A DNA stretch of 63,568 bases, from positions 1-63,568 of the IMG/VR virus record IMGVR_UViG_3300009678_000062; one strand, given 5' to 3'. Positions 1 to 63,568 of the stretch are shown here, one piece after another; positions within the stretch are counted from its first letter, which is position 1, and each line of letters begins with the position of its first letter. The notes under the pieces are model-generated. The model did not search any database and was not told where the DNA came from. It saw nothing but the letters and a program-made list of their open reading frames with translations. The stretch is from a virus (taxonomy: Duplodnaviria; Caudoviricetes). A program made the position numbers and the translations under genes.

Positions 1-247
1 CGAAGCGATCGATCGCCGACACTACGTCGGTATCGTACTCGTTGCCGTCAGCATCGAAGAGCTTGATCTCGTCGGTGGACGAGAAGAAATCCCCCGCCGT
101 GATCTTGATCTCGGGTGGAGAAAGGTCCTGCATCAGGCTGGCCTGAGCGAGGATCTGCTTGGCAAGAATGCGCACCAGCTTGACCATCACCTGATCCTTC
201 TCGGCAGTGAGGTGGGCGGTGCGGATCTCAATCTTGATCGTTAGCAT
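1..247 (-). CDS. hypothetical protein, 5' part of a 96-aa ORF that continues across the circular junction to 63525
   Basis: ATG at 247 preceded by AAGGAG. The frame is open to position 1 and continues in frame from 63568 (...IDRF-G-LVINAPKREEEAE*). Confidence 0.8.
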   Translation of the reverse strand, partial: MLTIKIEIRTAHLTAEKDQVMVKLVRILAKQILAQASLMQDLSPPEIKITAGDFFSSTDEIKLFDADGNEYDTDVVSAIDRF

Positions 248-253
248 CTATGG

Positions 254-751
254 TTACTCCTTGGGGGCGAAGCGCAGTATCAATCGGTACAACGTGTCGG
301 TTTTACACTGCTCGATCCAGTGCATGAACATCTTCTCGCCATCGTCGCGCCTAAAAGTGAACGTCCACGAGCGGGCTTTGGTAGTCACGGATATCGCATC
401 CTTACCCGCCACCAACAACAACGATCCAACTAGCTGGCCGGTATTTTTATTACGCGGCACGATCATGTCGTACCGGTAGCTGTGCTTGTAGATGACGATG
501 TGCGTGTAGCCGTGCTGCTTGCACAGCTTGGCGAAGTGATCCCGCAAACCAAACTGGTAGCGATTGATGAATATGTTCTCATCGTTGGCGTCGATGATCA
601 CCATTGGATACTCATCGAACTTCTCTTGGTACTGGTTGAATATTTCCACATCCCTATCGATGGTATACAGATCACTATTATAACGGCTCATCGCATCATC
701 ACGTCTAGCCTGAAATTTACGGCGTATGTCGTTGCTCACTTGATCCTCCAT
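254..751 (-). CDS. hypothetical protein (165 aa)
   Basis: Tiles between the palindrome/hairpin at 764-800 and the next leftward gene. No recognisable motif. Confidence 0.7.
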   Translation of the reverse strand: MEDQVSNDIRRKFQARRDDAMSRYNSDLYTIDRDVEIFNQYQEKFDEYPMVIIDANDENIFINRYQFGLRDHFAKLCKQHGYTHIVIYKHSYRYDMIVPRNKNTGQLVGSLLLVAGKDAISVTTKARSWTFTFRRDDGEKMFMHWIEQCKTDTLYRLILRFAPKE

Positions 752-778
752 TTTATGAGTGGGTGACTATGGATAGTG

Positions 779-800
779 AGGGGGCGGCAAACCGCCCCCT
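779..800 (-). terminator. GC-rich hairpin after the AAA ATPase, followed by a palindrome instead of a U-tract
   Basis: AGGGGGCGG-CAAA-CCGCCCCCT, a perfect 9-bp stem abutting palindrome 764-779. Confidence 0.55.
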
Positions 801-807
801 TCGTTCC

Positions 808-1947
808 TCAGCGGAACTGCTGCATCAGCGCCATCAGGGAGCTGTTCTTCTTAGCCCACGCGGTGAACGCCGGGCTGAGCGCCAGCATCGGCATCCGCCC
901 GCATGCTGCCTTGGCGAACGTCACGGCAAACTCCTTGCCAAGCCGGTCGACATAGATCAGCACCTGCTGTGCGTTCTTCTCACTGACGCGATGGGCCAGC
1001 GAGTAGCAAACCAGGTAGCGGGCATCCAAGCTCTCGGGCACCGGGCAGGTCGTCGGGTTGGCAACGATCTCCTCGATGGTCGGCACCTCGTTTTCCAGAC
1101 GAATGAAGTTCTGCACCGCCATCGCCGTCTCGTGGCCGATCATTCCCGCCATCGCCTCGAGCGTCGTACCGTCGGTCGGGATGCGCCCACCATGCTGCTT
1201 CATCCACTGCACGAGGAACTTGGACGTCATCTCATGGGTACGCGGCGTCATCCACGGCCCCTGCTTCTCCGGCACGCCGGGCTGGAGCAGGATCTCGGGA
1301 TGCTGATGGGCGAACGCCACCAGCGGCGGCAGCACGCCACGCTCGACCAGTGCGGCTTCGGTGCCGACGATGTCGTCGGTCAGCTTGAGCCACGCCACCC
1401 GGTTGATGATGAAGTCGTACTCCTTGGTGACGCCCGAACGATGGGCGGAACCGTTGGTAAGGGCGATGATGCCCCAGCCATCCCCGGTGCTGAACCCGGG
1501 CAGGTGGAACGGACCTAGTTCGCCCTTGAGCAGGAGCTGGGCGGCAGCGCGCTTGCTGTCACTCTCACCCTGTCCCCACTCCTCGATCACCAGAAGGCCC
1601 CTACGATAGGCGTAGACGGGCTTCCCTTCGTCGCTGAGCATCCACGGCGGCAGCGAGGGCTCGGTCACGGCAGTCGGCTCCACGCCCGCCGTACCGGGCT
1701 TGACGAGCTTGCCCTCGTCGTTCCACCAGCGCTCGCCCTTGTACTGGTAGCCCAGCATCTCGGTCGGGCTCTGGGTCGCCATGAACAGCGTCTGATAACC
1801 CCACGTGTAGCCGTCACGATGGGTCAGATAGCGGATCATCTGCCGCATGAACTCGGACTTGCCACGTCCGGGCTCGCTCTCGATGACGACGGCAATACCG
1901 GCGTCCATGAAGGCGACGAGAACGTCGCGTAGATCTGAAAGTCGCAT
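808..1947 (-). CDS. MoxR-like AAA+ ATPase
   Basis: Walker A SEPGRGKS, Walker B-like LLVIEE, sensor-1 IIALTN, arginine-finger region FIINR and a TPR motif. AGGAG RBS. VWA partner at 62139-63491. Confidence 0.85.
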   Translation of the reverse strand: MRLSDLRDVLVAFMDAGIAVVIESEPGRGKSEFMRQMIRYLTHRDGYTWGYQTLFMATQSPTEMLGYQYKGERWWNDEGKLVKPGTAGVEPTAVTEPSLPPWMLSDEGKPVYAYRRGLLVIEEWGQGESDSKRAAAQLLLKGELGPFHLPGFSTGDGWGIIALTNGSAHRSGVTKEYDFIINRVAWLKLTDDIVGTEAALVERGVLPPLVAFAHQHPEILLQPGVPEKQGPWMTPRTHEMTSKFLVQWMKQHGGRIPTDGTTLEAMAGMIGHETAMAVQNFIRLENEVPTIEEIVANPTTCPVPESLDARYLVCYSLAHRVSEKNAQQVLIYVDRLGKEFAVTFAKAACGRMPMLALSPAFTAWAKKNSSLMALMQQFR

Positions 1948-1980
1948 GTGTGTTCTCCTAGTGTGGGTTACTATTGGAAG

Positions 1981-2271
1981 TTAGGTGGGTGGCTCGACCA
2001 GATACAGCTGCGCTACGAGCAGCTGGTATCCCTCTTCGGTCATCAGTTCATTGAGCGTGATCCGCCGCCTGAACCGCAGTTCGTTGGTGAGTGGGTGCTT
2101 GGCAACGATGAAGTATGCTTCCTCCTTGGGTTGGGGATATTGCGTAGTGGATGGGTAGTCGACGTAGACACTGAAGTACAAGCGCTTGAAGTCGGAGTTG
2201 AGCAGGTCGGCTAGGTTTTTCGCTACCTGCCAACCGGGGTGACGGGCATCCTTTACGGTGAAACGAGCCAT
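1981..2271 (-). CDS. hypothetical protein, paralogue of the next gene
   Basis: C-terminus YQLLVAQLYLV. The TAA stop is the first triplet of palindrome 1968-1983. Confidence 0.7.
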   Translation of the reverse strand: MARFTVKDARHPGWQVAKNLADLLNSDFKRLYFSVYVDYPSTTQYPQPKEEAYFIVAKHPLTNELRFRRRITLNELMTEEGYQLLVAQLYLVEPPT

Positions 2272-2274
2272 AGC

Positions 2275-2541
2275 TCACCTCCGGGGGGTGACCAACCACA
2301 GCTGAGCGAGTAGCAGGTCGAACCTGTCCTGACGCCAGAGCTGGTCGAGACGGATATGCTGGTGGTAGCGCAGCTTGGCAGGATGGTTGGCGATAGTGGC
2401 TTTGATGCTCATGTAGTAGTAACCGTCGCCGCGAAGTTTAAAGCGACGGCAGACGAACTCCAGCTCCGGGAAACGCTCCCGGAGCCAGTACTCAAGGCGC
2501 TGCGGCTTACGCCAGCCATGGGGTAGGTGGTGACTTTCCAT
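2275..2541 (-). CDS. hypothetical protein, paralogue of the previous gene
   Basis: C-terminus FDLLLAQLWLV. Likely ATG lies inside palindrome 2531-2546 (TAA-CT-ATG). The ORF track extends it to 2586. Confidence 0.65.
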   Translation of the reverse strand: MESHHLPHGWRKPQRLEYWLRERFPELEFVCRRFKLRGDGYYYMSIKATIANHPAKLRYHQHIRLDQLWRQDRFDLLLAQLWLVTPRR

Positions 2542-2543
2542 AG

Positions 2544-2771
2544 TTAGCTGGGGAGATCCCCGATGTAGAGGAACTCCTTCCTGCACAGGAGCACCATGTG
2601 CTGCTGGAATGCGCTAAGTTTGTCGTAGATCTCCCGGTTGATCCGCAACAGGTTCTGGTCGATCTCGAGCACCGCCACGAGATCGTAGTCGGACCACGGC
2701 AGGTCGTAGCGGATGAGACGGGGCGGACCGTTATCCGGCACGAGGGCGAAGTCGCTTCCAATGTCACGCAT
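2544..2771 (-). CDS. hypothetical protein
   Basis: AAGGAG before ATG 2771 (the ORF track starts at 2810). Stop lies in a palindrome. Confidence 0.65.
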   Translation of the reverse strand: MRDIGSDFALVPDNGPPRLIRYDLPWSDYDLVAVLEIDQNLLRINREIYDKLSAFQQHMVLLCRKEFLYIGDLPS

Positions 2772-2806
2772 GTTGATCACTCCTTTGTAAGTGAAGGATC
2801 GCAAGA

Positions 2807-3001
2807 TCATTCGCTCGTGTTGGACGAGCGATTGCGATCCTCAAGGTGGTTAAAGTCAGCGTAGTGCATCAGCGCAGTAAATAGCTCGGTAGCGCTGGCT
2901 TCGCTCCGCGTGGATGCGATGATGGTATAGGGTTTATAAACTCCCAATCCCTGCTTCGCCACGTGGAACGTATTACCATGCTTGACGATGATGTACCTCA
3001 T
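2807..3001 (-). CDS. hypothetical protein (64 aa)
   Basis: ATGA coupling with the upstream gene; GAAGGAG RBS. Confidence 0.65.
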   Translation of the reverse strand: MRYIIVKHGNTFHVAKQGLGVYKPYTIIASTRSEASATELFTALMHYADFNHLEDRNRSSNTSE

Positions 3002-3237
3002 TCTCCTTCGTCCTCCCTTGCTGCAGCCAGCATACGCCGGCGCTCATTGTTGAGTGCTTTGGTGATCAGCCGCGCGCGAGCGCACGCGGTGTAGTCATCG
3101 GGGCCCGCTACGAGGGCGATGGGGGTGCTATGACCGGTGCCGACCATGTACAGCCATCTGGATCGGTCGTCGGTAACTTGAGCACCGCCATGTATGGCAT
3201 CGGGGTGCATTACCACCTCAAACCAGTAGTTACTCAT
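2998..3237 (-). CDS. hypothetical protein (79 aa)
   Basis: 4-bp overlaps with both neighbours; GGAG RBS. Confidence 0.65.
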   Translation of the reverse strand: MSNYWFEVVMHPDAIHGGAQVTDDRSRWLYMVGTGHSTPIALVAGPDDYTACARARLITKALNNERRRMLAAAREDEGE

Positions 3238-3629
3238 TGGTCATCTCCGAGGGGAATGAGGTTGGTGAGCGTCAGCTGGGCGAGCTCGATCGCGGCAATG
3301 CACTGGTCGATCATGGGGTTGTCCGCCTCCATCATCTGCATGCCGTAAAGGAACCCGAGCGGGGCATTGAGCCCTTGCATGGCGTTGGCGATACGAACCG
3401 CGTCTAGGTTGTGTTTGACAGCCGGCTTGTTGGCGGCAGCGTGAAGAGTGTCCAAGATGTCGGCCATGCTGTCGGGGCTTCCGGCAACGTTGCGACGCTT
3501 GCTACGTTTGATTGGCACGAAGCGCCACTTGCCGGGCACGTTCACACCACGATGGATGAACGGACGCACCCATTCGGCACGCTTGCCCTCGGGTGCTGCA
3601 GGGGGATTGTGTTGATCATATTTGGTCAT
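3234..3629 (-). CDS. hypothetical protein (131 aa)
   Basis: GAGGA RBS immediately after palindrome 3642-3657. Confidence 0.7.
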   Translation of the reverse strand: MTKYDQHNPPAAPEGKRAEWVRPFIHRGVNVPGKWRFVPIKRSKRRNVAGSPDSMADILDTLHAAANKPAVKHNLDAVRIANAMQGLNAPLGFLYGMQMMEADNPMIDQCIAAIELAQLTLTNLIPLGDDQ

Positions 3630-3641
3630 GTGGATGGTTCC

Positions 3642-3830
3642 TCACTTTCGATAGTTAGGGTCGTCGTAGTAGTCAGGATGCAGGTTGGGTAGCGAGCGCC
3701 ACAGTGCATGGCACTCGATGATCGCCCTCTTCCAGCGGGCATCGTTGGGCTTGATGGTCGGATCGTTGAGAACGGCGTTCCGAATGCGCGTGATCTCAGC
3801 GATGATTTCTTGTGGAGTGCGTGAGGGCAT
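3642..3830 (-). CDS. hypothetical protein (62 aa)
   Basis: GAGGAG RBS; ends within a palindrome. Confidence 0.6.
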   Translation of the reverse strand: MPSRTPQEIIAEITRIRNAVLNDPTIKPNDARWKRAIIECHALWRSLPNLHPDYYDDPNYRK

Positions 3831-4356
3831 TACGCATCTCCTCGTCGGTTTTGAGCTGCTCGCACCACCACACGAACATCTCGGGTTCTAGGCTCCAGCA
3901 CCAGCTGACGGTGTTGTGGAAGTGCTTGCTCTGATCCAGCAGCAGGAAGCTGGAGTAGAGCGGCAGCAGGTACTTGCGGCGGGGCATTTCGAGCAGCACC
4001 CTGGTTTGGTAGATGTTGGTGCTGTGGACGTAACGCCCCCCATTACGCACGTGGATGAACGGGTAGTGGAGATCGCGCGCGAGATTGCGGAAGTACTGTT
4101 GCCAGTCCCAGCGACTGCGACCCCAGCCGCCGCTGTAGGGGCGGATCGGCATCCAGTGGTGCTCACGCAGATCAGCCCAGTGATGGTGGATGAAGTGGTT
4201 GGTGCGTCGCTCCAGCACATCCATGTCGATCGCCAGCCGCTTGCGCGTCTCCTCGAGCTGGCGGTGCTGGCTGTCGAGCTGGGAAGCGTGATAGCTGGCG
4301 AGCTCGGTAGCGATGTGGGTGAAGGTGGTGAAAGTGGGTGGGGGCGTTGAGGTCAT
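3796..4356 (-). CDS. hypothetical protein (186 aa, His/Trp-rich)
   Basis: GGAGGAG RBS; ATGA overlap with the upstream gene. Confidence 0.65.
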   Translation of the reverse strand: MTSTPPPTFTTFTHIATELASYHASQLDSQHRQLEETRKRLAIDMDVLERRTNHFIHHHWADLREHHWMPIRPYSGGWGRSRWDWQQYFRNLARDLHYPFIHVRNGGRYVHSTNIYQTRVLLEMPRRKYLLPLYSSFLLLDQSKHFHNTVSWCWSLEPEMFVWWCEQLKTDEEMRNALTHSTRNHR

Positions 4357-4571
4357 AGTTCGATCTCCTCCACGGCAGTGATGAACTCCATGTCGATCGC
4401 CAGCAGCAGGTCATGCTTGCCGGGATGGACGACGTGCTGCAGGTAGACGATGTCGGGCGCTGGCGCGCCCGGGGTCGCAGATGCGGCGACACGTCCAGTG
4501 TGGACGTGCCCACCTAGTGTGTAGATGTTGTAGTTGCGCTCGGGTTCGAGCGTGATGTACTTGCTTTTCAT
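4353..4571 (-). CDS. hypothetical protein
   Basis: GAAGGAG RBS before ATG 4571; coupled to both neighbours. Confidence 0.6.
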   Translation of the reverse strand: MKSKYITLEPERNYNIYTLGGHVHTGRVAASATPGAPAPDIVYLQHVVHPGKHDLLLAIDMEFITAVEEIEL

Positions 4572-4768
4572 CCGAATTTCTCCTTCTGGTTGGCACGGAT
4601 GCGGGCTGCGATATGCAATTGCCAAGTGTCGTAGTCACGTGCGACGTGACGGTAGCTGAGGTACTCAACCTCGGTCAGTTCAGTGCTGCCATGGCTGGCG
4701 AGCTCGGGGTCGTCGGTGAGATAGAAATCACCAGTCGCGTCGTTCTGTGCGATCCAGAGTTTCATCAC
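4568..4768 (-). CDS. hypothetical protein (66 aa)
   Basis: GGGAG RBS, GTG start, 4-bp overlaps. Confidence 0.6.
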   Translation of the reverse strand: MMKLWIAQNDATGDFYLTDDPELASHGSTELTEVEYLSYRHVARDYDTWQLHIAARIRANQKEKFG

Positions 4769-4983
4769 TTGCTCCCATATTTGGCTGCTGCACCACAGGT
4801 GGGGCAGGGCGAGTAGCCCGCAAGTTCACCGTCAGTGTCAGTGTCAGTGTCCTCCATATCCACGAGCCGACGCCAGACGCGGTGCATCGTGTCGCCGGGG
4901 GTGATGTAGCCTTCATCGTCAGCGATGCCGCACGCATGCACCAGCGCTGCGAGTTCTTCCTGTGTGAGTTCTAGCTTAATCAT
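4765..4983 (-). CDS. hypothetical protein with a C-terminal CPTCG knuckle
   Basis: Tiles in the operon; purine-rich RBS. Confidence 0.6.
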   Translation of the reverse strand: MIKLELTQEELAALVHACGIADDEGYITPGDTMHRVWRRLVDMEDTDTDTDGELAGYSPCPTCGAAAKYGSK

Positions 4984-5219
4984 TATCCTTCTCCTCTGGG
5001 TGTCATCGGTATCACCTTCATCTTGTTGCCCAGCTTGAGCAACCGGGTGGTGGGGTTGGGCGACAGATATCCCGACTCCTGCAGGAACCAGTCGCGGTGG
5101 AAGTTGGGGTTGGCACGAGCGCAGACGTCAGCGATCTGCAGGATGAGTGCGTTCCCCACGTTGTTGACGCGCAGGCAGTGCGCCAGCTCGTCGAAGATGC
5201 GCTTGTTGACGTTGGTCAT
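4983..5219 (-). CDS. hypothetical protein (NPNFHRDWFL motif)
   Basis: ATG 5219 takes its GGAG SD from palindrome 5223-5238. Confidence 0.65.
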   Translation of the reverse strand: MTNVNKRIFDELAHCLRVNNVGNALILQIADVCARANPNFHRDWFLQESGYLSPNPTTRLLKLGNKMKVIPMTPRGEG

Positions 5220-5248
5220 GGTTAACTCTCCATAGTTAGGGGTGGGTG

Positions 5249-5437
5249 TTACCAGCCAGCGGTCACCACGAGGAGCTTGCCCTCGGGCGTGAACTTCCAC
5301 TGGGTGAATGCCTGAGTGAAGCCGTCATGCTCGATGTCGATAGCGATGAACCCGTCAGGGTTACGATCGGGCTCCTCGCGAGTGTGGTCGATGCCAGCAC
5401 GATCGAGCATCGCTTCGATTATCTGCAGATCCGTCAT
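5249..5437 (-). CDS. hypothetical protein
   Basis: GAGGAG RBS directly after palindrome 5449-5464. Confidence 0.65.
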   Translation of the reverse strand: MTDLQIIEAMLDRAGIDHTREEPDRNPDGFIAIDIEHDGFTQAFTQWKFTPEGKLLVVTAGW

Positions 5438-5461
5438 TGTGGTTCTCCTCACTTTTGATAG

Positions 5462-5707
5462 TTAGTGGTACTGCGCCAGCACGCTGGCAGCGGGGTAAAA
5501 CGTATCGCCCATGCCGTGCAGCACGCTCACCCATTCTGCAGGTGGCGCGCCTATGGGGGATGCAGGGAGTTTGTACGAGCGTTTCTCTCCTTTGGTGAAG
5601 TTGGTTGCATCGTAGAAGTTGTGCCAGATCCGGCGCTTGCGGTGCCAGTAGCGGCGTTGGCCGGAGATGATGCAGACGATGGCGTAGGTGCTTGGGGTGG
5701 TGCTCAT
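5462..5707 (-). CDS. hypothetical protein
   Basis: GGAG RBS; flanked on both sides by palindromes. Confidence 0.6.
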   Translation of the reverse strand: MSTTPSTYAIVCIISGQRRYWHRKRRIWHNFYDATNFTKGEKRSYKLPASPIGAPPAEWVSVLHGMGDTFYPAASVLAQYH

Positions 5708-5739
5708 GTTATACACTCCATAGTTGTTACTATTGATAG

Positions 5740-6162
5740 TTAATCGTGGTACTTGTGTCGTGTCCGGCCCGGATGGAATGCGCGGCCAAGGCGACGATCC
5801 TCCTTTGCGAATTTACGGAACTCCTCGAGAACGATGGGCCCGGAATGATCTCGCTCCCATTCCTGCAAGCGGCGCTCAATCGTCGTACGGGACACACCGC
5901 ATAGATCAGCCAAGCGCTGCAGTTTGTAATCGTGTGGCTTGTGGGGATTGAGCGCCGTGAGCACCGGCACCGTCATGGTGGGGTACTTGGAAGCTAAATC
6001 TGCAAGGTACACACGGTATTTTCCTGGATGGTTAAAACGCCAGTTGGATAGCTTCTGGCGTAATGTTTGTGGAACATGATCAAGTCGACGGCACGCTTCA
6101 TCGCGTGAGATCGGCTCGCCTGTTTCATCATCCAATATTTCAATATTGGCACGTCGTGGCAT
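5740..6162 (-). CDS. putative helix-turn-helix DNA-binding protein
   Basis: KLQRLADLCGVSRTTIERRL fits the HTH pattern; AAGGAGG RBS. Confidence 0.65.
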   Translation of the reverse strand: MPRRANIEILDDETGEPISRDEACRRLDHVPQTLRQKLSNWRFNHPGKYRVYLADLASKYPTMTVPVLTALNPHKPHDYKLQRLADLCGVSRTTIERRLQEWERDHSGPIVLEEFRKFAKEDRRLGRAFHPGRTRHKYHD

Positions 6163-6319
6163 GGTACATCCTCCTTTGTAAGTTTACGGATATTAAAGGC
6201 TTATTCATTGGCAGCAGACCGCAGAAATCCGCCAATTTTGTGTTGTTAGCACGATTATCAACATCTCAAAGAAGGGCACCCCCCCTTGGCCGTTGGGGGC
6301 CTCGGGGCTGCAGGCGGTA

Positions 6320-6626
6320 GTCCCCTCTACGTAGCATCATATATATATATTCTAAGAAGTATAAATAATAATCTCTTGATGGTACAAATACAACCTTGAG
6401 ACGTGTAAGAAAGGGCGGAGATCAGCCACTCTGCCGTTTTCACCGCGCCGCGCTACTCTACAAGTTGTAAATTTGATAATCTAAATGTAGTAATTATTGT
6501 AATCTAAATGTAATATTACTACCAATAGTAAGCGTCACCGTTCCCCGTACGCGTGGGGAATGCGCACTGCTCTAAATTTTTTTTAAACATAGTTAACTAT
6601 TGATAGTTAAATGAAATAAACAAATG
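6320..6626. other. AT-rich non-coding region, candidate replication origin or control region
   Basis: (AT)n run near 6338-6350, TAATCTAAATGTA repeated at 6477 and 6500, palindromes at 6516 and 6594, poly-T at 6577-6584. Confidence 0.5.
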
Positions 6627-6655
6627 AAAAAATGGGGAGGGCTTGCGCCCTCCCC
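6627..6655 (-). terminator. intrinsic terminator
   Basis: Minus strand GGGGAGGGC-GCAA-GCCCTCCCC-ATTTTTT. Confidence 0.85.
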
Positions 6656-6661
6656 GTAACG

Positions 6662-6868
6662 TTAGCGAAATCTAAATCCGCTCGTGCCGTCAACACCGGT
6701 TTTGTAATATCCTCGATGATCGAGGTCGGGAAATCTTTCTGTAACTTCAGCGAACGCAAAGCGCCCTCTGAAATCATCGTGAAAGATTGCCCACGTCCAG
6801 TTTATTCCCGGATCAATACATCCACCGTATTGCCGGATGATTACATCGATCATATCGCGCTTTGACAT
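6662..6868 (-). CDS. hypothetical protein (68 aa)
   Basis: GGAG RBS after palindrome 6882; has its own terminator. Confidence 0.7.
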   Translation of the reverse strand: MSKRDMIDVIIRQYGGCIDPGINWTWAIFHDDFRGRFAFAEVTERFPDLDHRGYYKTGVDGTSGFRFR

Positions 6869-6934
6869 TGTAAGGCTCCGTTAACTATTGATAGTGAACG
6901 GCCCGGCACCGCGTGCGTGATGAATGCGCGGGCC

Positions 6935-6960
6935 AAAAAATAGGAGGGCCGAAGCCCTCC
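6935..6960 (-). terminator. intrinsic terminator
   Basis: Minus strand GGAGGGC-TTCG-GCCCTCC-TATTTTTT (cUUCGg loop). Confidence 0.85.
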
Positions 6961-6976
6961 CATAGTTACGGGAACC

Positions 6977-7837
6977 TTACCTCCCGCGCTTGCGTGCGGT
7001 CTGGACAACGGCGGCAGCGATCTTTACCGTTTCCTTTTCACGCGTGACCAGCGTTGCCATCATTTCATCGGCGGCAGCGCTCGCCTCGCGTGCTTCCTCC
7101 TCTTTCGCGGCGCGATCCTTGGCAATCTGTGCGTCATCCTCCATATTCTTGAGAACCTTGTATTGCGCATCAATCAACGCAACCAGCGTCTCACGTTTCG
7201 CGCGGCCCTCAAAGGTATCGTACGCCTCATTCTTTTCGTTGGTTAGCGTGTCTTTCAGGAGTTCAAAAGCCTTGAGCCATTTGCCCGATAGCTTCACTTC
7301 TGGCGTCTTAGCCTTCCGCACTATTGGTAGTAAGGCGTCGGCGCTGAGACGCGCCTTAGCCTTGATAGTCTCACGTCCCACGTCGGCATAGGTCTGAAAT
7401 ACCGACTTGGCATCCGTTCCGAGTTTCGCCCGTGCCTCGCGAGCATCGGCCAGCACAAATAGACCGTTGATACCGTCCGATGCGTTGAGCAATCCGAGAT
7501 TGCACGCGACACGCAATTCGCTCGCCTTAGTCGCGGCACTCTCTTCAGTTAGTTCCACGCCATGGACGGCGCGTTCCGTGACGTGACGGGACATTTGCGA
7601 CAGGAAACGCGACACGCTGTCATCCTTGGGGAGGGCCTTACCGTCCGGCCCTTTCTTGCCCTCGTTACGATTATCCATCGTGGCAACGCCATCCATGGCG
7701 AGCGTCACAATCTGGGTGAACCGTGCGGGCCAAACATCCTTGTGGATGATAAACGCCTCGCCCGCTTCATTCGCCGCCGCAATGAGCATTGCGTCAGTGT
7801 TATCCCCCACGAGGGCAGGCTTTGCTTTGGTAACCAT
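6977..7837 (-). CDS. hypothetical alpha-helical protein in a stand-alone transcription unit
   Basis: GGAGA RBS before ATG 7837 (the ORF track starts at 7873); own terminator; two palindromes upstream. Confidence 0.8.
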   Translation of the reverse strand: MVTKAKPALVGDNTDAMLIAAANEAGEAFIIHKDVWPARFTQIVTLAMDGVATMDNRNEGKKGPDGKALPKDDSVSRFLSQMSRHVTERAVHGVELTEESAATKASELRVACNLGLLNASDGINGLFVLADAREARAKLGTDAKSVFQTYADVGRETIKAKARLSADALLPIVRKAKTPEVKLSGKWLKAFELLKDTLTNEKNEAYDTFEGRAKRETLVALIDAQYKVLKNMEDDAQIAKDRAAKEEEAREASAAADEMMATLVTREKETVKIAAAVVQTARKRGR

Positions 7838-8084
7838 AGTTTCATTCTCCGAATTATGGGATGGATTATCCAATCCCTACACTATAGCTAATTTAGCAGG
7901 TTTTTGTCCGGTAACTATCGATAGTGAGCGGTTTCGGGGCATGGTTCACTATCGATAGTGAGGGGCCGGCGGGGTATCTGGCTCGGGGCACCCACCCCCG
8001 CCCGCCGCTTTTAGGTACGTCGCATATACCAAAACTCAAAAACCAAAAATTCAAAAATCATTACTTTCCAGCCCATTACACCCC

Positions 8085-8135
8085 TAAAAGCTGAAGAGTT
8101 AAAAGCTGAAAAGTTAAAAGCTGGAGAGTTAAAAA
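8085..8135. repeat. 15-bp tandem repeat, three copies plus a partial
   Basis: TAAAAGCTGAAGAGT / TAAAAGCTGAAAAGT / TAAAAGCTGGAGAGT / TAAAAA. Confidence 0.9.
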
Positions 8136-8143
8136 GTTCCAGC

Positions 8144-8172
8144 TTGTCAACCACCCCCCAGTGCAGTATTAA
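8144..8172 (+). promoter_or_regulatory. sigma70-like promoter for a leaderless transcript
   Basis: TTGTCA-17-TATTAA-6-ATG (8179); no SD. Confidence 0.55.
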
Positions 8173-8178
8173 CCCACC

Positions 8179-8667
8179 ATGAGTGAAACACTCCCCACTA
8201 CCGACGTGCGGACGCTGCTGGGCATCATTAGCGAGGACGAGTTCGGGCGTGCCGTCGGCGTCGTCGGACCCACGGTGGCGATCTGGCGCAATCGCGGTGA
8301 AGGCCCGCCGTTCTACCGCTTCAAGCGCAACATCTTTTACCGCACTGCCGATGTCATCCAGTGGATCATCGAGAACACCATCGATCCCACCACCCAGCAG
8401 CACGTCATCCCCCGTGCCGTTCCGCTACCTTCGTTCAAACCCACTCCTGCCGTCCATCCCGATCCGATGAAGGTGATGGATCAGCTTGACCGTATGGTTG
8501 ACAAACTTACGTCCAACCCCCTACAGGTGGCACGTGCACCTGACGACGAGCACAGCTCGCTCAACAGCTCACACACCTCACCAGCTGACGCTGGCTCGGT
8601 CAGGTCCAACCGCCAACCGGCGGTCGAGGACGATGCTGACGAGGAGCCCGCTGCATCTGCTGGATAA
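8179..8667 (+). CDS. AlpA/excisionase-like (MerR superfamily) HTH DNA-binding protein
   Basis: SEDEFGRAVGVVGPTVAIWRNRGEGPPFYRF...IFYRTADVIQWI. Confidence 0.75.
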   Translation: MSETLPTTDVRTLLGIISEDEFGRAVGVVGPTVAIWRNRGEGPPFYRFKRNIFYRTADVIQWIIENTIDPTTQQHVIPRAVPLPSFKPTPAVHPDPMKVMDQLDRMVDKLTSNPLQVARAPDDEHSSLNSSHTSPADAGSVRSNRQPAVEDDADEEPAASAG

Positions 8668-10045
8668 TACGGGTCATCAACCCGCCATGGATCCCCAGGC
8701 ATCCGTACTGCAGTGCGTCGGCGGGGTGCGAGTACTCATTCTTGTCCGGTAGCGGCTTGGTTTGACCGGATTTGGTTTTCGCGTAGCGATAACCCCCCAT
8801 CATACCCCGCACCAGTTTCGGGCAGTGCATCAGACTGAATAGCATTGCCGGTCCGCCGTCGCGCTGCTGCAGCAGCAAACTATCCACTGCCCGCAATCGT
8901 GCGTCGATATCGTTGGTCGGTGCCGGAAACGCGATAAACCCGTTGCGTTTCAACAGGTCGAAACTGGTTTCCTCGTACAAGCTATCCTTCGCTGCCCCTG
9001 CCGGGTCGCCGATAATCACCGATGGCAGGCCCGCGTAGCGCTTCGACGCCAGCAGCGGCTTGAGGTTTTTCTGCAGGTGCAGCTCGAGCGAGATATCTTC
9101 TGCCAGACACTCCCCCAGCACCCGCACTTTCCCTTTCATGTCCATCTGCAGTATTATCGAGCACGGCGACCTGCCGAAATCCTGCCCGATCACCAGCATC
9201 TGCCCCTGGATCGGATCAATCTCATCCTGGATGTGGAAACTGATGTTGAAAGTTTCCCGGTGTACCGCCAGCCCGCTTGGATCCTCACCGTATTCCGCGC
9301 GTACATAGCGGGCGATCCACGCGTCGCCCAGCGGTGACGCCGCCAAGCGCTCATAATACGTCCTCCCCTGTGCAATCCGTTCCGGATGCCCCACCGGCAG
9401 CTTAAGCGTTTCCGGCGTCTGCATCAGCCAGTCCAAATTCTCGGCTTCCTCGCTTAGTCCCGACGGCTGCACGTAGACGTCGGTGGTTTCCGGGGGGCCC
9501 ATCATGTAATCGGCCCACTCGGATCCCAGCGTTGGCATGTTGGTGTCGGCGACCATGCCGAACCACGTCGCCCCACCCATGTTAGCACCGGGAAATCGAC
9601 CACACCGTCCAGCTAACGGTTCCGTCAAGGATAACGGTATCTCGATAGCTTCCGACAACCAGGCTCCCGTAAGCTGCATCGACAGCAGGCGCTTCTGGTC
9701 CTCCTGGTTCTCGAGCGGGATCAGCAGCCACTCGCTGCGGACGTCGCCTGCCGCTATGTACACCGTGTTGTCGGTGACCTTGAACGTGACGATCGGTTCG
9801 AGCCATTGCGTTATATCCTTCAATACCGTGTCGCGGAGCTGCTTCAGCGTGGTGCGGACGATCGCCCACCGCGTGTAACGCAACCCGTCCGCTGCCGGCT
9901 CCTGCTCGCAGCTGCGCCGCAACAGCTCCATCATCACCCCGGTGGTTTTTCCGCTGCCGACGGGTCCGGCGATAATCCGGAAAAACGCTTCGCTGAGCAT
10001 GAACTCGCGCACGGTGGGCGGTGGGGTGAACGCGATGTCAGGCAT
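8600..10045 (-). CDS. terL: terminase large subunit
   Basis: Walker A GPVGSGKT, Walker B-like GAWLSEA, coupling motif DTN, nuclease GQDFG and SHPADALQY. Confidence 0.93.
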   Translation of the reverse strand: MPDIAFTPPPTVREFMLSEAFFRIIAGPVGSGKTTGVMMELLRRSCEQEPAADGLRYTRWAIVRTTLKQLRDTVLKDITQWLEPIVTFKVTDNTVYIAAGDVRSEWLLIPLENQEDQKRLLSMQLTGAWLSEAIEIPLSLTEPLAGRCGRFPGANMGGATWFGMVADTNMPTLGSEWADYMMGPPETTDVYVQPSGLSEEAENLDWLMQTPETLKLPVGHPERIAQGRTYYERLAASPLGDAWIARYVRAEYGEDPSGLAVHRETFNISFHIQDEIDPIQGQMLVIGQDFGRSPCSIILQMDMKGKVRVLGECLAEDISLELHLQKNLKPLLASKRYAGLPSVIIGDPAGAAKDSLYEETSFDLLKRNGFIAFPAPTNDIDARLRAVDSLLLQQRDGGPAMLFSLMHCPKLVRGMMGGYRYAKTKSGQTKPLPDKNEYSHPADALQYGCLGIHGGLMTRIIQQMQRAPRQHRPRPPVGGWT

Positions 10046-10062
10046 TATACCTGGCGCTCCTT

Positions 10063-10737
10063 TCAGGATCGCTGAGCGCCTGCGGCGCTATCCACCACGT
10101 CGCCTTCTGGCGACGCAGCAACAAGTATGTGATCGATCGCCTGCAGGAACAGCGGGCGAGTGTCGCCGTCCCATGCATGGTCGATGAGCAGGTCGCAGTA
10201 GCGCTCGCCCTGCAGCGTGTTGCACAGCACCCGGAACACCGTCGTGTTGTTCAGGGGGATGTACGCGATCTGAGCGCGTCCGTCCCATCCTTCCGGTAGT
10301 GGGACGCTCACCGGCAGGTCGAGGTCGACGATCTTGGGCAGTCTGAGCCACGTCATCAGCCATTCGGGTGGCAGGCGGCGAGGTGGGCGCGGTCCCTTCG
10401 GTTTTGGCTTTGGTTTTGGCTTTGGTTTGCCCCCGCTGGCGACGTACTGCAGCTCGTTATAGAGCGTGCGGGGCTGGTTCTGCTGCTTCAGCCAGCGTTC
10501 AAACGGGGGGCGGCGCTTTTCCCGCTCGTCCCGGGCGGCGCGATAGCAGATTTGCCGGATCCGCTCGATCGAGTGGGACTTACAACCCATTTTTTGCCGG
10601 ATCGGTACCAGCTGCCTGAGCGTCATCCCCTTGATACCCCACAATCTGTTCAGGGTATGGCGCTGTTCCCAGGCGGTTTGCTCCACGCGGACGTGATATG
10701 GCACCTCGAGCTGGTCGAAATACTCGTCCCGGGTCAT
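10063..10737 (-). CDS. hypothetical protein with a sigma70 region-4-like HTH and a (PK)n linker
   Basis: GMTLRQL...SIERIRQI resembles the TLxE...SRERVRQI of sigma region 4; KPKPKPKPKPK linker. Confidence 0.55.
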   Translation of the reverse strand: MTRDEYFDQLEVPYHVRVEQTAWEQRHTLNRLWGIKGMTLRQLVPIRQKMGCKSHSIERIRQICYRAARDEREKRRPPFERWLKQQNQPRTLYNELQYVASGGKPKPKPKPKPKGPRPPRRLPPEWLMTWLRLPKIVDLDLPVSVPLPEGWDGRAQIAYIPLNNTTVFRVLCNTLQGERYCDLLIDHAWDGDTRPLFLQAIDHILVAASPEGDVVDSAAGAQRS

Positions 10738-10740
10738 TTT

Positions 10741-11313
10741 TTACCCCAGATCTGCGTTGATTTCGAAGGCGTTTATATCCCCGTTTTGGGGGTTAAAACC
10801 GAGCTTTTTCACCCCAAAAGCGTCGATTTCGCCCTCAAAAACCTCATTTTCACCTGATATTTGATGGTCTTCCACCGCACTGCGTATCCGGTGCGCTCCC
10901 ACCTGCAGGGTTTTGTCCCCCAGATTGATGGTGATACTGAAACCGCTGCCGCCAGCATGCTTCTGGTCCGCTTCGGTGCCGATGCCGGCGAAACTGGCAA
11001 CCAGCTTCGCCAGTCCGGTTTTTGCCACCAGCGTCTCCTTGGCGTCGAGCAGCGACTTGGCGGCGTCCTCGAGATACATCTCGATCACCGACGCCGACTT
11101 CAGCTTGACCCGTTCACGAGTATTTTTTGCCGAGCTCCACGCTTCCTCTTCGTTCGCTAGTAGATCGTTAAAGCGCTCATACTCCAGAAGCGCTCCCCAC
11201 TGATCATAGCTTAATTGGTAGCGTGTGAGTAGGTCGTCGATATCGTAGTGATCGATGGCGATCTCGCGGGCCAATCGTACTAGATCGATGTCGCGCTGGA
11301 TCACGGCGTTCAT
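10741..11313 (-). CDS. putative terminase small subunit
   Basis: Upstream of terL on the same strand; helical core ending in a GFSITINLG beta segment. Confidence 0.6.
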   Translation of the reverse strand: MNAVIQRDIDLVRLAREIAIDHYDIDDLLTRYQLSYDQWGALLEYERFNDLLANEEEAWSSAKNTRERVKLKSASVIEMYLEDAAKSLLDAKETLVAKTGLAKLVASFAGIGTEADQKHAGGSGFSITINLGDKTLQVGAHRIRSAVEDHQISGENEVFEGEIDAFGVKKLGFNPQNGDINAFEINADLG

Positions 11314-11330
11314 CGTACACCTCTAACTGC

Positions 11331-11358
11331 TTGACGCTGCAGTCAGAACTAGTATAGC
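11331..11358 (+). promoter_or_regulatory. candidate promoter for the portal operon
   Basis: TTGACG-16-TATAGC in the 71-bp divergent gap. Confidence 0.4.
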
Positions 11359-11384
11359 TCGACAAATAGCGCAAGCGAGGACGC

Positions 11385-13577
11385 ATGCCCCCCGCCCTGC
11401 CGATCCCCCTAGCACCCCAGTACTCACACCCTAGTCGTGGTGCAGTGCGGGTCGTCCCGCCAGCCCAATACGAGCAGCAGCTGCAGGATCGCGACAAGCT
11501 GAAGCGCGATGCTTATGCCAAGGGTGGCAAGTCCGAGCAAACCATGACCGATCTCGCGGGCTACGTCCGTGGGATGTACGACATGTTCCGGACTCACCGT
11601 GACATGGTAAGCGGGGGGTGGTCGTCGCGCCTGATGCACGCGCTTCGTACGTTTAATGGGGAGTACCACCCGAGTAAACTGCAAGAGATACGGCAGTTCG
11701 GCGGTAGTGAGGTCTATGCCCGGATTGTCGCGATGAAATGCAGGGGGGCGAGCTCTTTGCTCCGTGACGTGTACCTGTCGCCCGACAAACCTTGGGGCCT
11801 CGCTCCCCCTGCAGACCCCGACGTGCCGCCCGAGATCCAGAGCCATGTCCAGCGTCTGGTCGAGATCGAGCTGCAGGAAGTGCAGGCGATGGGGGCGCAG
11901 GTCGAGCCGACCCAGATCAAGGGGCGGGTCGAAGGGTTGATGGCGGAAGCGAAGAAAGCGGAAACCAAGAAAGCCACCAAGCGGGCGCTGGCAGCGGAGA
12001 ACCGGATCGAGGAGCTGCTGCAGGAGGGGGGATTTTACCACGCGCTGGCGGAACTGGTGGTCGACGTGCCGCTGTTCCCCTACGGCGTGCTCAAGGGGCC
12101 GGTGGTCAAGGTGGTGCCGTCGGTGACGTGGGGTGAGCAGGGGCCCAGCACCCAGCAGATCCCGAGGATGTTCTGGCAGCGTTTATCCCCCTTCGACGTG
12201 TACTGGTCACCCGGTGCCGGTACGATACAGGCAGCTGACGTTATCGAGCGCGGGCGGTTATCGCGCGCCGAAATCAATGATTGCTTGGATTTACCTGGAT
12301 ACATGCACGAGGAGGTGCGGGCGGTTTTGGATGAGTACGGGCGTGGCGGGCTTGCCGATGACTGGGACAGCTATGACGCAGAACGTGCTGTGCAGGAGAA
12401 CCGGGAAAATCCACGCTATAACCGAAGCGGGATGATCAACTTCCTGTGCTTCAACGGCAACATCCAGGGGCGGATGCTGAGCGACTGGGGGATGCAGGGC
12501 ATCACCGATCCGATGCGGGATTACAAAGTCGAGCTCTACCTGATCGGGACGCACGTCATCAAGTGCCAGATGAACCCGAGCCCGCGCCAGCGTCACAACT
12601 ACTTCATCACCAGCTTCGAAAAAGTACCCGGAACGCCAGTGGGCAACGGGCTGCCCGATATCCTTGCCGACATCGAGGACGTTGCAAATGCGACGCTCCG
12701 GGCACTAGTTAACAATCTCAGCATCGCTTCGGGTCCACAGGTCGTGGTCACCGATGACAGATTGACGGCGGGCGAGGATGGGGAGGATCTCTATCCATGG
12801 AAGCGATGGCACGTCAATTCGGACCCGATGGGCAACAATACCCAGGCCCCGATTTCGTTCTTCCAGCCGAATTCCAATGCCCAGGATCTCCTCGCTATCT
12901 ACGAGAAATTCAACGCGATGGCGGACGACTTGTCTGCTATTCCCAAATACCTGTCTGGTCAGGGTGCGGGTGCGGGTGCGGGCCGGACTGCTGCTGGCTT
13001 GGCGATGCTGATGGGCAACGCCAGCAAGATACTACAGACGGTGGCAGCTAACATCGACGGCGACATCATGGAGCCGATGCTCGGTTATCTGTACGATCTG
13101 CTGATGCTCACGGATCAGACCGGGGTGTTCTCCGGCAGCGAGAAGGTGGTGGTTAAAGGAGTCAACGTCGCGGTGCAGCGCGAAACCCAGCGCTCCCGGC
13201 AGCTCGAGTTTCTGCAGATCACCGCCAATCCGATCGATGCCCCGATCATCGGCACCAAGGGGCGGGCCAATATCCTGCGTTCGGTTGCGGATACGATTGG
13301 CATGGATGGCGATAATATCGTACCGTCCGAGGAAGAGATCGAGATGCAGGAGGCGCAGGCGGAAGCTCGGGCCAAGCTGCAGATGGCGATGGCTGGCGGT
13401 GCGCCGCCTCCCGGGCAGGGTGGACCAGTCCAGCCGCAGGGAACCCCGCCGCCCGGTACCCCGCCGCCCGGTACCCCGCCGCCCGGCGCTGCGGCGCAAG
13501 GTAACCAGAAGGGACCGGCGACTACCAATCAAATGGGTCCGAGCGTCGGGCCGAAGATCGCCGGAGGAGTAGGATAA
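11385..13577 (+). CDS. portal (head-tail connector) protein
   Basis: 730 aa, first gene of the head operon. Podovirus portal-like motifs G-x-G-LP...ANATLRALVNN...ASGPQ and RTAAGLAMLM. Pro/Gly tail with PPPGT repeats. Confidence 0.88.
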   Translation: MPPALPIPLAPQYSHPSRGAVRVVPPAQYEQQLQDRDKLKRDAYAKGGKSEQTMTDLAGYVRGMYDMFRTHRDMVSGGWSSRLMHALRTFNGEYHPSKLQEIRQFGGSEVYARIVAMKCRGASSLLRDVYLSPDKPWGLAPPADPDVPPEIQSHVQRLVEIELQEVQAMGAQVEPTQIKGRVEGLMAEAKKAETKKATKRALAAENRIEELLQEGGFYHALAELVVDVPLFPYGVLKGPVVKVVPSVTWGEQGPSTQQIPRMFWQRLSPFDVYWSPGAGTIQAADVIERGRLSRAEINDCLDLPGYMHEEVRAVLDEYGRGGLADDWDSYDAERAVQENRENPRYNRSGMINFLCFNGNIQGRMLSDWGMQGITDPMRDYKVELYLIGTHVIKCQMNPSPRQRHNYFITSFEKVPGTPVGNGLPDILADIEDVANATLRALVNNLSIASGPQVVVTDDRLTAGEDGEDLYPWKRWHVNSDPMGNNTQAPISFFQPNSNAQDLLAIYEKFNAMADDLSAIPKYLSGQGAGAGAGRTAAGLAMLMGNASKILQTVAANIDGDIMEPMLGYLYDLLMLTDQTGVFSGSEKVVVKGVNVAVQRETQRSRQLEFLQITANPIDAPIIGTKGRANILRSVADTIGMDGDNIVPSEEEIEMQEAQAEARAKLQMAMAGGAPPPGQGGPVQPQGTPPPGTPPPGTPPPGAAAQGNQKGPATTNQMGPSVGPKIAGGVG

Positions 13578-14155
13578 TGGCACTTACCCCGTACAAAAAG
13601 ATCGATGATGGCGATCTCGCCAAGGCACTCATCCTTGCCGGTTCGGCCCGTCGCAGTATCGATCGTAACGACTTTCCGGTAGTCATCCGGGAAATGGAGG
13701 CGCAGCTCAGCATCACCCCCGCGCACATTCGCGGGGTCGACGATGCTGACGTCGGGACGCTTATCGTCAAGCAACAGACGGCGCAGGCGTCCGATGTCAC
13801 CGTCCCTGCGGTCAGCGTGTTCGCCCCGCTTGACAATGCAACCGGGGTGGCGACTACCGTCAGCCCGGGGGTGACCTTCAACGAGCAGATTGTGTTCGGT
13901 TCTGGCACCTTCAGCCTGTTCCTCACCACTGGTAACGTGCTGGTGCACGCATGGTCGATCCCGGCCAATATCGGATCGGGGCTGGGGCAGGCGTACATAA
14001 CCGGCGGCAACAAGGTCAATCTGCGTCCGCCGGCCGTGCTGGCAGCGGCGACCCAGCACTACATCACATGGACGGCAGGGGCGGTGCGCGACCTCGCCGG
14101 TAATAATGCTGCAGCGCAGGCGTCGACCACGGTGTGGTCGTTCACGACGGCTTAA
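13577..14155 (+). CDS. Ig-like (Big_5-type) virion or decoration protein
   Basis: PLDNATGVA...VTFNE...L...TQHYIT...AVRDLAGN...WSFTTA. Confidence 0.75.
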   Translation: MALTPYKKIDDGDLAKALILAGSARRSIDRNDFPVVIREMEAQLSITPAHIRGVDDADVGTLIVKQQTAQASDVTVPAVSVFAPLDNATGVATTVSPGVTFNEQIVFGSGTFSLFLTTGNVLVHAWSIPANIGSGLGQAYITGGNKVNLRPPAVLAAATQHYITWTAGAVRDLAGNNAAAQASTTVWSFTTA

Positions 14156-14184
14156 CTATCGATAGTTAACAGAGGAGAACGAAA

Positions 14185-14412
14185 ATGGGTGACAAGTCGA
14201 CACCGGCTCACAAGACCAAGACACAGAAGAAGTCATCGCCGAAGTTCGTCAATCCCGGTCCGTCGGGCAAGATGGCGAAGAAGGGATCGTCCGGTACGCA
14301 GACTCCTGGCCAGTCGGCCCAGATGGGTAGCGGCGGGGGCAAGTTCGCCAAGGGCGGCGGTTCTGGCAGGATGAGCGGCAAGAATAAAGTCAAGGAAGTT
14401 ACTGCGGCGTAG
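14185..14412 (+). CDS. small Lys/Gly-rich basic protein
   Basis: GAGGAG RBS after palindrome 14153. Confidence 0.7.
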   Translation: MGDKSTPAHKTKTQKKSSPKFVNPGPSGKMAKKGSSGTQTPGQSAQMGSGGGKFAKGGGSGRMSGKNKVKEVTAA

Positions 14413-14700
14413 ATGGCGATCAGCAAAACCGAGGAGCTGGTGGTCGCGGCTTTCCAGCTCTCCAAAACTTGTCCGCGCGAGTGGGAGGTATTTCTCAAGG
14501 CGCTTGACGCCTACGTCGCTGAAACGGTGAAGAAGTTGGTGGCGTCCGAACCCGCCACCCTATCTAACTATCAGGGGCAGGCGGTGCAGGCGACGCACAT
14601 CTTCAATCTGTTCGCCGATGCTCGTAAAACCGTACAGAATGCCGAGCGCATGCGTAACCTGAAAAAACCAGCAGAGAAATCACAATGGCCGTCCAGCTAG
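14413..14700 (+). CDS. small conserved head-module protein
   Basis: Lies between portal and scaffold; W...L...YQGQA pattern. Confidence 0.65.
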   Translation: MAISKTEELVVAAFQLSKTCPREWEVFLKALDAYVAETVKKLVASEPATLSNYQGQAVQATHIFNLFADARKTVQNAERMRNLKKPAEKSQWPSS

Positions 14701-15695
14701 CACCAACCGATCCTAACGTTCGCCTTCCCGCTGCCGTCGTGGCTGCTACCCAGCGGGCATTAGCCATGCAGGAGCAGCAGCGCCGGGAAGCAGCCGGTGA
14801 ACCTGATCCTGCGCCTGAAGCGCCGCCAGCCAATCCCCAGCCCCAGACCGCGACTCCTTCTGCCCCCCAGACGCCGGAGCCGGATCTGGAGCACAAGCTG
14901 AAGTCGGCCGAAGGCCGGCTGGCAAAAGCCGAGAGGGAACGTCAAGCCCTCGCTCAGCGGCTGGCGGCACTTGAGGCGCAGCGTCCGGCTCCGCAGCAGC
15001 AGCAGCAGCAGCCGCGTCAGCAGCCGATGCCGGAGATAAAGAAGCTGGTGACGGCGGAGGAGGAAGAGGAGTTCGGGCAGGAATTCCTCGGCGTCGTCGG
15101 GCGCAAGGCGCGCGAAGAGCTTGCCGGGGAGATGTTCAAACTGCAGCGGCAGCTCAATGAGTTGAGCGGTAGTGTCAACAGCGTTTCGACTGTCGTGGTT
15201 ACCAGCGAGCGAGAGAAGATGAAAACGCAGCTCGACGAGGCGCTGCCGCCTTGGCGGCAGATCAACTATGACGAACGTTTTCTGTCGTGGCTGGCCTTGC
15301 CCGATCCTTTTTCGGGTGTTACAAGACATGAGTTGTTGAAGTCGGCGTACTCGAGCAATAATGCCGCTCGCGTGCTAACCTTCTTCAAGGCTTTTGTGGC
15401 TGAAGAGGCTGCAGGAAGCCCGCCTTCGCCGGGATCTGAAACGCCGCCTACCCCTACCCCAAGTGGTGGTAATGGGTCGCAGCCTGGAAAGATCCCGCTT
15501 GAGAGTTTGGCGGCACCCGGCAGAGCCAGCCCAGCGGCAACTCAAGTTCCCGCTGACAAGCCGATAATCACCCGACAGCAGATTACCCAGTTCTATGCTG
15601 ACGTGGCCGCAGGTCGATATCGCGGTCGGGAAGCCGAGAAGCTGGAGAACGACGCCGCAATCATCCTCGCTTCGAACGAGGGTCGTATCGCTTAA
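14685..15695 (+). CDS. capsid scaffolding protein
   Basis: Coiled-coil, Pro/Gln-rich, directly upstream of the capsid gene, C-terminal EGRI. Confidence 0.75.
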   Translation: MAVQLAPTDPNVRLPAAVVAATQRALAMQEQQRREAAGEPDPAPEAPPANPQPQTATPSAPQTPEPDLEHKLKSAEGRLAKAERERQALAQRLAALEAQRPAPQQQQQQPRQQPMPEIKKLVTAEEEEEFGQEFLGVVGRKAREELAGEMFKLQRQLNELSGSVNSVSTVVVTSEREKMKTQLDEALPPWRQINYDERFLSWLALPDPFSGVTRHELLKSAYSSNNAARVLTFFKAFVAEEAAGSPPSPGSETPPTPTPSGGNGSQPGKIPLESLAAPGRASPAATQVPADKPIITRQQITQFYADVAAGRYRGREAEKLENDAAIILASNEGRIA

Positions 15696-15743
15696 CGCTC
15701 CTTCCGGGTAGCCCCCGCGAGGGGCTAACCCGGAGCCAAGGAA

Positions 15744-16742
15744 ATGGCATTCCCTATTGCAGGTGCAGGTACCACACCTCCGCTATGGCCGGTCGGTTCA
15801 ACCGCCAACGCCCTCGGTGCCAACAAGTTCATCCCCGAGATCTGGTCGGGCAAGCTGATAGAGAAGTTCTATGCGAGCACCGTTCTCGCGGCGATCTCGA
15901 ACACCGACTACGAGGGCGAGATCAAGAACCAGGGTGACAAGGTCATCATTCGCACCAAGCCGACCATCACTATTCGGCCGTATCGTGCCGACGGCTTGCT
16001 CACCATCGACCGTCCGGAAGGCGGCAATGTCGAACTGCTGATCGACAAGGGCGATTATTTCAACCTCGCCCTCGACGACGTGATGCGGATCCAGTCTGAC
16101 ATCAATCTGCTCGAGATATGGTCCGATGACGCGGGCGAGCAGATGAAGATCGTGGTCGACCGTGCGGTCCTCCTCGACCTACTCAGCAAGGCACACGCCA
16201 AGAACCGGGGCACTACCGCTGGCATGATTTCCGGCGACGTCAATCTCGGTGTCACCGGTACGCCGCTCAGCGTGGTGGCGCGGTCGCCAACTACCGGCCA
16301 GATCGAAATCCTCGACGTCATCCTCCGGCTGATGCAGGTGCTCGACGAGCAGAACATCCCGGAGACGGGACGCTGGGTAGTTATTCCGGCGTGGGCGGCG
16401 ATGATGCTCAAGCAGTCCGAGCTTCGTCAGGCGTACTTGACCGGTGACAGCGTGTCGCCGCTCCGGAACGGCCGCATCGGGCAGATCGATCGTGCAACGA
16501 TTTATGTCTCCAACCTGCTTCCGCGTGGCGTAGTTACTGGTCCTCCGGCGCTGGCGGCTAACGAGCAGCCGTTCTTCGCCGGCACTTCGCACGGACTGAC
16601 TTTCGCCAGCCAGTTCACCAACATGGAGACGATGCGTTCCGAGCTGTCGTTCTCGACCCTGCTCCGTGGGTTGCAGATCTACGGGTGGAAGGTTCTCGAC
16701 AGCATCGCAATCGCGGAAGCGATTGTCATCAAGGCACCGTAG
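15744..16742 (+). CDS. major capsid protein
   Basis: FIPEIWSGKL...NTDYEGEIKNQGDKV...LDEQNIPETGRWVV...RGLQIYGWKV; 332 aa. Confidence 0.92.
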   Translation: MAFPIAGAGTTPPLWPVGSTANALGANKFIPEIWSGKLIEKFYASTVLAAISNTDYEGEIKNQGDKVIIRTKPTITIRPYRADGLLTIDRPEGGNVELLIDKGDYFNLALDDVMRIQSDINLLEIWSDDAGEQMKIVVDRAVLLDLLSKAHAKNRGTTAGMISGDVNLGVTGTPLSVVARSPTTGQIEILDVILRLMQVLDEQNIPETGRWVVIPAWAAMMLKQSELRQAYLTGDSVSPLRNGRIGQIDRATIYVSNLLPRGVVTGPPALAANEQPFFAGTSHGLTFASQFTNMETMRSELSFSTLLRGLQIYGWKVLDSIAIAEAIVIKAP

Positions 16743-16780
16743 GTTCTACCTCCCTCCTACGGGCCTGGCGTTGTCGAGTA

Positions 16781-16811
16781 GGCGTCCCTGTGAGCTGGTC
16801 GCGGGGACGCC
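16781..16811 (+). terminator. hairpin after the capsid gene, followed by a palindrome rather than a U-tract
   Basis: GGCGTCCCTGTGA-GCTGG-TCGCGGGGACGCC, a 13-bp stem whose two G-U pairs work only on the + strand. Confidence 0.6.
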
Positions 16812-16840
16812 ACTAACTATCAATAGTAAGGGAGCCGACG

Positions 16841-17194
16841 GTGGCGATCCTCAGCACGGTCGAAGACTACGTGAACGAGGCGCGGGTCCTGCTGCAGGAT
16901 ACGCTCGGTTCCGGTTCCGGGTACCGTTACAGCGACGCCGAACTGGTCAGCGGGTTAAACATGGCACTGGAACAGGCGCACAAGCTGCGCCGTGACTTGT
17001 TCCTCAGATACGACACTGCCCCCTATTATCCGGTAGTGTCCGGGGTCGAGGTCACCATCGATCCGGGCTATCGCCGGGCGCTGCTATTCTTTATGGTTGG
17101 TCATGCCCAGTTGCGCGACGAGGAGGAGACGACTGACTCACGAGCCAGCGCGTTCCTCACCGCCTTCACCGCCCAGCTGACAACTCCGGTGTAG
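16841..17194 (+). CDS. putative head-tail adaptor
   Basis: VNEARVLLQD...RYSDAELVSGLN pattern; follows the capsid gene. Confidence 0.65.
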   Translation: MAILSTVEDYVNEARVLLQDTLGSGSGYRYSDAELVSGLNMALEQAHKLRRDLFLRYDTAPYYPVVSGVEVTIDPGYRRALLFFMVGHAQLRDEEETTDSRASAFLTAFTAQLTTPV

Positions 17195-17195
17195 C

Positions 17196-17816
17196 ATGGC
17201 CCAGAGCGCCCCCAACGCCGTCATTGCCCGCATCATAAACAATGCCAAGGTCCAGCTGCCGGGGTCGATCGAGGACGGCATCCTCTACGAACTGTATAAC
17301 GTACTCGACGAGTTTCTACGCGAGACCGACGTGTGGACCGAGGATATCCGGTTCGACACAGTGGTTGGCGTGGTTGACTACGACGTCGTGCCGGTAACCG
17401 GTCGGGTAGTTAACCTGATCTACTGCTGGTACGGCGATAGCACGCCCGAGATTGGCGGTATCAATGCGTCGATGCCGATCCCCGGCTGGCTTCAGCTATT
17501 TCGGGCGCCGGACGAACCCAAGGAGTGTATGGTCAGGGTGTCGCTGTCGGTGCTCGATCCGGTGACCCGTGCCGGATATCCGCAATGCCCGACCTGGATC
17601 CTTGATCGATATCATGGTGCGTTCACGTCGGGCCTGATCCATAAAATGGGCCTGCAGCCCAACAAGCCGTGGACGAATGGCGAGATAGCGGTGATGCATG
17701 GCCAGAAGTTCCACAATCTGATCGGGCAGGCCAAGGTCGATTACCTGCATCAACACACGCGCGGGGCGCAACGCTGGCGGTACCCGCAAGCGTTCATGCC
17801 GACAATCAGGAGATAA
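17196..17816 (+). CDS. putative adaptor / tail tubular protein
   Basis: Position; EFLRETDVW...QPNKPWTN motifs. Confidence 0.6.
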   Translation: MAQSAPNAVIARIINNAKVQLPGSIEDGILYELYNVLDEFLRETDVWTEDIRFDTVVGVVDYDVVPVTGRVVNLIYCWYGDSTPEIGGINASMPIPGWLQLFRAPDEPKECMVRVSLSVLDPVTRAGYPQCPTWILDRYHGAFTSGLIHKMGLQPNKPWTNGEIAVMHGQKFHNLIGQAKVDYLHQHTRGAQRWRYPQAFMPTIRR

Positions 17817-17818
17817 CA

Positions 17819-18202
17819 ATGGCGATCGTTTATGCTCCCGCTCTTAAAACCACACGGATGAACGCAGTGGAGGCGGCACTCGATGCCGGTCCCGGCGCTG
17901 CGACGCTGGTGATCGGCACCAGTGCGCTCAGTGGGGGTACAGGCGTGCTGGCGACCATCCCCCTCGCCGATCCGGCCGGTACCGTGTCCGGGTCGGTGCT
18001 GACGCTCTCGGCGCTGCCCAAGTCGGCTGCAGCCTCGGCAGCGGGTACTGCCGCCAAGGCGGAGCTTCGGGACAGCACCGGGGTAGTGGTGGCGTCGGGC
18101 TTGACCGTCGGCACGTCAGCGTCGGATATCATCATCAACTCGGTGGCGATATCCATTGGGCAAACGGTTCAAATAAACACGGGTACGATTACCCACGGTT
18201 GA
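17819..18202 (+). CDS. small beta-rich virion protein
   Basis: AGGAG RBS before ATG 17819; Ala/Gly/Thr/Ser-rich. Confidence 0.7.
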   Translation: MAIVYAPALKTTRMNAVEAALDAGPGAATLVIGTSALSGGTGVLATIPLADPAGTVSGSVLTLSALPKSAAASAAGTAAKAELRDSTGVVVASGLTVGTSASDIIINSVAISIGQTVQINTGTITHG

Positions 18203-18214
18203 TAGGAGAATACA

Positions 18215-18589
18215 ATGCCACTGATTGCAGATAGCGTCTTCGACGCTGGCCTCGCCACCATCCAGTCGGGTGGTACCAAGATCGACCTGTGTTCCTCGGA
18301 ACCGGCCAACTATGCTGGCATTGCCGCTGTGACGCTGGGCAACAAAACCGGCTTGACCACGGGTGCGCCTGCCAACGGCACGGTCAACGGCCGACGGGTG
18401 ACGGTGCCCGCGATCACGTCCGGTGCGCCTGGCAACATCACCGGTACAGGCACTGCATCGCACTGGGCGCTGAGCAACGGCTCTTCGACGCTCTATGCGG
18501 CAGGGGCGCTGACTTCGACGCAGGCGGTGACCTCGGGCAACACGTTCACCCTCGACGCCATCGACATTACTATCGCCGACGCGACATGA
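18215..18589 (+). CDS. small beta-rich virion protein
   Basis: AGGAG RBS; GTGTASHWAL...SGNTFTL; composition like the preceding gene. Confidence 0.7.
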   Translation: MPLIADSVFDAGLATIQSGGTKIDLCSSEPANYAGIAAVTLGNKTGLTTGAPANGTVNGRRVTVPAITSGAPGNITGTGTASHWALSNGSSTLYAAGALTSTQAVTSGNTFTLDAIDITIADAT

Positions 18590-18590
18590 G

Positions 18591-19172
18591 ATGCCGCGAG
18601 CGGACAGTCACCAGAACGAGGTGTGGGACAGCCTGTACCGCGCCTATGTCGGGGGCGAGGAGGTCCACTACGATCGCCGCGCAATGGAGACGTTCATCGG
18701 GCGCGATCCCGAGCGTCTGATCGAGGTACTGGTCCCCTACGGGCTTCTGCCCGAGCATCGTATTGCACTGATCGGTTCGGCGTTTGGCTGGGTGGGCGAG
18801 CAGTTCATCGAGCTGGGCTATCCGCTCGTCACCTGCATCGACACCTCGACGTGGGTGCACGATAACAAGGCGGTGCACGCCATCCTGCCGATCGAGAACG
18901 TCGACATCAGCATCCCTCAAAGTCGCAGCACCCTCGGATCGTTCGACTGGGCGATCAGCGAGGACGTGCTGCCCATTCTGACCGACGAAGAAGCAGCGGA
19001 GCTGTCGCTCTCGATGCGGGCGCTCGCGCCCAACGTGGTTCACTGGCTGCAAGCGCTGATCCCTGGAGGAGATCAGGATGCGAGGCTGAACTGGAAGAGC
19101 GGGGAGGATTGGAAGGCGATCGTCGCGCCTGACCTGGTGGTGGTCAGGAACGAGATCGCCCGGGTGCTCTGA
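18591..19172 (+). CDS. class I SAM-dependent methyltransferase-like protein
   Basis: IALIGSAFGW (motif I-like), VTCIDTS (motif II-like), FDWAISEDVLPIL (motif IV-like). Confidence 0.55.
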   Translation: MPRADSHQNEVWDSLYRAYVGGEEVHYDRRAMETFIGRDPERLIEVLVPYGLLPEHRIALIGSAFGWVGEQFIELGYPLVTCIDTSTWVHDNKAVHAILPIENVDISIPQSRSTLGSFDWAISEDVLPILTDEEAAELSLSMRALAPNVVHWLQALIPGGDQDARLNWKSGEDWKAIVAPDLVVVRNEIARVL

Positions 19173-22100
19173 TGGCACTGCCCGTCCAAGTTAATGGCAG
19201 CGGCATGCTCAGGTCCGGCACGCCGGTCTGTGGCGGCTTCATCTCGTCTGCCGGCAACGTCTATCTCGTAGGGTCCGATCACGGTGCGGGCAACGGCATC
19301 CGGATAGTAAAGGCGACCGATCCTACGTCGGCCTTCGCCAGTGTTTATTATGCTTCCACCGGCTTTCTGATGGGTTTGTCGGTGTGTCAGGTCGGTGACA
19401 CGCTGCATATTGCTCATGTGGTTGGTAGCAGCGGTACTAACCAGCAATTGCGCTACAACACTTTCGATATGGCGACAGACGCCATTGGACTGACTGAATT
19501 AGTTCATACCGGCTATGACTCTACGACGAGCGCCGGCGCCCCTGTAAACGATTGCGCCATTGTCTACCGGACGTCCGATAACCAGCCGCTGATCGTCTAC
19601 AACGGTCCCCGTGTCGCCAATATGGGGACGAGTTACTCACGCGTAGTCTACGCGGTACGCACCGGGACTAATACGTGGTCGACCAATCAGGGACCGATCG
19701 ACTCCGGGGGTACGGTCGATCATATCTACGCGCGAGCGGTTCTAGGCTCCTCAAACCGTACCCATAGCTTCTACAGGTCCGCTTCAAATCTTTGGAAAAC
19801 GCGCTGCATAACCAGCGCCAACGCCCTTCAGACGGAAACGGCTCTGGGTACAGGACAGACTGGGCCGACAGCTCCACTGTCTTGGTCGAATGGATCAACC
19901 CAGAGGATTATGGGAGTTAATATATCGAGTACTACCCTCGTCACGCTTACCTACGACAGTGCTGATGTTTTGTCGGGTGCTACTAATCCATCGACTGAGC
20001 CGACGACGGCTAGTATACCTTACTGGGCATATAATGACGGGACTGATGTTTACGTTCTCTATCGCAATACTAGCAATAGTGACCTTTATGTCATCAAATC
20101 GACTGATGATACCGCGACGTGGGGAACTCCCGCTGTAGCCTATGTTGGCGATGTTAATTCAGCCTTAATATCGCTTTCGCGTCACGGCAATATATTCGAG
20201 CGTGGTGGCAACTTCGTCATTCCGTATGTATTTCAAACCACAGGGGATGTAATCTACTACAATGAGTACATCGTCAGGGCTGGCTTCTCCGGTCATACCT
20301 GCTTTGCCAACGACATCATCAGCACTTCGTCGGTCACGACGGCAGCGATCACACAGGTCCACACCCCTCTAGCCAACGACGTAAAGTCGAACTCCAGTGT
20401 TACACAGCCGGTGCTCGGCATTCGGCGCGACTGCCTTGCCAACGACGTCATCTCCGCATCGGCAGTAACCAACCCGCTCGCAACTATTCGCCGCGACGCG
20501 CTGGCTAATGACGTCAAATCGAACTCCAGCGTCACCAGCCCAGCGGCGCTGATCACGCGGGTGGCGCTTGCCAACGACGTCAAATCTACCCCTGTCGTCA
20601 CCCAGCCCGCAGTTAAAGCGCTTCACGGCCTACTGGCGAACGACGTCAAGTCGAACTCCAGCGTCTCGCAGCCTGTCGTGGCCGAGATCGGCGGTTCGGT
20701 CGCCTGTCTCGCTAACGACGTTGTCAGCCCGTCATCAGTCACCCAGCCTGCCGTGCTGATCACGCGTGTTTGCCTTGCCAACGACGTTAAGTCCACTTCC
20801 AGCGTCACCCAGCCTGCGGCGATCATCGGTCGCAACGTCCTCGCCAACGACGTCAAATCTATTCCCGTCGTCACTCAGCCCGCTGCAGTCATCCAGCGTG
20901 CTGTCCTCGCCAACGACATCATTTCCACGTCGAAGGTGTCGAACCCGGTTGCGAGCATAGTCGGAACCGCTGATGCGCGGGATCTGATCTCGCTGTCGAG
21001 CGTCAGCCAGCCTGCGGTTCATCAGGTTCACGGCGTCCTCGCCAACGATGTCATATCGACGTCGGACACGCCGACGCCAGCCGCTGGCATCATTCGCAAC
21101 GCGCTGGCGAACGACGTCAAATCCAATTCTAGCGTCACCAACCCGGTAATCGCGCAGCGCCACGCTCCGCTCGCCAACGACGTCAAATCCAACTCCAGCG
21201 TTACTCAGCCGACGCTGGGGCAGCTCCGCATCCTCCTCGCCAACGACGTCAAATCCAACTCCAGCGTCACCACGCCCGCGATCGGGCAGCTTCGCGTCCT
21301 CCTCGCCAACGACGTCATCTCCACGTCGAAGGTAAGCAATCCGGTATTCGGCCAAACCCGCGCACTACTTGCCAACAGTGTCACTTCGGACACTACGGTT
21401 ACCAACCCGGTACTCGGGCAACTCCGTGCCCTCCTCGCCAACGACGTCAAGTCCAACTCCAGCGTCAGCAGCCCGACCGTCAGCGGGGTCGGGCTCATCT
21501 ATGGGCAGCATCTCGTATCGCCGTCGACCGTCAGTCACCCGCTAGCGGTCATCCAGCGGGCCATCCTTGCCAACGACGTCAAGTCGCCCTCCAGCGTTAC
21601 CAAGCCGACGCAGCTGCGGCAGCTGCAGACCATCCTCGCCAACGACGTCGCCTCGATCTCGTTCGTTCATGTGATGCGGGTGGCGACTAACGGCTTCTAC
21701 CCGGCGGCATTTTACGGCGTTGCGTTCGACCATCTGCCATCCACCAACGCGCTGGCGGTTACCGGGGCTGCGGACGTACTGGCGTCGTCGGTCACTGCCT
21801 TCCCGCACGTACTGGCTAACGACGTCCAGTCCAACTCCACGCTTACCCAGCCCATACTCAGGACGCGGCACACCCTTCCCGGTGTTGTCAGCGTCAAGTC
21901 CAATTCCAGCGTCACTGTCCCTGCCGCACCGATCACGCGGGTGGCGCTTGCCAACGACGTCAAGTCCAACTCCACGCTCGTTCAGCCTGTGCTCAGGACG
22001 GTGCACGGGCTGCTCGCTGACAATGTCAGATCCACCACCAGCGTCACCAAGCCTGCGGTCAAGGCGCTGCATGTTCTGCTTACCGGCGGCGTCACCTCGC

Positions 22101-25100
22101 CGTCGAAGGTGTCGAACCCGGTCATCGGTATTGTTGGCACTACCGATCCACGCGATCTCGTATCGCTATCGAGCGTCACCAAGCCGCTGGCAGTCATCAG
22201 CCGTGCCGTTCTGGCTAACGACGTCAAGTCGGACTCCAGCGTTACCAATCCGATAGTCGGACAGCGTCACGCTCCACTCGCCAACGACATCCAATCCAAT
22301 TCCAGTGTCAGCAATCCGGAGCCTAACCAGCGTCGCGCCCTGCTCGCCAACGACGTCAAATCCAATTCCAGCGTCAGCAATCCGCTCACAGCCCTCATCC
22401 GTAATTTCCTGGCGAATGACATCGTCTCGGCTTCGTCGGTCGCTCAGCCGTCGCAGTTGCGGCAGCGGCAAGCCATCCTTGCCAACGACGTCAAGTCGAC
22501 GTCAGCGGTCCAGCTGGTCGAGGGGGCGACCAACGGCTTCTACCCCGTCGCCTTCTATGGCGTCGCGTTTGACCACCTGCCGATCACCAGCGGGCTGACC
22601 GTCGCTGAAGCCATCGATGTGCTGACGGTGCAGGCTGCCATCATCCACAACACGCTGGCGAACGACCTCACGTCGCCATCGTCGGTCCAGCAGGGGGCCA
22701 ACCTCCGGCAGGTTACCAACCTATTGGCGAACGACGTCAAGTCGACGCCGAAGGTCGGCAATCCGCAGCTTGGCATTGTCGGAACCGTCGATGCCCGCGA
22801 TCTCGTATCGCCGTCGAGCGTCAGCCAGCCGGTGGCGGGCATCGGCCGTAGCGCTCTGGCGGATGACGTCACCTCACTATCGATAGTTAGCCAGCCGGCG
22901 CAGCTGCGGCAGCTGCAAACCATCCTCGCCAACGACGTCGCCTCGACCTCGTTCGTCCTGCAGGTCAAGGAGTCGACTAACGGCTTTTATCCGGTTGCGT
23001 TCTACGGCGTTGCTTTCGATCACCTGCCGCTCATCACCACGCTGGCTGTCACCGGTACGTCTGACGTATTGGCGTTCACTGCGGAGAACATCAACGTACC
23101 AGTGGCGTTTGGCGTCGTGTCGGCCACGTCGGTCAGCGTGCCGCAGCTGGGGGCGCTGCAAGCCCTAGAAGCTGACGACGTCATCTCGAACTCGTCCGTC
23201 GTACAGGTTCAGCACTATACGAACGGCTTCTACCCAGCCGCATTTTACGGCGTCGCCTTTGACCATCTGCCGATCACCAACGAGCTGGCTGTCACCGGTA
23301 CGGCTGACGTGCTGTCGGTCAGCGCGACTAACATCAACGTGCCCGAGGCGCGTGATGTCACCTCACTATCGATAGTTAGCCAGCCGCAGCTAGGCGCTCA
23401 GCAAACCCTACTCGCCAACGACGTCAAATCGACCTCGGCCGTGCTGCTGGTCAGGGAGGCGACGAACGGCTTCTACCCGGCTGCGTTCTACGGTGTCGCC
23501 TTCGACCACCTGCCGACCACCAACGCACTGGCTGCCGTCGAAGCTGCAGATGTGCTGGCGATCGATACGCTGGTTCTCGGCCTTCCGGTCACCTGCGATC
23601 TGGCGGTGACCGATGCAGTCGACGTTCCGGCATTCGACGCTTCGATGTATCTGGCTGTGGATATGGCGGTTGTCGAAGGGCAGCCGTACAGCTTCCAGGC
23701 TTTCTACCCGGCAGCGTTTGATCCCGGCTTCTATACCGACACCATAACCATCCAGCTCGTCGACCAGTTCAGCGCCGGGGTTTCCCTCGGCCCAATCATC
23801 GCGATGATGGATCTGGCGGTAGCCGAAGCTGCCGACACGCCGTCGGTCACTGCAGCGAGCGGGGTGGCGTACATATCCCTCGATGTGGGGATTATCGAGG
23901 GGCTGGTTTACAGCCAGGAAGCGTTCAATCCGCCAGCGTTTTACGAGCTTGGCTTTTTCACCAACGCGTCGATCGTACAGTTCACCGACCAGTTCAGCGC
24001 CACGCTTTCTGCCAGCGCGGAGCTGGGCTTGGCGGCGACCGAAGCTGCCGACATTACGGCAATCGATGTCGAGTACGTGCCGGCGTTCATTGTCCTCGAC
24101 GTGGGGATCGTCGAGGGGCAGGTCTACAACGTTCAGGCTTTCAATCCCGACGCGTTCTACGGATTTTATACCGATCCGACGACCGTACAGTTCGCCGACC
24201 AGTTCAGTGCTGAAATCCTAGCTGGTTCGCTATTGGGCTTGGCGGCTACCGAAGCTGCCGATGCTCCAGCGGTCACTGCCGAGGTAAGTGGACCGGCGTA
24301 CCTGTCGCTCGATATGGCGGCGGTCGAGGGGCTGACCTTCAACGCTCAGGCGTTCTATCCGACAGCGTTCAACGATCCGGGTTTCTACATCGAGCCGGCG
24401 ACTGTGCAGGTCACCGACCGGTTCGATGGCGATATCCTGCTCGGCGTCTGGATGGACCTGGCAGTCACCGAAGACGTCGACAGCGTGGAGCTAGCCGACT
24501 CCTCGTTCATCTCCCTCGACATGGCGGTGATCGAGGGTTGGGTCCCCGACGTCCAAGCGTTCAACCCTGCAGCGTTCTACGGTTTCTACACCGACACGGT
24601 GACCCTGTATCTCACCGACACGCTGGAAGCGACGGCGGAAGCGCTCAACTTCATCAGCGTTGGGATAGTGGAGGATGTCGACACCGTAACCGGTCAGGTC
24701 GATGCCATTGACGACGGGCTGTTCGGCGTAGAAGCGCCCGACGCTGCCATACTGATCGTCTATACCACGTCCGATCTGACTGTCGATCTGGTGGCGGTCG
24801 AAGCGGCTGACACCGCAGAGATCAGCGGCTCGCCGTTCATCTCCCTCGATATGACGGTCGTTGAGGGGCTGACTTACAACACCCAAGCCTTCAACTCCGA
24901 AGCATTCTACGCGGTTGGTTTCTACATCGACACGGAGACCGTTCAGGTCACCGACCAGTTTGCCGCCGAGGTTTTCCTCGGTGTGTCGATGGACTTGGCA
25001 GTGACCGAGGATGTCGACATCCTGTTCATTGCCGATGCATCGCTAGCATACATGGAGATGGCGGCAGTTGAGGGGCTGAGCTACAACGTTCAGGCTTTCA

Positions 25101-25609
25101 ACTCGGCAGCGTTCTACGAGTTCGGTTTCTATACCGACCCGATAATTACACAATCCGGCGACCAGTTCAGCGCTGAACTTTCTGTCACTTACGATAATGT
25201 AATTGTTATGAACTTTAACGTGTCGGAGGGTATCTTCGACACCTTCAAAGGCACTGCTCACAACGAGTTTGCGTATTTCTATAGCGACGCTGAGGGCATT
25301 CGTGTACCGTGGGAAAATCAGGCTGCCAGCGTACCGGGCAAGCCTAAGCCAGTTGAGCAGCCCATCTACGTTCCGTGGGAGCGCCCCAGTGTAGTGATCC
25401 CGGGAAGGCCGCGCGGAAGGACGAGTGTTTATCACCGGTCGCATCTCGCTTTTTACGACAAAGCGTTTTATCCTCCAGCGTTTTTCATCGGTTCCGGGGC
25501 TGTAGCCTACGACGACGATGAAGCCATCATGGTGCCACCGGCCATGGTGGTGGAGCGCCTCCGAGAGGACCGTAAGTCTTATGCAGCTCCCAGGATAAGA
25601 CCGAGATGA
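19172..25609 (+). CDS. 2145-aa repeat-rich fibre or filament protein
   Basis: N-terminal ~370-aa beta-rich domain, about 40 imperfect 22-aa units (LANDVKSNSSVTQP...), five TNGFYPxAFYGVAFDHLP and seven QAFNPxAFY-GFYTD modules. Confidence 0.8.
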   Translation: MALPVQVNGSGMLRSGTPVCGGFISSAGNVYLVGSDHGAGNGIRIVKATDPTSAFASVYYASTGFLMGLSVCQVGDTLHIAHVVGSSGTNQQLRYNTFDMATDAIGLTELVHTGYDSTTSAGAPVNDCAIVYRTSDNQPLIVYNGPRVANMGTSYSRVVYAVRTGTNTWSTNQGPIDSGGTVDHIYARAVLGSSNRTHSFYRSASNLWKTRCITSANALQTETALGTGQTGPTAPLSWSNGSTQRIMGVNISSTTLVTLTYDSADVLSGATNPSTEPTTASIPYWAYNDGTDVYVLYRNTSNSDLYVIKSTDDTATWGTPAVAYVGDVNSALISLSRHGNIFERGGNFVIPYVFQTTGDVIYYNEYIVRAGFSGHTCFANDIISTSSVTTAAITQVHTPLANDVKSNSSVTQPVLGIRRDCLANDVISASAVTNPLATIRRDALANDVKSNSSVTSPAALITRVALANDVKSTPVVTQPAVKALHGLLANDVKSNSSVSQPVVAEIGGSVACLANDVVSPSSVTQPAVLITRVCLANDVKSTSSVTQPAAIIGRNVLANDVKSIPVVTQPAAVIQRAVLANDIISTSKVSNPVASIVGTADARDLISLSSVSQPAVHQVHGVLANDVISTSDTPTPAAGIIRNALANDVKSNSSVTNPVIAQRHAPLANDVKSNSSVTQPTLGQLRILLANDVKSNSSVTTPAIGQLRVLLANDVISTSKVSNPVFGQTRALLANSVTSDTTVTNPVLGQLRALLANDVKSNSSVSSPTVSGVGLIYGQHLVSPSTVSHPLAVIQRAILANDVKSPSSVTKPTQLRQLQTILANDVASISFVHVMRVATNGFYPAAFYGVAFDHLPSTNALAVTGAADVLASSVTAFPHVLANDVQSNSTLTQPILRTRHTLPGVVSVKSNSSVTVPAAPITRVALANDVKSNSTLVQPVLRTVHGLLADNVRSTTSVTKPAVKALHVLLTGGVTSPSKVSNPVIGIVGTTDPRDLVSLSSVTKPLAVISRAVLANDVKSDSSVTNPIVGQRHAPLANDIQSNSSVSNPEPNQRRALLANDVKSNSSVSNPLTALIRNFLANDIVSASSVAQPSQLRQRQAILANDVKSTSAVQLVEGATNGFYPVAFYGVAFDHLPITSGLTVAEAIDVLTVQAAIIHNTLANDLTSPSSVQQGANLRQVTNLLANDVKSTPKVGNPQLGIVGTVDARDLVSPSSVSQPVAGIGRSALADDVTSLSIVSQPAQLRQLQTILANDVASTSFVLQVKESTNGFYPVAFYGVAFDHLPLITTLAVTGTSDVLAFTAENINVPVAFGVVSATSVSVPQLGALQALEADDVISNSSVVQVQHYTNGFYPAAFYGVAFDHLPITNELAVTGTADVLSVSATNINVPEARDVTSLSIVSQPQLGAQQTLLANDVKSTSAVLLVREATNGFYPAAFYGVAFDHLPTTNALAAVEAADVLAIDTLVLGLPVTCDLAVTDAVDVPAFDASMYLAVDMAVVEGQPYSFQAFYPAAFDPGFYTDTITIQLVDQFSAGVSLGPIIAMMDLAVAEAADTPSVTAASGVAYISLDVGIIEGLVYSQEAFNPPAFYELGFFTNASIVQFTDQFSATLSASAELGLAATEAADITAIDVEYVPAFIVLDVGIVEGQVYNVQAFNPDAFYGFYTDPTTVQFADQFSAEILAGSLLGLAATEAADAPAVTAEVSGPAYLSLDMAAVEGLTFNAQAFYPTAFNDPGFYIEPATVQVTDRFDGDILLGVWMDLAVTEDVDSVELADSSFISLDMAVIEGWVPDVQAFNPAAFYGFYTDTVTLYLTDTLEATAEALNFISVGIVEDVDTVTGQVDAIDDGLFGVEAPDAAILIVYTTSDLTVDLVAVEAADTAEISGSPFISLDMTVVEGLTYNTQAFNSEAFYAVGFYIDTETVQVTDQFAAEVFLGVSMDLAVTEDVDILFIADASLAYMEMAAVEGLSYNVQAFNSAAFYEFGFYTDPIITQSGDQFSAELSVTYDNVIVMNFNVSEGIFDTFKGTAHNEFAYFYSDAEGIRVPWENQAASVPGKPKPVEQPIYVPWERPSVVIPGRPRGRTSVYHRSHLAFYDKAFYPPAFFIGSGAVAYDDDEAIMVPPAMVVERLREDRKSYAAPRIRPR
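20300..23450 (+). repeat. degenerate 66-bp coding tandem repeat
   Basis: Recurrent GCCAACGACGTCAA(A/G)TC core at a 66-bp period, in frame. Confidence 0.9.
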
Positions 25610-25914
25610 GCGCGCTGGCCAAATTCGTCAAAGATCCTGATGAGACCAAGCGCTACGTCGTTTCATGGGCGGATTGGCTCGATACTGGCGAGCTGCTCCA
25701 GACTGCGGCATTCGAGGTTGCAGTCGATAGCGGCGACGATCTGGCGACGTTGGTAACTATCGATAGTTACGCGTTGACCACTGATCTGCTGGCCGTGGTG
25801 TTTTTTGTCAGTGGTGGCGTCGCCAATGTGGCATACAAGATCACCATTCGGGTGAACACCAACGGTGGTCAGGTCAAAGAGGACTGCGTCCTCATGTCGG
25901 TTAGGGATTGCTAA
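25606..25914 (+). CDS. small fibre-associated adaptor protein
   Basis: KDPDETKRYVVSW...VSGG...YKIT motif; ATGA-coupled to the fibre gene. Confidence 0.7.
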   Translation: MSALAKFVKDPDETKRYVVSWADWLDTGELLQTAAFEVAVDSGDDLATLVTIDSYALTTDLLAVVFFVSGGVANVAYKITIRVNTNGGQVKEDCVLMSVRDC

Positions 25915-25915
25915 A

Positions 25916-27394
25916 ATGGCCCAGACGATCAAGCATGCCAAGACCTCGAGTGTGCCGGATGGTAGCGATGCCAATCAGGTCCAACCGTCCGATTGGAACG
26001 CCAATCACACGATCACCGGCACGGTGGCGTATGGCGAGATCAGCGGTGTACCGGGGCTAGCGTCGAACGCGGAAACGCTGACTGGTACCGATGCCGCCAA
26101 GACGGTGACACCAGACGCACTAGCGGCGTTGTGGGAGAAGGGGGCGGACGTCGCCAGTGCGGCGACAATCACGTTAGGTGATGGTGGTTACTTTTCGATC
26201 ACCGGTACGACTGGTATCACCGACATTGATTTCACTACACCGAAGGATGGTCGAACGGCGTGGCTGGTGTTCGCCGGGGCGCTGACCATCACCCATTCGG
26301 CGACGCTGATCTGTCCCAACGCCGAGAATATCCAGACCGTTGCGGGTGACCGCATCCTCGTCACACAGGAGAGCGGCGACACGATCCGGGTGCTCGAAGT
26401 GGGGCGGGCCGAGGGTCTGGCCAGAGGGCGCAGAAACCGGATCATAAACGGCGATTTTGCCGTCGATCAGTATAATAGCGGCGGCGGGGTTACAGTCACA
26501 ACTATAGATCAGATGGCCGTCGATCGCTGGTCTATATACCCCACCGCACCGGGAACACTTGCGGCCGCACTTGATAGATCGGCCACGCCCGCGCCCTTTG
26601 CCGGGATGACTTCACTCAAACTTACGGTGGGTACGGCGGATGCCACGCTTGCCGCAGCTGATTTCTGGACAATGGAGCACGTAATCGAGAACGGCAACTA
26701 TTCTGATCTTGCGTGGGGGGCGGCTGGCGCCAAGCCGGTGACGCTCAGTTTCTGGGTGTACTCCTCAATTCTTGGAACGTTCGCGGTTTCGATTGCCAAT
26801 CAGGATTACACGCGCACGTGGATTGGCAGCTACACGATTAATGTTATCAATACGTGGGAGAAGAAAATCATCACCATTCCTGGTGATACGAATGCCGGTT
26901 GGCAAGTCGGCGCTAATGGCATGCATGTCGTATTCCCACTGGCGCTCGGATCAAACTATCACGGTGTTGCAGGATGGCAGACCGGCGTTACCAAGATCGG
27001 GCTGGCTGCCGCGACCAACTTTATGGCCGCGACCGCACGCCGGATCAGCTTCAAGGATGTCCAGCTGGAAGTCGGATCGTACTGCACTGAGTATGAGCGT
27101 CTGAGTTTTGGCGACCAGCTTAACCAGTGTCAGCGCTATTATGAGCGAGGCGCTGGCCAGTTTAGTGGGAACGTGACCAGTGGTTCCCAGTACTGGAGTT
27201 ATTTTACATACAAGATGACCAAACCCTTCATCCCGACCCTCGTGTTTACTAATTCCTACAATGTGGGGTTCCCAGCTACCCCCGGCCTCACGACGGATAC
27301 CGATACCAACAACGGCTATGAGATGCGCACCGCAAACTCTACCGTTAACGGCGGTATTTTCACGACAAATTACACCGCACAGGCGGAGTTATAA
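25916..27394 (+). CDS. tail fibre protein
   Basis: RNRIINGDFAVDQ...DRW...VTLSFWV...VQLEVG...CQRYYE fibre-type domain. Confidence 0.8.
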   Translation: MAQTIKHAKTSSVPDGSDANQVQPSDWNANHTITGTVAYGEISGVPGLASNAETLTGTDAAKTVTPDALAALWEKGADVASAATITLGDGGYFSITGTTGITDIDFTTPKDGRTAWLVFAGALTITHSATLICPNAENIQTVAGDRILVTQESGDTIRVLEVGRAEGLARGRRNRIINGDFAVDQYNSGGGVTVTTIDQMAVDRWSIYPTAPGTLAAALDRSATPAPFAGMTSLKLTVGTADATLAAADFWTMEHVIENGNYSDLAWGAAGAKPVTLSFWVYSSILGTFAVSIANQDYTRTWIGSYTINVINTWEKKIITIPGDTNAGWQVGANGMHVVFPLALGSNYHGVAGWQTGVTKIGLAAATNFMAATARRISFKDVQLEVGSYCTEYERLSFGDQLNQCQRYYERGAGQFSGNVTSGSQYWSYFTYKMTKPFIPTLVFTNSYNVGFPATPGLTTDTDTNNGYEMRTANSTVNGGIFTTNYTAQAEL

Positions 27395-27396
27395 CC

Positions 27397-27663
27397 ATGC
27401 CTCCCAGAAAACTTAATATCGTCAGCGCCACCTACGCCAACGAAGAGCAAACTACGATCGAGATCGTGGTGGCAGACATGCCGCCAGATGCACGGGTGTT
27501 CGTCCCGACCGATCCGAGGAACCGGGATTTCGTTGCGGTTCAGGCGTGGGTGGGGGAGGGCCACACCATAGCGCCCTACGTCGCTCCACCTCCCCCGCCA
27601 GCCAGCCCGACATCTGATGAACTGCTGAGGCGCATAGAAGCGCTGGAAGCCAAGCGGAAATGA
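27397..27663 (+). CDS. tail fibre-associated small protein (chaperone-like)
   Basis: FVPTDPRNRDF...WVGEGHTIAPY; follows the fibre gene. Confidence 0.65.
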   Translation: MPPRKLNIVSATYANEEQTTIEIVVADMPPDARVFVPTDPRNRDFVAVQAWVGEGHTIAPYVAPPPPPASPTSDELLRRIEALEAKRK

Positions 27664-27866
27664 GGGATCCCGACTATCGCGGGATTGCGGCTCTGGCGAT
27701 TGCGGTGTGCGGCGCTGTAGGAGTGTTCATCATTACGCCTATAGCTCTGATACTGGACGTGAAATTGGGCGATGGCAGAGTGCTGATTGCGATTGGGGGC
27801 GCGCTGATCGGAGCGTTTGCGACGTATATGGGAATGAAGTACACGCATCCCAACGACAAGCCTTAG
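27660..27866 (+). CDS. small protein with two transmembrane segments
   Basis: Two hydrophobic segments; ATGA coupling. Confidence 0.6.
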   Translation: MRDPDYRGIAALAIAVCGAVGVFIITPIALILDVKLGDGRVLIAIGGALIGAFATYMGMKYTHPNDKP

Positions 27867-27882
27867 CTTCCGGAAGGTTAAG

Positions 27883-28968
27883 ATGCCGCTAAAAGTTAAA
27901 CATGCCTTCGTTTCCGGCAAGCCGGCTGGCGCAGACCCGAGTAAGGTTCAGGGTCCACACTGGGACGCCGACCATGTGATCACTGATGCAGCTACCGGGC
28001 TGCCGGCTACCGGTGGGTTGCTTCCGGTTGGCACTATCATAGATTATGCCGGGCATACGGTTCCTCCGGGCTGGCTTGAGTGTGCCGGTCAGGGAGTTCT
28101 CGTTTCAGCATATCCAGCATTATTCGCGGCTCTAACTAAAAATGGCGATGGTGTCACCATAAGTCTAGGCGCACCAGCAGTTATTAGCTGGGCAAATCAT
28201 GGATTGAGGCCAACTGATACTGTGCAGTTTGAGGGTACTGGAACGTTTCCGCCGGAAATTGTACCGGGTGCGAAGTACTATATTAGTGGGATTGGCTTCA
28301 CTGCCAACTCGTTTTCAATTACGTCAGTGTATGAGGGCGCTCCGATCAACACGACGGGTGTTATATCGGGGGTATTTTCTTGTTATCATGCCCCCTGGGG
28401 TTGGCCCACCGGAGATGTTTTTCATGTTCCGGATTTACGTGAGTCGGTTACGGCGGGTCTGTCGTATATGGGTGCAGGGGCTCCGTCCGACTGGATGCCA
28501 GATAACTTTTCGATGGGTGAATGGGTCGGCGAGGAATATACGACGTTGCTTGTTAGCCACATGCCGGCGCATGCTCATAGCGGTTGGACTGCCCAAAACG
28601 ACGTCCAGCATACTCACGCGATTAGCGGTACGGGTACCGGCAGTGGCGCGACTGATTTCCGTGATCTGTCGCATGCTCATATTATTGAGCATGAGCAATG
28701 GGACGAGGCGCAGGGCGGCGCTGGCCACAAAGTACTTCAGCCCGACAATGAGGGGGGATCATCCGGTAACTTCGCCAAGTTGACAGAAATCAGCCCGCCT
28801 CACCTGCACCATAACCACGGTTTCAGTGTCACCGTCTCACTTTCGGGCAGTATCGGTACTGACTCGCCAGAGCACTATCACGCGATAGCTGTCGAAGGTT
28901 CCAGCGCGCCGCATAGCAGTATGCAGCCCACTACGTTCGTTCGTAAGATAATTTATGCAGGCGTATGA
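27883..28968 (+). CDS. tail collar domain fibre protein
   Basis: PVGTIIDYAG...PPGWLECAG...YPALFAAL...FHVPDLR...HxH repeats...MQPT...IIYAG. Confidence 0.85.
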   Translation: MPLKVKHAFVSGKPAGADPSKVQGPHWDADHVITDAATGLPATGGLLPVGTIIDYAGHTVPPGWLECAGQGVLVSAYPALFAALTKNGDGVTISLGAPAVISWANHGLRPTDTVQFEGTGTFPPEIVPGAKYYISGIGFTANSFSITSVYEGAPINTTGVISGVFSCYHAPWGWPTGDVFHVPDLRESVTAGLSYMGAGAPSDWMPDNFSMGEWVGEEYTTLLVSHMPAHAHSGWTAQNDVQHTHAISGTGTGSGATDFRDLSHAHIIEHEQWDEAQGGAGHKVLQPDNEGGSSGNFAKLTEISPPHLHHNHGFSVTVSLSGSIGTDSPEHYHAIAVEGSSAPHSSMQPTTFVRKIIYAGV

Positions 28969-29088
28969 TGAAGTCGGATCGTCCGAAAAAGTTACCCAGC
29001 TTGAAGACGGTCCTACGCCGCAAGCAGCCAACTGGCTGGACCCAGGGTGGGTCGAGCAATAACAAGGGAGCCAAACCGGCAGCGAGAG

Positions 29089-29352
29089 ATGGTGAGAAAA
29101 AAGGGAAATTTTGACGAGTGGGCCGAGCAACCCGATGGTGCAGCGGTCGAAGCTGAGGTGACCGACGACGGCTACGACAAGCCTGAGAATGATCCGGTCA
29201 GGGTGAAGATCAAGGAAGAAGCGCCGCCGCCTGCAGCGGAGGTCAGCCCGAGCACCAAGGCGGAAATGGAAGCCGGAGCCAAGGCGATCGCTGACGCTGA
29301 GGAGAGCAAGAGACTCGCTAGGGAAGCCGAAGCGAAGGCGAATAAGCCTTAA
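29089..29352 (+). CDS. hypothetical acidic protein
   Basis: Tiles before the nozzle gene; stop lies in palindrome 29350. Confidence 0.6.
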   Translation: MVRKKGNFDEWAEQPDGAAVEAEVTDDGYDKPENDPVRVKIKEEAPPPAAEVSPSTKAEMEAGAKAIADAEESKRLAREAEAKANKP

Positions 29353-29368
29353 CTATTGAAAGTGAGTC

Positions 29369-31135
29369 ATGCCGACTATCAAGATTGGCACCTTTGGCGG
29401 CATGCTTCCGGCAATAGATGAAAACCTGTTGCCGGATACTGCCGCAGTTTACGCCGAGAATAGTTTCTTATATTCCGGTGCGCTGCGACCGCTGCCCAAG
29501 TCCAAGGAGTTGCACACGCTGGCTGCACCGGGTTCGGGCTTTGTTTATCGCATCCCCAAAATCTACGAGGATGCCGATTACCTCTACGATAGCTACTGGA
29601 TGGAGTTCGCCAGCCCGAACACTAACGTGCTCCGGGCTCAGGTGTTTAACGATACTCACGACCGTTATTATTTTTTCTCCGACTCTATGCCACCGCTTTA
29701 TAACACCAAGGCGCGCATCCTTGCTGGGCAGCAGGCATTTTTGCTGGGTCTCAATCCCCCACTTGTAGCGCCCGGCGTCACGCCTGTCGGCGGTGTCGAC
29801 GTTACGCATACCCGTGGCTACCTGTACACATGGGTGACCGAATATGGCGAGGAGAGCGCGCCGTCGCCGCCGACGATCGTCACCAATAAGATCGACGCCG
29901 CTTACGACATCACGATGACCCCGCCGCTTATTACCGACCAGGGACCGGCCGGGCCCGACCGCAACATCACCAAGGTGCGGATCTACCGCACGGTAACCTC
30001 CGAGGCCGGGGTGGCGACGTGGTACTTCGTTGTCGAGCAGCTGTGCACCGATACCACCTATACTGACACCGCGACCGACGCCGAAGTTGCGCTCAGGGGC
30101 GAACTGGAGAGCATGTTCTATACGCCGCCGCCCGCCAATCTGATTGGTGCGGTGACCATGCCCAACGGCATGGTGGCAGCGTGGACTGGCGGCATCGGCG
30201 AGCATGGCGACGATATCTGGTTTTGCGAGCCGTACCGGATGCACGCGTGGCCGGCTAAATACGGACAGTCGGTCGAGTACCCGGTGATTGGATTGGGGGT
30301 GGTCGGCCAGTCGCTGGTGATCTGCACCAATGGCTATCCGGTGATCGCGACCGGGCCTAATCCTGCGTTCATATCGATGGCGCAGCTGACGATCTTCGAG
30401 CCCTGCCTAAGTCGCGGATCGATCTTGTCGGCGCCGGAGGGCGTCTACTACGCCTCGCCGAGCGGACTGCAGCTGCTAGCACCGGGAAGCATCCAGAATA
30501 TCACGCGGGCGGCTGCGACCAAAGATAAGTGGCAACGGCTGACGTCGTTGACGGCGCTGCGTGCCGCGCGTCTCGGTACGGCGTATTACGCTTACGGCAG
30601 TGCCCGTTTCGGCGTGTTCGACGAGAGTGCCTTTGAGCAGGCCCACTTCGAGCAGGAAGATTTTACCGGTGCCCATCTCGGGGTGCTGATCGATCCGGCA
30701 TCGCCCAACACCGGCATCGTCCAGCTGCGTAGTGATGCCTCGATAGTCAACGTCATCACCGACCCGTGGTCGGGCGAGCTTTTCATCATCAAGGAAGGCA
30801 AGGTCCACTGGCTGGATATGGTCGACCTTGAGACGTCGCTTGAGGTCAGCATCTGGAACAGCAAGGTTTTCCAGACTAATCAGGTCAAGAATTTCGGGGC
30901 GCTGCGGCTGTATTTCGACGTGCTGCCGGGGTCGACCCCCGGTGACTATGGCCGGGTGCAGGTCATTGCCGACGGCGAGATCGTGGCGATGGACCGGCCG
31001 ATCGTCAAGTCGGGGCAGCTGATGCGTCCGTCGTCCGGTTTCAAAGCCGACTTCTGGCAGCTCAGGCTCACCACGCAGGTCAAGCTCAAGTCGGTGCAGA
31101 TGGCGAATAGCGTCAAGGAACTCAATCAGGTATAG
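29369..31135 (+). CDS. tail nozzle / DNA stabilisation protein
   Basis: 588 aa, beta-rich; YLYTWVT...GEESAPSPP...RIYRT...FCEPY...HAWP; precedes the ejection proteins. Confidence 0.75.
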   Translation: MPTIKIGTFGGMLPAIDENLLPDTAAVYAENSFLYSGALRPLPKSKELHTLAAPGSGFVYRIPKIYEDADYLYDSYWMEFASPNTNVLRAQVFNDTHDRYYFFSDSMPPLYNTKARILAGQQAFLLGLNPPLVAPGVTPVGGVDVTHTRGYLYTWVTEYGEESAPSPPTIVTNKIDAAYDITMTPPLITDQGPAGPDRNITKVRIYRTVTSEAGVATWYFVVEQLCTDTTYTDTATDAEVALRGELESMFYTPPPANLIGAVTMPNGMVAAWTGGIGEHGDDIWFCEPYRMHAWPAKYGQSVEYPVIGLGVVGQSLVICTNGYPVIATGPNPAFISMAQLTIFEPCLSRGSILSAPEGVYYASPSGLQLLAPGSIQNITRAAATKDKWQRLTSLTALRAARLGTAYYAYGSARFGVFDESAFEQAHFEQEDFTGAHLGVLIDPASPNTGIVQLRSDASIVNVITDPWSGELFIIKEGKVHWLDMVDLETSLEVSIWNSKVFQTNQVKNFGALRLYFDVLPGSTPGDYGRVQVIADGEIVAMDRPIVKSGQLMRPSSGFKADFWQLRLTTQVKLKSVQMANSVKELNQV

Positions 31136-31137
31136 CA

Positions 31138-31380
31138 ATGCCAACAGAAAGAGCCCTGCGGCTGGCGTCGATACCGGAACCGACTTCGACTATTCCGGGT
31201 CTGCACGCTACCGCTTATGCCCTGAAAAACAACATCGACGTGCTTACCGGGGCGATCGGACCCAAGGAGCAGCGCGCGGTGACGTTTGTCGATCTGGTCA
31301 ATATGGGGCTGATCACGATGGATCAGATCCCTCCGAAACACGGCGATGCGCCGAGCGGGAAGGTGCTCGATGGCTACTAA
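31138..31380 (+). CDS. small virion-module protein
   Basis: RAVTFVDLVNMGL motif; follows the nozzle gene. Confidence 0.65.
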   Translation: MPTERALRLASIPEPTSTIPGLHATAYALKNNIDVLTGAIGPKEQRAVTFVDLVNMGLITMDQIPPKHGDAPSGKVLDGY

Positions 31381-32680
31381 CGCCCAGGATGGGATCAATC
31401 TTCCAAGCTATAAGGGCTTGATGAAGGCGATCAAGAAAACTGGCAAAAAAGATAAGGCGATGGCTCACAACCAGATGCAGTGGGCCAAGAAATTTTACAA
31501 GAACGCCAAGAAGCTCAACAAGGATGTTGTCGCCGATCTGCAGGAAGTCATGGACTTCCAGTTGGCCAACATGAAGGAGGATCGTGACCGCTACGTTGGT
31601 ATCTATCAACCGCTCGAGGATGAACAAATCGCCGAGATCAACGAGTTTCAGGGGCGGGTGTCGGACTTCGATGCCGAGGTCCAGAAGCTCAAGGAAGACG
31701 CTCTCGCCTTCAAGTCTGAGGCCAACCAGCAATACATGGCGGGCAAGGCGGTTGCCGGTGTCAATCAGGCGTTTGCGGCCAAAAAAGCTGAAACTGAGCG
31801 GGCGCTGCTCGACATGGGGGTCAACCCCAACTCGGGCGCATCGCAGTCGCTGACCGCCGGTCTGGCCGCTGCCGAAGGTGCAGCACAGGCGGGAGCGGGA
31901 ACGGTAGCGGCTGATGCCGCCAGGCAGGAAGGTGACGCTCGCTACATGGCGGCGCTGGGCGAGGAGGTTAAGGCGGCAGCGCTGGCGGAAACCGGGCTTC
32001 GCATGCAAGCTGGCATGGTTGCCGTTGGCCAGAGCTATCCGGGGCAGATCGCGGTTCAGGCCGGGCAGGTCGGGACGGCAGGGGCGCAGGCAGTCGACAG
32101 TACCGTCGCGATCGGTGATGCGGCGACCCGTGCCCGGTCGCTCGCCGCCGAATATGCCCGTCTTAATGCTGCCAATCTGTCGACGTGGACCGACGCGCTG
32201 GGTAGTCAGGCCACCAATTCGATCAACGCCTACAATGCCGACACTCAGCGGCAGATGGCCGAAGCGCAGCAGAGCTCCGGGATAGGTAGCGCCCTCGGCG
32301 CTGGCGCTGCCGTTCTGAAGAGTTTTGTTCCATTCGCCGCAACTGGTGGTGCGGTTGAGGTTGAGCATGCTCAACCCGGTGTGCAGTTTATGTATGACGG
32401 TGGTGGGGTTGCCGATCCCAACCTGTCGGATACTGGCGGAGCTACCGGCAACTATCGTCCGACCGGTCCGACCTCTGCCGCATCGCAAGGTACAGATACG
32501 GCTCCTGCCATGCTAACTCCCGGCGAGTTCGTCATCCCCAGGCACGTCGTTGATTGGAAGGGGCAGGAGTTTTTCCAAAAACTGATCAAGAGCGTGCCCG
32601 AGAAGAAGCAGGATATGGTAAACCAGACGGGGGCAAAGATCACCATGCGTCCGATGGCTACGGGTGCTCTAACCATCTAA
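31370..32680 (+). CDS. putative ejection (internal virion) protein
   Basis: Ala/Gln-rich helical protein; C-terminal DTAPAMLTPGEFVIP motif. Confidence 0.7.
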   Translation: MATNAQDGINLPSYKGLMKAIKKTGKKDKAMAHNQMQWAKKFYKNAKKLNKDVVADLQEVMDFQLANMKEDRDRYVGIYQPLEDEQIAEINEFQGRVSDFDAEVQKLKEDALAFKSEANQQYMAGKAVAGVNQAFAAKKAETERALLDMGVNPNSGASQSLTAGLAAAEGAAQAGAGTVAADAARQEGDARYMAALGEEVKAAALAETGLRMQAGMVAVGQSYPGQIAVQAGQVGTAGAQAVDSTVAIGDAATRARSLAAEYARLNAANLSTWTDALGSQATNSINAYNADTQRQMAEAQQSSGIGSALGAGAAVLKSFVPFAATGGAVEVEHAQPGVQFMYDGGGVADPNLSDTGGATGNYRPTGPTSAASQGTDTAPAMLTPGEFVIPRHVVDWKGQEFFQKLIKSVPEKKQDMVNQTGAKITMRPMATGALTI

Positions 32681-32698
32681 CTATGGATAGTTAACGAG

Positions 32699-35600
32699 AT
32701 GTCGTTCGCCGCCGAGATGAAGGACTTCGTCAGCGCATTCAGCACTATATCCGAAGTGCTGGGGACGCCGGAGTCGCGCGAAGCCGAACGCCTCAACAAT
32801 GAGGCACGGCGGGCGTCGATTGATCTCACCAGGGCTCGCACTGGTGAGATCATGGGACCGTTATACGAGGCCGAGGACGCGCTTCCCGGCATTGTGGGGG
32901 GACAGGGATGGGGCACGCCACCGGGTGGGGTTGGCGACGCCACGGTTGCCGATACTGCCACTCCGAAGGATTACGTCCCGTCGATAGTCGGAGGAGTCCG
33001 CCCCGGCACGCCAGCGCCGCCGCATCCCGGCAGCGCCGCAGCGGCGATCGTTCCAGCGCCACCCCCTAACCCTACACGCACCGTTGCAGCGCGTCCGACG
33101 GATACGCGCGGTTCAGGCGGTGCAGTTGGTGATGTCGGTGTGGCCGGTGCGGCCAGCGTGCCGACACGGGGATATAAAGTCGACATCATCGATCGCACCA
33201 ACTGGCAGATGACGCCGCGTGCGCTGCGGATCGCCGACGCTATGCAGGTACGAGCGGCTCAGTTTGGCATCCAGATGGTAGCGACGGCAGGTGCAGGTGG
33301 CGGACACCGCAGCCACAGGTACGGCACTGAAAGCGATTGGGTTGGTTACAAGATGAGCGCTGGTGGTCAGCGCCTTCGCAAGTGGAACACATACGAGCGG
33401 GCGCAGATCGCTGCAGCGGGTGGCAGTGTTGGAGCCAATCGTTTCGGGCTCTACCCCGGCGGATCGCTGCATGTTGGCTATGCGGGCGATGGACGTCCGT
33501 CGGCGATGTGGGGCGCCGGCGGTATTCTTACCGGGCCGTCCTCGCGTAATTACAAGGATCCATATGATCGTTGGCTGCTGAGCTCGTTCCAGTCCGGCAA
33601 GCTGTACGGAATGAAGAACTTCGACACTGCTGGCGGCGAAATGGGGGCTGCCGGTGCAGTTGGTGCGGCTGGCGCAGTTGGTGCTTCGCTGGAAAGTATC
33701 ATCAGTCTGGAAGCTCGCCGTCGCAACATCCCCGAGAGTATTGCTTTGCGGGTAGCACGTTCCGAAGGTCTGGCTCCCGGCGTTTGGCAGTCTAACGTCA
33801 GGACCAGGAAAGGTGGACGGGAAACTTCCTTCGGTCCGTACCAGCTGCTGGTGGGTGGTGGGCTAGGTGATGCATTTCAGGCTGCTGGCTATGGCGACCT
33901 GCGTGATACTCGCACGGCTCATAGGCAGATCCAGTTTGCGCTCGATGAAGCAGTCAAAAACGGCTGGGGGGCATGGTACGGCGCTGCCAAGGAGGGGATA
34001 GGCAATCGTGAGGGGCTTGAGAATGCCCGCGTCATGGGCGTCGACGCGGGCGACTATACAGGGGATCTTGGCGTCAGCAGCAGCGGTGGAATGTCGGCGC
34101 AATACGGCGGGGGCGGGGGCGGGGGTGGCGGTGCACCGGCCGAGGCTTACGCCAAGGATGACGACCCGATGGAGGCGTATCCCCAGCCGGAAGAACCTCA
34201 GACAGATGCCGCTGCCAAGGATGACGAACTGGCAGCGTACCAGACGGAAGCCCGCACCAAGGACGACGAGCTTATCTCGCCGAAGGCGCGCGGTGATATC
34301 GTTCACCACATCCAGAAGGGTGACTACCTTATCAAGCTGGCCGAGGAGTACAACCTCGACAGCTACATGGCGATTGTCGAGGCCAACCCGCAGATCGTCG
34401 ATCCCGACCTGATCTACGCGGGTGAGGATCTGATCATCCCCGGTGGCGGCGCAGTCGATGCCGGTCCGGAAGATGCCCGCACCAAGGATGATTTCCGGGC
34501 GGAGGATGCGCCGACCAAGGACGATCGGGAAGCCAACGTTCCAACGCCGCCTCGTCGCCCGGCGCTCGATACGCGCGAGAAGGACGATTTTAGCGTTGTC
34601 GATCAGCGTCAACGTGACGATCTCGAAGCTAACGTTCCGCTACCGCGCTCACGTCCTCCCGGCGATACCACTGCTGCCTACAGGACATATCCTGCCACGG
34701 TGCGTCCGGCTGGCGGGCTTGGTGCCCTGCCGCCCGACGAGGGCTACACTCCGACCAGTCGCCCCGAGGATAATCCACAGGGCTACACGCCGATGGATCG
34801 TCGCGGCTCGGGGCCGTCGACCAGTTACACTCCCGCGACTGAAGTTGATCCTCAGGACGAGCTCGAGCTCGCCTACGCTCGGCGCGAAGAAATTAAAAAC
34901 GGCAGCCGCCCTGCCAACGTTAAATCTCTTATGCTCCACGCGATCCTCGTCAAGATTGCCCAGCTTGAGCGGCAGCTCGGGATCGGCATCCCGGGTCGGG
35001 CTGCAGACGGAACGCCGTTCTCGTCGGACCGGCCGACGGAAGGTGCCGCTTTGGCGGGCAAGAAGGCGTCTGACTACCGGTCGAACATTCAGGCGCGTGG
35101 GGTTTCTCCGGGAGCCGTGGATGAAGCTACGTCTGAGTTCTACAACGAGCTGCGGCGCGGCGCGATCGAGGATCGGCTTCCTCGCCCGGCCGCTGAAACC
35201 GGTGCACCGGGGGCTGGTGGGGCAGTTGGCGATCCCGGAGTGATTGGTGCTGCTGGTGGCGAGTCGCTCGACGCTGCCGCTCCGATGCAGGAGCCGGTTT
35301 CCTACAGCGATATGACCCCGGTCGAGCAGTCGAACGCGCTGGTGACTGACCAATGGCGTATTTCTCACACTGGTCACGTCGTGCGTCCGGATGGCAGGGA
35401 ATATCCCGACGACACGTTCAGAGCCGGTAAGGACAGCGCTCTGCGCGGGCGCACCTGGATGGCCAATACGGTTTTCGGCGAAGGCGTGGACGCAGGCGAC
35501 GCAGCGGAGGACAGTGCTCCCGATAACGGCCTGCCGGATGCTGCCACCACGCTCTATGCTGGCGGACGGATGGCGGTGCACCCGTCGTTGTATAAGCAGG

Positions 35601-37789
35601 CCGAAAATGAGGTGCGGACTTGGGCGGAGGCGAACGGACACGAGCTTACTCCCAGCGAACTGGCGACGCGGACGCAGGGTGCAATTTATAGCTACTGGAT
35701 GATGCGCGATCCCGACAAAGCCGAGAAGGTTGCGGCGGGGCTCATGCAGTATCGCCAGCTCCGCTACAACCAATACTCGGCGATTGGCAAGGCGGCGCTG
35801 TCGGAAGGCGATCCCGAAAAAGCAGTAGAAGCGGCAATGGCTGCCTACGCTGAAATTCCCGATGGCCGCGACTTCGACGTCAAGGGTGACGCCTCGACCG
35901 GCTACACGGTGCGCTATACCGACGAGGAAACCGGCAAGGTCATCAACGAGAAGGTGCTCACCCCGGACGAGATGTTCGGTATGATCATGAACATGGCACC
36001 GGGCGACGTGGACAAGTTCCTCGTCAAGGCGGCGGGTGAGGATGCGCTGCCCGAGGCGTCGCCGGAACTGACCCGGCTGATTGCCGATCTCGAAGATACG
36101 CCCCCGGGCCAGCGTCCGTCTTACGATGCGGTTGGTGCTGCTGCGCTCGATGCCGACGAGCAGCAGCTTTACAACAACAAGATCAACCAGATGCTCGACG
36201 ACTGGAAGGCGGACCCCGCCAACGATCCTGCCCGTATTCGCCAGCGCAACACGGTCAATCAGGTCCTTGGACCAGAAGATGCGGCTGCCGCACCGACCGG
36301 TGCGAGTGCAGGGACACCAGCGGCGACTGCGGCACCGGCTGGAGCGGTTGATACTGGCGACGCGGGACCCCCCGCTGTCGCGCCGACGACTGCAACTCCG
36401 GTTCCAGAAAGTAAGCCGCTGGAAGTTGCGCCCGGCGTCTATGCACCTGGCGATGACAAGACCTTCGGGCTGGGTCCACCGCGAGAAGTTGATTTGCGCC
36501 GGGCAGTGGGGGCCGACGATCCAGCGTTTGGCCTGGATCTGGAGCAGGCCAAGAACACGCAAGAGGTTGCACGCTACAATCGTACACTCGCGCAGCGGCA
36601 GATTGCGTACTACGACTGGCTGGTCAGGCAGGTGGAAAAGCCCGAGGAGAAGCCGGAAGGTTGGGGTGCGCCTGATACGATGCCGGGCGGGTGGCTGGGC
36701 GATGCTCCGATGTACGAGGAGGGGTTGAAGGGATCGCTGGTCAAGGCGCAGCGTGGTCAGCCGTGGCTGGCACCGGCTATTGCGCCGCTGCTTCCTCCGG
36801 GTCCGACAGATGGTGGGCCCGAAGGCTACAACATGCCTCCGAAGCCAGAGTTCAACCCTGACAGCATTCTCGGCCTGCCCAAGGAATACCAGGACAACCT
36901 GACCTTCAAGGCGGAGCGCGCTTTAACGGCGTGGACGGAACTACGTGCGAAGCGCGCAGCGGCGTACACTGCGGCTGCCGACGCGATCAAGCCGAATGGG
37001 CGGGAGCTGTATAAGGGCGAGGCGAAGGATATCTACGACGACGTCAACACCACAATTACGACGATAGAGGAAAGCGACGAAGGCAAAAAGCATCCCGAAT
37101 TAACGACGCATCTCCGCACCTACCAGAATATGATTGCCGATGCCGCACAACGTATTATCGAGAAGAACGGCACCGGAGCACCACTGGCTATCGAGATAGC
37201 GTCGGATATGGTGGTGGCCAATCGGGCGCAGCCGTCCGTGCCTAACTGGCGGTCGTGGCCGTCGAACGAGCCGGGTGTTACCCTTGTGCAGCCCTATCTC
37301 AATAACAGGCCGGATGGGGCGGTCGTGTCTATACCCAATTCGACGTTTGAACCGCTCTCCTTGGCTTGGCAGGAGGATGCCAACCGGTTGATCGCTGCCG
37401 GTGCTGCTTCCTACGAGGCCAAGAAGTTCGCCAGTGGTGGCACGCTGCCGATCGGCGTCAGCGCCGAAGAACCCAGCACGGTCGATAAAATCATCGATAC
37501 GGGTACCGGAGCGGTCGGTGATCTCAGTCCGGAAGGTTTAGGTAACCTGATTGGCAAGGGGCTATACGGTGTCGGCGAGGCTGCGGTTAAGGGCGTGTGG
37601 CCTTTTGTCGACAAGGGGCTGTACGCTGTCGGCGAGGCTGCGGTCGAGGGTATAGGCAATAGCGGTGTGACTGTTGGTGGTGACAGGTATGAGCTGAACG
37701 ATCTGGCTGACTGGGTCAAACGCGCAGCCCAACCACCGAACATCAGGCGCGATAATCCGGACCTTTTTCCGCCTCCGACTCCCCGGTAA
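32699..37789 (+). CDS. large ejection protein with LysM, lysozyme/transglycosylase-like and possible M15 peptidase-like regions
   Basis: LysM HHIQKGDYLIKLAEEY...ANPQIVDPDLIYAGEDLIIP; IALRVARSEG...SFGPYQL...GWGAW; SHRYGTESD...LHVG. Confidence 0.75.
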   Translation: MSFAAEMKDFVSAFSTISEVLGTPESREAERLNNEARRASIDLTRARTGEIMGPLYEAEDALPGIVGGQGWGTPPGGVGDATVADTATPKDYVPSIVGGVRPGTPAPPHPGSAAAAIVPAPPPNPTRTVAARPTDTRGSGGAVGDVGVAGAASVPTRGYKVDIIDRTNWQMTPRALRIADAMQVRAAQFGIQMVATAGAGGGHRSHRYGTESDWVGYKMSAGGQRLRKWNTYERAQIAAAGGSVGANRFGLYPGGSLHVGYAGDGRPSAMWGAGGILTGPSSRNYKDPYDRWLLSSFQSGKLYGMKNFDTAGGEMGAAGAVGAAGAVGASLESIISLEARRRNIPESIALRVARSEGLAPGVWQSNVRTRKGGRETSFGPYQLLVGGGLGDAFQAAGYGDLRDTRTAHRQIQFALDEAVKNGWGAWYGAAKEGIGNREGLENARVMGVDAGDYTGDLGVSSSGGMSAQYGGGGGGGGGAPAEAYAKDDDPMEAYPQPEEPQTDAAAKDDELAAYQTEARTKDDELISPKARGDIVHHIQKGDYLIKLAEEYNLDSYMAIVEANPQIVDPDLIYAGEDLIIPGGGAVDAGPEDARTKDDFRAEDAPTKDDREANVPTPPRRPALDTREKDDFSVVDQRQRDDLEANVPLPRSRPPGDTTAAYRTYPATVRPAGGLGALPPDEGYTPTSRPEDNPQGYTPMDRRGSGPSTSYTPATEVDPQDELELAYARREEIKNGSRPANVKSLMLHAILVKIAQLERQLGIGIPGRAADGTPFSSDRPTEGAALAGKKASDYRSNIQARGVSPGAVDEATSEFYNELRRGAIEDRLPRPAAETGAPGAGGAVGDPGVIGAAGGESLDAAAPMQEPVSYSDMTPVEQSNALVTDQWRISHTGHVVRPDGREYPDDTFRAGKDSALRGRTWMANTVFGEGVDAGDAAEDSAPDNGLPDAATTLYAGGRMAVHPSLYKQAENEVRTWAEANGHELTPSELATRTQGAIYSYWMMRDPDKAEKVAAGLMQYRQLRYNQYSAIGKAALSEGDPEKAVEAAMAAYAEIPDGRDFDVKGDASTGYTVRYTDEETGKVINEKVLTPDEMFGMIMNMAPGDVDKFLVKAAGEDALPEASPELTRLIADLEDTPPGQRPSYDAVGAAALDADEQQLYNNKINQMLDDWKADPANDPARIRQRNTVNQVLGPEDAAAAPTGASAGTPAATAAPAGAVDTGDAGPPAVAPTTATPVPESKPLEVAPGVYAPGDDKTFGLGPPREVDLRRAVGADDPAFGLDLEQAKNTQEVARYNRTLAQRQIAYYDWLVRQVEKPEEKPEGWGAPDTMPGGWLGDAPMYEEGLKGSLVKAQRGQPWLAPAIAPLLPPGPTDGGPEGYNMPPKPEFNPDSILGLPKEYQDNLTFKAERALTAWTELRAKRAAAYTAAADAIKPNGRELYKGEAKDIYDDVNTTITTIEESDEGKKHPELTTHLRTYQNMIADAAQRIIEKNGTGAPLAIEIASDMVVANRAQPSVPNWRSWPSNEPGVTLVQPYLNNRPDGAVVSIPNSTFEPLSLAWQEDANRLIAAGAASYEAKKFASGGTLPIGVSAEEPSTVDKIIDTGTGAVGDLSPEGLGNLIGKGLYGVGEAAVKGVWPFVDKGLYAVGEAAVEGIGNSGVTVGGDRYELNDLADWVKRAAQPPNIRRDNPDLFPPPTPR

Positions 37790-37795
37790 GCGACA

Positions 37796-40700
37796 ATGGG
37801 ATACATAAACAGTCTCCTTCAGCAGGCGAACGAGCAGGCTAAGGGCGCGACCTGGGGCGACGTAGGACGAACCGCTGTCGCCAGCGTTACCGACCTTGCG
37901 GGGTCAGTCCCGTCGATGGCGGCTTATGTCTACAGCCAGGATGACGATCCGTTTTCTCGGGACATGCAGTACCTCTCGCAGGGGCTGGCTGACAGTCTGT
38001 TCGAGTTGGGCGACGATATCCGTGGCGCTAATACTCCTGCCGCCCAGCGCATCATGTCGGCTAAAGTCGGCGACGAGACGTTCTGGAACCACAAGTTCGA
38101 CTACCTCGCTCTGAACACCGCTAACACTGCCGCACCAATCGTTGCTGGTATTGCTGCGGCAGCTATCGCCGGTCCGACCGCCGGGTTGCTCATCAACTCC
38201 GGCCTTGCCGGTATGCACAGCGCCGGCCTCACCTACAACGACATAGTCAAGGACTTCGACAGCCTATACGCCAGCGGCGAGCTCAGCGGCAACAAGCTGT
38301 TCCAGTCACTGGTAGCTGAGGGACGATCGGAACAGGAAGCACTCCGCGAGTTCAAGCGGCTGTCGGTCGGGGCCAAGCCAGCGGTGCTGGCTGTGGTCAC
38401 TGCGGCAATGGCCAGGTTCAGCGCTGGCGGTCAGATCGTCTCGAAGATCGGCGGGGCCACCGCCACTGGAGCGGTGACCGGCGCGGCACGTAAGGGCATC
38501 CTTCGCCGGGTTGGCGAGAGTACGGCAATGTCGAGTGCCGAGGAGGCAGCTCAGAACACACTTGAAGAAGGGATGATGCAGGGTGCCCGGGTCGACGCCG
38601 GGGTACAGGAGGGTTACGATAATCAGCGGCTAATCGAGGCAGCTCTCGCTGGCGGTGTGATCGGTGCGGCGCTCGGTGTCCCTGCCGGTGTATTTCCCGA
38701 AGGTCGTCGTGGGGCTGTCAACGACGAGGATACGACTGATCCGGGATTGAGCGAAACCGTTCTGCCGATTGGCAGGGAGGTCGGTCCGCCGATCTTCCCG
38801 CCGCGCCCGGATATCCGGGTTCCCGATCAGGATGTCGAGCGTGCACCGTGGCGTCCGCCCGGTGCAGCGGAACCGTCCCCCCGCGACGCATATGGTGTGT
38901 TCTCGTTCCCGTCGATGGGGACTATGGACCCCGATATCGAGGCGGCGCTCGCCGCTGCCACGGGAGCAGCCAAACCGGTGGTACAGAAACCGTCGAGCCG
39001 CTTCCGGGCACGCGGGTCGTTTGCGTCGCCATTTGCTGAGCCAGGAGCTGCTGCTGAGGGCGCTCCGACGCCGGGGGGTGTTCCGGCACCCACCAGCGCT
39101 GCCGAGCCGCCTGTGACGCCCGCAGGGCGCGCTGCGGCCCCTCCTCCACGGCCCACAGGTCCGAGACCGATCCAGCCGACCACCAGCACTCCGGTGGAAA
39201 ATGCAGCGCGTTCAAACGTCGAGGTGCTGACCGAAGGAGGGACCACACCAACCGGCGAAGCTGCTGCAACGGAAGAAGCAGCGCCTGAAACTGTGACGGA
39301 GTTGGAAGTCGTAGCTGAAGCACCACCGACTGCGCCAACTGACGAAGAAGCAACACCGGTAACTACCAATAGTGAGCTACCTGATTATTCCGCCGACAAA
39401 CCTGAAGTTCAGGCGGCGATGCAGGATTTTATCGAAAACATTTCGCAAGATCCCGTGATGGTTCAGGGGTATCTGAACGAGCTGCGGGCGAAGTGGGGTG
39501 CCCCCGCCGCTGCTGTTGCTCCGATTAAAGTGCCGGAGGATGCAGGTACGGCAGCGTCCGAACCCAAGGAAAAGTCGGCGTATCCTCAACATTCACAGAA
39601 AGACGTTGACGACTACGGAGCTGATGAAGTTGGGGTTCTTAACCGAGCCAACGAGGGCTTGGAGTTCTACAACAATCCCGGCCTTCGTGAGGCCGTGCGG
39701 CTGGGCTATGCGACGATCGGCAATACTGAAAGGGGGGCTTTAACTCCTGCTGGTAAAGCTCGCCTTGCCGAATTGGAAACTGAACCCGAGCCTGCGCCCA
39801 TCAAGGAACCGGAAGTCGTTCCATTTCCATCGCCGGAAATGCGGGCGAAGCTCGACAAGCAAACTCCTGCAGCGCGCGCGATCCTGACCACGGCTAAGAA
39901 GCTGAAGAAAGCTCCGGGGCCGGAACGCGCCAAAACCACGAAGAAGGGGAAGAAGGGCGAAGCGGTTGTCGAGAAGCTGAAAACGAAGAACAAGCCTAAA
40001 ACATCGCAGGTGAAGCGGGAGCAGCCGCTGCCGATCGCCCGCGCCAAGCCGCCTGAACCCGACAAGCCGGCGAAGGGGGTGCGTTACCCCGCCGTTGAAT
40101 ACTTCGGCAACGTGTTCTTTGGCAAGAGCCACAACTACGCTATTCAGTCGCTAGAAGCGGGACTAGCGAAGGAAAATCGTAAACCACCGCTCGCGTCTCG
40201 GATTACGCGCGGCTACCTGCAGGACGGTGAGTTCCATCCGATCATTTACGCGGAGGAGAACTACGCCGATCGTAATGCCGACAGCGAGAAAATCGCCAAA
40301 AATATCGAGGCGATGAATGTGTCGGAGGCGCGTCAGAAGCGTGAGCAGGCGGAACTGCAGGGAGAGGAGGTCGAGCCCGAACCCCAGAAGCGTTATACTA
40401 ACCCCACCTACAAGAAAATGCAGGCGCGGGTTGAAAAGGTATCGAGCCAGATCTTCGCCAAGTTTGGTTACGGCCGCTCCAAGACGATGGACCTGCGCAA
40501 GCGCATCGCTGCCATCGCCGGGCTGTCGGAAAAGAAGGAAAAAATTGAAAAGAAGATATTCAAGGATTTTAAATTCGGCGAGCGGGTATCGACGGGGCGG
40601 GGCGGAGCGCACGGCTGGCTGACCCGCGCTCGCGCACTGAATAAGGTGTGGGGGCCGAGTAATAATCCGACAGAGCAGATCGCCAACTTCCTGCGGGTCG

Positions 40701-43700
40701 AGGAGGAGCTGCGGATCGAGCGGGCGGCTGGTAATCTTAAAGCTCATCCGGCGTTGGAGATCAGCCAGATTGAAGCCAGCCAGAACAGGGATCTGCCGCT
40801 GGAGGGTGATGAGGGTGAAACGGGCGGGGGGTTGACCTATCCGGAGCTAGACGAAGCAGAAGCGCTGGCGTCGCGTAACTCGGCGTATGAGCTCAATCGC
40901 CGTCGTACCAATCGCCAGCCGCAGAAGTCGCCGGGCGTCGATATTGCCAGACGGCCCGGAGTGCGAACCAAGCCCGCCGTTACAATCTCTCGTACTCCCG
41001 CCAATCTCAATGCGATCCGCTCGTCGATGAAGCGCCTGCGCGACAAGCTGGCTGCTGAAGGCAAGTCGATACCCAAATACCTGCAGATCAAGCCGAAGAA
41101 CCTGACCAAGAAGCAACAACAGCAGATCGAAGCCGCAGCTGCAGCTGAGCCCGCTCGCCTCACTGCCGCAGAGAAGGCGCGTCAGCAGGCGGAGGCTGAA
41201 CGGCAGGCGGCGGAAAAAGCTCGCAAGGAAGAGCTGGTTACAGCTACGAACAAGCGGATTAAGACGCCGTCAGCGCGGGCGGCGAAGGCGGCTGCAAAGC
41301 GAGCGGCTGACCGGGCTGCAGCGACAGCAGCGCGGGAAGCGGAAGCCGCCGCTACTCCGGAAGCTGAAGCAGCAGCGTTTGCCCAAGAGCAGCAAGCCAA
41401 GTCGGCTGGCGTCAAGTCGCGTCCTGGCCCTAGTGGTTACACTGGACCGGTCGAAGCCACCGTCACGGCTCCTGCATCGGTAACTATTGAAAGTGAGCAG
41501 GAGCTTAAAAACCGCAGGAAGCTCGAACAGCAGCAAACCGATCTGTGGGCGGATCCGCGCGGGCTGAAGGCGCGGCCGGTGACGAGGCCGAGTCGCGATA
41601 TTTCCTGGGATGAGAAGGACGCCGAGGTCGACGAGCGTTTTGGCGAGGAGCTGGTTCGGATCACCGACGAGCTCGAGCCGGATACCGATACTGATATCAC
41701 CGCCGATAACCTGCTCAATGTCGAAGAAGAACCGACCGAGGAAAACACTCGTCCGGATCCTGCACTGAAGAAGGTGTGGGTCAGCAAGGAAGAAGCCCAG
41801 CGCCGCCGCGAAATCGGGAACGATGAGGGTGGCTGGCTCGAGAGCCCGTACACCAAGGATGACGTTTTCGCCCGCATCAAGCAGAAGCTCGACGTTCGCG
41901 GGGTCCTCAACAAGATCGATTACAACGCTGCCGCCAAGGGGGTGAAGGGTCGCAAGGGAGCGATGAACTTCCTGCGCCGGAAGTTGACCGACATCGTCGG
42001 TGACATGCCGGTCTACGTGGTCAGCGAGAACGACCTGATCAATTTTCTCGGCAATCAGCACAGCAGCGAGGAAACACCGACACATTACGAGATGTACGAC
42101 GGCGTGTTTGTCAGTGTGCGGACTGATCAGCCGGGTCAGGGTTACATCGTCATCAACGATAAGCTGTTCGATCAGGATAAAGGTCGGATCGCAGATAACA
42201 TCCTGCATGAAGTGGTGCACGCGGCGACACTTGATGCACTATGGCGCAACCCGGCGCTGCGGAAATCAGTCGAAGTGCTGATGAAAGCGGTGATGACGCA
42301 TCATGGCATCACTGACGCCAAGGCCCATTACGGCTTCACAGACGCGTATGAGTTTGTCGCCGAAGGCATGACCAATCCAACGTTCCAGCAACTCCTCGCC
42401 AGCACGCCGCTGTCGAATGAGTTGGCTACTCGCTTTGGTATCCAGCAGCCCGGCTGGAAGAGTGCGTGGCAGGGGTTCCTCACCCTGGTTGCCAAGTCGA
42501 TCCGCCTGCCGCGAGGTCAGCTGACGGCGCTGCATGCGATCGTCGACGTCACCGAGCGGCTGGCCAGGGATACCGATATTTCGTCGCGAGTTCTGAAGAA
42601 GGGGACAATTGACGATGTGATGCCGCGCGCTGCGCCCAAGAAGTCAGCGGCTGCATACGCCCGCGACACCAAGAAGGGGATCGTCGACTATTACAGCAAG
42701 GCGGGGCGGCAGGAGAGCATGCCGGTACCGTGGCTGCTCAAGATTGCCGGGCTCGACGATATCGCCCGCAGCTCCGACCGCTTCTGGAAAGATCCGAACA
42801 ATCCGATCCGCAAGCTCTACCGCTACCTGACCCAGATTGTCGACCAGACTGCCCTCAATCTGCAGGCGGCGACTAAGGTGATCGATGATCTGGTGCGGCT
42901 AGAGAAGAAGGCGGGACCGGAACTATGGCAGCGCTTCGCCCGGCTGATCAATGACGAAACCACGTTCAACGTGTTCGCCGATCGTTCGTTCGCCTCGCAG
43001 CCGCACCTCGGCAAGGACCACGTCAACAATCCGACGCTGAAGGGTGCTCAGGCTAAGGTGATCCACGAACGGTTGTCGGCCGAGTATGACGCGATCATTC
43101 GCGAGATGCCGGAGCTGGCGAAGCTGCGTAACGACCTGCACGGTTTCCTGCGCAAGCGGCAGAACCGCATGGCGCACTACCTCGTGCATAATATCCTGGT
43201 GGAAGGTTTCCGGGGGGAGATTGACGCCAAGGATATCAGCGACGCACTGGTCGAGCGCATCCTCAGCAAGAAGATGACCGAGGCGGACAAGGCGCTGTTC
43301 AAAGCTAGTCCCGACCTGCTCACCCGCGTGCTGCGGGCCAAGGAGCTGACCAACATGGCCGGGCCCTACTTCCCGCTGATGCGGCGGGGAAACTGGGTGG
43401 TCCGCGCCAAGGTCAAGGTCACGCCGCCGTCGCGCGGGCTCAACGGCACGCTCCGGGACGGCACCGACAATGTCTACGAGTTTACCGGGGACGATGCCCG
43501 TGAGCGGGCTATGGAGTACGCCGAGGAAGCCGCCCGCCTTGGCGACAAGGTAACTATCAATAGTAACGTCATCGACGAGAAAACCGGGGAAAGCTGGGAT
43601 GAGGACGAGGAGGGCAAGCCGGTCAAGCTGACGCTGAAGGATCCGGATACCGTCCGGGTCTACCGTGCACAGGTGATGAACGAGTACGTCGAGTATTTCG

Positions 43701-45817
43701 ACAATGAGGCGTCGGCCGACCGGACCGCCTTCGAGCTCGAGAGCGATAGCGACATCGTTCCCGGCAGCATCAAGGGAGTGCAGGAGCGCAACTGGAGCCC
43801 GGGCGACCGTGGCGTCGATATCTCCTCTGCCGACATGAGCCTGCTGGTCCAGTCGCTGGAAAAGAAGCAGGGCTTCAAGAATATGAACCCGGCGATGCAG
43901 CACCAGCTGCGCCTCGCCGCACAGGAGTTCGGGCTGCAGATGCTCGGCTCGACCCGCGTCCACAAGCGTCGCATCGCGCGGCGCGGCGTGCTCGGAGCGT
44001 CGCTCGATATCACCCGCAATTTCATCGACTACTCGCAGTCGACCGCTGCCTATACCGCCCGCCTCGAATTCGCGCAGGAGATCAACCAGACGATGCGCGA
44101 TGCCGAAGCGTCGGTCGATGCCGGGCACCGTGCCGGGGCCAAGGGGCGGCGGGCGATCTGGAACGAGGTGCGGAAGCGGATCGATGGCGGCAACGGCTTC
44201 GATCAGGGCAGCCAGTGGTACTCCCCGGCAGTGCAGCGTGTGTTGACCGCGTCATTCATCACCCGGCTCGCATCGCCGATGTATACCATGATGAACCTCC
44301 TGCAGGTCGGCATGGTGGCGATGCCGGTGGTTGCCTCACGTCACCACGTAGCACCGACGTCGCGCGCATTCGCCAAGGCGTACAAGGATATCAATGCTTG
44401 GACGGTCCTCAAGAAAGGTGGGAAGGAAACGTGGGCCAAGGCTAAATCCCCCGGCTCTCAGAGTGTGGATTTCTTCGAAGATATAAAGAAAGGGATGAAC
44501 GTTCGCGAGCAGGATCTGCTGCGTTTCATCGCCCCCCAGCGCGGGCTGGAGCTCGCCAAGATGCAGCGCATCCGGCGCACCACGGGTGGAGTAAAAGCGC
44601 GGGCGCAAGAGTATGGGGATACAGCGCTGAATTGGGCCGAGGGGATCAGCAAGCAGCTGCCCATCGCGGCGGAAATGATTAACCGTAGCGTCACGTTGCT
44701 CGCCGCCTACCGGCTTGAATATGCCAAGAATGGCGGTAACCACGAAGCGGCGCTGCAATATGCCGACGACATCAACAACCGAACCAATTTTAATTACGGC
44801 GAGATCAATACCGCCCCGATCTTCAACCATCCGCTAATGAAGATCCCGTTCCAGTTCAAGCGGTTCGGGTTTGCAATGTATACATTGCTCGGTCGGGATA
44901 TCGGCAAGGCGTGGCGTAACGAGAACCCGGGCGACCGCGCCGAGGCGCTCAGGTCGCTGGCATACGTCGTCGCCACCCATATGCTGATGGCGGGTACGCT
45001 GGGCCTGCCGACCGAACCGATCAAGGGGCTGGTCATCGGCGCTTACGCTTTTGGCCTGAGCGGGTTTAACTGGCAGGATGTCGAGAACGCCCAGCGCGAG
45101 CTGGCTGCCGACCTGCTTGGTCCCGACCTTGGTGAGGTACTTACCCGAGGCGTCACCCGCGCCCTGCCGTTTGGACTGGCTTTCGACCTGTCGTCACGCG
45201 TCGGCATGGCCGACATGTTCCTCTCGCGCGAGCCAACTTCGAGCCAGATGTCCGAGCACTGGCAGTGGCTGCAGGACATGGTGCTGGGCGCACCCGGAGG
45301 GATGATCGCCGACATGGCCGAAGGTGCGGCTGGCGCGATCAAGGGGGACTGGTCAGCGGCGCAGAAGGCGATACCGGTCAAGGGACTGCGGGATTTGGTC
45401 AAAGCCGTGGATACGGCGGCGTTCGGCAAGGAAACCAAGAGCGGCCGGCCATCGTTTGAGGCTTATGGTATCGCGGAAGCGTTCATCCGGGCGCTGGGTG
45501 CGACCCCCGGTCGTGAAGCCGAGGATCAGGAGCTCAAGGCACAATTCTATTCGCAGCAGGCGTATATCAACGAACAACGTGCTAAACTGCAGCAGCGCTG
45601 GGCCGACGCCTCGACAAGTGAGCGTAACCGGATGCGGGGCGCGATCGAGCGGTTCAATCGTGGTAAGCCGCGTGATGCGCAACTGACGAATGCCGTATTG
45701 AGGGCTTATGTGAGCCGGCGGCGTTCGGAGATCGAAGAGATGTCGAGTGGCGTCCGTCCGACCAAATCCAACCTCTACATGTTGCAGCGTGCGGAAGCAG
45801 TGTACAACGCTCGGTAA
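37796..45817 (+). CDS. 2673-aa ejection / polyvalent protein with a zincin-like HExxH and a PLxRFG-like domain
   Basis: LHEVVHA...YEFVAEGMTNPTFQ at about 42200-42390; PYFPLMRRG at about 43364; last and largest gene of the virion module. Confidence 0.78.
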   Translation: MGYINSLLQQANEQAKGATWGDVGRTAVASVTDLAGSVPSMAAYVYSQDDDPFSRDMQYLSQGLADSLFELGDDIRGANTPAAQRIMSAKVGDETFWNHKFDYLALNTANTAAPIVAGIAAAAIAGPTAGLLINSGLAGMHSAGLTYNDIVKDFDSLYASGELSGNKLFQSLVAEGRSEQEALREFKRLSVGAKPAVLAVVTAAMARFSAGGQIVSKIGGATATGAVTGAARKGILRRVGESTAMSSAEEAAQNTLEEGMMQGARVDAGVQEGYDNQRLIEAALAGGVIGAALGVPAGVFPEGRRGAVNDEDTTDPGLSETVLPIGREVGPPIFPPRPDIRVPDQDVERAPWRPPGAAEPSPRDAYGVFSFPSMGTMDPDIEAALAAATGAAKPVVQKPSSRFRARGSFASPFAEPGAAAEGAPTPGGVPAPTSAAEPPVTPAGRAAAPPPRPTGPRPIQPTTSTPVENAARSNVEVLTEGGTTPTGEAAATEEAAPETVTELEVVAEAPPTAPTDEEATPVTTNSELPDYSADKPEVQAAMQDFIENISQDPVMVQGYLNELRAKWGAPAAAVAPIKVPEDAGTAASEPKEKSAYPQHSQKDVDDYGADEVGVLNRANEGLEFYNNPGLREAVRLGYATIGNTERGALTPAGKARLAELETEPEPAPIKEPEVVPFPSPEMRAKLDKQTPAARAILTTAKKLKKAPGPERAKTTKKGKKGEAVVEKLKTKNKPKTSQVKREQPLPIARAKPPEPDKPAKGVRYPAVEYFGNVFFGKSHNYAIQSLEAGLAKENRKPPLASRITRGYLQDGEFHPIIYAEENYADRNADSEKIAKNIEAMNVSEARQKREQAELQGEEVEPEPQKRYTNPTYKKMQARVEKVSSQIFAKFGYGRSKTMDLRKRIAAIAGLSEKKEKIEKKIFKDFKFGERVSTGRGGAHGWLTRARALNKVWGPSNNPTEQIANFLRVEEELRIERAAGNLKAHPALEISQIEASQNRDLPLEGDEGETGGGLTYPELDEAEALASRNSAYELNRRRTNRQPQKSPGVDIARRPGVRTKPAVTISRTPANLNAIRSSMKRLRDKLAAEGKSIPKYLQIKPKNLTKKQQQQIEAAAAAEPARLTAAEKARQQAEAERQAAEKARKEELVTATNKRIKTPSARAAKAAAKRAADRAAATAAREAEAAATPEAEAAAFAQEQQAKSAGVKSRPGPSGYTGPVEATVTAPASVTIESEQELKNRRKLEQQQTDLWADPRGLKARPVTRPSRDISWDEKDAEVDERFGEELVRITDELEPDTDTDITADNLLNVEEEPTEENTRPDPALKKVWVSKEEAQRRREIGNDEGGWLESPYTKDDVFARIKQKLDVRGVLNKIDYNAAAKGVKGRKGAMNFLRRKLTDIVGDMPVYVVSENDLINFLGNQHSSEETPTHYEMYDGVFVSVRTDQPGQGYIVINDKLFDQDKGRIADNILHEVVHAATLDALWRNPALRKSVEVLMKAVMTHHGITDAKAHYGFTDAYEFVAEGMTNPTFQQLLASTPLSNELATRFGIQQPGWKSAWQGFLTLVAKSIRLPRGQLTALHAIVDVTERLARDTDISSRVLKKGTIDDVMPRAAPKKSAAAYARDTKKGIVDYYSKAGRQESMPVPWLLKIAGLDDIARSSDRFWKDPNNPIRKLYRYLTQIVDQTALNLQAATKVIDDLVRLEKKAGPELWQRFARLINDETTFNVFADRSFASQPHLGKDHVNNPTLKGAQAKVIHERLSAEYDAIIREMPELAKLRNDLHGFLRKRQNRMAHYLVHNILVEGFRGEIDAKDISDALVERILSKKMTEADKALFKASPDLLTRVLRAKELTNMAGPYFPLMRRGNWVVRAKVKVTPPSRGLNGTLRDGTDNVYEFTGDDARERAMEYAEEAARLGDKVTINSNVIDEKTGESWDEDEEGKPVKLTLKDPDTVRVYRAQVMNEYVEYFDNEASADRTAFELESDSDIVPGSIKGVQERNWSPGDRGVDISSADMSLLVQSLEKKQGFKNMNPAMQHQLRLAAQEFGLQMLGSTRVHKRRIARRGVLGASLDITRNFIDYSQSTAAYTARLEFAQEINQTMRDAEASVDAGHRAGAKGRRAIWNEVRKRIDGGNGFDQGSQWYSPAVQRVLTASFITRLASPMYTMMNLLQVGMVAMPVVASRHHVAPTSRAFAKAYKDINAWTVLKKGGKETWAKAKSPGSQSVDFFEDIKKGMNVREQDLLRFIAPQRGLELAKMQRIRRTTGGVKARAQEYGDTALNWAEGISKQLPIAAEMINRSVTLLAAYRLEYAKNGGNHEAALQYADDINNRTNFNYGEINTAPIFNHPLMKIPFQFKRFGFAMYTLLGRDIGKAWRNENPGDRAEALRSLAYVVATHMLMAGTLGLPTEPIKGLVIGAYAFGLSGFNWQDVENAQRELAADLLGPDLGEVLTRGVTRALPFGLAFDLSSRVGMADMFLSREPTSSQMSEHWQWLQDMVLGAPGGMIADMAEGAAGAIKGDWSAAQKAIPVKGLRDLVKAVDTAAFGKETKSGRPSFEAYGIAEAFIRALGATPGREAEDQELKAQFYSQQAYINEQRAKLQQRWADASTSERNRMRGAIERFNRGKPRDAQLTNAVLRAYVSRRRSEIEEMSSGVRPTKSNLYMLQRAEAVYNAR

Positions 45818-45840
45818 CGAGTTAACCAAGGAGAATGACG

Positions 45841-46119
45841 ATGGGTAAGGGTGCAGAGAAGGCAACGACCGACCTGAAAACCGTTGACGAAGCTCTGGCC
45901 GCAGAGGCCGAAGCCAAGAACAAGGCGCATGCCGCGCAGCACGGCAGCAACGAACCGACCAGTCCCTATGCCAGCGACGCGAGTGCTCGCGCTCAGGCGT
46001 ATCAGGATCTGGTGATGGCGGAGCGCACTGCGCCGGTCGAGCCGGTAAACCCGGCGGCGCTGGAGGCCGAAGCCAAAGCGGCCACCAAAGCTGTCGACGT
46101 AGCTCTGAAGGTTGCTTGA
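45841..46119 (+). CDS. hypothetical Ala-rich protein
   Basis: AAGGAG RBS; followed by a terminator. Confidence 0.7.
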   Translation: MGKGAEKATTDLKTVDEALAAEAEAKNKAHAAQHGSNEPTSPYASDASARAQAYQDLVMAERTAPVEPVNPAALEAEAKAATKAVDVALKVA

Positions 46120-46123
46120 GTTA

Positions 46124-46156
46124 AAGGGGTCGGGGCAATCCCGGCCCTTTACTTTT
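46124..46156 (+). terminator. intrinsic terminator overlapped by palindrome 46149
   Basis: AAGGGGTCGGG-GCAAT-CCCGGCCCTTT-ACTTTT. Confidence 0.7.
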
Positions 46157-46172
46157 GATAGTGAGGAAGCTC

Positions 46173-46859
46173 ATGTCGCTCACACCCAGGGATTTCCAGC
46201 AGCTGTTGATCGACCACGGGTTCTCGTGTGGCCCCTATGGAGCTGACGGGTACTGGGGACCGGCGACTGCCGGGGCAAGCGAGGGCTGGTTTAATACCGG
46301 CATGGACCTTGAAGGCGACGCTGAGCCGCCGATGGCGCTTGGAGACATCATCCCGGCTGGATGGCTCGACAACAGCGACATGACCTACGTCACCTTACAC
46401 TGGACCGCAGGAGCTTACGTTGCGTCAGGAGCCGACAAGGAGCATTACCACATCATCGTGGAGAGTGACGGGCGTCTCGTCAGGGGCGACCATCCTATCT
46501 CCGCCAACGTATCAACAGCTGACGATAATTATGCCGCTCACACCGCCCAAGCCAACACCAAGAACATCGGCATCAGTTGTTGCTGCATGGCCGGAGCTAT
46601 CGAGTCACCCTTTGACGCCGGCAAGTACCCGCTGACCAAGAAGCAGTGGTTGACCAGCGCCAAGGTCGCAGCGGAGCTAGGACGGCATTACGGCATTGCG
46701 GTCGATCGCACGCAGATGCTTTCCCACGGTGAGTGGCAGAGCACCATGGGCGTGCCGCAGAGCGGCAAGTGGGACATCAACAAGCTGCCGTGGAGCCCCG
46801 GCCTCGACAAAAGCGAGGTCAACGACCTGTGGCGCTCAATCGTCAAGGAGTTCACATGA
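46173..46859 (+). CDS. endolysin: peptidoglycan-binding domain plus N-acetylmuramoyl-L-alanine amidase (Amidase_2-like)
   Basis: FQQLL...GADGYWGPAT; LHWTAG, HYH, AHT...NIGIS, SHGE, GKWD; GAGGA RBS. Confidence 0.88.
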   Translation: MSLTPRDFQQLLIDHGFSCGPYGADGYWGPATAGASEGWFNTGMDLEGDAEPPMALGDIIPAGWLDNSDMTYVTLHWTAGAYVASGADKEHYHIIVESDGRLVRGDHPISANVSTADDNYAAHTAQANTKNIGISCCCMAGAIESPFDAGKYPLTKKQWLTSAKVAAELGRHYGIAVDRTQMLSHGEWQSTMGVPQSGKWDINKLPWSPGLDKSEVNDLWRSIVKEFT

Positions 46860-47047
46860 CACGCGAGCACTTCGAGAAGGATCAGGAGAAGTTCCGGGGG
46901 GCAGTTGGCGGCAGCACCGTGTCGACGCCGACCCTGCGCATCATCGAAGAGCCGTGGCCGCCCGAGCCGCCTAAGCCGGAGCCGCCACCCGAGGAGGAAG
47001 TTCCCAAGGAGGAAGTTCCCAAGGAGGAAGTTCCCAAGGAGGAATGA
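46856..47047 (+). CDS. small Pro/Glu-rich protein with (EEVPK)3
   Basis: AAGGAG RBS, ATGA overlap, 15-bp repeat GAGGAAGTTCCCAAG x3 at 46994-47038. Confidence 0.6.
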   Translation: MTREHFEKDQEKFRGAVGGSTVSTPTLRIIEEPWPPEPPKPEPPPEEEVPKEEVPKEEVPKEE

Positions 47048-47048
47048 C

Positions 47049-47195
47049 ATGACCGTAGCGCTTGCAGTTGCAATAGCGTTCCTGATCGTCAGCCTCGTAA
47101 TGGCGATCCTCTACCAGGGCTGGACGAACCCATTGGTGTGGATCGGCTGGGCGTTTGCAGTCATATTCATCCTGCAACCGATAATTGGGAGATAG
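47049..47195 (+). CDS. 48-aa two-transmembrane protein, holin candidate
   Basis: AGGAGG RBS; two hydrophobic helices; downstream of the endolysin. Confidence 0.6.
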   Translation: MTVALAVAIAFLIVSLVMAILYQGWTNPLVWIGWAFAVIFILQPIIGR

Positions 47196-47197
47196 CC

Positions 47198-47374
47198 ATG
47201 TCTGTCGTCACACTATTGATCATTGTCCTGCTTGTGCTGCTGCTTGCCGGGTTTTTTGGCTATCGAACGTACCCGCAGTATGGCTGGGGCATCGGTGGCG
47301 TTCTCGGCCTGATCGTCATTGTCCTCATAGTGCTGCTACTCACCGGGCAGCTCGGCAATCTTAGGATCAACTGA
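47198..47374 (+). CDS. 58-aa membrane protein, DUF3309-like
   Basis: LLIIVLLVLLLAG...YGWGIGGVLGLIVIVLIVLLLTG. Confidence 0.65.
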   Translation: MSVVTLLIIVLLVLLLAGFFGYRTYPQYGWGIGGVLGLIVIVLIVLLLTGQLGNLRIN

Positions 47375-47517
47375 TGCCTAAGCGCTACGAGAAGCTGCGC
47401 GACAAATTCGCGAAGCAGGGGGATCGCGACCCGAAGGGGAAAGCGGCGCGGATCTTCAACGCGACGCGGAAGAAAAGTGAGAAGCCCGTCACCGGGAAGC
47501 ACAAGGGGAAGAAGTGA
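47374..47517 (+). CDS. 47-aa very basic protein (below the ORF-track cutoff)
   Basis: MPKRYEKLRDKF...KAARIFNATRK; TGATG and GTGA coupling on the two sides. Confidence 0.65.
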   Translation: MPKRYEKLRDKFAKQGDRDPKGKAARIFNATRKKSEKPVTGKHKGKK

Positions 47518-47795
47518 CTGATACATTCGCCAACCACCCGCAGTCGATCAGCGAAGTGCGAGCGCACAAGGCGAACGACGCTGCGCTCGCCACGCCGCGC
47601 GACGCGCTGATCTCGGTGCTGCGCGATCTCGACGCTGGCAAGATTGCAGCTGATGCGATGGTCATCTGCTGGCGTGGACCGGTGAAGGACGGCGCGGTTG
47701 ACACCGGCTGGGAAGGGGCATCGCCTGACGTCATCACCACCATTGGACTGCTGTACCGGGCGGCAAATCTCATCTGCCTCAACGCCGACAAGTAA
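47514..47795 (+). CDS. hypothetical protein (93 aa)
   Basis: TPRDALISVLRDLDAG; stop lies in palindrome 47793. Confidence 0.7.
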   Translation: MTDTFANHPQSISEVRAHKANDAALATPRDALISVLRDLDAGKIAADAMVICWRGPVKDGAVDTGWEGASPDVITTIGLLYRAANLICLNADK

Positions 47796-47818
47796 CTATT
47801 GATAGTTAGGAGCGAACG

Positions 47819-48049
47819 ATGGCCGACAAGAAGAGGGGTAAGGGCAAGAAGCCGTCAGGCATGAGTTTGGGTGGTAGCCCTGGTAAGTTCGGCGGGCAGA
47901 TCGGCAAGGTTGGATTTAGCGCTGGGTTTGGCGGCGGGATCGGCCTCGCGGGCCCGGGCAGGGAGGTGCCTCCCGGCGGCACGCCGAACGCCAAGAAGAA
48001 AGCCAACGTACCGCTGCCGAAACTCAACCCGAGACGGGGAAACCGGTGA
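47819..48049 (+). CDS. Gly/Lys-rich basic protein
   Basis: AGGAG RBS after the palindrome. Confidence 0.6.
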   Translation: MADKKRGKGKKPSGMSLGGSPGKFGGQIGKVGFSAGFGGGIGLAGPGREVPPGGTPNAKKKANVPLPKLNPRRGNR

Positions 48050-48240
48050 TGGTGACGTTCAAGGAACGGCAGGAGGGGTGGCGGAAGAACGGCGATCCGA
48101 GCGCGACGCTTTCCGATCTGGTCAAAAATATGGAGGCCCGTCCGCACATCGGCCCGGTGCGGTACACGACGCCACCGATACCACAACCGAAACCGAAGCC
48201 GCCGATGCGGTATGTCGGTCAGACGGGATACCCTAAGTGA
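48046..48240 (+). CDS. hypothetical protein
   Basis: Coupled to both neighbours. Confidence 0.5.
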   Translation: MMVTFKERQEGWRKNGDPSATLSDLVKNMEARPHIGPVRYTTPPIPQPKPKPPMRYVGQTGYPK

Positions 48241-48581
48241 TGGCACGCGATACGCCGGATCGAACGCCGACATTCACGGAAACGGCATCTTCAAAACAGA
48301 AGGTCTGGGGTGATGACCCGAGCAACTTGCGGTATAACCGCCAGATGCTGATCAAGCATATCAAGAAACTGCAGGACGCGACGGGGGACTACAAGGCAAT
48401 ACCGGCAGATGCTGATGACGAGTTATGGATGATACATCGCGCTAAAGGACTGGAACATAAGGCGCGCAAGAAGGGGATCGAGTTCCAGGAATTGCCGCCG
48501 CCGACAGGTGGGGCGATGCCAGGGCGATACCCGGACAAGAACTATCGCAAGTTCAAAGGCCGGAAATGGGGGATGACCTGA
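48237..48581 (+). CDS. hypothetical basic protein
   Basis: Coupled ORF in the late operon. Confidence 0.55.
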   Translation: MMARDTPDRTPTFTETASSKQKVWGDDPSNLRYNRQMLIKHIKKLQDATGDYKAIPADADDELWMIHRAKGLEHKARKKGIEFQELPPPTGGAMPGRYPDKNYRKFKGRKWGMT

Positions 48582-48853
48582 TGGCTGAGAAGGGGGAGAA
48601 GCGCGACAAATCCAGCCACCGTACACCGGGGCAGATCAAGCGCATGAACCGGGGCTACGACGCTCGCCCGGAGCGGATCAAGATCCGCGATGAGGACAAT
48701 AAAGCAAGGAAGATGCTCGGGCTCAAAGTGGGCGACAAAAGGGATGCCGCCCACATTAAAGGCCACCGGGATGGTGGCAAGACCGTCAGGTCCAACCTGA
48801 AGCCGCTTCACCGTTCAAAGAACAGAGGGTGGAGAGACGGCGGGGATAAATAA
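48581..48853 (+). CDS. small HNH-like endonuclease-fold protein
   Basis: DAAH...GG...SNL...SKNR resembles the HNH motif; TGATG coupling. Confidence 0.55.
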   Translation: MAEKGEKRDKSSHRTPGQIKRMNRGYDARPERIKIRDEDNKARKMLGLKVGDKRDAAHIKGHRDGGKTVRSNLKPLHRSKNRGWRDGGDK

Positions 48854-48854
48854 G

Positions 48855-49073
48855 CTACGCCGTCCCTACAACATCCGGACTGTGCACCCGTATCCGGTTG
48901 AGCTCGCTCTCGGGGAACTTGCCGGACTGAACTACCAGCTCGCTGACCAGCTTGAGGAACTCCTCGTCGCTCAGCACGAAGTTCACATTCATGTCCGGGG
49001 TTTTAGACACCGAAACCAGGATCGCGGTTCCGTTGCCGAGTAGCTGTACCTGCACCTGTGTGGGTGTGCTCAT
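48855..49073 (-). CDS. hypothetical protein
   Basis: ACCCACAAAGGAG leader; last gene of the leftward arm. Confidence 0.65.
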   Translation of the reverse strand: MSTPTQVQVQLLGNGTAILVSVSKTPDMNVNFVLSDEEFLKLVSELVVQSGKFPESELNRIRVHSPDVVGTA

Positions 49074-49074
49074 T

Positions 49075-49257
49075 TCATTCTCCTTTGTGGGTAAGGGCGG
49101 CGTCGACAGCGGCCTCTATGCCGACCTGTAGTGCGTATCGCCCAATGTCCTTATTGTGAGCCATCGCCGCAATCTCACGCAACGCCGCTTCGACACGCTC
49201 GATGCGAGCACGTAACTCATCCTGCTCTTGGGAACATTGCTTAAAAGTTTCGCTCAT
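49075..49257 (-). CDS. hypothetical coiled-coil protein
   Basis: GGAG RBS; ATGA overlap. Confidence 0.6.
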   Translation of the reverse strand: MSETFKQCSQEQDELRARIERVEAALREIAAMAHNKDIGRYALQVGIEAAVDAALTHKGE

Positions 49258-49451
49258 TTGAACGTCTCCAGTTGACGACCCCAATTGACACCTTCCTTGC
49301 CATAGGTGTCCTGTATTTCAGCGTCAGATAACGGCAACGATCCGGCGCAGCGCCCACATAGACCCCAGCCAGCATCCTGGTTCCAGAACTGCTGCCATTT
49401 CCCGGCGTACTTGCCGCAAACAGCACAAGCTAAGTCGCGGCGTTTAGCGCT
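49254..49451 (-). CDS. small zinc-finger protein (CxxC...CxxC)
   Basis: CAVCG...WQQFWNQDAGWGLCGRC. Likely GTG start near 49451 after GGAGG; start uncertain. Confidence 0.55.
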   Translation of the reverse strand, partial: SAKRRDLACAVCGKYAGKWQQFWNQDAGWGLCGRCAGSLPLSDAEIQDTYGKEGVNWGRQLETFK

Positions 49452-49986
49452 CACATTGCACCTCCCCACCGCACGGGCAACGCACCCGCTCTGGCGACCC
49501 GTTCCTGACCACGGTGCCGTCGTCAGGGTTCCACGTACGGTACTCAGCGGCACATTGTGCCGCCCACTCCTCGTTGCCCAGTGTAGCGGGCTCTGTGCCC
49601 GCTACAGCCACCACCCCGTCGCGCTGGACGATCAGGTAGCGCATGTCATTCACCCAGCTATCGAGGTTCCGATGCGCCTCCGGCAGTGGGAGCAACGTCG
49701 GCAGGATGCTCACGCACTGCTTGAACACCTGCACTGCAAGGTCGGTGATGTACTTGTCGCTGACCTCATTTGCCCGGACCGGAATTGTATGCATCAGATC
49801 GATGCGTACCGCCTCACGGCTGTAAATTGCGCAGTAGGCGAGGCTGGCGTCGTCGATGGAACGGAGCTCTTCCGCTCGGGCACGAGAGGCCCAGAGCAGA
49901 ACAACAACCAGAAGAGCCAGGCATACAGCGACAAACATACCAACCACTCTAAGCGTCGTCGGGTCGTCTCTGTCATCCTCATCCAT
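49444..49986 (-). CDS. membrane-anchored or secreted protein with a BA14K-like C-terminal domain
   Basis: Hydrophobic N-terminal segment ending ARA; WAAQCAAEYRTWNPDDGT...G...RVRC. Confidence 0.65.
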   Translation of the reverse strand: MDEDDRDDPTTLRVVGMFVAVCLALLVVVLLWASRARAEELRSIDDASLAYCAIYSREAVRIDLMHTIPVRANEVSDKYITDLAVQVFKQCVSILPTLLPLPEAHRNLDSWVNDMRYLIVQRDGVVAVAGTEPATLGNEEWAAQCAAEYRTWNPDDGTVVRNGSPERVRCPCGGEVQCER

Positions 49987-49991
49987 CGCTC

Positions 49992-50366
49992 CTACTCCCA
50001 CTCGATGCCGAGAGCCGACATCACTTTACGCAGGTTGGCTTCGACGGCAGTGAGCTTGGCCTCGAGCATCTCGACCCGGGACTTGGTTGTCGCATTGTTG
50101 GTGACACGGTTGGCGGCACGCTCCTTGTGCGTGCGGAGATAGCCCATCAGCTGCACCTGCAGGCGATGGACGTTGTAGACGGTGACACCGCCACCGATCG
50201 TATCGGCAACCCGCTGCACGCCCCAGCCGGGAATGTAGCTCCCGTACTGCCGGCCGTCCTCGGGATCGAGCTCTGGCTCCTTGACGAACACTTCCCTCAG
50301 TTTATCGTAGACTGCTACAAACTGCTGCGCGGTGAGTACCTTACGGCTCGGGACATGGGCTTCCAT
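49992..50366 (-). CDS. hypothetical protein, possibly DNA-binding
   Basis: AAGGAG RBS before ATG 50366 (in-frame extension to 50507 possible); VQRVADTIG...TVYNV; coiled-coil tail. Confidence 0.6.
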   Translation of the reverse strand: MEAHVPSRKVLTAQQFVAVYDKLREVFVKEPELDPEDGRQYGSYIPGWGVQRVADTIGGGVTVYNVHRLQVQLMGYLRTHKERAANRVTNNATTKSRVEMLEAKLTAVEANLRKVMSALGIEWE

Positions 50367-50542
50367 TTCAGTCTCCTTTGTGGGTGTGGGTGGTAAGTTA
50401 CCTACTTTGTATTTATCATGCATAGGTGGTACATACACAACTTCAACCAGCTCCTCGTCGCCGGGGATCTGCATGGCAGTGCTACTTAGCAAGAAAGGTT
50501 TCAGCATTTCCTCATCCTCCTGTGGGTGGTTACTATCGATAG

Positions 50543-50725
50543 TTACTGCAGCCGCGTATACTCCAGGTCACTTATCAGAATGGCGGAGAAAGTTCCGTCC
50601 TCCCATGCTATCACGACGGCAGCAGCATCATCGACATCGTCGACCAACCCCTCATGGTCGGTCAGCGATACGATCACGCCGGTTTTACCATTGAAGCTCA
50701 CCGGGTCTCCTACTTCCGGTCTCAT
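50543..50725 (-). CDS. 60-aa hypothetical protein
   Basis: ATGA overlap with the primase stop; TAA lies in palindrome 50530. Confidence 0.6.
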   Translation of the reverse strand: MRPEVGDPVSFNGKTGVIVSLTDHEGLVDDVDDAAAVVIAWEDGTFSAILISDLEYTRLQ

Positions 50726-53655
50726 GTCAGATCCTGCAGGTAGGTTTTTGCTACCGACTGGGTCAGGTCGATATCGACGACGAAACTGCTGGCCCCGGCA
50801 TAGAACGTCCCCGCACCGAGCGTGGCGTTGGTCCGTATCGCGCCGAACTGCTGCTTCAATGCCTCGACGAAGACATGCCTCGGCGCGTGCCGTTTCTCGA
50901 GCCAATCCATGAGGCCAGAGAGGCTGATCCGTAGCCAGCGGTCCTTGGTGGCCACCTGCACGATCAGCGCGTCCTTGGGTTCGCCGAGTGTCTTGATCGT
51001 GCCCTGCTTCGGCTTGCCCCGTCCCCGCCACATGGTATCGGTGACCAGTGTGTTCTTCGCCCGCATGTCGCGGAGGAACTGGGCCAGCATGTCGGCGACG
51101 TTGATGCTCTTGGCCATGTCGACCGACTGGCTGTCCCGGATCGCCCGCATACCGTAGAACTGGTCGATCATGAACGAGCGCAGTTCATCAACGTCGATCG
51201 TGGTCAGGCCGAGCTCATTGGAGTAGATCGCACCCTGTACGATGACGGCGACCAGTGCCGCCCAGAACCGCTCGTCCTCTGCAACGTTCACTTCATTGCC
51301 GACCTTGATCATCTCATCGGCAACCTCGCGGTCGATCCGCTGGTAATTGCTGCCGAGAAACTGGGCGTAGATCTGCCCGGCATTGCCGTAGTTCGCACCC
51401 AGCGATGCGATCATGCGAGCGGCTTCCGAGATCGGGATCCGCCCTTTGGTACCGCGCTCGACGGTGAACTCGAACATGCGGTAGATGCCAGCCGTGGTCA
51501 TCTTGGTCTGGTTGACCACGTAGTCGAGCATGCTCTCGTTCGACGCCGTGACCAGCAGCGTCTCCCATGATCCGGCTTCACGCTGTTCGGCGTTGGGCCG
51601 CAGCCGGTGCTTTTCCCGCCCCTGCGTGATCTGGAAGAACAGCAGCACCATCCGGCGAGTATCCTCCTCGGTTTTCAACTCGTCCCAGAACATCGGCAGC
51701 GAGCGGAGCTTGCCGAGTTTGTTGACCACCGAATTCTGGGTATCGTTGAGCCCCTGCATGGCGCGGACCGGGTCACCCCACACCGCCTGAGCCACCTTCA
51801 TCGCCGTGGTTTTGCCGATACCGCTTTCCATCGAGTACAGGCTCATCAGCAGTCCCGGTTGCCCGGTGCAGCGAACCAACGGTGCGGCAAACGACGACGC
51901 CAGGATGGCGTCGAGCGCCGGTCGCTTCTGGCTGGTCACCATCTGGGCAGCATCATACCATACTTTTAGATCTCCTACAGGGTTATACTGCAGACCTAAT
52001 GCATGGTCAGTCGGGGGCGCGTTGCGGTTACCGCCCGGTGTGTAGAGAGTGCCACCGTAAGCGAACCCCTCCGGCGACCAACCGAATGGATCAGTGCCGG
52101 TTGATGCCTCTTTGATCGTCTGTAGTCTCTTTGTCCATGCCACGAAGAACTCTCCTACCTTTTTGACCTCGTTCGATTGCATCATCAGGCCGACCGTCTG
52201 CAGCTCGCGCCGCATGTCCTGTCCTGCCGTTATTCCGGCACTGATCTGCACCGGCTTGCTTAGTCCGACCCGAACCGAGGTGGTGAAGTTGAGCATTTCC
52301 CCTTTCACTGGATCGACGCTGAGAAAGGGATTGACCAGAACGTAGTCGAGGACGCGCGTGTAGATCGTCTGTCCAGCCTCATCCAGCGACGTTGCACTGA
52401 CGAACCCGTAGGTGTCGCGAATGTAGCCAGTTGGCAGGTCGATATTGCCTTTCAGCCCCGAGACGTAGGCCACCCCGTTGACATGGGGCGCCGGCACACG
52501 GGCGATGAAGTTGAGCGGCGACTTGCCCGCTTGCAGGTGCGGACAGGTTTTGCAGGGTTTCGAGCCATTGTTGGCGATCGTCTTGCATTGTGGCCAGCCC
52601 AGCCCCTTGGCGGCTTGTGCCTCCACCGCCAGATCGTACTTGTCGCTGGTATCCTTCTCGCTCCAGCGGACGTCGCCCTGACTCATCACCTGAGCCGCAG
52701 CTTCGCCTTCCTGTGTCCACATCGCCAGCTGGACACTCTCGTACCACAACGGTTCGCTATAGCCGTTGCCACCCGTGGCGCAGGCATCGCGAACGAAAGG
52801 GCACGCCCTGGCCAACTCCTTGAGGAACGGCTTTGGCAGCTTGTACTCGTCGATCCCCGCCGACAGGTCATTCGCTTGTAATGATGGTCCGTTAGGATTA
52901 AGCTGCTTACTATTGCTAGTTAGTGCCTTACCTGCTACCTTGTATGGAGCTAATGCATGCTCAATCCGCGAAACCGAGTAGTCGCCGTCTTCGACGACGA
53001 CCAGCTCGACCTCTTTGGTCGGGCTGAATTTGTGATTGAGGGTCTGGGGTATGCGGAGGATGCGGGCGTGATCAGTGCTGCAACCTACATCGAATTTCAG
53101 GCCATGATGCGTCGCTGCGTTGACGAGAGCGTGGGCATTTGGAAGCCATTCCTCTGGAGTGAGGATGCGGTCGAGCGTCCAGTAGACGTGGACCCCACCT
53201 CCGGTCCGCACCACGACTGACGGTGCAGGGAACTTGATCGCCTTGAGGAAATTGAACAGTGCGGTTACGGCATCCTCGATGGTGTCATAGCTGTCGGGCT
53301 CCCCCTTGGCGTCGAGGTCCATGTAAAGCGATTTGATCCCGACGACCTGCCCCTGTTCACGGATCGCCTTGGTGTACTTGTACCCCTTCTTCGATGTGAT
53401 CTCCTCAGCAGTACGGAGGGAACCCATGCAAACGTAGACGTCCTTCATGCTCGGCCGGCCTAGCGCCCAGTTGATCGTGCTGATCGCTTCCGTCACCGAC
53501 TTTACGCCACGGGTACTCCAGAAAAACTTGTCGCCTTCTCCTTTGCTTTTGTAGGTGATCCCGATCCACGCAGGTGGATCGCCGTCTTGCGGCCAGGGCA
53601 GCACCTTGGCGAGGTACTGCTTGGCCGTGCTGTAGTCCTTCATCAGACGTGCCAT
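50722..53655 (-). CDS. primase-helicase (RepB/AEP-like primase, Zn finger, DUF927-like NTPase)
   Basis: MDLD, TGGGVHVYW, RILRIPQTLNHK; CKTCPH; Walker A SGIGKTT; FWDE; LVTASN. Confidence 0.85.
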   Translation of the reverse strand: MARLMKDYSTAKQYLAKVLPWPQDGDPPAWIGITYKSKGEGDKFFWSTRGVKSVTEAISTINWALGRPSMKDVYVCMGSLRTAEEITSKKGYKYTKAIREQGQVVGIKSLYMDLDAKGEPDSYDTIEDAVTALFNFLKAIKFPAPSVVVRTGGGVHVYWTLDRILTPEEWLPNAHALVNAATHHGLKFDVGCSTDHARILRIPQTLNHKFSPTKEVELVVVEDGDYSVSRIEHALAPYKVAGKALTSNSKQLNPNGPSLQANDLSAGIDEYKLPKPFLKELARACPFVRDACATGGNGYSEPLWYESVQLAMWTQEGEAAAQVMSQGDVRWSEKDTSDKYDLAVEAQAAKGLGWPQCKTIANNGSKPCKTCPHLQAGKSPLNFIARVPAPHVNGVAYVSGLKGNIDLPTGYIRDTYGFVSATSLDEAGQTIYTRVLDYVLVNPFLSVDPVKGEMLNFTTSVRVGLSKPVQISAGITAGQDMRRELQTVGLMMQSNEVKKVGEFFVAWTKRLQTIKEASTGTDPFGWSPEGFAYGGTLYTPGGNRNAPPTDHALGLQYNPVGDLKVWYDAAQMVTSQKRPALDAILASSFAAPLVRCTGQPGLLMSLYSMESGIGKTTAMKVAQAVWGDPVRAMQGLNDTQNSVVNKLGKLRSLPMFWDELKTEEDTRRMVLLFFQITQGREKHRLRPNAEQREAGSWETLLVTASNESMLDYVVNQTKMTTAGIYRMFEFTVERGTKGRIPISEAARMIASLGANYGNAGQIYAQFLGSNYQRIDREVADEMIKVGNEVNVAEDERFWAALVAVIVQGAIYSNELGLTTIDVDELRSFMIDQFYGMRAIRDSQSVDMAKSINVADMLAQFLRDMRAKNTLVTDTMWRGRGKPKQGTIKTLGEPKDALIVQVATKDRWLRISLSGLMDWLEKRHAPRHVFVEALKQQFGAIRTNATLGAGTFYAGASSFVVDIDLTQSVAKTYLQDLT

Positions 53656-53685
53656 CGGCCATGCTCGTGGGTGAGAGGCTGCAGG

Positions 53686-53717
53686 GGCAGGGGGGTTGCA
53701 GCCCCCCTGCCATTTTT
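53686..53717 (+). terminator. terminator-like hairpin oriented antisense to the replication genes
   Basis: GGCAGGGGGG-TTGCAG-CCCCCCTGCC-ATTTTT. Confidence 0.65.
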
Positions 53718-53718
53718 A

Positions 53719-54747
53719 TTAGTTCTTCCCTCCTAGAAACGCGGAGAGCTTGGCGTCGAGCGCCGCGTCGAACGCCTCATCGCCCTCGTCTTCCTCAGCT
53801 GCCGCCGTTTCGGTGTTTGCAGTTTCCACCGTTGCAGCAGCTTCCTCCACCACCTGAGCATCCTCGATCTCCTCCGGCTCCTCTGCACGGGCGACCGCTG
53901 CCTTGCGCGGGCTCACCTTGCTCTTGGGCGGGGGAGCGGCGTTGATCACCTTGGGCGTTGCCGGCGGCAGCGCTGCGACCGCCGCCGGGCGCTGGGTCCC
54001 ACCGTCGGCGTCGATCACCGTCTCTCCCACTTCATCGAGGATCCGTTCGACCATCTGGTTATCCCGCATCTCGATGACGATCTCGCCTTCCTCCTTGGTC
54101 AGCGGCCGGATCGCCATGAACCGGAACTTGGGATATGCCTCCTGCGGATCGAACTGGATCTTGGTAGCCACGGCGTAGTAGTGGTATCCGAGCTTAGCCA
54201 GCTCGTTACCGTAGCTCGACAGGTCGGCCAGTGACGCAGCCGGCACGCGCAGCAGCATGGGTCCGCCCATATCCTCGTTGGCAACGTCGTCGAGCGGCAC
54301 TACGGCCATGCGCTTGCTGTCGGTGCACTCCTTCGCACGCTTGTTGTTCTCGGTGATCCTGCCACCCCAGATGTTACGCTGGCAGGTGGCGCACGTCTCC
54401 GACTGACGCTTGGGCGAGTTCGGGCTGGGCGTCACGCCGTTACCCGACCAGCAGTCGGGGGGCGACGTGTTGCCTTCGACATAACCCTGCTCATACCAGA
54501 CCTTGCTGAGCACTTTGGCAGAGGCGACGATCACCGCGTCGAAGCTCGAGCGCGGCCCATCGCCGTCCTCCCGCATCAGCACCTGCTCCTCGCCCCGGTA
54601 CCTGTAGCTCCAGGTTTTTCCCTTGTAGCCGACCACGGCGAAGCCGCCCGTGATGCCCCCGCTGAGGTCGTTCTCGACCGGCAGCTTGGTGAACACGTCA
54701 GCCATTTTGTACTTGGAAAAGTCCTTCGAAATCATCTCGTTAGCCAT
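53719..54747 (-). CDS. putative ssDNA-binding / replication protein
   Basis: PDCWS...CATCQRN...KEC...LLRVPAASL; acidic C-terminal tail; between helicase and primase. Confidence 0.65.
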   Translation of the reverse strand: MANEMISKDFSKYKMADVFTKLPVENDLSGGITGGFAVVGYKGKTWSYRYRGEEQVLMREDGDGPRSSFDAVIVASAKVLSKVWYEQGYVEGNTSPPDCWSGNGVTPSPNSPKRQSETCATCQRNIWGGRITENNKRAKECTDSKRMAVVPLDDVANEDMGGPMLLRVPAASLADLSSYGNELAKLGYHYYAVATKIQFDPQEAYPKFRFMAIRPLTKEEGEIVIEMRDNQMVERILDEVGETVIDADGGTQRPAAVAALPPATPKVINAAPPPKSKVSPRKAAVARAEEPEEIEDAQVVEEAAATVETANTETAAAEEDEGDEAFDAALDAKLSAFLGGKN

Positions 54748-54756
54748 TTTGTTCTC

Positions 54757-55146
54757 CTATGCCTTGCGAACCCCGACCACATAGGTCGAGTTAAGGTTGA
54801 CCCCAGGTGGGAGCACTTTGTTTTCTTCGAGGTATTCCGAGACGGCAGTGACGTTGGGCTTGCGATCGACCAGATCCCACATCTCGTGGCGAACCACGAA
54901 ATCCCAGAACGCCTTGAAGTCAGCCGTGGAGGCTGACCGTTTGGCGGTGCGATAGACCGTCCCCGCCTTGGTGCGGACATTGTCCGCTTTGATCTGCTCC
55001 AGATGCTGGAGCAGGAGGTTGTTGAGCGCGTCCAGCGTCTCACGCTTCTCCTTCATCTTCTCCTTGTGGGCGTCATCTTCCTGCTTGATCAGGGCGCGCA
55101 GCTGGACGTACTGCGCCACCCGCATATCGAAATTAGGTATGGGCAT
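54757..55146 (-). CDS. conserved phage replication-module protein
   Basis: Coiled coil, then VRTKAGTVY...LPPGVN. Confidence 0.7.
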   Translation of the reverse strand: MPIPNFDMRVAQYVQLRALIKQEDDAHKEKMKEKRETLDALNNLLLQHLEQIKADNVRTKAGTVYRTAKRSASTADFKAFWDFVVRHEMWDLVDRKPNVTAVSEYLEENKVLPPGVNLNSTYVVGVRKA

Positions 55147-55205
55147 GTTGATAATCCTCGTGGGTGGTTAACTATCGATAGTCAGAGTGCTTGCTTGGCT
55201 CCTCC

Positions 55206-56750
55206 TTACACGGTGTCGAGCTCGAACAGCTCCATCAGCTGGTCCTGCACGTTCTGCTTCCTCTGAAGAAGGGCATACATTTTACGCTCAACTTGCGTTG
55301 ACTGCAAGTGAAGAATAAGTTGTTTGCTCTTCTGACCAACGCGCCGAATGCGCGCGTTAGCTTGCTCATAGATCTCTAGAGACATTGTAGGACTGAACCA
55401 GATGATAGTACTTGCAGTAGTAAGAGTTACACCATGCGCCAGACACTGCGGGTGGGCTGCAAGCACATGGTACTTATCGCTGTTCTGAAACAAGTTGAAT
55501 GTTTGCGCTCGCTCACCAGCGGGCGTACTTCCGGACATGGTGGTGTGGTCGATCCCCTCCTTGGTCAGCGCCTTGGCAATCCCGGCAAGGGCGTGCTTGA
55601 ACGGCACGAACACCAGGACCTTGCGCTTGCTGGCTAAAACCTCGTCGACCATCGCTGCAACCCGCAGGTCATTATCGAGCTCGACGACGTTTCGTTCGCG
55701 ATCGTACACCCAGCCACAGGAAACTTGTAGGAGTTTCATCATCGCTGCACCGGCATTTGCGGCGGTGATCTCCTGCGACTGCACCAATGCGTAACACTGC
55801 TCGAGCATCTGCTTGTAGACCTTGGTTTGGGTCGGTCCCTGCTCGATGTCGACGAACCGGCTGATGGTTTCCGGCAGCTCAACTACGTCGTCCAATGTGT
55901 ACCTGACTGCAGGCTGAAGCGCGTCGAACGCCTTGGCTACCGCGTCGTGCTTCGGCACCCATTTGAACTGGTTGACCTTGAGCATTAGATCGTCGCGGAA
56001 CCGCCCGAAGTACTTCGGCACCCGGTTGGGGGTGACGATGCTAGCCTGCGCCCATGCGTCGGTCGGGCTGTTGGGGATTGGGCTGCCGGTCATCCCCCAC
56101 ACGATCTGCACGGTTTTGGCGTAAGCCCGCATCAGCTTGGTGCGCGATGCCTGACCATTGCGATAGACAGCAAGCTCGTCGAGCACCAGCACGCCGATAT
56201 CTACACGGAGCTTGATCTCGTCATGGATGGTGCGGAACCCATCGTGGTTGATGATGAAGATCTCCGCGTCGCTATCCAGCCGCTGCAGCCGCTGCTCACG
56301 CGTGCCGTATAGGACGGAGTACTTACGGTGCGGCAACGTCGACAGGATCTCCCGCGCCCACACGAAGTTCAGCGTGGACAGCGGCGCGACCACCAGCAGC
56401 TTGGCTGCGCCGATGCTCCGCATATAATCCCATGCCCACAGGATCGCTCGAGTTTTCCCAGTTCCCAGTTCGTTCAGCACGTAGCTCCGGGGATTGAGCG
56501 TCAGGTGGGCGCAGGTTTTCTTCTGCACATCGAACGGCTTGAGCACGCCCGGCCAGTCGTACTGGGTCAGGATCGGCGACGGCACGTCGTAGTCGAGGGC
56601 CCGCATCACGTAGGTGTTGGCCAGATTATGCTTCACGAAGCCGAATGGCTGGCCGTTGACCTCCATCTCCATCGCCTTCGGCCAATGCAGCTGTAGGACA
56701 GCCAGCGGCGCCCCGATCAGCTTGTGTTCAGTACTAACCAGCGCTCTCAT
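55206..56750 (-). CDS. SNF2-family helicase
   Basis: ELGTGKT, LVVAPLS, VLDE, MTGSP, HGVTLT, QANARIRRVGQ. Confidence 0.92.
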   Translation of the reverse strand: MRALVSTEHKLIGAPLAVLQLHWPKAMEMEVNGQPFGFVKHNLANTYVMRALDYDVPSPILTQYDWPGVLKPFDVQKKTCAHLTLNPRSYVLNELGTGKTRAILWAWDYMRSIGAAKLLVVAPLSTLNFVWAREILSTLPHRKYSVLYGTREQRLQRLDSDAEIFIINHDGFRTIHDEIKLRVDIGVLVLDELAVYRNGQASRTKLMRAYAKTVQIVWGMTGSPIPNSPTDAWAQASIVTPNRVPKYFGRFRDDLMLKVNQFKWVPKHDAVAKAFDALQPAVRYTLDDVVELPETISRFVDIEQGPTQTKVYKQMLEQCYALVQSQEITAANAGAAMMKLLQVSCGWVYDRERNVVELDNDLRVAAMVDEVLASKRKVLVFVPFKHALAGIAKALTKEGIDHTTMSGSTPAGERAQTFNLFQNSDKYHVLAAHPQCLAHGVTLTTASTIIWFSPTMSLEIYEQANARIRRVGQKSKQLILHLQSTQVERKMYALLQRKQNVQDQLMELFELDTV

Positions 56751-57004
56751 TGGATCCGATCCCTTGTGATCTTGGCGTACCCACCGATATCGTCCCAGTG
56801 ATCGTGAAAGTTCGGATCACCGGCAACGATGCGCGCTACCTTGTGCAGGATCATGTCGATCGCTTCGCGATGGGTATCGCGAAGCATTTCCCAGGTTGGC
56901 TCGCATTGCACAGCCCGTTTCAGCGCCTGAGCGATGCGAGCCTGATCGTTAAAATCGCCGTGTCTGGTCGTACGTTCGGCGACCAATGCCTCAATGTCGG
57001 TCAT
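56747..57004 (-). CDS. DUF6378-like protein
   Basis: HGDF...KVARIVAGDP...DHWDDIGGYA. Confidence 0.75.
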   Translation of the reverse strand: MTDIEALVAERTTRHGDFNDQARIAQALKRAVQCEPTWEMLRDTHREAIDMILHKVARIVAGDPNFHDHWDDIGGYAKITRDRIQ

Positions 57005-57188
57005 CGGTTTCTCCTTCACTTTTGATAGTTAGCACCCCCTCCACCGGTACGTCGCGCCACTCATACTGGGTGATAAAACGCCCGCCGGGTCTCTGCACGG
57101 TGACTTCCCATTGCTGCTGCAGGACGTAGCGCCCGTCGTGTTTGACGAAGCGCAGCGTTGCCGTCGGAAAAGAGTCGATCTCATCCAT
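56991..57188 (-). CDS. hypothetical protein (65 aa)
   Basis: LRFV...VLQQQW...EWRDVP. Confidence 0.6.
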   Translation of the reverse strand: MDEIDSFPTATLRFVKHDGRYVLQQQWEVTVQRPGGRFITQYEWRDVPVEGVLTIKSEGETDDRH

Positions 57189-57677
57189 TGCTGACCACCG
57201 TGTTGCGTGGAGCTCTCTTGATCAGGTGGTCGTTCCACGTCACGAACCCGCGCAGGGTGGTGACCTCCGGCCACGTGCCTTTGAACGTCACCGCGCGATC
57301 GTCGAGAGTGACGAACGCTGACGGCTTGCTGACGGGAAACTCCAGCTTGTTGACGAACTTCAACGCTGCCTCGCGCGGCGCTCCTTCTGTCTCCTTCTGG
57401 TACATGAAGTACTCGATGGCGTTGGCTTTGAACCACGCATGCATCGCATCACGCCCAGCTGCGAACTCGCTGCGGCTGGAGTAGATGCAGACACGGAAGT
57501 GCTTGAACGCTTCCTCGAGAAACTCGAACAGTCCCGGCACTGGTTCGTCGGGGATCGTCCACGCGTTGACCCAGCCGGACGTGTACATCGAGCACACGCC
57601 GTCGAAATCCAGGCAGAGTATGGGCTTATGATCCATTTGTTTCTCCTTCACTTTTGATAGTTAGCACCCCCTCCACC
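57007..57677. repeat. exact 39-bp direct repeat (57007-57045 and 57639-57677)
   Basis: GTTTCTCCTTCACTTTTGATAGTTAGCACCCCCTCCACC occurs twice and contains a palindrome and an RBS. Confidence 0.93.
57181..57636 (-). CDS. HAD-superfamily phosphatase-like protein
   Basis: LCLDFDGV, IYSSR, KP...LDDRA. Confidence 0.8.
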   Translation of the reverse strand: MDHKPILCLDFDGVCSMYTSGWVNAWTIPDEPVPGLFEFLEEAFKHFRVCIYSSRSEFAAGRDAMHAWFKANAIEYFMYQKETEGAPREAALKFVNKLEFPVSKPSAFVTLDDRAVTFKGTWPEVTTLRGFVTWNDHLIKRAPRNTVVSNG

Positions 57678-57741
57678 AGGATGCGGCGGCATTGGCGGAG
57701 GGGGTTCTACACGGGCGCCACCTTGGCAGACGCCCGCAAGC

Positions 57742-58038
57742 TCAGTACAGGTTATCGAGGAACGTTTTCAGCGCGAACAGCTCCTCGTCATTGCTGACGC
57801 GGAACACCGTACCGCCGGCTTCCTCGATCCGCCGCCGGATCAGCTTCTGCATGTTGGTCAGATCCTCGCCCTCACGTTTGGTTTCGATGGCGATAAATCG
57901 ACCGCAGTAGCACACGAAATAATCCAGCGAACTGGCCTGATACTGCATCGGCACCGGCATGAAGTGGTAAAGTTTGTCGTAGGTACCGAGCAGCTTCTTA
58001 ACTTTTGCTTTTACTTTTCCTTCCGGCGTCGTTGCCAT
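57742..58038 (-). CDS. VRR-NUC endonuclease
   Basis: TPEGKVK...D...GRFIAIETK...Q...IEEAGG. Confidence 0.85.
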   Translation of the reverse strand: MATTPEGKVKAKVKKLLGTYDKLYHFMPVPMQYQASSLDYFVCYCGRFIAIETKREGEDLTNMQKLIRRRIEEAGGTVFRVSNDEELFALKTFLDNLY

Positions 58039-58079
58039 CGGGTTTCTCCTCTGTGGGTATCGTTCGTCCTCGATTATAC

Positions 58080-58246
58080 TCATCCATACTGATCAGGATG
58101 ACGTCGCCGGGCTTGTGCCAGCTGCCGACGTGTTCGATCACTTCGACCTCGGCATAGCCGCAGTTCGGCGTGATCCTTCGCATCCGGCTGATCATCGGCT
58201 TGATCCCGACCGACATGCGTTCCTTGTGAGTGGGTTTAGGTATCAT
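58080..58246 (-). CDS. hypothetical small protein, boundaries uncertain (ORF track 57998-58246)
   Basis: Fills the gap between the two nuclease genes; 3' part overlaps VRR-NUC. Confidence 0.4.
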
Positions 58247-58251
58247 TTAGC

Positions 58252-58947
58252 TTAATCCCATGTGCTTACACCGTGAAACTCACACGTTGTGACTGGACAC
58301 CATTGCCTGCATAGCTTGTTGTGGGTGGGTGGAAAAGTCTGGGTATCGTAGGCGCGTCTCAGTGCCTCGATCCTGGGTGCGAGCTGCCTCCAGAACTTCG
58401 GCATGTCCCTGCGTTTGAATATCTCTGATGTGGTCGCGTCCTCCTTCAGCCAGATGAACTCGGAACGTACGGCCTGTACGTCCGGATGATGCGAGAAAAC
58501 ACACTCGGCGACCAGCGCCAGCTGGACGCTGTCCTCAAGTATCTTGCCGGTTTTCCAGTCGTAGGTTCCGGCAACATTACCGTCGATCTGGATGACATCC
58601 GCCACCGAGCGGAACCAGACGCCGTTATCGAAGTAGCCGCACGGACTCTTGTCCTCCTTCAGTGCCAGCTTCTGCTCGACATAGATCTTCCCGCCGCCTT
58701 CCTCGATCTTAGCGCACCACGGCTCGAGCATGTCGTGGAGCTCTTTCGGCAGCGGCGTACCGTTAGCGAGACGCTTGGCCGCTGCCGTGTGGACGGCGGC
58801 ACCCCACGACAACTGCTCGCTATCTTCCTTGTACTTCTTCAAGATATCGATCTGCAGGTGCCGGCGAGGGCAAACTTCATAATTTTTCAGCTTGCTATAG
58901 CTCCAGGCAAACGCCTTGGGGCTATGGCGCGTGGTAACCGCGACCAT
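58252..58947 (-). CDS. PD-(D/E)XK (RecB/Cas4-like) exonuclease
   Basis: WSYSKL...CPR, G...H, EQKL, D...DWKTGK, QL, LCRQWCPVTTC. Confidence 0.85.
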   Translation of the reverse strand: MVAVTTRHSPKAFAWSYSKLKNYEVCPRRHLQIDILKKYKEDSEQLSWGAAVHTAAAKRLANGTPLPKELHDMLEPWCAKIEEGGGKIYVEQKLALKEDKSPCGYFDNGVWFRSVADVIQIDGNVAGTYDWKTGKILEDSVQLALVAECVFSHHPDVQAVRSEFIWLKEDATTSEIFKRRDMPKFWRQLAPRIEALRRAYDTQTFPPTHNKLCRQWCPVTTCEFHGVSTWD

Positions 58948-58966
58948 GCTAACTCCCAATAGTTAA

Positions 58967-58989
58967 CAGAGGGCGCGAAGCGCCCCCTG
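58967..58989 (-). terminator. hairpin followed by palindrome 58950
   Basis: Minus strand CAGGGGGCGC-TTC-GCGCCCTCTG (G-U pair valid on the minus strand), then T-TAACTATTGGGAGTTA. Confidence 0.55.
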
Positions 58990-58993
58990 CAGC

Positions 58994-59695
58994 TCATACA
59001 TACTCGTCGTCGCCGCCCACCTCGACATTGACATCAGCCGTATCCGGCATGATCCCCGTTCCCGGTGCCGCTATCGGTCCGGTCGGCGTTGGCGTTGACG
59101 TTGCCGCTGCATTTCTGGCGGCAATGGAGCCCGCTGCCGCGCCTGCCAAGGTCTGCCGCTTCTTGTACTTACCCGGCGCGAGCGCCGTCCGTCCCGCCGC
59201 CAGCCGCGCCTTGTTGGTTTTTGCCAGGGATGTCGTAGTGCCCTGCAGGAGCCCCCGGTTGGCGGCTTTCTCCTCCGGGGTCATCTGAGTGCGGGTGAGG
59301 CGCTGCGCCGCCTGTGCGGCCCTTACACGCTGCGCCTCGATGATCCCCTGCTGCCTCGCCTGGGCGACCTTCTGCAGTGCGGCGCGCGTATCGGAACCGG
59401 GACCGGCCATACCCGTCACCGGGCGCGTCGACGCCTGACGTAGATACTGCCGGGCAGACTCAACCGACTGCGTCTGCTTCTTCGCTTTCTTCGCCGTCGC
59501 CTGCGCCGCTGCCTTGTCCTTCTGGAACTTCGCCTTCTCCTTCGCCTGCGCCGCTACCTCCTCCGGCGTCGGCTCCGCCGGCGTCGTCGTAGTATCCGTC
59601 GTCGAAGCTGTCGTCTCCTTCTCCTTCTCCTTCGGCTTCACCGGGGTAGCTGACTTGGCTTCCGCTGTCTTGTTCTTGTCCTTTTTCTTCGCCAT
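58994..59695 (-). CDS. Lys/Ala/Thr-rich basic protein, histone H1-like composition
   Basis: AGGAG RBS before ATG 59695; low complexity, basic. Confidence 0.65.
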   Translation of the reverse strand: MAKKKDKNKTAEAKSATPVKPKEKEKETTASTTDTTTTPAEPTPEEVAAQAKEKAKFQKDKAAAQATAKKAKKQTQSVESARQYLRQASTRPVTGMAGPGSDTRAALQKVAQARQQGIIEAQRVRAAQAAQRLTRTQMTPEEKAANRGLLQGTTTSLAKTNKARLAAGRTALAPGKYKKRQTLAGAAAGSIAARNAAATSTPTPTGPIAAPGTGIMPDTADVNVEVGGDDEYV

Positions 59696-60047
59696 TGACC
59701 GCTCCTATGGGTTGGCGTGCCATCATCTCGGCAACGCGCTTCTTGGTATCATCGTCGAGATACCAACCGAGCCCCCGTCGGGTACGAACGATGATACCCT
59801 GCGGAGTGAGCAGCTTACGCAGGCGCCAGACGGCGACCTGCGCATCTGCAACGATGTTCATTTCATACTGCAGAAGGTCGCGCGACACGAACTCTTTCGC
59901 AACCAGCAATCCGAGAAAATCAGCTAACCTCGGGGGCAGCGTGAACACATGCTGCAGGTGACGATCGTCCTGCATCAGCGCCTTTTGCAGCTGACGCACC
60001 CTGGCTTTGAGGATGATGTTCTCACGTTCATAGTTGTGTTCGCTCAT
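59460..60047 (-). CDS. OmpR/CtrA-type winged-helix (Trans_reg_C-like) regulator with an acidic tail
   Basis: LLVAKEFVSRD...AQVAVWRLRKLL...IVRTRRGLGWYL; no receiver domain. Confidence 0.75.
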   Translation of the reverse strand: MSEHNYERENIILKARVRQLQKALMQDDRHLQHVFTLPPRLADFLGLLVAKEFVSRDLLQYEMNIVADAQVAVWRLRKLLTPQGIIVRTRRGLGWYLDDDTKKRVAEMMARQPIGAVNGEEKGQEQDSGSQVSYPGEAEGEGEGDDSFDDGYYDDAGGADAGGGSGAGEGEGEVPEGQGSGAGDGEESEEADAVG

Positions 60048-60053
60048 TTGGAC

Positions 60054-60082
60054 ACCTTACCAAAAGATTACATGCTTGTCAA
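60054..60082 (-). promoter_or_regulatory. sigma70 promoter for a leaderless transcript
   Basis: TTGACA-17-TAAGGT-6-ATG (60047). Confidence 0.7.
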
Positions 60083-60104
60083 GGGGGTGGTTAACTACGG
60101 ATAG

Positions 60105-61985
60105 TTACCCCACCATCTCGCCATAGCTCGGTCCAATCTTCACTTCGGATGCGAGCGGCAGTTCCGGTGCCCAGTTCGGACGCATCGCTGCCATCTCGAG
60201 CAGGATACGTTTAACCTGATCGGCGTGCTTCTCCTTGACCACGAAGATGAGCTCATCGTGGACCTGATGGGCGAAGCGCAACCCAGCTCCGAATGCGCGC
60301 AACGCCAGATCCTTGATGATGATCTGGGCCAGCGCCTGCGTGATGTTCTCCAGGGTTTTGGCACCGTAGAGAAACTTAAAGCGTCCGGCATAGGCGAAGC
60401 GCCACTGCATCTGGTTATACCCGGAAGCATTCGGTGCGGTATTGATCTGCTCCAGATCGTCGTAGAACAGCTTGAACCCGTTCGGCAGCAGGATCTCGTG
60501 CTTGTCGAACTTGCACGGGCCGAACATCCACGTGCCACCCCGAGCCAGTGTCGGGATGCCAGTGGACTGCAGCGCCGCCCATCCCTTCTGGATATCGGAG
60601 TACTTGTAGCGGTACTTGTCGACCACCTTCTTGGCGACTTCCGGCGTGAGCTCGATCGCCCGGCCAAGCTGGTTCTTCGAACCCGACTTGACGCTGATGA
60701 CGAACTTGTTGTGGGACATGCCGTAGCCCAACCCGAGGATCGCCGTCTTGCCGATGAAGCGGTAATCCGGGTTGACCTTCTTGCTGACCTGAACGTCGAA
60801 CACGTCCGCAGCGAACTGCGAGTAGACATCCTCACCCAGCGCAAACGCCTCCAGCAGGTCGAGCTGCTCGCAGATCCACGCCACGATACGGGCTTCGATC
60901 TGGCTCATGTCGATGCTGACCAGCAGGTATCCCTTGGGGGCTTGCAGCGCGCTACGCAGCGGGGATTTGCGTGGCAAGTTCTGCATGTTGAGCCTCATGT
61001 CCCCACTCAGGCGATGGGTGTGGGCACCGGAGAACCGCAACGGGATGGGCATCCAGCGCTCCCCCACCGGCCACGACAAACTACTGATAGTTATCAACCG
61101 TTGGGTCCGGGTTTCCTCCAGCGTGGTTTTATGTCCCAAGCGAGCAGCCACCAGCGCCTGCACGCGGGGATCCTCATGCTCCGCCAGATCGATGAAGCCG
61201 CTATCGGTTTTGGCAAAAGCCCAGGTTTTGTTGCCGGTGGTGAGCGATTGCTTGCGAGGCGGATCGACCCCCAGTTCCTGCAGCAGCGAGGCGAACTTGT
61301 CGTTTGAACGCAGTTCGCCGGCGTCGACCACGGAGGTCAACGCCAGCATCTCTTCCTTTTGCTTGAGCACATGGGCGAGGTGATCAATGAGCAGCTCGCG
61401 GTCCAGCCTGAACTGCGGCAGCACGGTCGCTTTGAGTACCAGATCCATGACATCCAGCTCGCGTGCCGGGAAATCGCGGATCAGGCGCTTGAAGATCGAA
61501 GCACATTTCTCATTGTCGTCGCAGCAGTAACTAGCCAGCTCGCGATGCAGCGACGGATTACGGATGATTTCGGCGTAATGCACGCCGACCATCTTGGTCA
61601 GCGTCGTGCCTTTGGCACCCAAGCCGAGGTGCTTGCTGACAGCGTCGAGCGATACGGATTTGAGCTTGTAGCTGAGCATTGCCCGCACCATGCCCATCGC
61701 ATCGATCAGCTTGTGCGGCACCCAGCTGTAGCGCCATGCAAGGATGGCAGCGTCGAACAGGGCATTGTAGGTGACGACGGCTTTCTCCGATCCTATGCTT
61801 AGTTCCTTGATCAGGTCAGGTATATCCGGACCATCGATCCATTGCGACTTATCCGTCAAGCCATGCTTGACGGCAACGCCGAGCGCTTCAAAGCGTGGGT
61901 CGAGGATATACTCGATAGGTGTCATCTTACGCAGGGTATAGTCCTTGCTGTAGTAAGTTTCAAAGTCGAGGATGATGAGATCCAC
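60105..61985 (-). CDS. polA: family A DNA polymerase with a 3'-5' exonuclease domain
   Basis: LDFETY, YNALFD, HTHRLSG...NMQNLPR, DMSQIEAR, R...K...LGLGYG, ENITQA, QVHDE. Confidence 0.94.
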   Translation of the reverse strand: MDLIILDFETYYSKDYTLRKMTPIEYILDPRFEALGVAVKHGLTDKSQWIDGPDIPDLIKELSIGSEKAVVTYNALFDAAILAWRYSWVPHKLIDAMGMVRAMLSYKLKSVSLDAVSKHLGLGAKGTTLTKMVGVHYAEIIRNPSLHRELASYCCDDNEKCASIFKRLIRDFPARELDVMDLVLKATVLPQFRLDRELLIDHLAHVLKQKEEMLALTSVVDAGELRSNDKFASLLQELGVDPPRKQSLTTGNKTWAFAKTDSGFIDLAEHEDPRVQALVAARLGHKTTLEETRTQRLITISSLSWPVGERWMPIPLRFSGAHTHRLSGDMRLNMQNLPRKSPLRSALQAPKGYLLVSIDMSQIEARIVAWICEQLDLLEAFALGEDVYSQFAADVFDVQVSKKVNPDYRFIGKTAILGLGYGMSHNKFVISVKSGSKNQLGRAIELTPEVAKKVVDKYRYKYSDIQKGWAALQSTGIPTLARGGTWMFGPCKFDKHEILLPNGFKLFYDDLEQINTAPNASGYNQMQWRFAYAGRFKFLYGAKTLENITQALAQIIIKDLALRAFGAGLRFAHQVHDELIFVVKEKHADQVKRILLEMAAMRPNWAPELPLASEVKIGPSYGEMVG

Positions 61986-62011
61986 TGTATTCTCCTATGG
62001 TTGGGTGGGTG

Positions 62012-62041
62012 CTTGACATTGTAATCGTAGGGCATTAGATA
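62012..62041 (+). promoter_or_regulatory. sigma70-like promoter pointing against the local gene direction
   Basis: C-TTGACA-17-TAGATA; predicted start near 62047-62048. Confidence 0.55.
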
Positions 62042-62047
62042 GTTGAC

Positions 62048-62133
62048 AGGGCCGATTGATCCCGGTCCTCTCCTAGTGGGTGGGAGCTCAACGAAGGGAT
62101 CGCGGTTTCCTCACCGCGATCCCTTTAACTTTT
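62048..62133 (+). ncRNA. candidate small antisense RNA with three hairpins and an anti-RBS segment
   Basis: AGGGCCG/CGGTCCT and CTCCT/GGGAG stems (G-U pairs valid on + only); 13-bp stem 62094-62125 followed by TAACTTTT; upstream promoter. Confidence 0.55.
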
Positions 62134-62138
62134 GATAG

Positions 62139-63491
62139 TTAGTCGTGCGGCACGACGACCACCTCGCCGAACGGATACGCCTCCGGCTGCAGCCCGATCG
62201 TCCCCCAGAACGTGGGATAGCCCGGTGCCCGCACGGGGAATTCGCCATACCCATCGGTCAGAAAAACCAACGCTTCCGGCCCCAGCCGGTTGTCCTCGAT
62301 ATAGTCGAACACCGGCCTAAAGTCGGTACCGCCACCACCCGGCGCTCCCTTGCGTCGGATCGTCTCGAGATCCATGGCATCCTCGATCTCGTCGACCTGA
62401 CCCACTTCAGCGTCGCACCAGATGACGATGATGCGCTTGGGCTTGAGCTGGGCAAGGATATTGCTCAAGCATCCGAACCACAACGACATCTCTTTATGAC
62501 CGATCGACCCCGAGGTATCGACCCCGATGGCGATCAGGTCACAGCCGAACCCAGCCCGGCTCGGTGCCCAGATATCCCGCACGATCAGCTTGCGGTCGGC
62601 TTTACGCCAGTTCCACGATCCACCCCCGATCTTGCGGGCGAACCATGACTGGACGACATCGGTCCAATCGACCTTGTCCTCGATCACTTCCTCGAACAGC
62701 CGCAGCAGACCGGCAGGCATCTTGCCCTGCGACTTGGCCATCTCGATCGCCGCCTTGATGTGGACGTCCCACTCGGCTTGGTTATGCTCGCTCTCGGCCT
62801 GATTGGGATCGATCTCGTCGACGGTGCCGGGCTGCAGGTGCACGTCAAATCCACCCGGCGCACCACCCGGGTTATCTTCCTCCCCTTCCTCCTCTTCCTC
62901 GTTTTCCCCGGGGGGCGGAGGTTGACCACTACCACCGAGTTGACCGGGCAGATCGCCCGGCTTCTTCCCTCTGCCACCAGTGTCGCGGAACAGCTTGGCG
63001 TAGACGTCGAGCACGCTATCCATCGCCGTGGCGATCCTCAGATCGTACAATGCTTCAGCCGGCAGCTTGCCGATCTTGCTATCGACCAGGATGGCGTTGA
63101 CCACGTAGTCGAGGGCACACTGGATCGCTACTGGATGGAACGGCAGCGACTTGCCGTTGCTCAGCAGCACCGTCTTCGAGCGGTTGAGCTTGTGCAGCAG
63201 CATGATGTGGTTGAGGATGTTGTGCAGGATCTCATGTGCAAGGATGAACAACCGCTCCATCAGCGAATGCTGGAAGAAGGTGTTGACGTTGATGACGACG
63301 CTGTTGCCGTCGGTGGCTGCCGTCGGCACGCGGGGGTCGTCGACGAACACGGCGATGTGGTCCGCATCCTTGCTCATCAGCTTGTAGAACAGGTGGGTGA
63401 GCGCCGGGGCGTACCACATCAGGACGGCACGGGTGTCGTCCCATTCCTTCAGTTGCTGCGGGGTTGGCTTTACTCTGATCAGCTCGGTCAT
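62139..63491 (-). CDS. metallopeptidase-VWA protein (DUF2201-like), partner of the MoxR-type ATPase
   Basis: TAATDG, LAHEILH (HExxH), DY.VN; MIDAS VDTSGSI; GGGGTDFRPVF; LTDGYG. Confidence 0.88.
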   Translation of the reverse strand: MTELIRVKPTPQQLKEWDDTRAVLMWYAPALTHLFYKLMSKDADHIAVFVDDPRVPTAATDGNSVVINVNTFFQHSLMERLFILAHEILHNILNHIMLLHKLNRSKTVLLSNGKSLPFHPVAIQCALDYVVNAILVDSKIGKLPAEALYDLRIATAMDSVLDVYAKLFRDTGGRGKKPGDLPGQLGGSGQPPPPGENEEEEEGEEDNPGGAPGGFDVHLQPGTVDEIDPNQAESEHNQAEWDVHIKAAIEMAKSQGKMPAGLLRLFEEVIEDKVDWTDVVQSWFARKIGGGSWNWRKADRKLIVRDIWAPSRAGFGCDLIAIGVDTSGSIGHKEMSLWFGCLSNILAQLKPKRIIVIWCDAEVGQVDEIEDAMDLETIRRKGAPGGGGTDFRPVFDYIEDNRLGPEALVFLTDGYGEFPVRAPGYPTFWGTIGLQPEAYPFGEVVVVPHD

Positions 63492-63524
63492 GGGTGTAGC
63501 TCCTTGTGGGTTAACTATCGGTAG

Positions 63525-63568
63525 TTACTCGGCTTCCTCCTCGCGCTTCGGGGCGTTGATCACCAGGC
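63525..63568 (-). CDS. 3' end of the junction-spanning hypothetical protein
   Basis: In frame with 1-247; TAA is the first triplet of palindrome 63512-63527. Confidence 0.8.
   Translation of the reverse strand, partial: LVINAPKREEEAE

Follow-up and report, generated by a model that had tools for sequence, protein, structure and literature searches.

The window analysed here, a stretch of DNA of 63,568 nucleotides, is a complete 63.6-kb phage record assigned to the Rhizobium phage RHph_TM3_14A group; the phage originates from soil or groundwater. Coding sequence makes up about 95% of the genome, and the genes fall into two minus-strand arms and a plus-strand structural block. Neither the integrase domain PF00589 nor the resolvase-type recombinase domain PF00239 was detected in the window, in agreement with an earlier note on this DNA that had seen no obvious integrase. 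The ParB N-terminal domain (PF02195) was likewise not detected in the window, and the analysis revealed neither a phage RNA polymerase nor a sigma factor there.

A 16-bp palindrome, TNACT-N6-AGTNA, recurs across this genome. The window contains 33 exact matches, close to the earlier estimate of about 34. By comparison, 100 dinucleotide-preserving shuffles averaged 0.27 (maximum 2) and 40 runs of a first-order Markov control averaged 0.30 (maximum 1); the reversed, non-complemented control pattern produced no matches in the window. Under our gene calls, eight palindromes lie within coding sequences, whereas 500 synonymous-codon shuffles gave 0.40 on average and never more than 3. The element therefore also passed the codon-preserving control that had been proposed as a check, with intragenic copies enriched about 20-fold.

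Conservation continues up to the dyad centre, where the four inner positions are T in 27, C in 22, G in 21 and A in 32 of the 33 copies, confirming the earlier description of an ATCGAT-like spacer. In sense orientation, pyrimidines predominate in the left part of the centre and purines in the right part. The half-site TAACTAT occurs 31 times within full sites and four times elsewhere in the window; read in the sense direction, 20 of the former are in the upstream half versus 11 in the downstream half. The coordinates reported earlier, including three perfect 16-bp palindromes and 12 copies below 8 kb, all match ours (Table 1), and copies are present in both minus-strand arms, as had been noted, and also in the plus-strand structural block. 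The term "lattice" did not hold: the coefficient of variation of the spacing was 0.87 versus 0.96 for random placement, 28% of random sets were equally or more regular, and such irregular spacing does not describe a lattice.

Table 1. Palindrome copies, promoter-like sites and candidate binder genes in the window.
Feature	Coordinates	Strand	Context
Copy	764..779	.	First copy; junction of 808-1947 and 254-739; downstream start ~24 nt away; directly preceded by GC-rich hairpin (upstream dG -24.8, q 0.003)
Copy	1968..1983	.	Stop codon of 1981-2271 within motif; ATPase gene start 20 nt on; G001 variant at orthologous place
Copy	2531..2546	.	Stop of 2544-2771 within motif; ATG 11 nt downstream
Copy	3642..3657	.	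Final bases are stop of 3642-3830; start 3629 after 12 nt
Copy	5223..5238	.	Start 5219 after 3 nt; GGAG ribosome site within centre
Copy	5449..5464	.	Stop of 5462-5707 within motif; start 5437 after 11 nt
Copy	5727..5742	.	Stop of 5740-6162 within motif; start 5707 after 19 nt
Weaker candidate binder, 140-aa protein	5740..6162	-	Marginal HTH_8 match; tandem two-module fold
Copy	6516..6531	.	814-bp AT-rich non-coding region upstream of 5740-6162
Copy	6594..6609	.	Same 814-bp region; ~25 nt past terminator-like hairpin 6655-6634
Copy	6882..6897	.	Past terminator-like hairpin 6963-6940; ORF 6662-6868 begins 13 nt on
Promoter-like site CGGACA-18-TATAGT	7910-7881	-	Consensus scan; adjoins copy 7912
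Copy	7912..7927	.	Divergent control region; abuts promoter-like site
Copy, perfect palindrome	7946..7961	.	Centre 34 bp from 7912 centre; GC-rich hairpin precedes (q 0.002)
Weaker candidate binder, excisionase/RdfS-like winged-helix gene	8179..8667	+	Sole plus-strand gene of left arm
Copy, perfect palindrome	14153..14168	.	Stop of 13577-14155 within motif; start 14185 after 16 nt
Copy	16814..16829	.	Past hairpin 3' of major capsid gene; start 16841 after 11 nt; G001 variant at same position
Copy	22874..22889	.	Within 2145-aa gene 19172-25609
Copy	23363..23378	.	Within 2145-aa gene 19172-25609
Copy, perfect palindrome	25754..25769	.	Within gene 25606-25914; no G001 counterpart at aligned position
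Copy	29350..29365	.	Stop of 29092-29352 within motif; start 29369 after 3 nt
Copy	32678..32693	.	Stop of 31370-32680 within motif; start 32699 after 5 nt; G001 variant at same position
Copy	39360..39375	.	Within 2673-aa gene 37796-45817
Copy	41481..41496	.	Within 2673-aa gene 37796-45817
Copy	43551..43566	.	Within 2673-aa gene 37796-45817; no G001 counterpart at aligned position
Copy	46149..46164	.	Past GC-rich hairpin; start 46173 after 8 nt; G001 variant at same position
Copy	47793..47808	.	Stop of 47514-47795 within motif; start 47819 after 10 nt
Copy	50530..50545	.	Stop of 50543-50701 within motif; start 50507 after 22 nt
Copy	52907..52922	.	Within primase-helicase gene 50722-53655
Copy	55169..55184	.	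Start 55146 after 22 nt
Copy	57016..57031	.	In 3' end of 56991-57188; start 57004 after 11 nt
Copy	57648..57663	.	Past strong hairpin (q 0.000); start 57636 after 11 nt; G001 variant at same position
Copy	58950..58965	.	Past hairpin; exonuclease gene start 58947 after 2 nt; ribosome site within motif
Best candidate binder	59460..60047	-	N-terminal coiled coil and OmpR/PhoB-type winged helix in first ~125 residues (59673-60047)
Putative sigma-70-like promoter CTTGACA-17-TAAGGT	60054..60083	-	6 nt before ATG at 60047; our reading; same layout in G001
Copy	60092..60107	.	Stop of DNA polymerase gene within motif; -35-like CTTGACA of candidate binder promoter 8 nt on; G001 variant at same position
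Copy	62126..62141	.	Stop of 62139-63491 within motif; long hairpin follows (downstream dG -24.9); G001 variant at same position
Copy	63512..63527	.	Last copy; start 63491 after 20 nt

Twenty-six of the 33 palindromes occupy gene junctions or non-coding stretches, and the other seven lie deep within long genes; among the latter, copies 22874 and 23363 have identical flanks, which places both in an internal repeat of gene 19172-25609. The genome has 33 inter-gene gaps of at least 8 nt, 19 of which contain a palindrome. Same-strand junction copies are close to start codons (17 of 21 at a distance of 2–24 nt), and at least 11 junction copies incorporate the stop codon into the motif. Six copies (764, 7946, 16814, 46149, 57648 and 58950) stand directly 3' of strong terminator-like hairpins without a T-run, and copies 6594 and 6882 come after terminator-like hairpins with T-runs. 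Two copies are located just upstream of -35-like hexamers, and the divergent control region holds an adjoining pair of perfect or near-perfect copies upstream of a promoter-like site.

Equivalent motifs, which the earlier note had suggested seeking in related phages, were found in all 13 related genomes examined: each has its own 15–17-bp palindrome, in 6–47 copies against at most 1.2 expected. Between the window and the relative G001, seven of nine mapped sites occupy the same position with each phage's own variant, both misses being intragenic, and the relatives G005 and G007 agree in the same manner at four of four mapped sites. At orthologous junctions, position is kept and sequence has switched together to the phage-specific variant. 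These relative-specific variants and their concerted change support the earlier proposal that one phage-encoded, sequence-specific factor reads the sites. Close relatives at approximately 80% protein identity use different palindrome arms, which makes a host factor, also proposed earlier, an unlikely binder.

Because the arms carry no RNA-type pairing signal and the hairpins of the window copies do not exceed background stability, we interpret the palindromes as double-stranded DNA sites. Pairing between mirror positions of the arms is no more frequent than expected from the column frequencies, with no covariation beyond the consensus, and the two arms each fit one consensus independently. No excess of G-U-type mismatches was found in the arms (51 on the sense strand versus 49 on the antisense strand), and sense-strand C-A outnumbers U-G in the relative G004. 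The median for RNA hairpins of the window copies is -2.1 kcal/mol, compared with -2.6 for random 22-mers, and no Rfam family matches the element.

These results bear directly on the best-surviving alternative, which we regard as possible but unlikely: that the element acts on the transcript, as a short stem-loop or protein-bound RNA site between stop codon and ribosome-binding site, where it would link translation of one gene to that of the next, mask or expose the ribosome-binding site, or flag a point of processing. The position of copies between stop codon and ribosome-binding site, the incorporation of the stop codon and the unequal conservation of the two halves relative to gene direction are all consistent with such a role. 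In relatives, moreover, the right arm often contains the ribosome-binding site (e.g., GAGGTAAC-N1-5-ATG), with its GAGG just 5' of the ATG and the left arm as its complement, and transcripts of the GC-rich arms of the relatives G005, G007 and G011 would fold into stable hairpins (median -8 to -10.6 kcal/mol). Some genomes also mix arm spacings (14 N5 and 32 N6 in RHph, 11 and 13 in G006, 12 and 11 in G012), which a hairpin would tolerate more readily than a rigid dimer and which counts against the operator reading. Against a transcript role stand, however, the absence of the pairing, stability and Rfam signals described above, the conservation that reaches into the would-be loop, and the copies deep in genes together with the strong intragenic enrichment.

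With roughly even confidence, we propose that the 33 palindromes are dispersed double-stranded DNA operators for one phage-encoded protein, most likely the product of 59460-60047, with control of host RNA polymerase as their most likely effect. The protein would read two T-n-A-C-T-A-T half-sites placed head to head. The sites would have been fitted mainly into short inter-gene gaps, often taking in the upstream stop codon, since coding sequence does not easily accommodate 16 specified bases. The whole phage group would possess such a system, with protein and sites having drifted jointly to a new specificity in each lineage.

The likeliest binder would be the product of the minus-strand ORF starting at 60047; its first 125 or so residues are the conserved part, in which the coiled coil would pair two chains and precedes the winged helix. 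This candidate of the earlier note gained real support. By tblastn the protein is conserved in G001 (57%), G008, G009 and G006, and by jackhmmer its family is present in 9 of 13 genomes: 9 of the 10 with T[TA]AC[CT] arms and none of the 3 whose arms differ. Those three genomes, which lack the protein, are at the same time the most diverged. The homologue in RHph_TM3_14A is EVB41_062. The family profile matches the PhoB-family chain 5dcm (E 3e-4), and among the 16 profile matches listed, 14 others are also OmpR-family. Trans_reg_C matches 5 of 8 family members, all below the Pfam cut-off. Covariation with a recognition helix, another check proposed earlier, was seen as one helix residue that tracks one arm base. 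This residue is Lys where arm base 5 is mostly C (six genomes and three further loci) and Gln, Asn or His where it is mostly T (the window, G001 and G011), an association that represents at most three independent changes; a fourth further locus, L211, is mixed at this base (12 C to 11 T). Lys usually prefers G and Gln or Asn usually prefer A, and the Lys/C and Gln-Asn/T pattern fits these preferences.

In comparison with OmpR/PhoB effector domains (Trans_reg_C; 5dcm, RstA and WalR among others), the family profile can be aligned with 15 OmpR-family chains along their recognition helix and wing (RLRkkL ... vGY). The candidate differs in being a phage-encoded protein of about 125 aa that scores under the Pfam cut-off and has an N-terminal coiled coil in place of a receiver domain, although this segment is absent from the G003, G004, RHph and G011 rows of the family alignment. 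OmpR/PhoB domains usually bind direct repeats, whereas the target of the candidate would be an inverted repeat.

The remaining candidates of the earlier note appear weaker. Gene 8179-8667 is a real gene (third-position GC 0.71 versus 0.50 for the overlapping minus-strand ORF), with homologues in six relatives and a family that jackhmmer finds in 7 of 13 genomes; its profile matches RdfS (8dgl, E 3.8e-4), an excisionase-type winged helix of a kind that binds direct repeats. The product of 5740-6162 has one marginal HTH_8 match (23.1 bits, cut-off 22), and its AlphaFold2 model (pLDDT 79) shows a repeated strand-helix module with no PDB fold match, and a homologue was found in G001 only (28–30% identity). 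No DNA-binding domain was detected in 10063-10737.

The candidate binder would be expressed from its own host-type promoter with a palindrome just upstream; the consensus scan does not list this promoter because its second hexamer matches at only three of six positions. The likeliest effect of binding would be that host RNA polymerase on long multi-gene transcripts is controlled by roadblocks or insulators at junctions, with autoregulation of the binder alongside, as in mycobacteriophage stoperators. This proposed effect is the weakest step, since halting polymerase at each junction fits poorly with a lytic cycle and the window has no integrase. The earlier ideas that the protein coats the genome from end to end, or has a specific effect such as silencing, gained no support.

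Promoter activation at every site is less likely, and a role as promoter part is, in our judgement, somewhat less probable still than the transcript role. In this alternative, a bound OmpR/PhoB-like activator would replace the -35 contact and host RNA polymerase would restart ahead of many genes, defining a phage-specific middle or late class. OmpR/PhoB-type proteins are usually activators, drifting specificity from phage to phage is typical of phage promoter systems, and a restart would be needed at all the copies that follow terminator-like hairpins; the copies preceding -35-like hexamers also agree with this reading. The start codon, however, lies so close to most motifs, with the ribosome site within the motif at 5223 and 58950, that the space beyond a bound activator could not accommodate a -10 element and start site. 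No conserved -10-like block was found after the motif, the element is symmetric and occurs within genes, and the window yielded no RNA polymerase or sigma factor of its own. Least probable is a function outside expression (genome folding, packaging marks, replication or priming signals, cassette recombination joints, host-protein decoys) or a host-factor reader: copies do spread across all three gene blocks, flank the window-specific gene 5249-5437 on each side and are somewhat more evenly spaced than random in G001 and G004, but window spacing is irregular, synteny breakpoints with G001 hold no excess of palindromes (3 of 20, compared with 18 of 53 conserved junctions; Fisher p 0.15), a ParB-type domain was not detected, and the arms differ between closely related phages.

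The operator reading has precedents, and the earlier analogy to dispersed operators appears apt. Streptomyces phage phiC31, with its conserved inverted repeats, and phage P1, with its dispersed C1 operators, resemble the window in that a single phage regulator serves many operators scattered over the genome; both are temperate, have a known repressor and carry fewer copies than the window. Stoperators are tens of repressor sites lying across the genome in short intergenic gaps; they are asymmetric 13-bp sites oriented with transcription and read by the monomeric two-domain immunity repressor of temperate phages, and their consensus diverges together with repressor specificity among relatives. 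Those of the Cluster A mycobacteriophages L5 and Bxb1 share with the window the tens of sites, the short gaps and the co-divergence of site and protein, and provide the model for the proposed elongation block. The window differs in its palindromic site, the lack of an integrase and a candidate binder of another fold family. Cluster A stoperators are the subject of PMC9283540 and PMC6550527.

The closest known case appears to be the 17-bp dyad-symmetric repeat of the Cluster O mycobacteriophages (Corndog group), 5'-TGTTCGG-N3-CCGAACA, for which the authors, in the available excerpt, expect a dimeric protein to bind the DNA and assign no function (PMC4351075). As far as that excerpt describes them, both systems have more than 30 copies per genome with invariant inverted arms and a variable centre, many copies intergenic and about one-third coding, most sites away from promoters, and neither an integrase nor stable lysogens. 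In neither do the repeats mark rearrangement joints, as judged for the window from the G001 breakpoints and for Cluster O from the published excerpt (PMC4351075). Host phylum, virion type and sequence all differ, and the Cluster O repeat is therefore an analogue rather than a homologue. Relative to the excerpted account, the window copies lie much more tightly against stop codons and ribosome sites, and the window group adds a family-wide concerted motif change and a named candidate binder (PMC4351075).

The palindrome TNACT-N6-AGTNA occurs in 33 copies in the window against 0.27 expected, and a reversed control pattern produced no match there. An earlier note on this DNA had described about 34 copies, twelve of them in the first 8 kb, with perfect palindromes at 7946, 14153 and 25754, as a genome-wide lattice. 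The count agrees, 12 copies lie below 8 kb and all three perfect palindromes were confirmed, but copy spacing is irregular, so that lattice is the wrong word. The consensus is TAACTATCGATAGTTA, that is, TAACTAT-CG-ATAGTTA; the invariance of ACT and AGT follows from the search pattern itself, and the inner bases are also strongly conserved. Half-sites are hardly found alone, indicating that the unit is the whole palindrome. Shuffle, Markov and synonymous-codon controls ruled out chance or base composition as the source of the copies.

When each copy is read in the direction of the surrounding genes, 26 of the 33 fall at junctions between genes or in non-coding sequence, and the other seven are deep within long genes (22874, 23363, 25754, 39360, 41481, 43551 and 52907). 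Since about 95% of the window is coding by our own gene calls, this corresponds to a roughly 50-fold preference for junctions. Among the 21 copies at same-strand junctions, the upstream stop codon falls inside the motif in 11 and the next start codon follows 2–24 nt downstream in 17; in two copies the ribosome site falls within the motif. Of the 33 intergenic gaps that are 8 nt or longer, 19 contain a copy. A strong GC-rich hairpin directly precedes six copies and follows one. Five copies are found in two non-coding stretches of the left arm, where one pair, 34 bp apart, adjoins a promoter-like site; only two to three copies overall adjoin such sites, and scans of the window for consensus promoters and terminators gave results not above shuffles. 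The codon-preserving shuffle proposed in the earlier note demonstrated that intragenic copies are enriched as well (8 vs 0.40 in synonymous shuffles), and neither of the two alignable to the closest relative has a counterpart there. Flanking sequence of about 25 nt on either side is common to copies 22874 and 23363 (region 22850–23400), so the 2145-aa gene that holds them contains an internal duplication including the motif.

Thirteen genomes were compared: the window, its closest full genome (G001; portal identity 82%, most core proteins 60–95%) and 11 further relatives. G001 has no TAACTAT sites; instead, it carries TTACTT-N4-AAGTAA (the variant palindrome TTACTTTCGAAAGTAA) in 19–28 copies in the same kind of place. 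All 13 genomes have a 15–17-bp palindrome of their own, in 6–47 copies each against at most 1.2 expected, which provides the equivalent motifs in related phages that the earlier note had proposed looking for. Variants among the relatives include TTACCT-N4-AGGTAA, TTACY-N6-RGTAA, TTACTC-N4-GAGTAA, TTACGCCC-N-GGGCGTAA, TCACGCCC-N-GGGCGTGA and TTCCTCGTACGAGGAA, and the Rhizobium phage RHph_TM3_14A carries 46 copies of TTAC-N7/8-GTAA. Where flanks could be aligned between the window and G001, seven of nine mapped sites occupy the same position, each with its own phage's variant; the same holds for all four sites mapped between two other relatives, G005 and G007. Such coordinated change with positions held fixed is the strongest evidence for a trans-acting reader, encoded by the phage, that defines the sequence. 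Dispersed palindromes are thus conserved across the 13 genomes examined, in a group with at least 355 capsid relatives in one viral collection.

Several tests of these sequences speak for double-stranded DNA as the form of the predicted site. Mismatches of the G-U type are about as numerous on the transcript as on the opposite strand (51 vs 49), mirror positions pair as often as column frequencies predict or less, and conservation extends to the dyad centre. One relative (G004) has kept only the outer TTAC/GTAA and their spacing, with a centre that is not self-complementary. The median hairpin dG of window copies is −2.1, against −2.6 for random 22-mers. The copies do not qualify as repetitive extragenic palindromes, intrinsic terminators or RNA stem-loops: there is no stable stem-loop and no signal of compensatory or wobble pairing. 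We regard it as unlikely that the palindrome acts at the transcript level. Such a role would suit the mixture of N5 and N6 spacings in some relatives, the better fit of the upstream than of the downstream half to the consensus (20 vs 11) and the frequent position of the ribosome site within the downstream arm in relatives, but the last two features are read here as side effects of a DNA site squeezed between stop codon and ribosome site. Neither tRNAs nor known RNA (Rfam) families were found in the window.

Of the proteins that the earlier note had put forward as binders, the product of ORF 59460–60047 was strengthened most clearly as a candidate. Alone, this ORF matched no family. Its first 125 residues (59673–60047) are conserved in G001 and in the three integrase-bearing relatives (G006, G008 and G009), and an iterated search found it in 9 of the 13 genomes; the RHph_TM3_14A homologue is EVB41_062. 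Against solved structures, the family profile matched 5dcm and 5dcl best (E 3e-4), followed by 13 more OmpR-family entries (E 0.014 to 0.59); OmpR/PhoB proteins made up 15 of the 16 matches listed, and the alignment to their winged helices covers recognition helix and wing. Trans_reg_C matched the window protein at E 0.15 (12.6 bits, below the curated cut-off of 26.2) and five of eight family members (best E 0.0028, all below cut-off). No receiver domain was found at the N-terminus, which in longer members is a heptad-like helix with weak coiled-coil family matches; such a helix could pair two chains.

The candidate binder is present in nine of the ten genomes with T[TA]AC[CT] arms, the tenth record being 74% complete, and absent from three genomes with other arms, which are also the most diverged. 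In the helix, the position preceding V-A-x-[HWCF]-R-L-R holds Lys in members whose arms have mostly C at base 5, and Gln, Asn or His in those with mostly T there. The covariation with a recognition helix that the earlier note had suggested checking is therefore present for one residue, but with at most three independent changes it is suggestive, not proof. A helix-to-motif test beyond these loci, with narrower alignments, yielded near relatives only.

The candidate binder gene has a promoter-like sequence of its own, CTTGACA-17-TAAGGT, which a stricter consensus promoter scan did not list, with a palindrome 8 nt upstream; the same layout precedes the gene in G001. Between the −10-like TAAGGT and the ATG at 60047 there are 6 nt and no ribosome site; G001 shows the same spacing, which suggests a leaderless message. 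The ORF overlaps a Lys/Ala/Thr-rich ORF by 236 nt in a different frame, as it does in G001 (about 520 nt). Third-position GC in the overlap favours the frame of the basic protein, so that the acidic tail of 59460–60047 may be untranslated, or a frameshift may link the pair.

Of the ORFs scanned with Pfam, only two emerged as helix-turn-helix candidates, and no DNA-binding family was found in 20 small early and replication-arm ORFs. ORF 8179–8667, also nominated in the earlier note, is indeed a real, conserved, divergently transcribed winged-helix gene; it is excisionase/RdfS-like, and its homologue adjoins an integrase-like ORF in one temperate relative. The 15-bp repeats just upstream are possibly its own binding sites, and such direct repeats suit an excisionase-like product better than the palindrome does. 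For ORF 5740–6162, a third nominee, a marginal HTH_8 match and a two-module model stood, but no fold match was obtained. Its internal repeat has weak sequence support (p about 0.03), the two modules of the model being alike; a large protein search found no relatives beyond itself, and the Atlas gave sub-threshold leads only (Sigma70_r4, HTH_17, ATP-cone).

Features of the window, with strand or gene direction and associated observations
Position	Strand or direction	Feature	Observation
1-11313	leftward	left arm	small early-type genes, MoxR-like ATPase, large terminase
5740-6162		ORF	marginal HTH_8 match
6163-6976		814-bp AT-rich non-coding stretch	two units of T-run terminator-like hairpin then palindrome; repeats of ATCTAAAT-like word; (AT)n run
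6977-7837		rejected candidate	no family, no fold lead
7838-8178		non-coding stretch	
8085-8134		three head-to-tail 15-bp repeats	TAAAAGCTGAAGAGT-like
8179-8667	+	excisionase/RdfS-like gene	
8600-8667		68-nt overlap	converging genes 8179-8667 and terminase
8600-10045	-	terminase	
11385-48853	rightward	middle block	SU10-type portal, capsid, tail parts, three giant virion proteins
32699-37789	+	1696-aa giant virion protein	LysM/transglycosylase segment
37796-45817	+	2673-aa giant virion protein	DarB-like antirestriction region at end
48855-63568	leftward	right arm	DNA polymerase, SNF2-type helicase, DUF927 primase-helicase, RecB-type exonuclease, VWA/metallopeptidase protein
53719-54747	-	conserved 342-aa protein	between primase and helicase; four invariant cysteines, acidic tail
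58994-59695	-	Lys/Ala/Thr-rich ORF	
59460-60047	-	candidate binder	
60045-60083	-	start of candidate binder gene	promoter-like site and ATG

Taking the palindromes as DNA operators for a phage-encoded protein, we tentatively propose, by analogy, that the protein bound at gene borders would act on the elongating host polymerase, as stoperators do, and would also act on its own promoter; this is possible rather than likely. No RNA polymerase family was detected in any large ORF of the window, indicating that the phage depends on the host polymerase, and the window has few promoter-like sites. For most copies the next start codon is too close to allow a promoter in between, and no −10-like block follows them, so activation at each site is unlikely. 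Against an elongation block stand the lack of an integrase in the window, while three relatives have one, and the harm that a full block would do in a lytic cycle. A broader scheme, which we consider quite improbable, is that an integrase-less, apparently lytic group divides its host-transcribed genome at junction sites that work through a bound protein: an early winged-helix product of a leaderless message, sitting on 30–47 border palindromes, would set the reach of the polymerase, and its specificity would diversify as fast as that of an immunity system, leaving co-infecting relatives unable to read or silence each other's genomes. If true, this would be heteroimmunity or exclusion without lysogeny. 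Promoters for a phage polymerase (T7-like or N4-like) were rejected because no RNA polymerase was found in any large ORF, and the likeness of TCACTAT to the T7 promoter core carries no weight. A role of the palindromes as recombination joints was not supported.

The closest known case, by analogy of functional class and not homology, is the dyad repeat of Cluster O mycobacteriophages. As described in PMC4351075, these non-temperate phages carry more than 30 copies of the 17-bp repeat TGTTCGG-N3-CCGAACA, about one third in genes and most not at promoters; a dimeric binder was predicted, with no function assigned. Descriptions of dispersed dyad repeats in non-temperate phages go back to at least 2015 (PMC4351075), with neither a function nor a binder assigned. 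The window likewise has more than 30 copies of one short dyad-symmetric sequence, mostly intergenic (26, with a minority of 7 in genes) and mostly not at promoters, but its sequence differs, its copies hug gene borders more tightly, and its cultured relatives are Rhizobium phages.

Among cases with a known mechanism, stoperators are the closest and differ in symmetry and phage lifestyle. Like those of Cluster A, the window sites lie in short intergenic gaps genome-wide and their consensus differs between relatives. Unlike Cluster A stoperators, which are asymmetric and oriented with transcription, they are palindromes with only a mild half-site bias. Stoperators are immunity repressor sites of a temperate phage and block elongation; no integrase, resolvase or ParB domain was detected in the window, and three relatives have an integrase. 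Stoperator-like co-change with the protein is seen at one candidate residue only in the window's group. The candidate binder resembles the OmpR/PhoB family in that its profile finds solved effector domains, and departs from it in the sub-threshold Trans_reg_C match and missing receiver domain. What is new here is another phage group and another sequence, with evidence for concerted evolution as well as a candidate reader: the trait is conserved, its sequence co-evolves at fixed positions, and a named candidate shows a residue-to-base correlation. If binding of a protein at the sites were to define transcript boundaries, this would be a general route by which phages organise expression without their own polymerase, and would provide a set of orthogonal protein-operator pairs. 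Because cultured members grow on Rhizobium, binding and transcript experiments are feasible.

At 63,568 bp, the window represents a single, complete virus record. Its nearest relatives in culture are four RHph_TM3_14A-type Rhizobium phages (capsid identity 67%); in bacterial assemblies, the closest capsid matches came from contigs of phage size, belonging to two Bradyrhizobium isolates and one Xanthobacteraceae MAG. A nucleotide search of 20 kb of the window against a phage collection gave no match, no RNA sequencing run was listed as containing the phage, and the limited literature collection searched yielded nothing on this group or its repeats. A tyrosine integrase is present in three relatives, two of them classed as proviruses, and was not found in the window and six other genomes examined, so both temperate and apparently lytic phages belong to the group.

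The 814-bp stretch may be an origin or early control region. The conserved 342-aa protein is modelled with weak likeness to T4 gp32 and RB69 ssDNA-binding cores and to RPA (every fold match E > 0.001), and is probably a gp32-like zinc SSB. All 10 occurrences of the word CCACCCAC (2.4 expected; e.g., 1985, 50522 and 55160) are on the minus strand, three of them directly adjoining a palindrome copy; in G001, the motif is likewise followed by similar runs of ACCCAC.

Follow-up and report, generated by a model that had tools for sequence, protein, structure and literature searches.

Most known phage small RNAs (sRNAs) act in cis on one neighbouring gene or have host mRNAs as their targets. For the RNA that we discuss here the described systems closest to it include the c4 antisense RNA of phages P1 and P7, which the account in PMC12197685 presents as a small phage RNA whose loops pair with sites around a ribosome binding site in its own mRNA, the RNA and its target sites differing together between related phages to give heteroimmunity. 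Our RNA is like c4 in that its loop and arm are complementary to sites in the ribosome binding site region of the phage's own mRNAs and co-vary with them between related phages. The CI RNA of satellite phage P4 is comparable to c4, and c4 itself is released by processing of the operon transcript that carries its targets, and it controls just one operon. In contrast the RNA proposed here would be transcribed from the opposite strand, between a promoter and a terminator of its own, and would not come from the transcript of its targets, and it matches the leaders of up to about 8-10 dispersed genes. It has no sequence or Rfam similarity to c4.

The lambda OOP (77 nt) and P22 sar RNAs are described in the same source as short RNAs with their own sigma-70-type promoter and an intrinsic terminator, running against neighbouring early or replication genes, and OOP as overlapping the 3' end of cII and acting in cis on phage mRNA through RNase III (PMC12197685). 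The locus that we describe likewise has a predicted sigma-70-type promoter and an intrinsic terminator and is opposed to replication genes, but unlike OOP it is clear of coding sequence, as its tail stops short of the stop codon of the adjacent VWA gene, and its conserved box matches the leaders of other genes. Among host RNAs the alphaproteobacterial AbcR1/2 and “cuckoo”/CcsR sRNAs, the latter with CCUCCUCCC loops, are hairpin-rich, about 70-110 nt long, and use a C/U-rich motif to cover the ribosome binding sites of several mRNAs. The phage RNA is also hairpin-rich, belongs to the same host clade and has a C/U-rich anti-Shine-Dalgarno (anti-SD) sequence. However those RNAs are host-encoded with a different motif in their loops, whereas the phage RNA has its anti-SD in a stem arm, would take its specificity from a GUGGGU loop, and has no match to them in Rfam even at E<=10. 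The T4 translational repressor RegA and endoribonuclease RegB, which shut down many early genes through a shared translation-initiation element, offer a functional analogy, but the factor proposed here is an RNA and not a protein, and the shared element is lineage-specific.

The DNA analysed, referred to as the window, is the whole 63,568-nt stretch of IMG/VR virus record IMGVR_UViG_3300009678_000062. The gap between its polA gene (start at 61985) and its VWA gene (stop codon at 62139-62141) probably carries a small, non-coding RNA gene that related phages share. The predicted RNA, 62046-62134, is antisense to polA and VWA. The module, its conservation, strand and structure, its complementarity to leaders and the co-variation of box and leaders were all established by computation. 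The parts of the module are as follows.

62013-62018, + strand: -35 hexamer TTGACA of the candidate sRNA promoter (CTTGACA is 62012-62018)
62036-62041, + strand: -10 hexamer TAGATA, after a 17-nt spacer
62049-62068, + strand: hairpin 1 (HP1), GGGCCG at 62049-62054 pairing with CGGUCC at 62063-62068, with one G-U pair; it abuts the box
62069-62086, + strand: hairpin 2 (HP2), the box, UCUCCUAGUGGGUGGGAG; the CUCCU(A) arm pairs with (U)GGGAG, and the loop is GUGGG(U)
62093-62126, + strand: hairpin 3 (HP3), intrinsic-terminator stem-loop of 14 pairs with loop UUCCUC, followed by AACTTTTGAT
62124-62134, + strand: U-rich tail UUUAACUUUUG, with the predicted 3' end
62126-62141, no strand assigned: one copy of a genome-wide 16-bp palindrome, TAACTTTTGATAGTTA, overlapping the sRNA tail and the VWA stop codon

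The promoter CTTGACA-17-TAGATA, the three hairpins and the U-rich tail had been picked out in a sequence-only reading of this DNA and are all present, as is the overlap of the tail with the palindrome. The stem with the UUCCUC loop is also there, at 14 pairs in place of the 13 bp given for it. The predicted transcription start, at about 62046-62049, is from promoter spacing only. A generic promoter scan missed the promoter, as TAGATA lacks a T at position 6. There are 31 copies of the palindrome genome-wide at up to 3 mismatches, against 0.02 expected.

There is no conserved in-frame ORF on either strand of the sRNA region. The longest closed ORFs run to 0-31 codons in 12 homologues, and they differ among the homologues and read the box in different frames. 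The Rfam 15 covariance models gave no match at gathering score over the whole window, and at E<=10 the sole match on 61950-62200 was a chance one to a snoRNA (E 3.5). In the full-text literature we found no description of the family, and the box sequence was in no paper. None of 30 distinct window proteins scanned was a lysogeny marker. Among sequencing runs that contain this DNA none is catalogued as RNA; in three runs presumed to be RNA, compared together with one DNA run, contigs matched parts of polA and VWA but did not span 61914-62216, an outcome that is neutral as to transcription.

The same module is found in more than 20 related phage contigs, including some found via polA alone, although the polA proteins are only about 45-70% identical. 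One of the contigs is phage-sized (60.5 kb; NZ_PSRT01000042.1, 60,568 bp), a separate contig that is a whole relative, inside a Bradyrhizobium isolate assembly (Bradyrhizobium genosp. SA-3 Rp7b). The promoter recurs with the hairpins: in all 14 homologues ascertained by the box, a 17-nt spacer separates TTGAC(A/T/G/C) from a -10-like hexamer, and the same arrangement is upstream of the module in 7 homologues found without use of the promoter (L002, L278, L279, L285, L291, L293 and L378). L002 was ascertained via polA, and so independently of both box and promoter. Three collection scans gave 207 distinct exact-box matches with full flanks, of which 12 have a hairpin of at least 13 bp right after the box; TTGAC is present at -60 to -44 in 11 of these 12, as against 2/154 of those without a hairpin and 0/41 of those with a weaker one. 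An RNA model from which the promoter was excluded (R1) found 8 of 80 polA-related loci at E<=0.001, five of them new. There is also an RNA model match in one bacterial genome, of the Bradyrhizobium family, and it too has TTGAC-17-(-10-like) upstream. These recurrences of promoter, three hairpins and terminator support a discrete + strand small-RNA gene conserved among related phages, and on such comparisons we take the family to be real, phage-borne and unannotated in Rfam. Rhizobium phage RHph_TM27A may have a divergent copy of the module.

With regard to prevalence, a heuristic scan of 80 polA loci gave 7/80, but was too strict and missed modules visible by eye; by eye the module is present at about 12-13 of the first 22 polA loci. 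In L003-L005, whose polA is only distantly related, other genes lie upstream and the module is absent. Several leads were dropped. An apparently invariant 17-mer was an artefact of searching with the 17-mer, and relatives ascertained by polA have variants of it. The promoter-region pattern TTACAWTGTCAAGCRCCC matched unrelated sequences, apart from L002's own contig. The roughly 230 exact-box matches in genomes and metagenomes were mostly chance or coding, for example within an actinobacterial gene.

The gene downstream of the module is polA in 9 of 14 homologues and one of two others in the remaining 5, and with three different downstream genes the module thus acts as a self-contained unit. 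These contexts bear on the suggestion that the locus is a functionless relic, the leader of a lost gene lying beside an ordinary terminator. On the minus strand the AGGAG at 62070-62074 is indeed an orphan, as had been claimed, with no start codon within 3-11 nt downstream and no ORF after it, and terminator-plus-leader modules exist elsewhere in the genome, both as a relic would have it. However retention of the module in so many contigs with such diverged polA proteins, its presence in three gene contexts and the compensatory changes in its stems, given below, make a relic very unlikely.

The + strand of 62040-62141 folds at -47.1 kcal/mol (z -5.2; none of 200 shuffles equally stable), and the - strand of the same region is less stable at -42.2 kcal/mol (z -4.5). 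The three-hairpin fold is predicted alike in 11 of 12 transcripts, with the anti-SD arm of the box sequestered in the HP2 stem and the HP2 loop unpaired with a probability of about 0.8-1.0 in most of them. In HP3 compensatory changes are found in 10 of 11 pairs across 12 homologues, with 98.5% of cells paired, a result matched by none of 500 shuffles. For HP1 and HP2 there is no alignment-based count because MAFFT alignments lost the structural register of both, which were described per sequence by script. An HP1-type stem (at least 4 bp, ending 0-2 nt before the box) is present in all 14 homologues with differing sequences; the shuffled mean is 5.5/14, and 14 was reached in none of 2000 simulations. 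HP2 stem variants in relatives retain pairing, as in CUUUCC/GGAAAG, UGCUCCU/GGGAGCA, ACUCC/GGAGU and AUCUCUCU/GGGGAGAU.

The box could instead be a site in DNA, the imperfect inverted repeat TCTCC-N7/8-GGAGA serving as an operator, origin or packaging site for a phage protein, and it does have dyad symmetry and lies within the replication module. We think this highly improbable, as the stem changes retain RNA pairing via G-U pairs, promoter and terminator flank the box in the order of an RNA gene, and a site in DNA would not account for a match to mRNA leaders that is confined to one strand.

With regard to the strand, the 10 nt after the HP3 stem have 3-6 T on the sRNA strand in the 12 complete homologues, and on the gene strand 1-3 T in 11 of the 12 and 5 T in L002; the U tracts are poor in L002 and in the related genome G007. 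In the window the gene-strand sequence after the terminator stem is CGUUGAGCUCC. The HP3 stem is therefore not simply the VWA terminator, as its U tract is on the + strand side and not the gene side. The G-U pairs lean toward the + strand, as the earlier reading had it: terminator stem cells include 7 G-U against 2 non-pairs, and HP1 stems have G-U pairs in 4 homologues. Promoter position, U-tract side and G-U pairs together point to + as the functional strand.

HP2, with its CUCCU arm and GUGGGU loop, is complementary to a leader motif, ACCCAC(A)-N0-3-AGGAGA, that occurs 8 times on the minus strand of the window (7 gene starts and the orphan copy in the gap) and not at all on the plus strand. 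A strict form, ACCCA[CT]-N0-4-[AG]GGAG, also gave 8 minus and 0 plus, with 1 for a reversed-pattern control, and ACCCAC is found 10 times in 66 leaders against 0.61 expected. With the spacing fixed, as CCCACCCA-N5-AGGAG, there were 5 matches, which is not significant, 2 of 100 shuffles having reached 5. Gene starts are from a crude in-house caller, and the leader and duplex counts rest on them. The leaders concerned, and a second match to the RNA model, are as follows.

61991-62011, - strand: polA leader CACCCACCCAACCAUAGGAGA, GTG start at 61985; duplex with box -25.6 kcal/mol, complementarity 8 plus 7 nt
63500-63511, - strand: VWA/metallopeptidase (DUF2201) leader ACCCACAAGGAG, 11/12 complementary
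1955-1968, - strand: leader ACCCACACUAGGAG of the ATPase (808-1947); CACUAGGAGA, 10 contiguous complementary nt
50517-50527, - strand: leader ACCCACAGGAG of a 171-aa ORF (49992-50507); best predicted duplex, -26.0 kcal/mol
50373-50385, - strand: leader ACCCACAAAGGAG before an in-frame internal start, 124-aa product
49080-49092, - strand: leader ACCCACAAAGGAG of a 72-aa ORF (48855-49073)
58046-58058, - strand: leader ACCCACAGAGGAG of a 98-aa ORF (57742-58038; endonuclease PHROG match)
59702-59712, - strand: leader ACCCAUAGGAG of a 233-aa ORF (58994-59695)
53645-53723, + strand: second, weaker RNA-model match; antisense of the primase/helicase (977 aa) leader CUCUCACCCACGAGCAUG, then a + strand terminator with AUUUUUAUUA

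The complementarities to the ATPase, VWA and polA leaders are as the sequence-only reading gave them. They extend beyond a generic Shine-Dalgarno sequence: in a test on the top 10 duplexes, with 200 controls in which UCUCCU was retained, a single control attained the value observed in the window. The related genome G003 also did well (5/200), while the test was weak for G001 (16/200), G002 (13/200) and G004 (23/200). The number of leaders with a duplex of -15 kcal/mol or below was not significantly different from that of anti-SD-keeping controls in any of these five genomes, owing to promiscuous pairing by G-rich shuffles. The motif count for gene strand and sRNA strand respectively is 8 and 0 in the window and 9 and 3 in G003. 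In the case of the element at 53645-53723 we saw no convincing promoter. It has a counterpart in G001, and one in G003 without a U tract on either side. An arrangement of antisense leader and terminator can thus exist without an sRNA gene.

The key result, from comparison of the genomes, is that box and leaders change together between lineages. The box of G007 is UCUCUCUUGGUAGGGGAGA and its leaders carry CCCCUACCA..GAGG. Of the 25 G007 leaders, 9 have at least 8 contiguous nt complementary to this box, as does no leader of nine other genomes, and conversely the boxes of the other genomes have no matching leader in G007. The double-centred residual for the G007 box and leaders is -7.3 kcal/mol, and 13 copies of its leader motif lie on the gene strand and none on the sRNA strand, for a pattern written after inspecting the leaders. 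The proposal of a co-evolved extended ribosome binding site was thus supported when relatives were compared. On a smaller scale, G003 leaders favour their own contiguous box in 9 of 10 cases, and window leaders tolerate an extra A (5 vs 4). The proposal that one regulon is under the sRNA survives in part. There is a leader match in the window, G003 and G007, but it is not universal, as several relatives have few or no matching leaders: those with at least 8 contiguous complementary nt number 0 in G008, 0 in G010, 1/35 in G002 and 2/40 in G001, and G002 and G004, which have an identical box, have the strict motif only as the orphan copy. For host targets, a search of the 8.7-Mb Bradyrhizobium genome that holds a relative for CCCACCCACAGGAGA at up to 2 mismatches gave 7 matches, including the one in the phage itself, and the reversed control gave 8, so that there is no enrichment.

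Box and leaders would likewise co-vary if, on the sense strand, the orphan served as a leader-like site for the factor that reads the leaders.

It could be the gene strand that functions, with the orphan CUCCCACCCACUAGGAGA on the operon mRNA a leader-like site lacking an ORF, either a ribosome standby or decoy site or a site for a RegA/RegB-like phage protein, and the hairpins elements for mRNA processing or stability. The orphan is in effect an idealised copy of the leaders that co-varies with them, and a hairpin followed by a leader is also found before primase/helicase, where the G003 hairpin is the one lacking a U tract on both sides. We nonetheless consider this distinctly unlikely, as it leaves unexplained the TTGAC-17-(-10-like) at fixed distance on the opposite strand, present in every homologue including those ascertained without the promoter, the U tract on the antisense side, and the fact that the stems have more G-U than A-C positions.

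It is unlikely, if somewhat less so, that the + strand RNA acts in cis only, pairing or colliding with read-through from VWA to polA, like lambda OOP on cII mRNA, and so setting polA expression or processing the operon mRNA, in which case its resemblance to other leaders would be functionally meaningless. The RNA is by construction perfectly complementary to the intercistronic mRNA, its -35 hexamer is 28 nt from the polA start, and in every context the module lies immediately upstream of an oppositely oriented gene; it is also retained in the relatives with few matching leaders. However cis antisense needs no particular sequence, yet conservation across homologues is far higher in the box than in HP1 or in the terminator, and a changed box is accompanied by changed leaders of other genes.

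We suggest that 62046-62134 on the + strand is the gene for an sRNA of about 85 nt (71-87 nt in the family) that pairs with the leaders of leftward genes and jointly lowers expression of the replication module, and put the probability of this at roughly 0.55. Host RNA polymerase would transcribe it from TTGACA-17-TAGATA, counter to the surrounding replication genes, and stop at the intrinsic terminator HP3. The RNA would have a variable 5' hairpin (HP1), the conserved box with its anti-SD 5' arm and GUGGGU loop (HP2), and the terminator (HP3). The HP2 loop is proposed to contact the ACCCAC that a set of leftward genes have in their leaders 0-3 nt before AGGAGA, the putative targets being the ATPase, VWA, polA, primase/helicase and several small ORFs. 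Pairing would then extend across the Shine-Dalgarno sequence, ribosome binding would be blocked or the duplex cleaved, and expression of the replication module would fall as a group. Any transcript reading through from VWA to polA would also be met with perfect complementarity. Since HP2 is complementary to sequence before many replication genes, the sRNA is probably an anti-leader repressor that turns them off together; we infer its transcription, its pairing in vivo and the repression that results.

A more tentative extension, which we regard as rather doubtful, is that sRNA and leader motif form an RNA-based specificity code for the whole replication regulon, with lineage-specific pairs diversifying under selection as for P1/P7 c4. 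The pairs of loop and leader would be GUGGGU with ACCCAC, UGGUAGGGG with CCCCUACCA, and GGGU with ACCC. If this were so, a resident or earlier phage could shut off the replication genes of a newcomer of its own type and not those of another type, and the same RNA could keep its phage quiescent as a carrier-state or episomal element.

If the proposed role is correct, these phages would have a family of sRNAs acting on a group of the phage's replication genes by way of a ribosome binding site extension that these genes share and that differs between lineages. Such a family would be the RNA equivalent of T4 RegA/RegB. This role would explain the unusual conserved element just upstream of the Shine-Dalgarno sequence in these phages, and the orthogonal sRNA-leader pairs that they naturally supply would be useful tools.

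The window record is that of a complete virus (63,568 bp, 59% G+C), and by polA the nearest cultured relatives are Rhizobium phages RHph_TM27A, TM27B, TM29 and TM3_14A, with about 48% amino acid identity, the next being Pseudomonas phage KPP25 at 32%. Two leftward genes, polA and the VWA gene, are separated by a 153-nt gap, and around it lies a leftward replication module that includes genes for an SNF2 helicase, a DUF927 primase/helicase (977 aa), an exonuclease and an ATPase. Of the 30 window proteins scanned, none was an integrase or a partition protein. The best reading of the sequence of the gap is that it would encode a small RNA with its own promoter, in which the middle hairpin, that we call the box, matches an element in the leaders of leftward genes. 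The features concerned are:

60105-61985, - strand: polA (Pfam DNA_pol_A)
62012-62041, + strand: promoter CTTGACA-17-TAGATA
62049-62068, + strand: hairpin 1
62069-62086, + strand: box UCUCCUAGUGGGUGGGAG, self-folding
62093-62126, + strand: terminator, 14-pair stem with loop UUCCUC, then AACTTTTGAT
62126-62141: copy of a 16-bp palindrome
62139-63491, - strand: VWA gene, for a DUF2201 VWA-like/metallopeptidase protein

The promoter, hairpins, terminator and palindrome are all where the sequence-only reading had placed them, and the minus-strand AGGAG indeed has no start codon behind it. Folding energy is -47.1 kcal/mol for the + strand (z -5.2) and -42.2 for the - strand (z -4.5). No Rfam family matches the locus, and there is no conserved ORF across the module on either strand. 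The pattern CTTGAC-N16-18-nnAnnT, an alphaproteobacterial-type consensus, has just 2 sites in the 63.5 kb, one being the sRNA promoter. A good -10-like hexamer on the gene strand, TACAAT (62019-62026, -), overlaps the -35 and spacer of that promoter; its counterpart in locus L002 is TACATT (3962-3968, +), and either would start the polA mRNA exactly at the CACCCACCC leader. L006 and L008 do not share this hexamer. The two promoters may face each other and exclude one another.

With regard to the leaders, gene starts are from our own crude caller (66 genes in the window), except those of RHph_TM27A, which are as annotated. Within 35 nt upstream of window starts ACCCAC is present 10 times (0.61 expected), and the strict motif ACCCA[CT]-N0-4-[AG]GGAG has 8 copies on the minus strand and none on the plus. 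Seven of the 8 precede ORFs of 72-450 aa, and the eighth is the orphan in the polA-VWA gap; the genes are those for the ATPase and VWA, the 233-aa, 171-aa, 98-aa and 72-aa ORFs and one internal start, with looser versions before polA and the primase/helicase gene. The internal start has a very strong leader, ACCCACACCCACAAAGGAGACUGAAAUG (region 50353-50416), in frame within the 171-aa ORF (49992-50507, -), and would yield a 124-aa product; the start annotated for that ORF may be incorrect; alternatively, it may have two products, one nested in the other.

It had been proposed that targets would stand out from generic Shine-Dalgarno genes. Using the sum of the ten best duplex energies and 200 control boxes that kept UCUCCU with the remainder shuffled, the number of controls equalling the real box was 1 in the window and, in related genomes, 5 (G003), 16 (G001), 13 (G002) and 23 (G004). 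The complementarity therefore exceeds that of a generic Shine-Dalgarno sequence in the window and its nearest relative, G003, and is marginal in the more distant ones; the number of duplexes at or below -15 kcal/mol does not differ significantly from controls in any of the five genomes. In G002 and G004 the strict motif is present as an orphan copy only.

The module is found in related phages. In L002, the closest relative reached via polA alone (68% identity), the same gap has a box that lacks the extra A, together with antisense-strand TTGACA-17-TAGGTA and hairpins that differ in sequence. An exact-box scan of three collections gave mostly chance or coding matches, and 207 distinct ones with full flanks were classified blind to the promoter. 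A hairpin of at least 13 bp directly follows the box in 12 of these, and 11 of the 12 have TTGAC at -60 to -44, as against 2/154 without a hairpin and 0/41 with a weaker one. Adding the window and two truncated contigs gives 14 distinct homologues, in which the opposite-strand downstream gene is polA (9/14) or one of two other genes (5/14); with three different downstream contexts the module therefore behaves as a self-standing unit.

Invariance of the 17-mer means nothing here as it had served as the search query, and because of this bias we gathered 80 polA relatives independently of the box. An RNA model, R1, covering the box region and terminator with the promoter left out, matches 8 of the 80 loci at E<=0.001, five of them new. 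By reading, the module is visible in about 12-13 of the first 22 polA loci, with these box variants:

L278: GCUCCUGUGGGUGGGAG
L279: CCUCCUGGGUGGGAG
L283: CUUUCCUGUGGGUGGAAAG
L285: UGCUCCUUUGGGUGGGAGCA
L290: ACUCCGGGUGGAGU
L291: UUCUCUCGUGGGUGGGAA
L280: AUCUCUCUUGGUAGGGGAGAU

A further copy, with box CUCCUGUGGGUGGAG, adjoins polA in 1 of 150 other sampled Bradyrhizobium-family genomes (2/151 once G006 is counted). In all the variant loci and in this copy, TTGAC lies upstream, separated by 17 nt from a -10-like hexamer. Within the box it is the loop, (G/U)UGGGU, that varies least, and the stem arms vary in compensating ways, so that hairpin 2 is a real structure. The terminator loop is also conserved, as two types, (U)GUCCAGA(U/C) and GUGGUGG (homologues L006, L008, L010, L018, L162 and L234; L180, L209, L279, L280, L286, L290 and L378). 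The GUGGUGG type resembles the box, and the terminator loop may be a second interaction site.

The strongest result is the co-variation of box and leaders, for which we assembled a further five relatives, complete or partial, whose boxes are variants, and crossed every box with every genome's leaders. The box of G007, UCUCUCUUGGUAGGGGAGA, has at least 8 contiguous complementary nt in 9 of its 25 own leaders and in none from nine other genomes, and the boxes of other genomes have no such match in G007 leaders. The energies of the best eight duplexes average -23.0 when G007 box and leaders are combined, and the crosses give -14.6 to -18.4 and -14.2 to -19.1; the double-centred residual is -7.3. 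In G007 leaders CCCCUACCA-N1-2-(A)GAGGUAA replaces ACCCACA-AGGAGA, with 13 copies on the gene strand and 0 on the other, the pattern having been composed after inspecting the leaders. G009 is a milder case, with a shortened box, ACUCCGGGUGGAGU, and best leaders ACCCGGAG. The covariation expected from the sequence-only reading is seen in these two, but G008 and G010 go against the trend, having no leader with at least 8 contiguous complementary nt. Nine of 10 G003 leaders prefer their own contiguous box, and window leaders, in which the motif usually has 1-3 additional nt, show no preference as to the extra A in the window box (5 vs 4).

A purely cis-acting antisense RNA would account for the position of the gene, but leaves unexplained both the constraint on the box and the tracking of box changes by leaders of other genes. 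A leader-like site on the sense strand, read by a common factor, would also fit if co-variation alone is considered. It is the promoter, U tract and G-U bias, all on the opposite strand, that tip the balance, and because of them we favour the sRNA.

These three independent features of the sequence point to the window + strand. The conserved promoter is on that strand in the homologues. In the 12 complete homologues the 10 nt after the terminator stem include 3-6 T on the sRNA strand, and 1-3 on the gene strand in 11 of them (5 in L002). The claim that G-U pairs favour the + strand holds, as the terminator has 7 G-U cells against 2 non-pairs and there are G-U pairs in four hairpin-1 stems, positions that would be A-C mismatches on the gene strand. 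In the terminator helix 10 of 11 pairs show compensatory changes and 98.5% of cells are paired, equalled in 0 of 500 shuffles, although fitting the alignment to the model biases it towards the structure; pair counting covers the terminator, as MAFFT lost register of hairpins 1 and 2. A hairpin of at least 4 bp, differing in sequence, ends 0-2 nt before the box in 14/14 homologues (shuffled mean 5.5/14; 14 reached in 0 of 2000 simulations). Predicted transcripts are 71-87 nt, with the same three hairpins in 11/12, the GUGGGU loop exposed and the CUCCU arm paired.

There are other structures of note in the window. A second RNA-model match (53645-53723, +, 27.8 bits) is antisense to the primase/helicase leader and followed by a perfect + strand terminator, GGCAGGGGGG..CCCCCCTGCC ATTTTTATTA. 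No convincing promoter was seen for it; the homologous gene is preceded by a counterpart in both G001 and G003, with a U tract in G001 and none in G003. The window match may be a cis-antisense RNA or may act to block antisense transcription. The 16-bp palindrome, TAACTATCGATAGTTA, has 31 copies in the whole window at up to 3 mismatches (0.02 expected), for example at 14153-14168 and 25754-25769, most of them at junctions between genes of either strand, and some within giant structural genes. The rightward structural genes end in a terminator (46124-46150, +; AAGGGGTCGGGG..CCCGGCCCTTT ACTTTTGATA) with the same tail-plus-palindrome arrangement as that of the sRNA. Relatives have different palindromes in the same places, TTACTTCCGGAAGTAA in L002 and GTTACC..GGTAAC around the Shine-Dalgarno sequence in G007 and RHph_TM27A. 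The palindrome may be bound by a protein that co-evolves with it, or may form an RNA hairpin.

One of the 14 homologues (L144/L018; NZ_PSRT01000042.1, 60,568 bp) is a whole relative that was assembled as a contig of its own from a cultured Bradyrhizobium genosp. SA-3 isolate, which points to rhizobial hosts; the contig could represent an episomal state, a carrier state or phage contamination. The host genome holding one relative has no excess of matching sites (7 vs 8 in the control). RHph_TM27A has a similar antisense-strand arrangement just upstream of genes preceding polA (MN988461.1 31273-31407; L261 2135-2269, minus), comprising TTGCTA-17-TATAGT, a hairpin with CUCUUGUGUGGGGUAGG and a strong hairpin. 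It was not detected by R1, and only a few annotated RHph_TM27A leaders resemble the complement.

The box sequence is in no paper of the literature searched, nor was a description of the sRNA found there. The closest logic is that of P1/P7 c4 RNA, in which loops pair around a ribosome binding site of the phage's own mRNA, and RNA and targets vary together between phages; lambda OOP, an RNA of 77 nt, has a promoter of its own and is opposed to replication-region genes (PMC12197685). Compared with both, the predicted window sRNA differs in having its own opposite-strand promoter, no coding overlap and matches to many dispersed leaders. The target of its middle hairpin would be an element that is specific to the lineage and, in a set of replication genes, is fused to the Shine-Dalgarno sequence; pairing across the ribosome binding site would normally repress translation of these genes.
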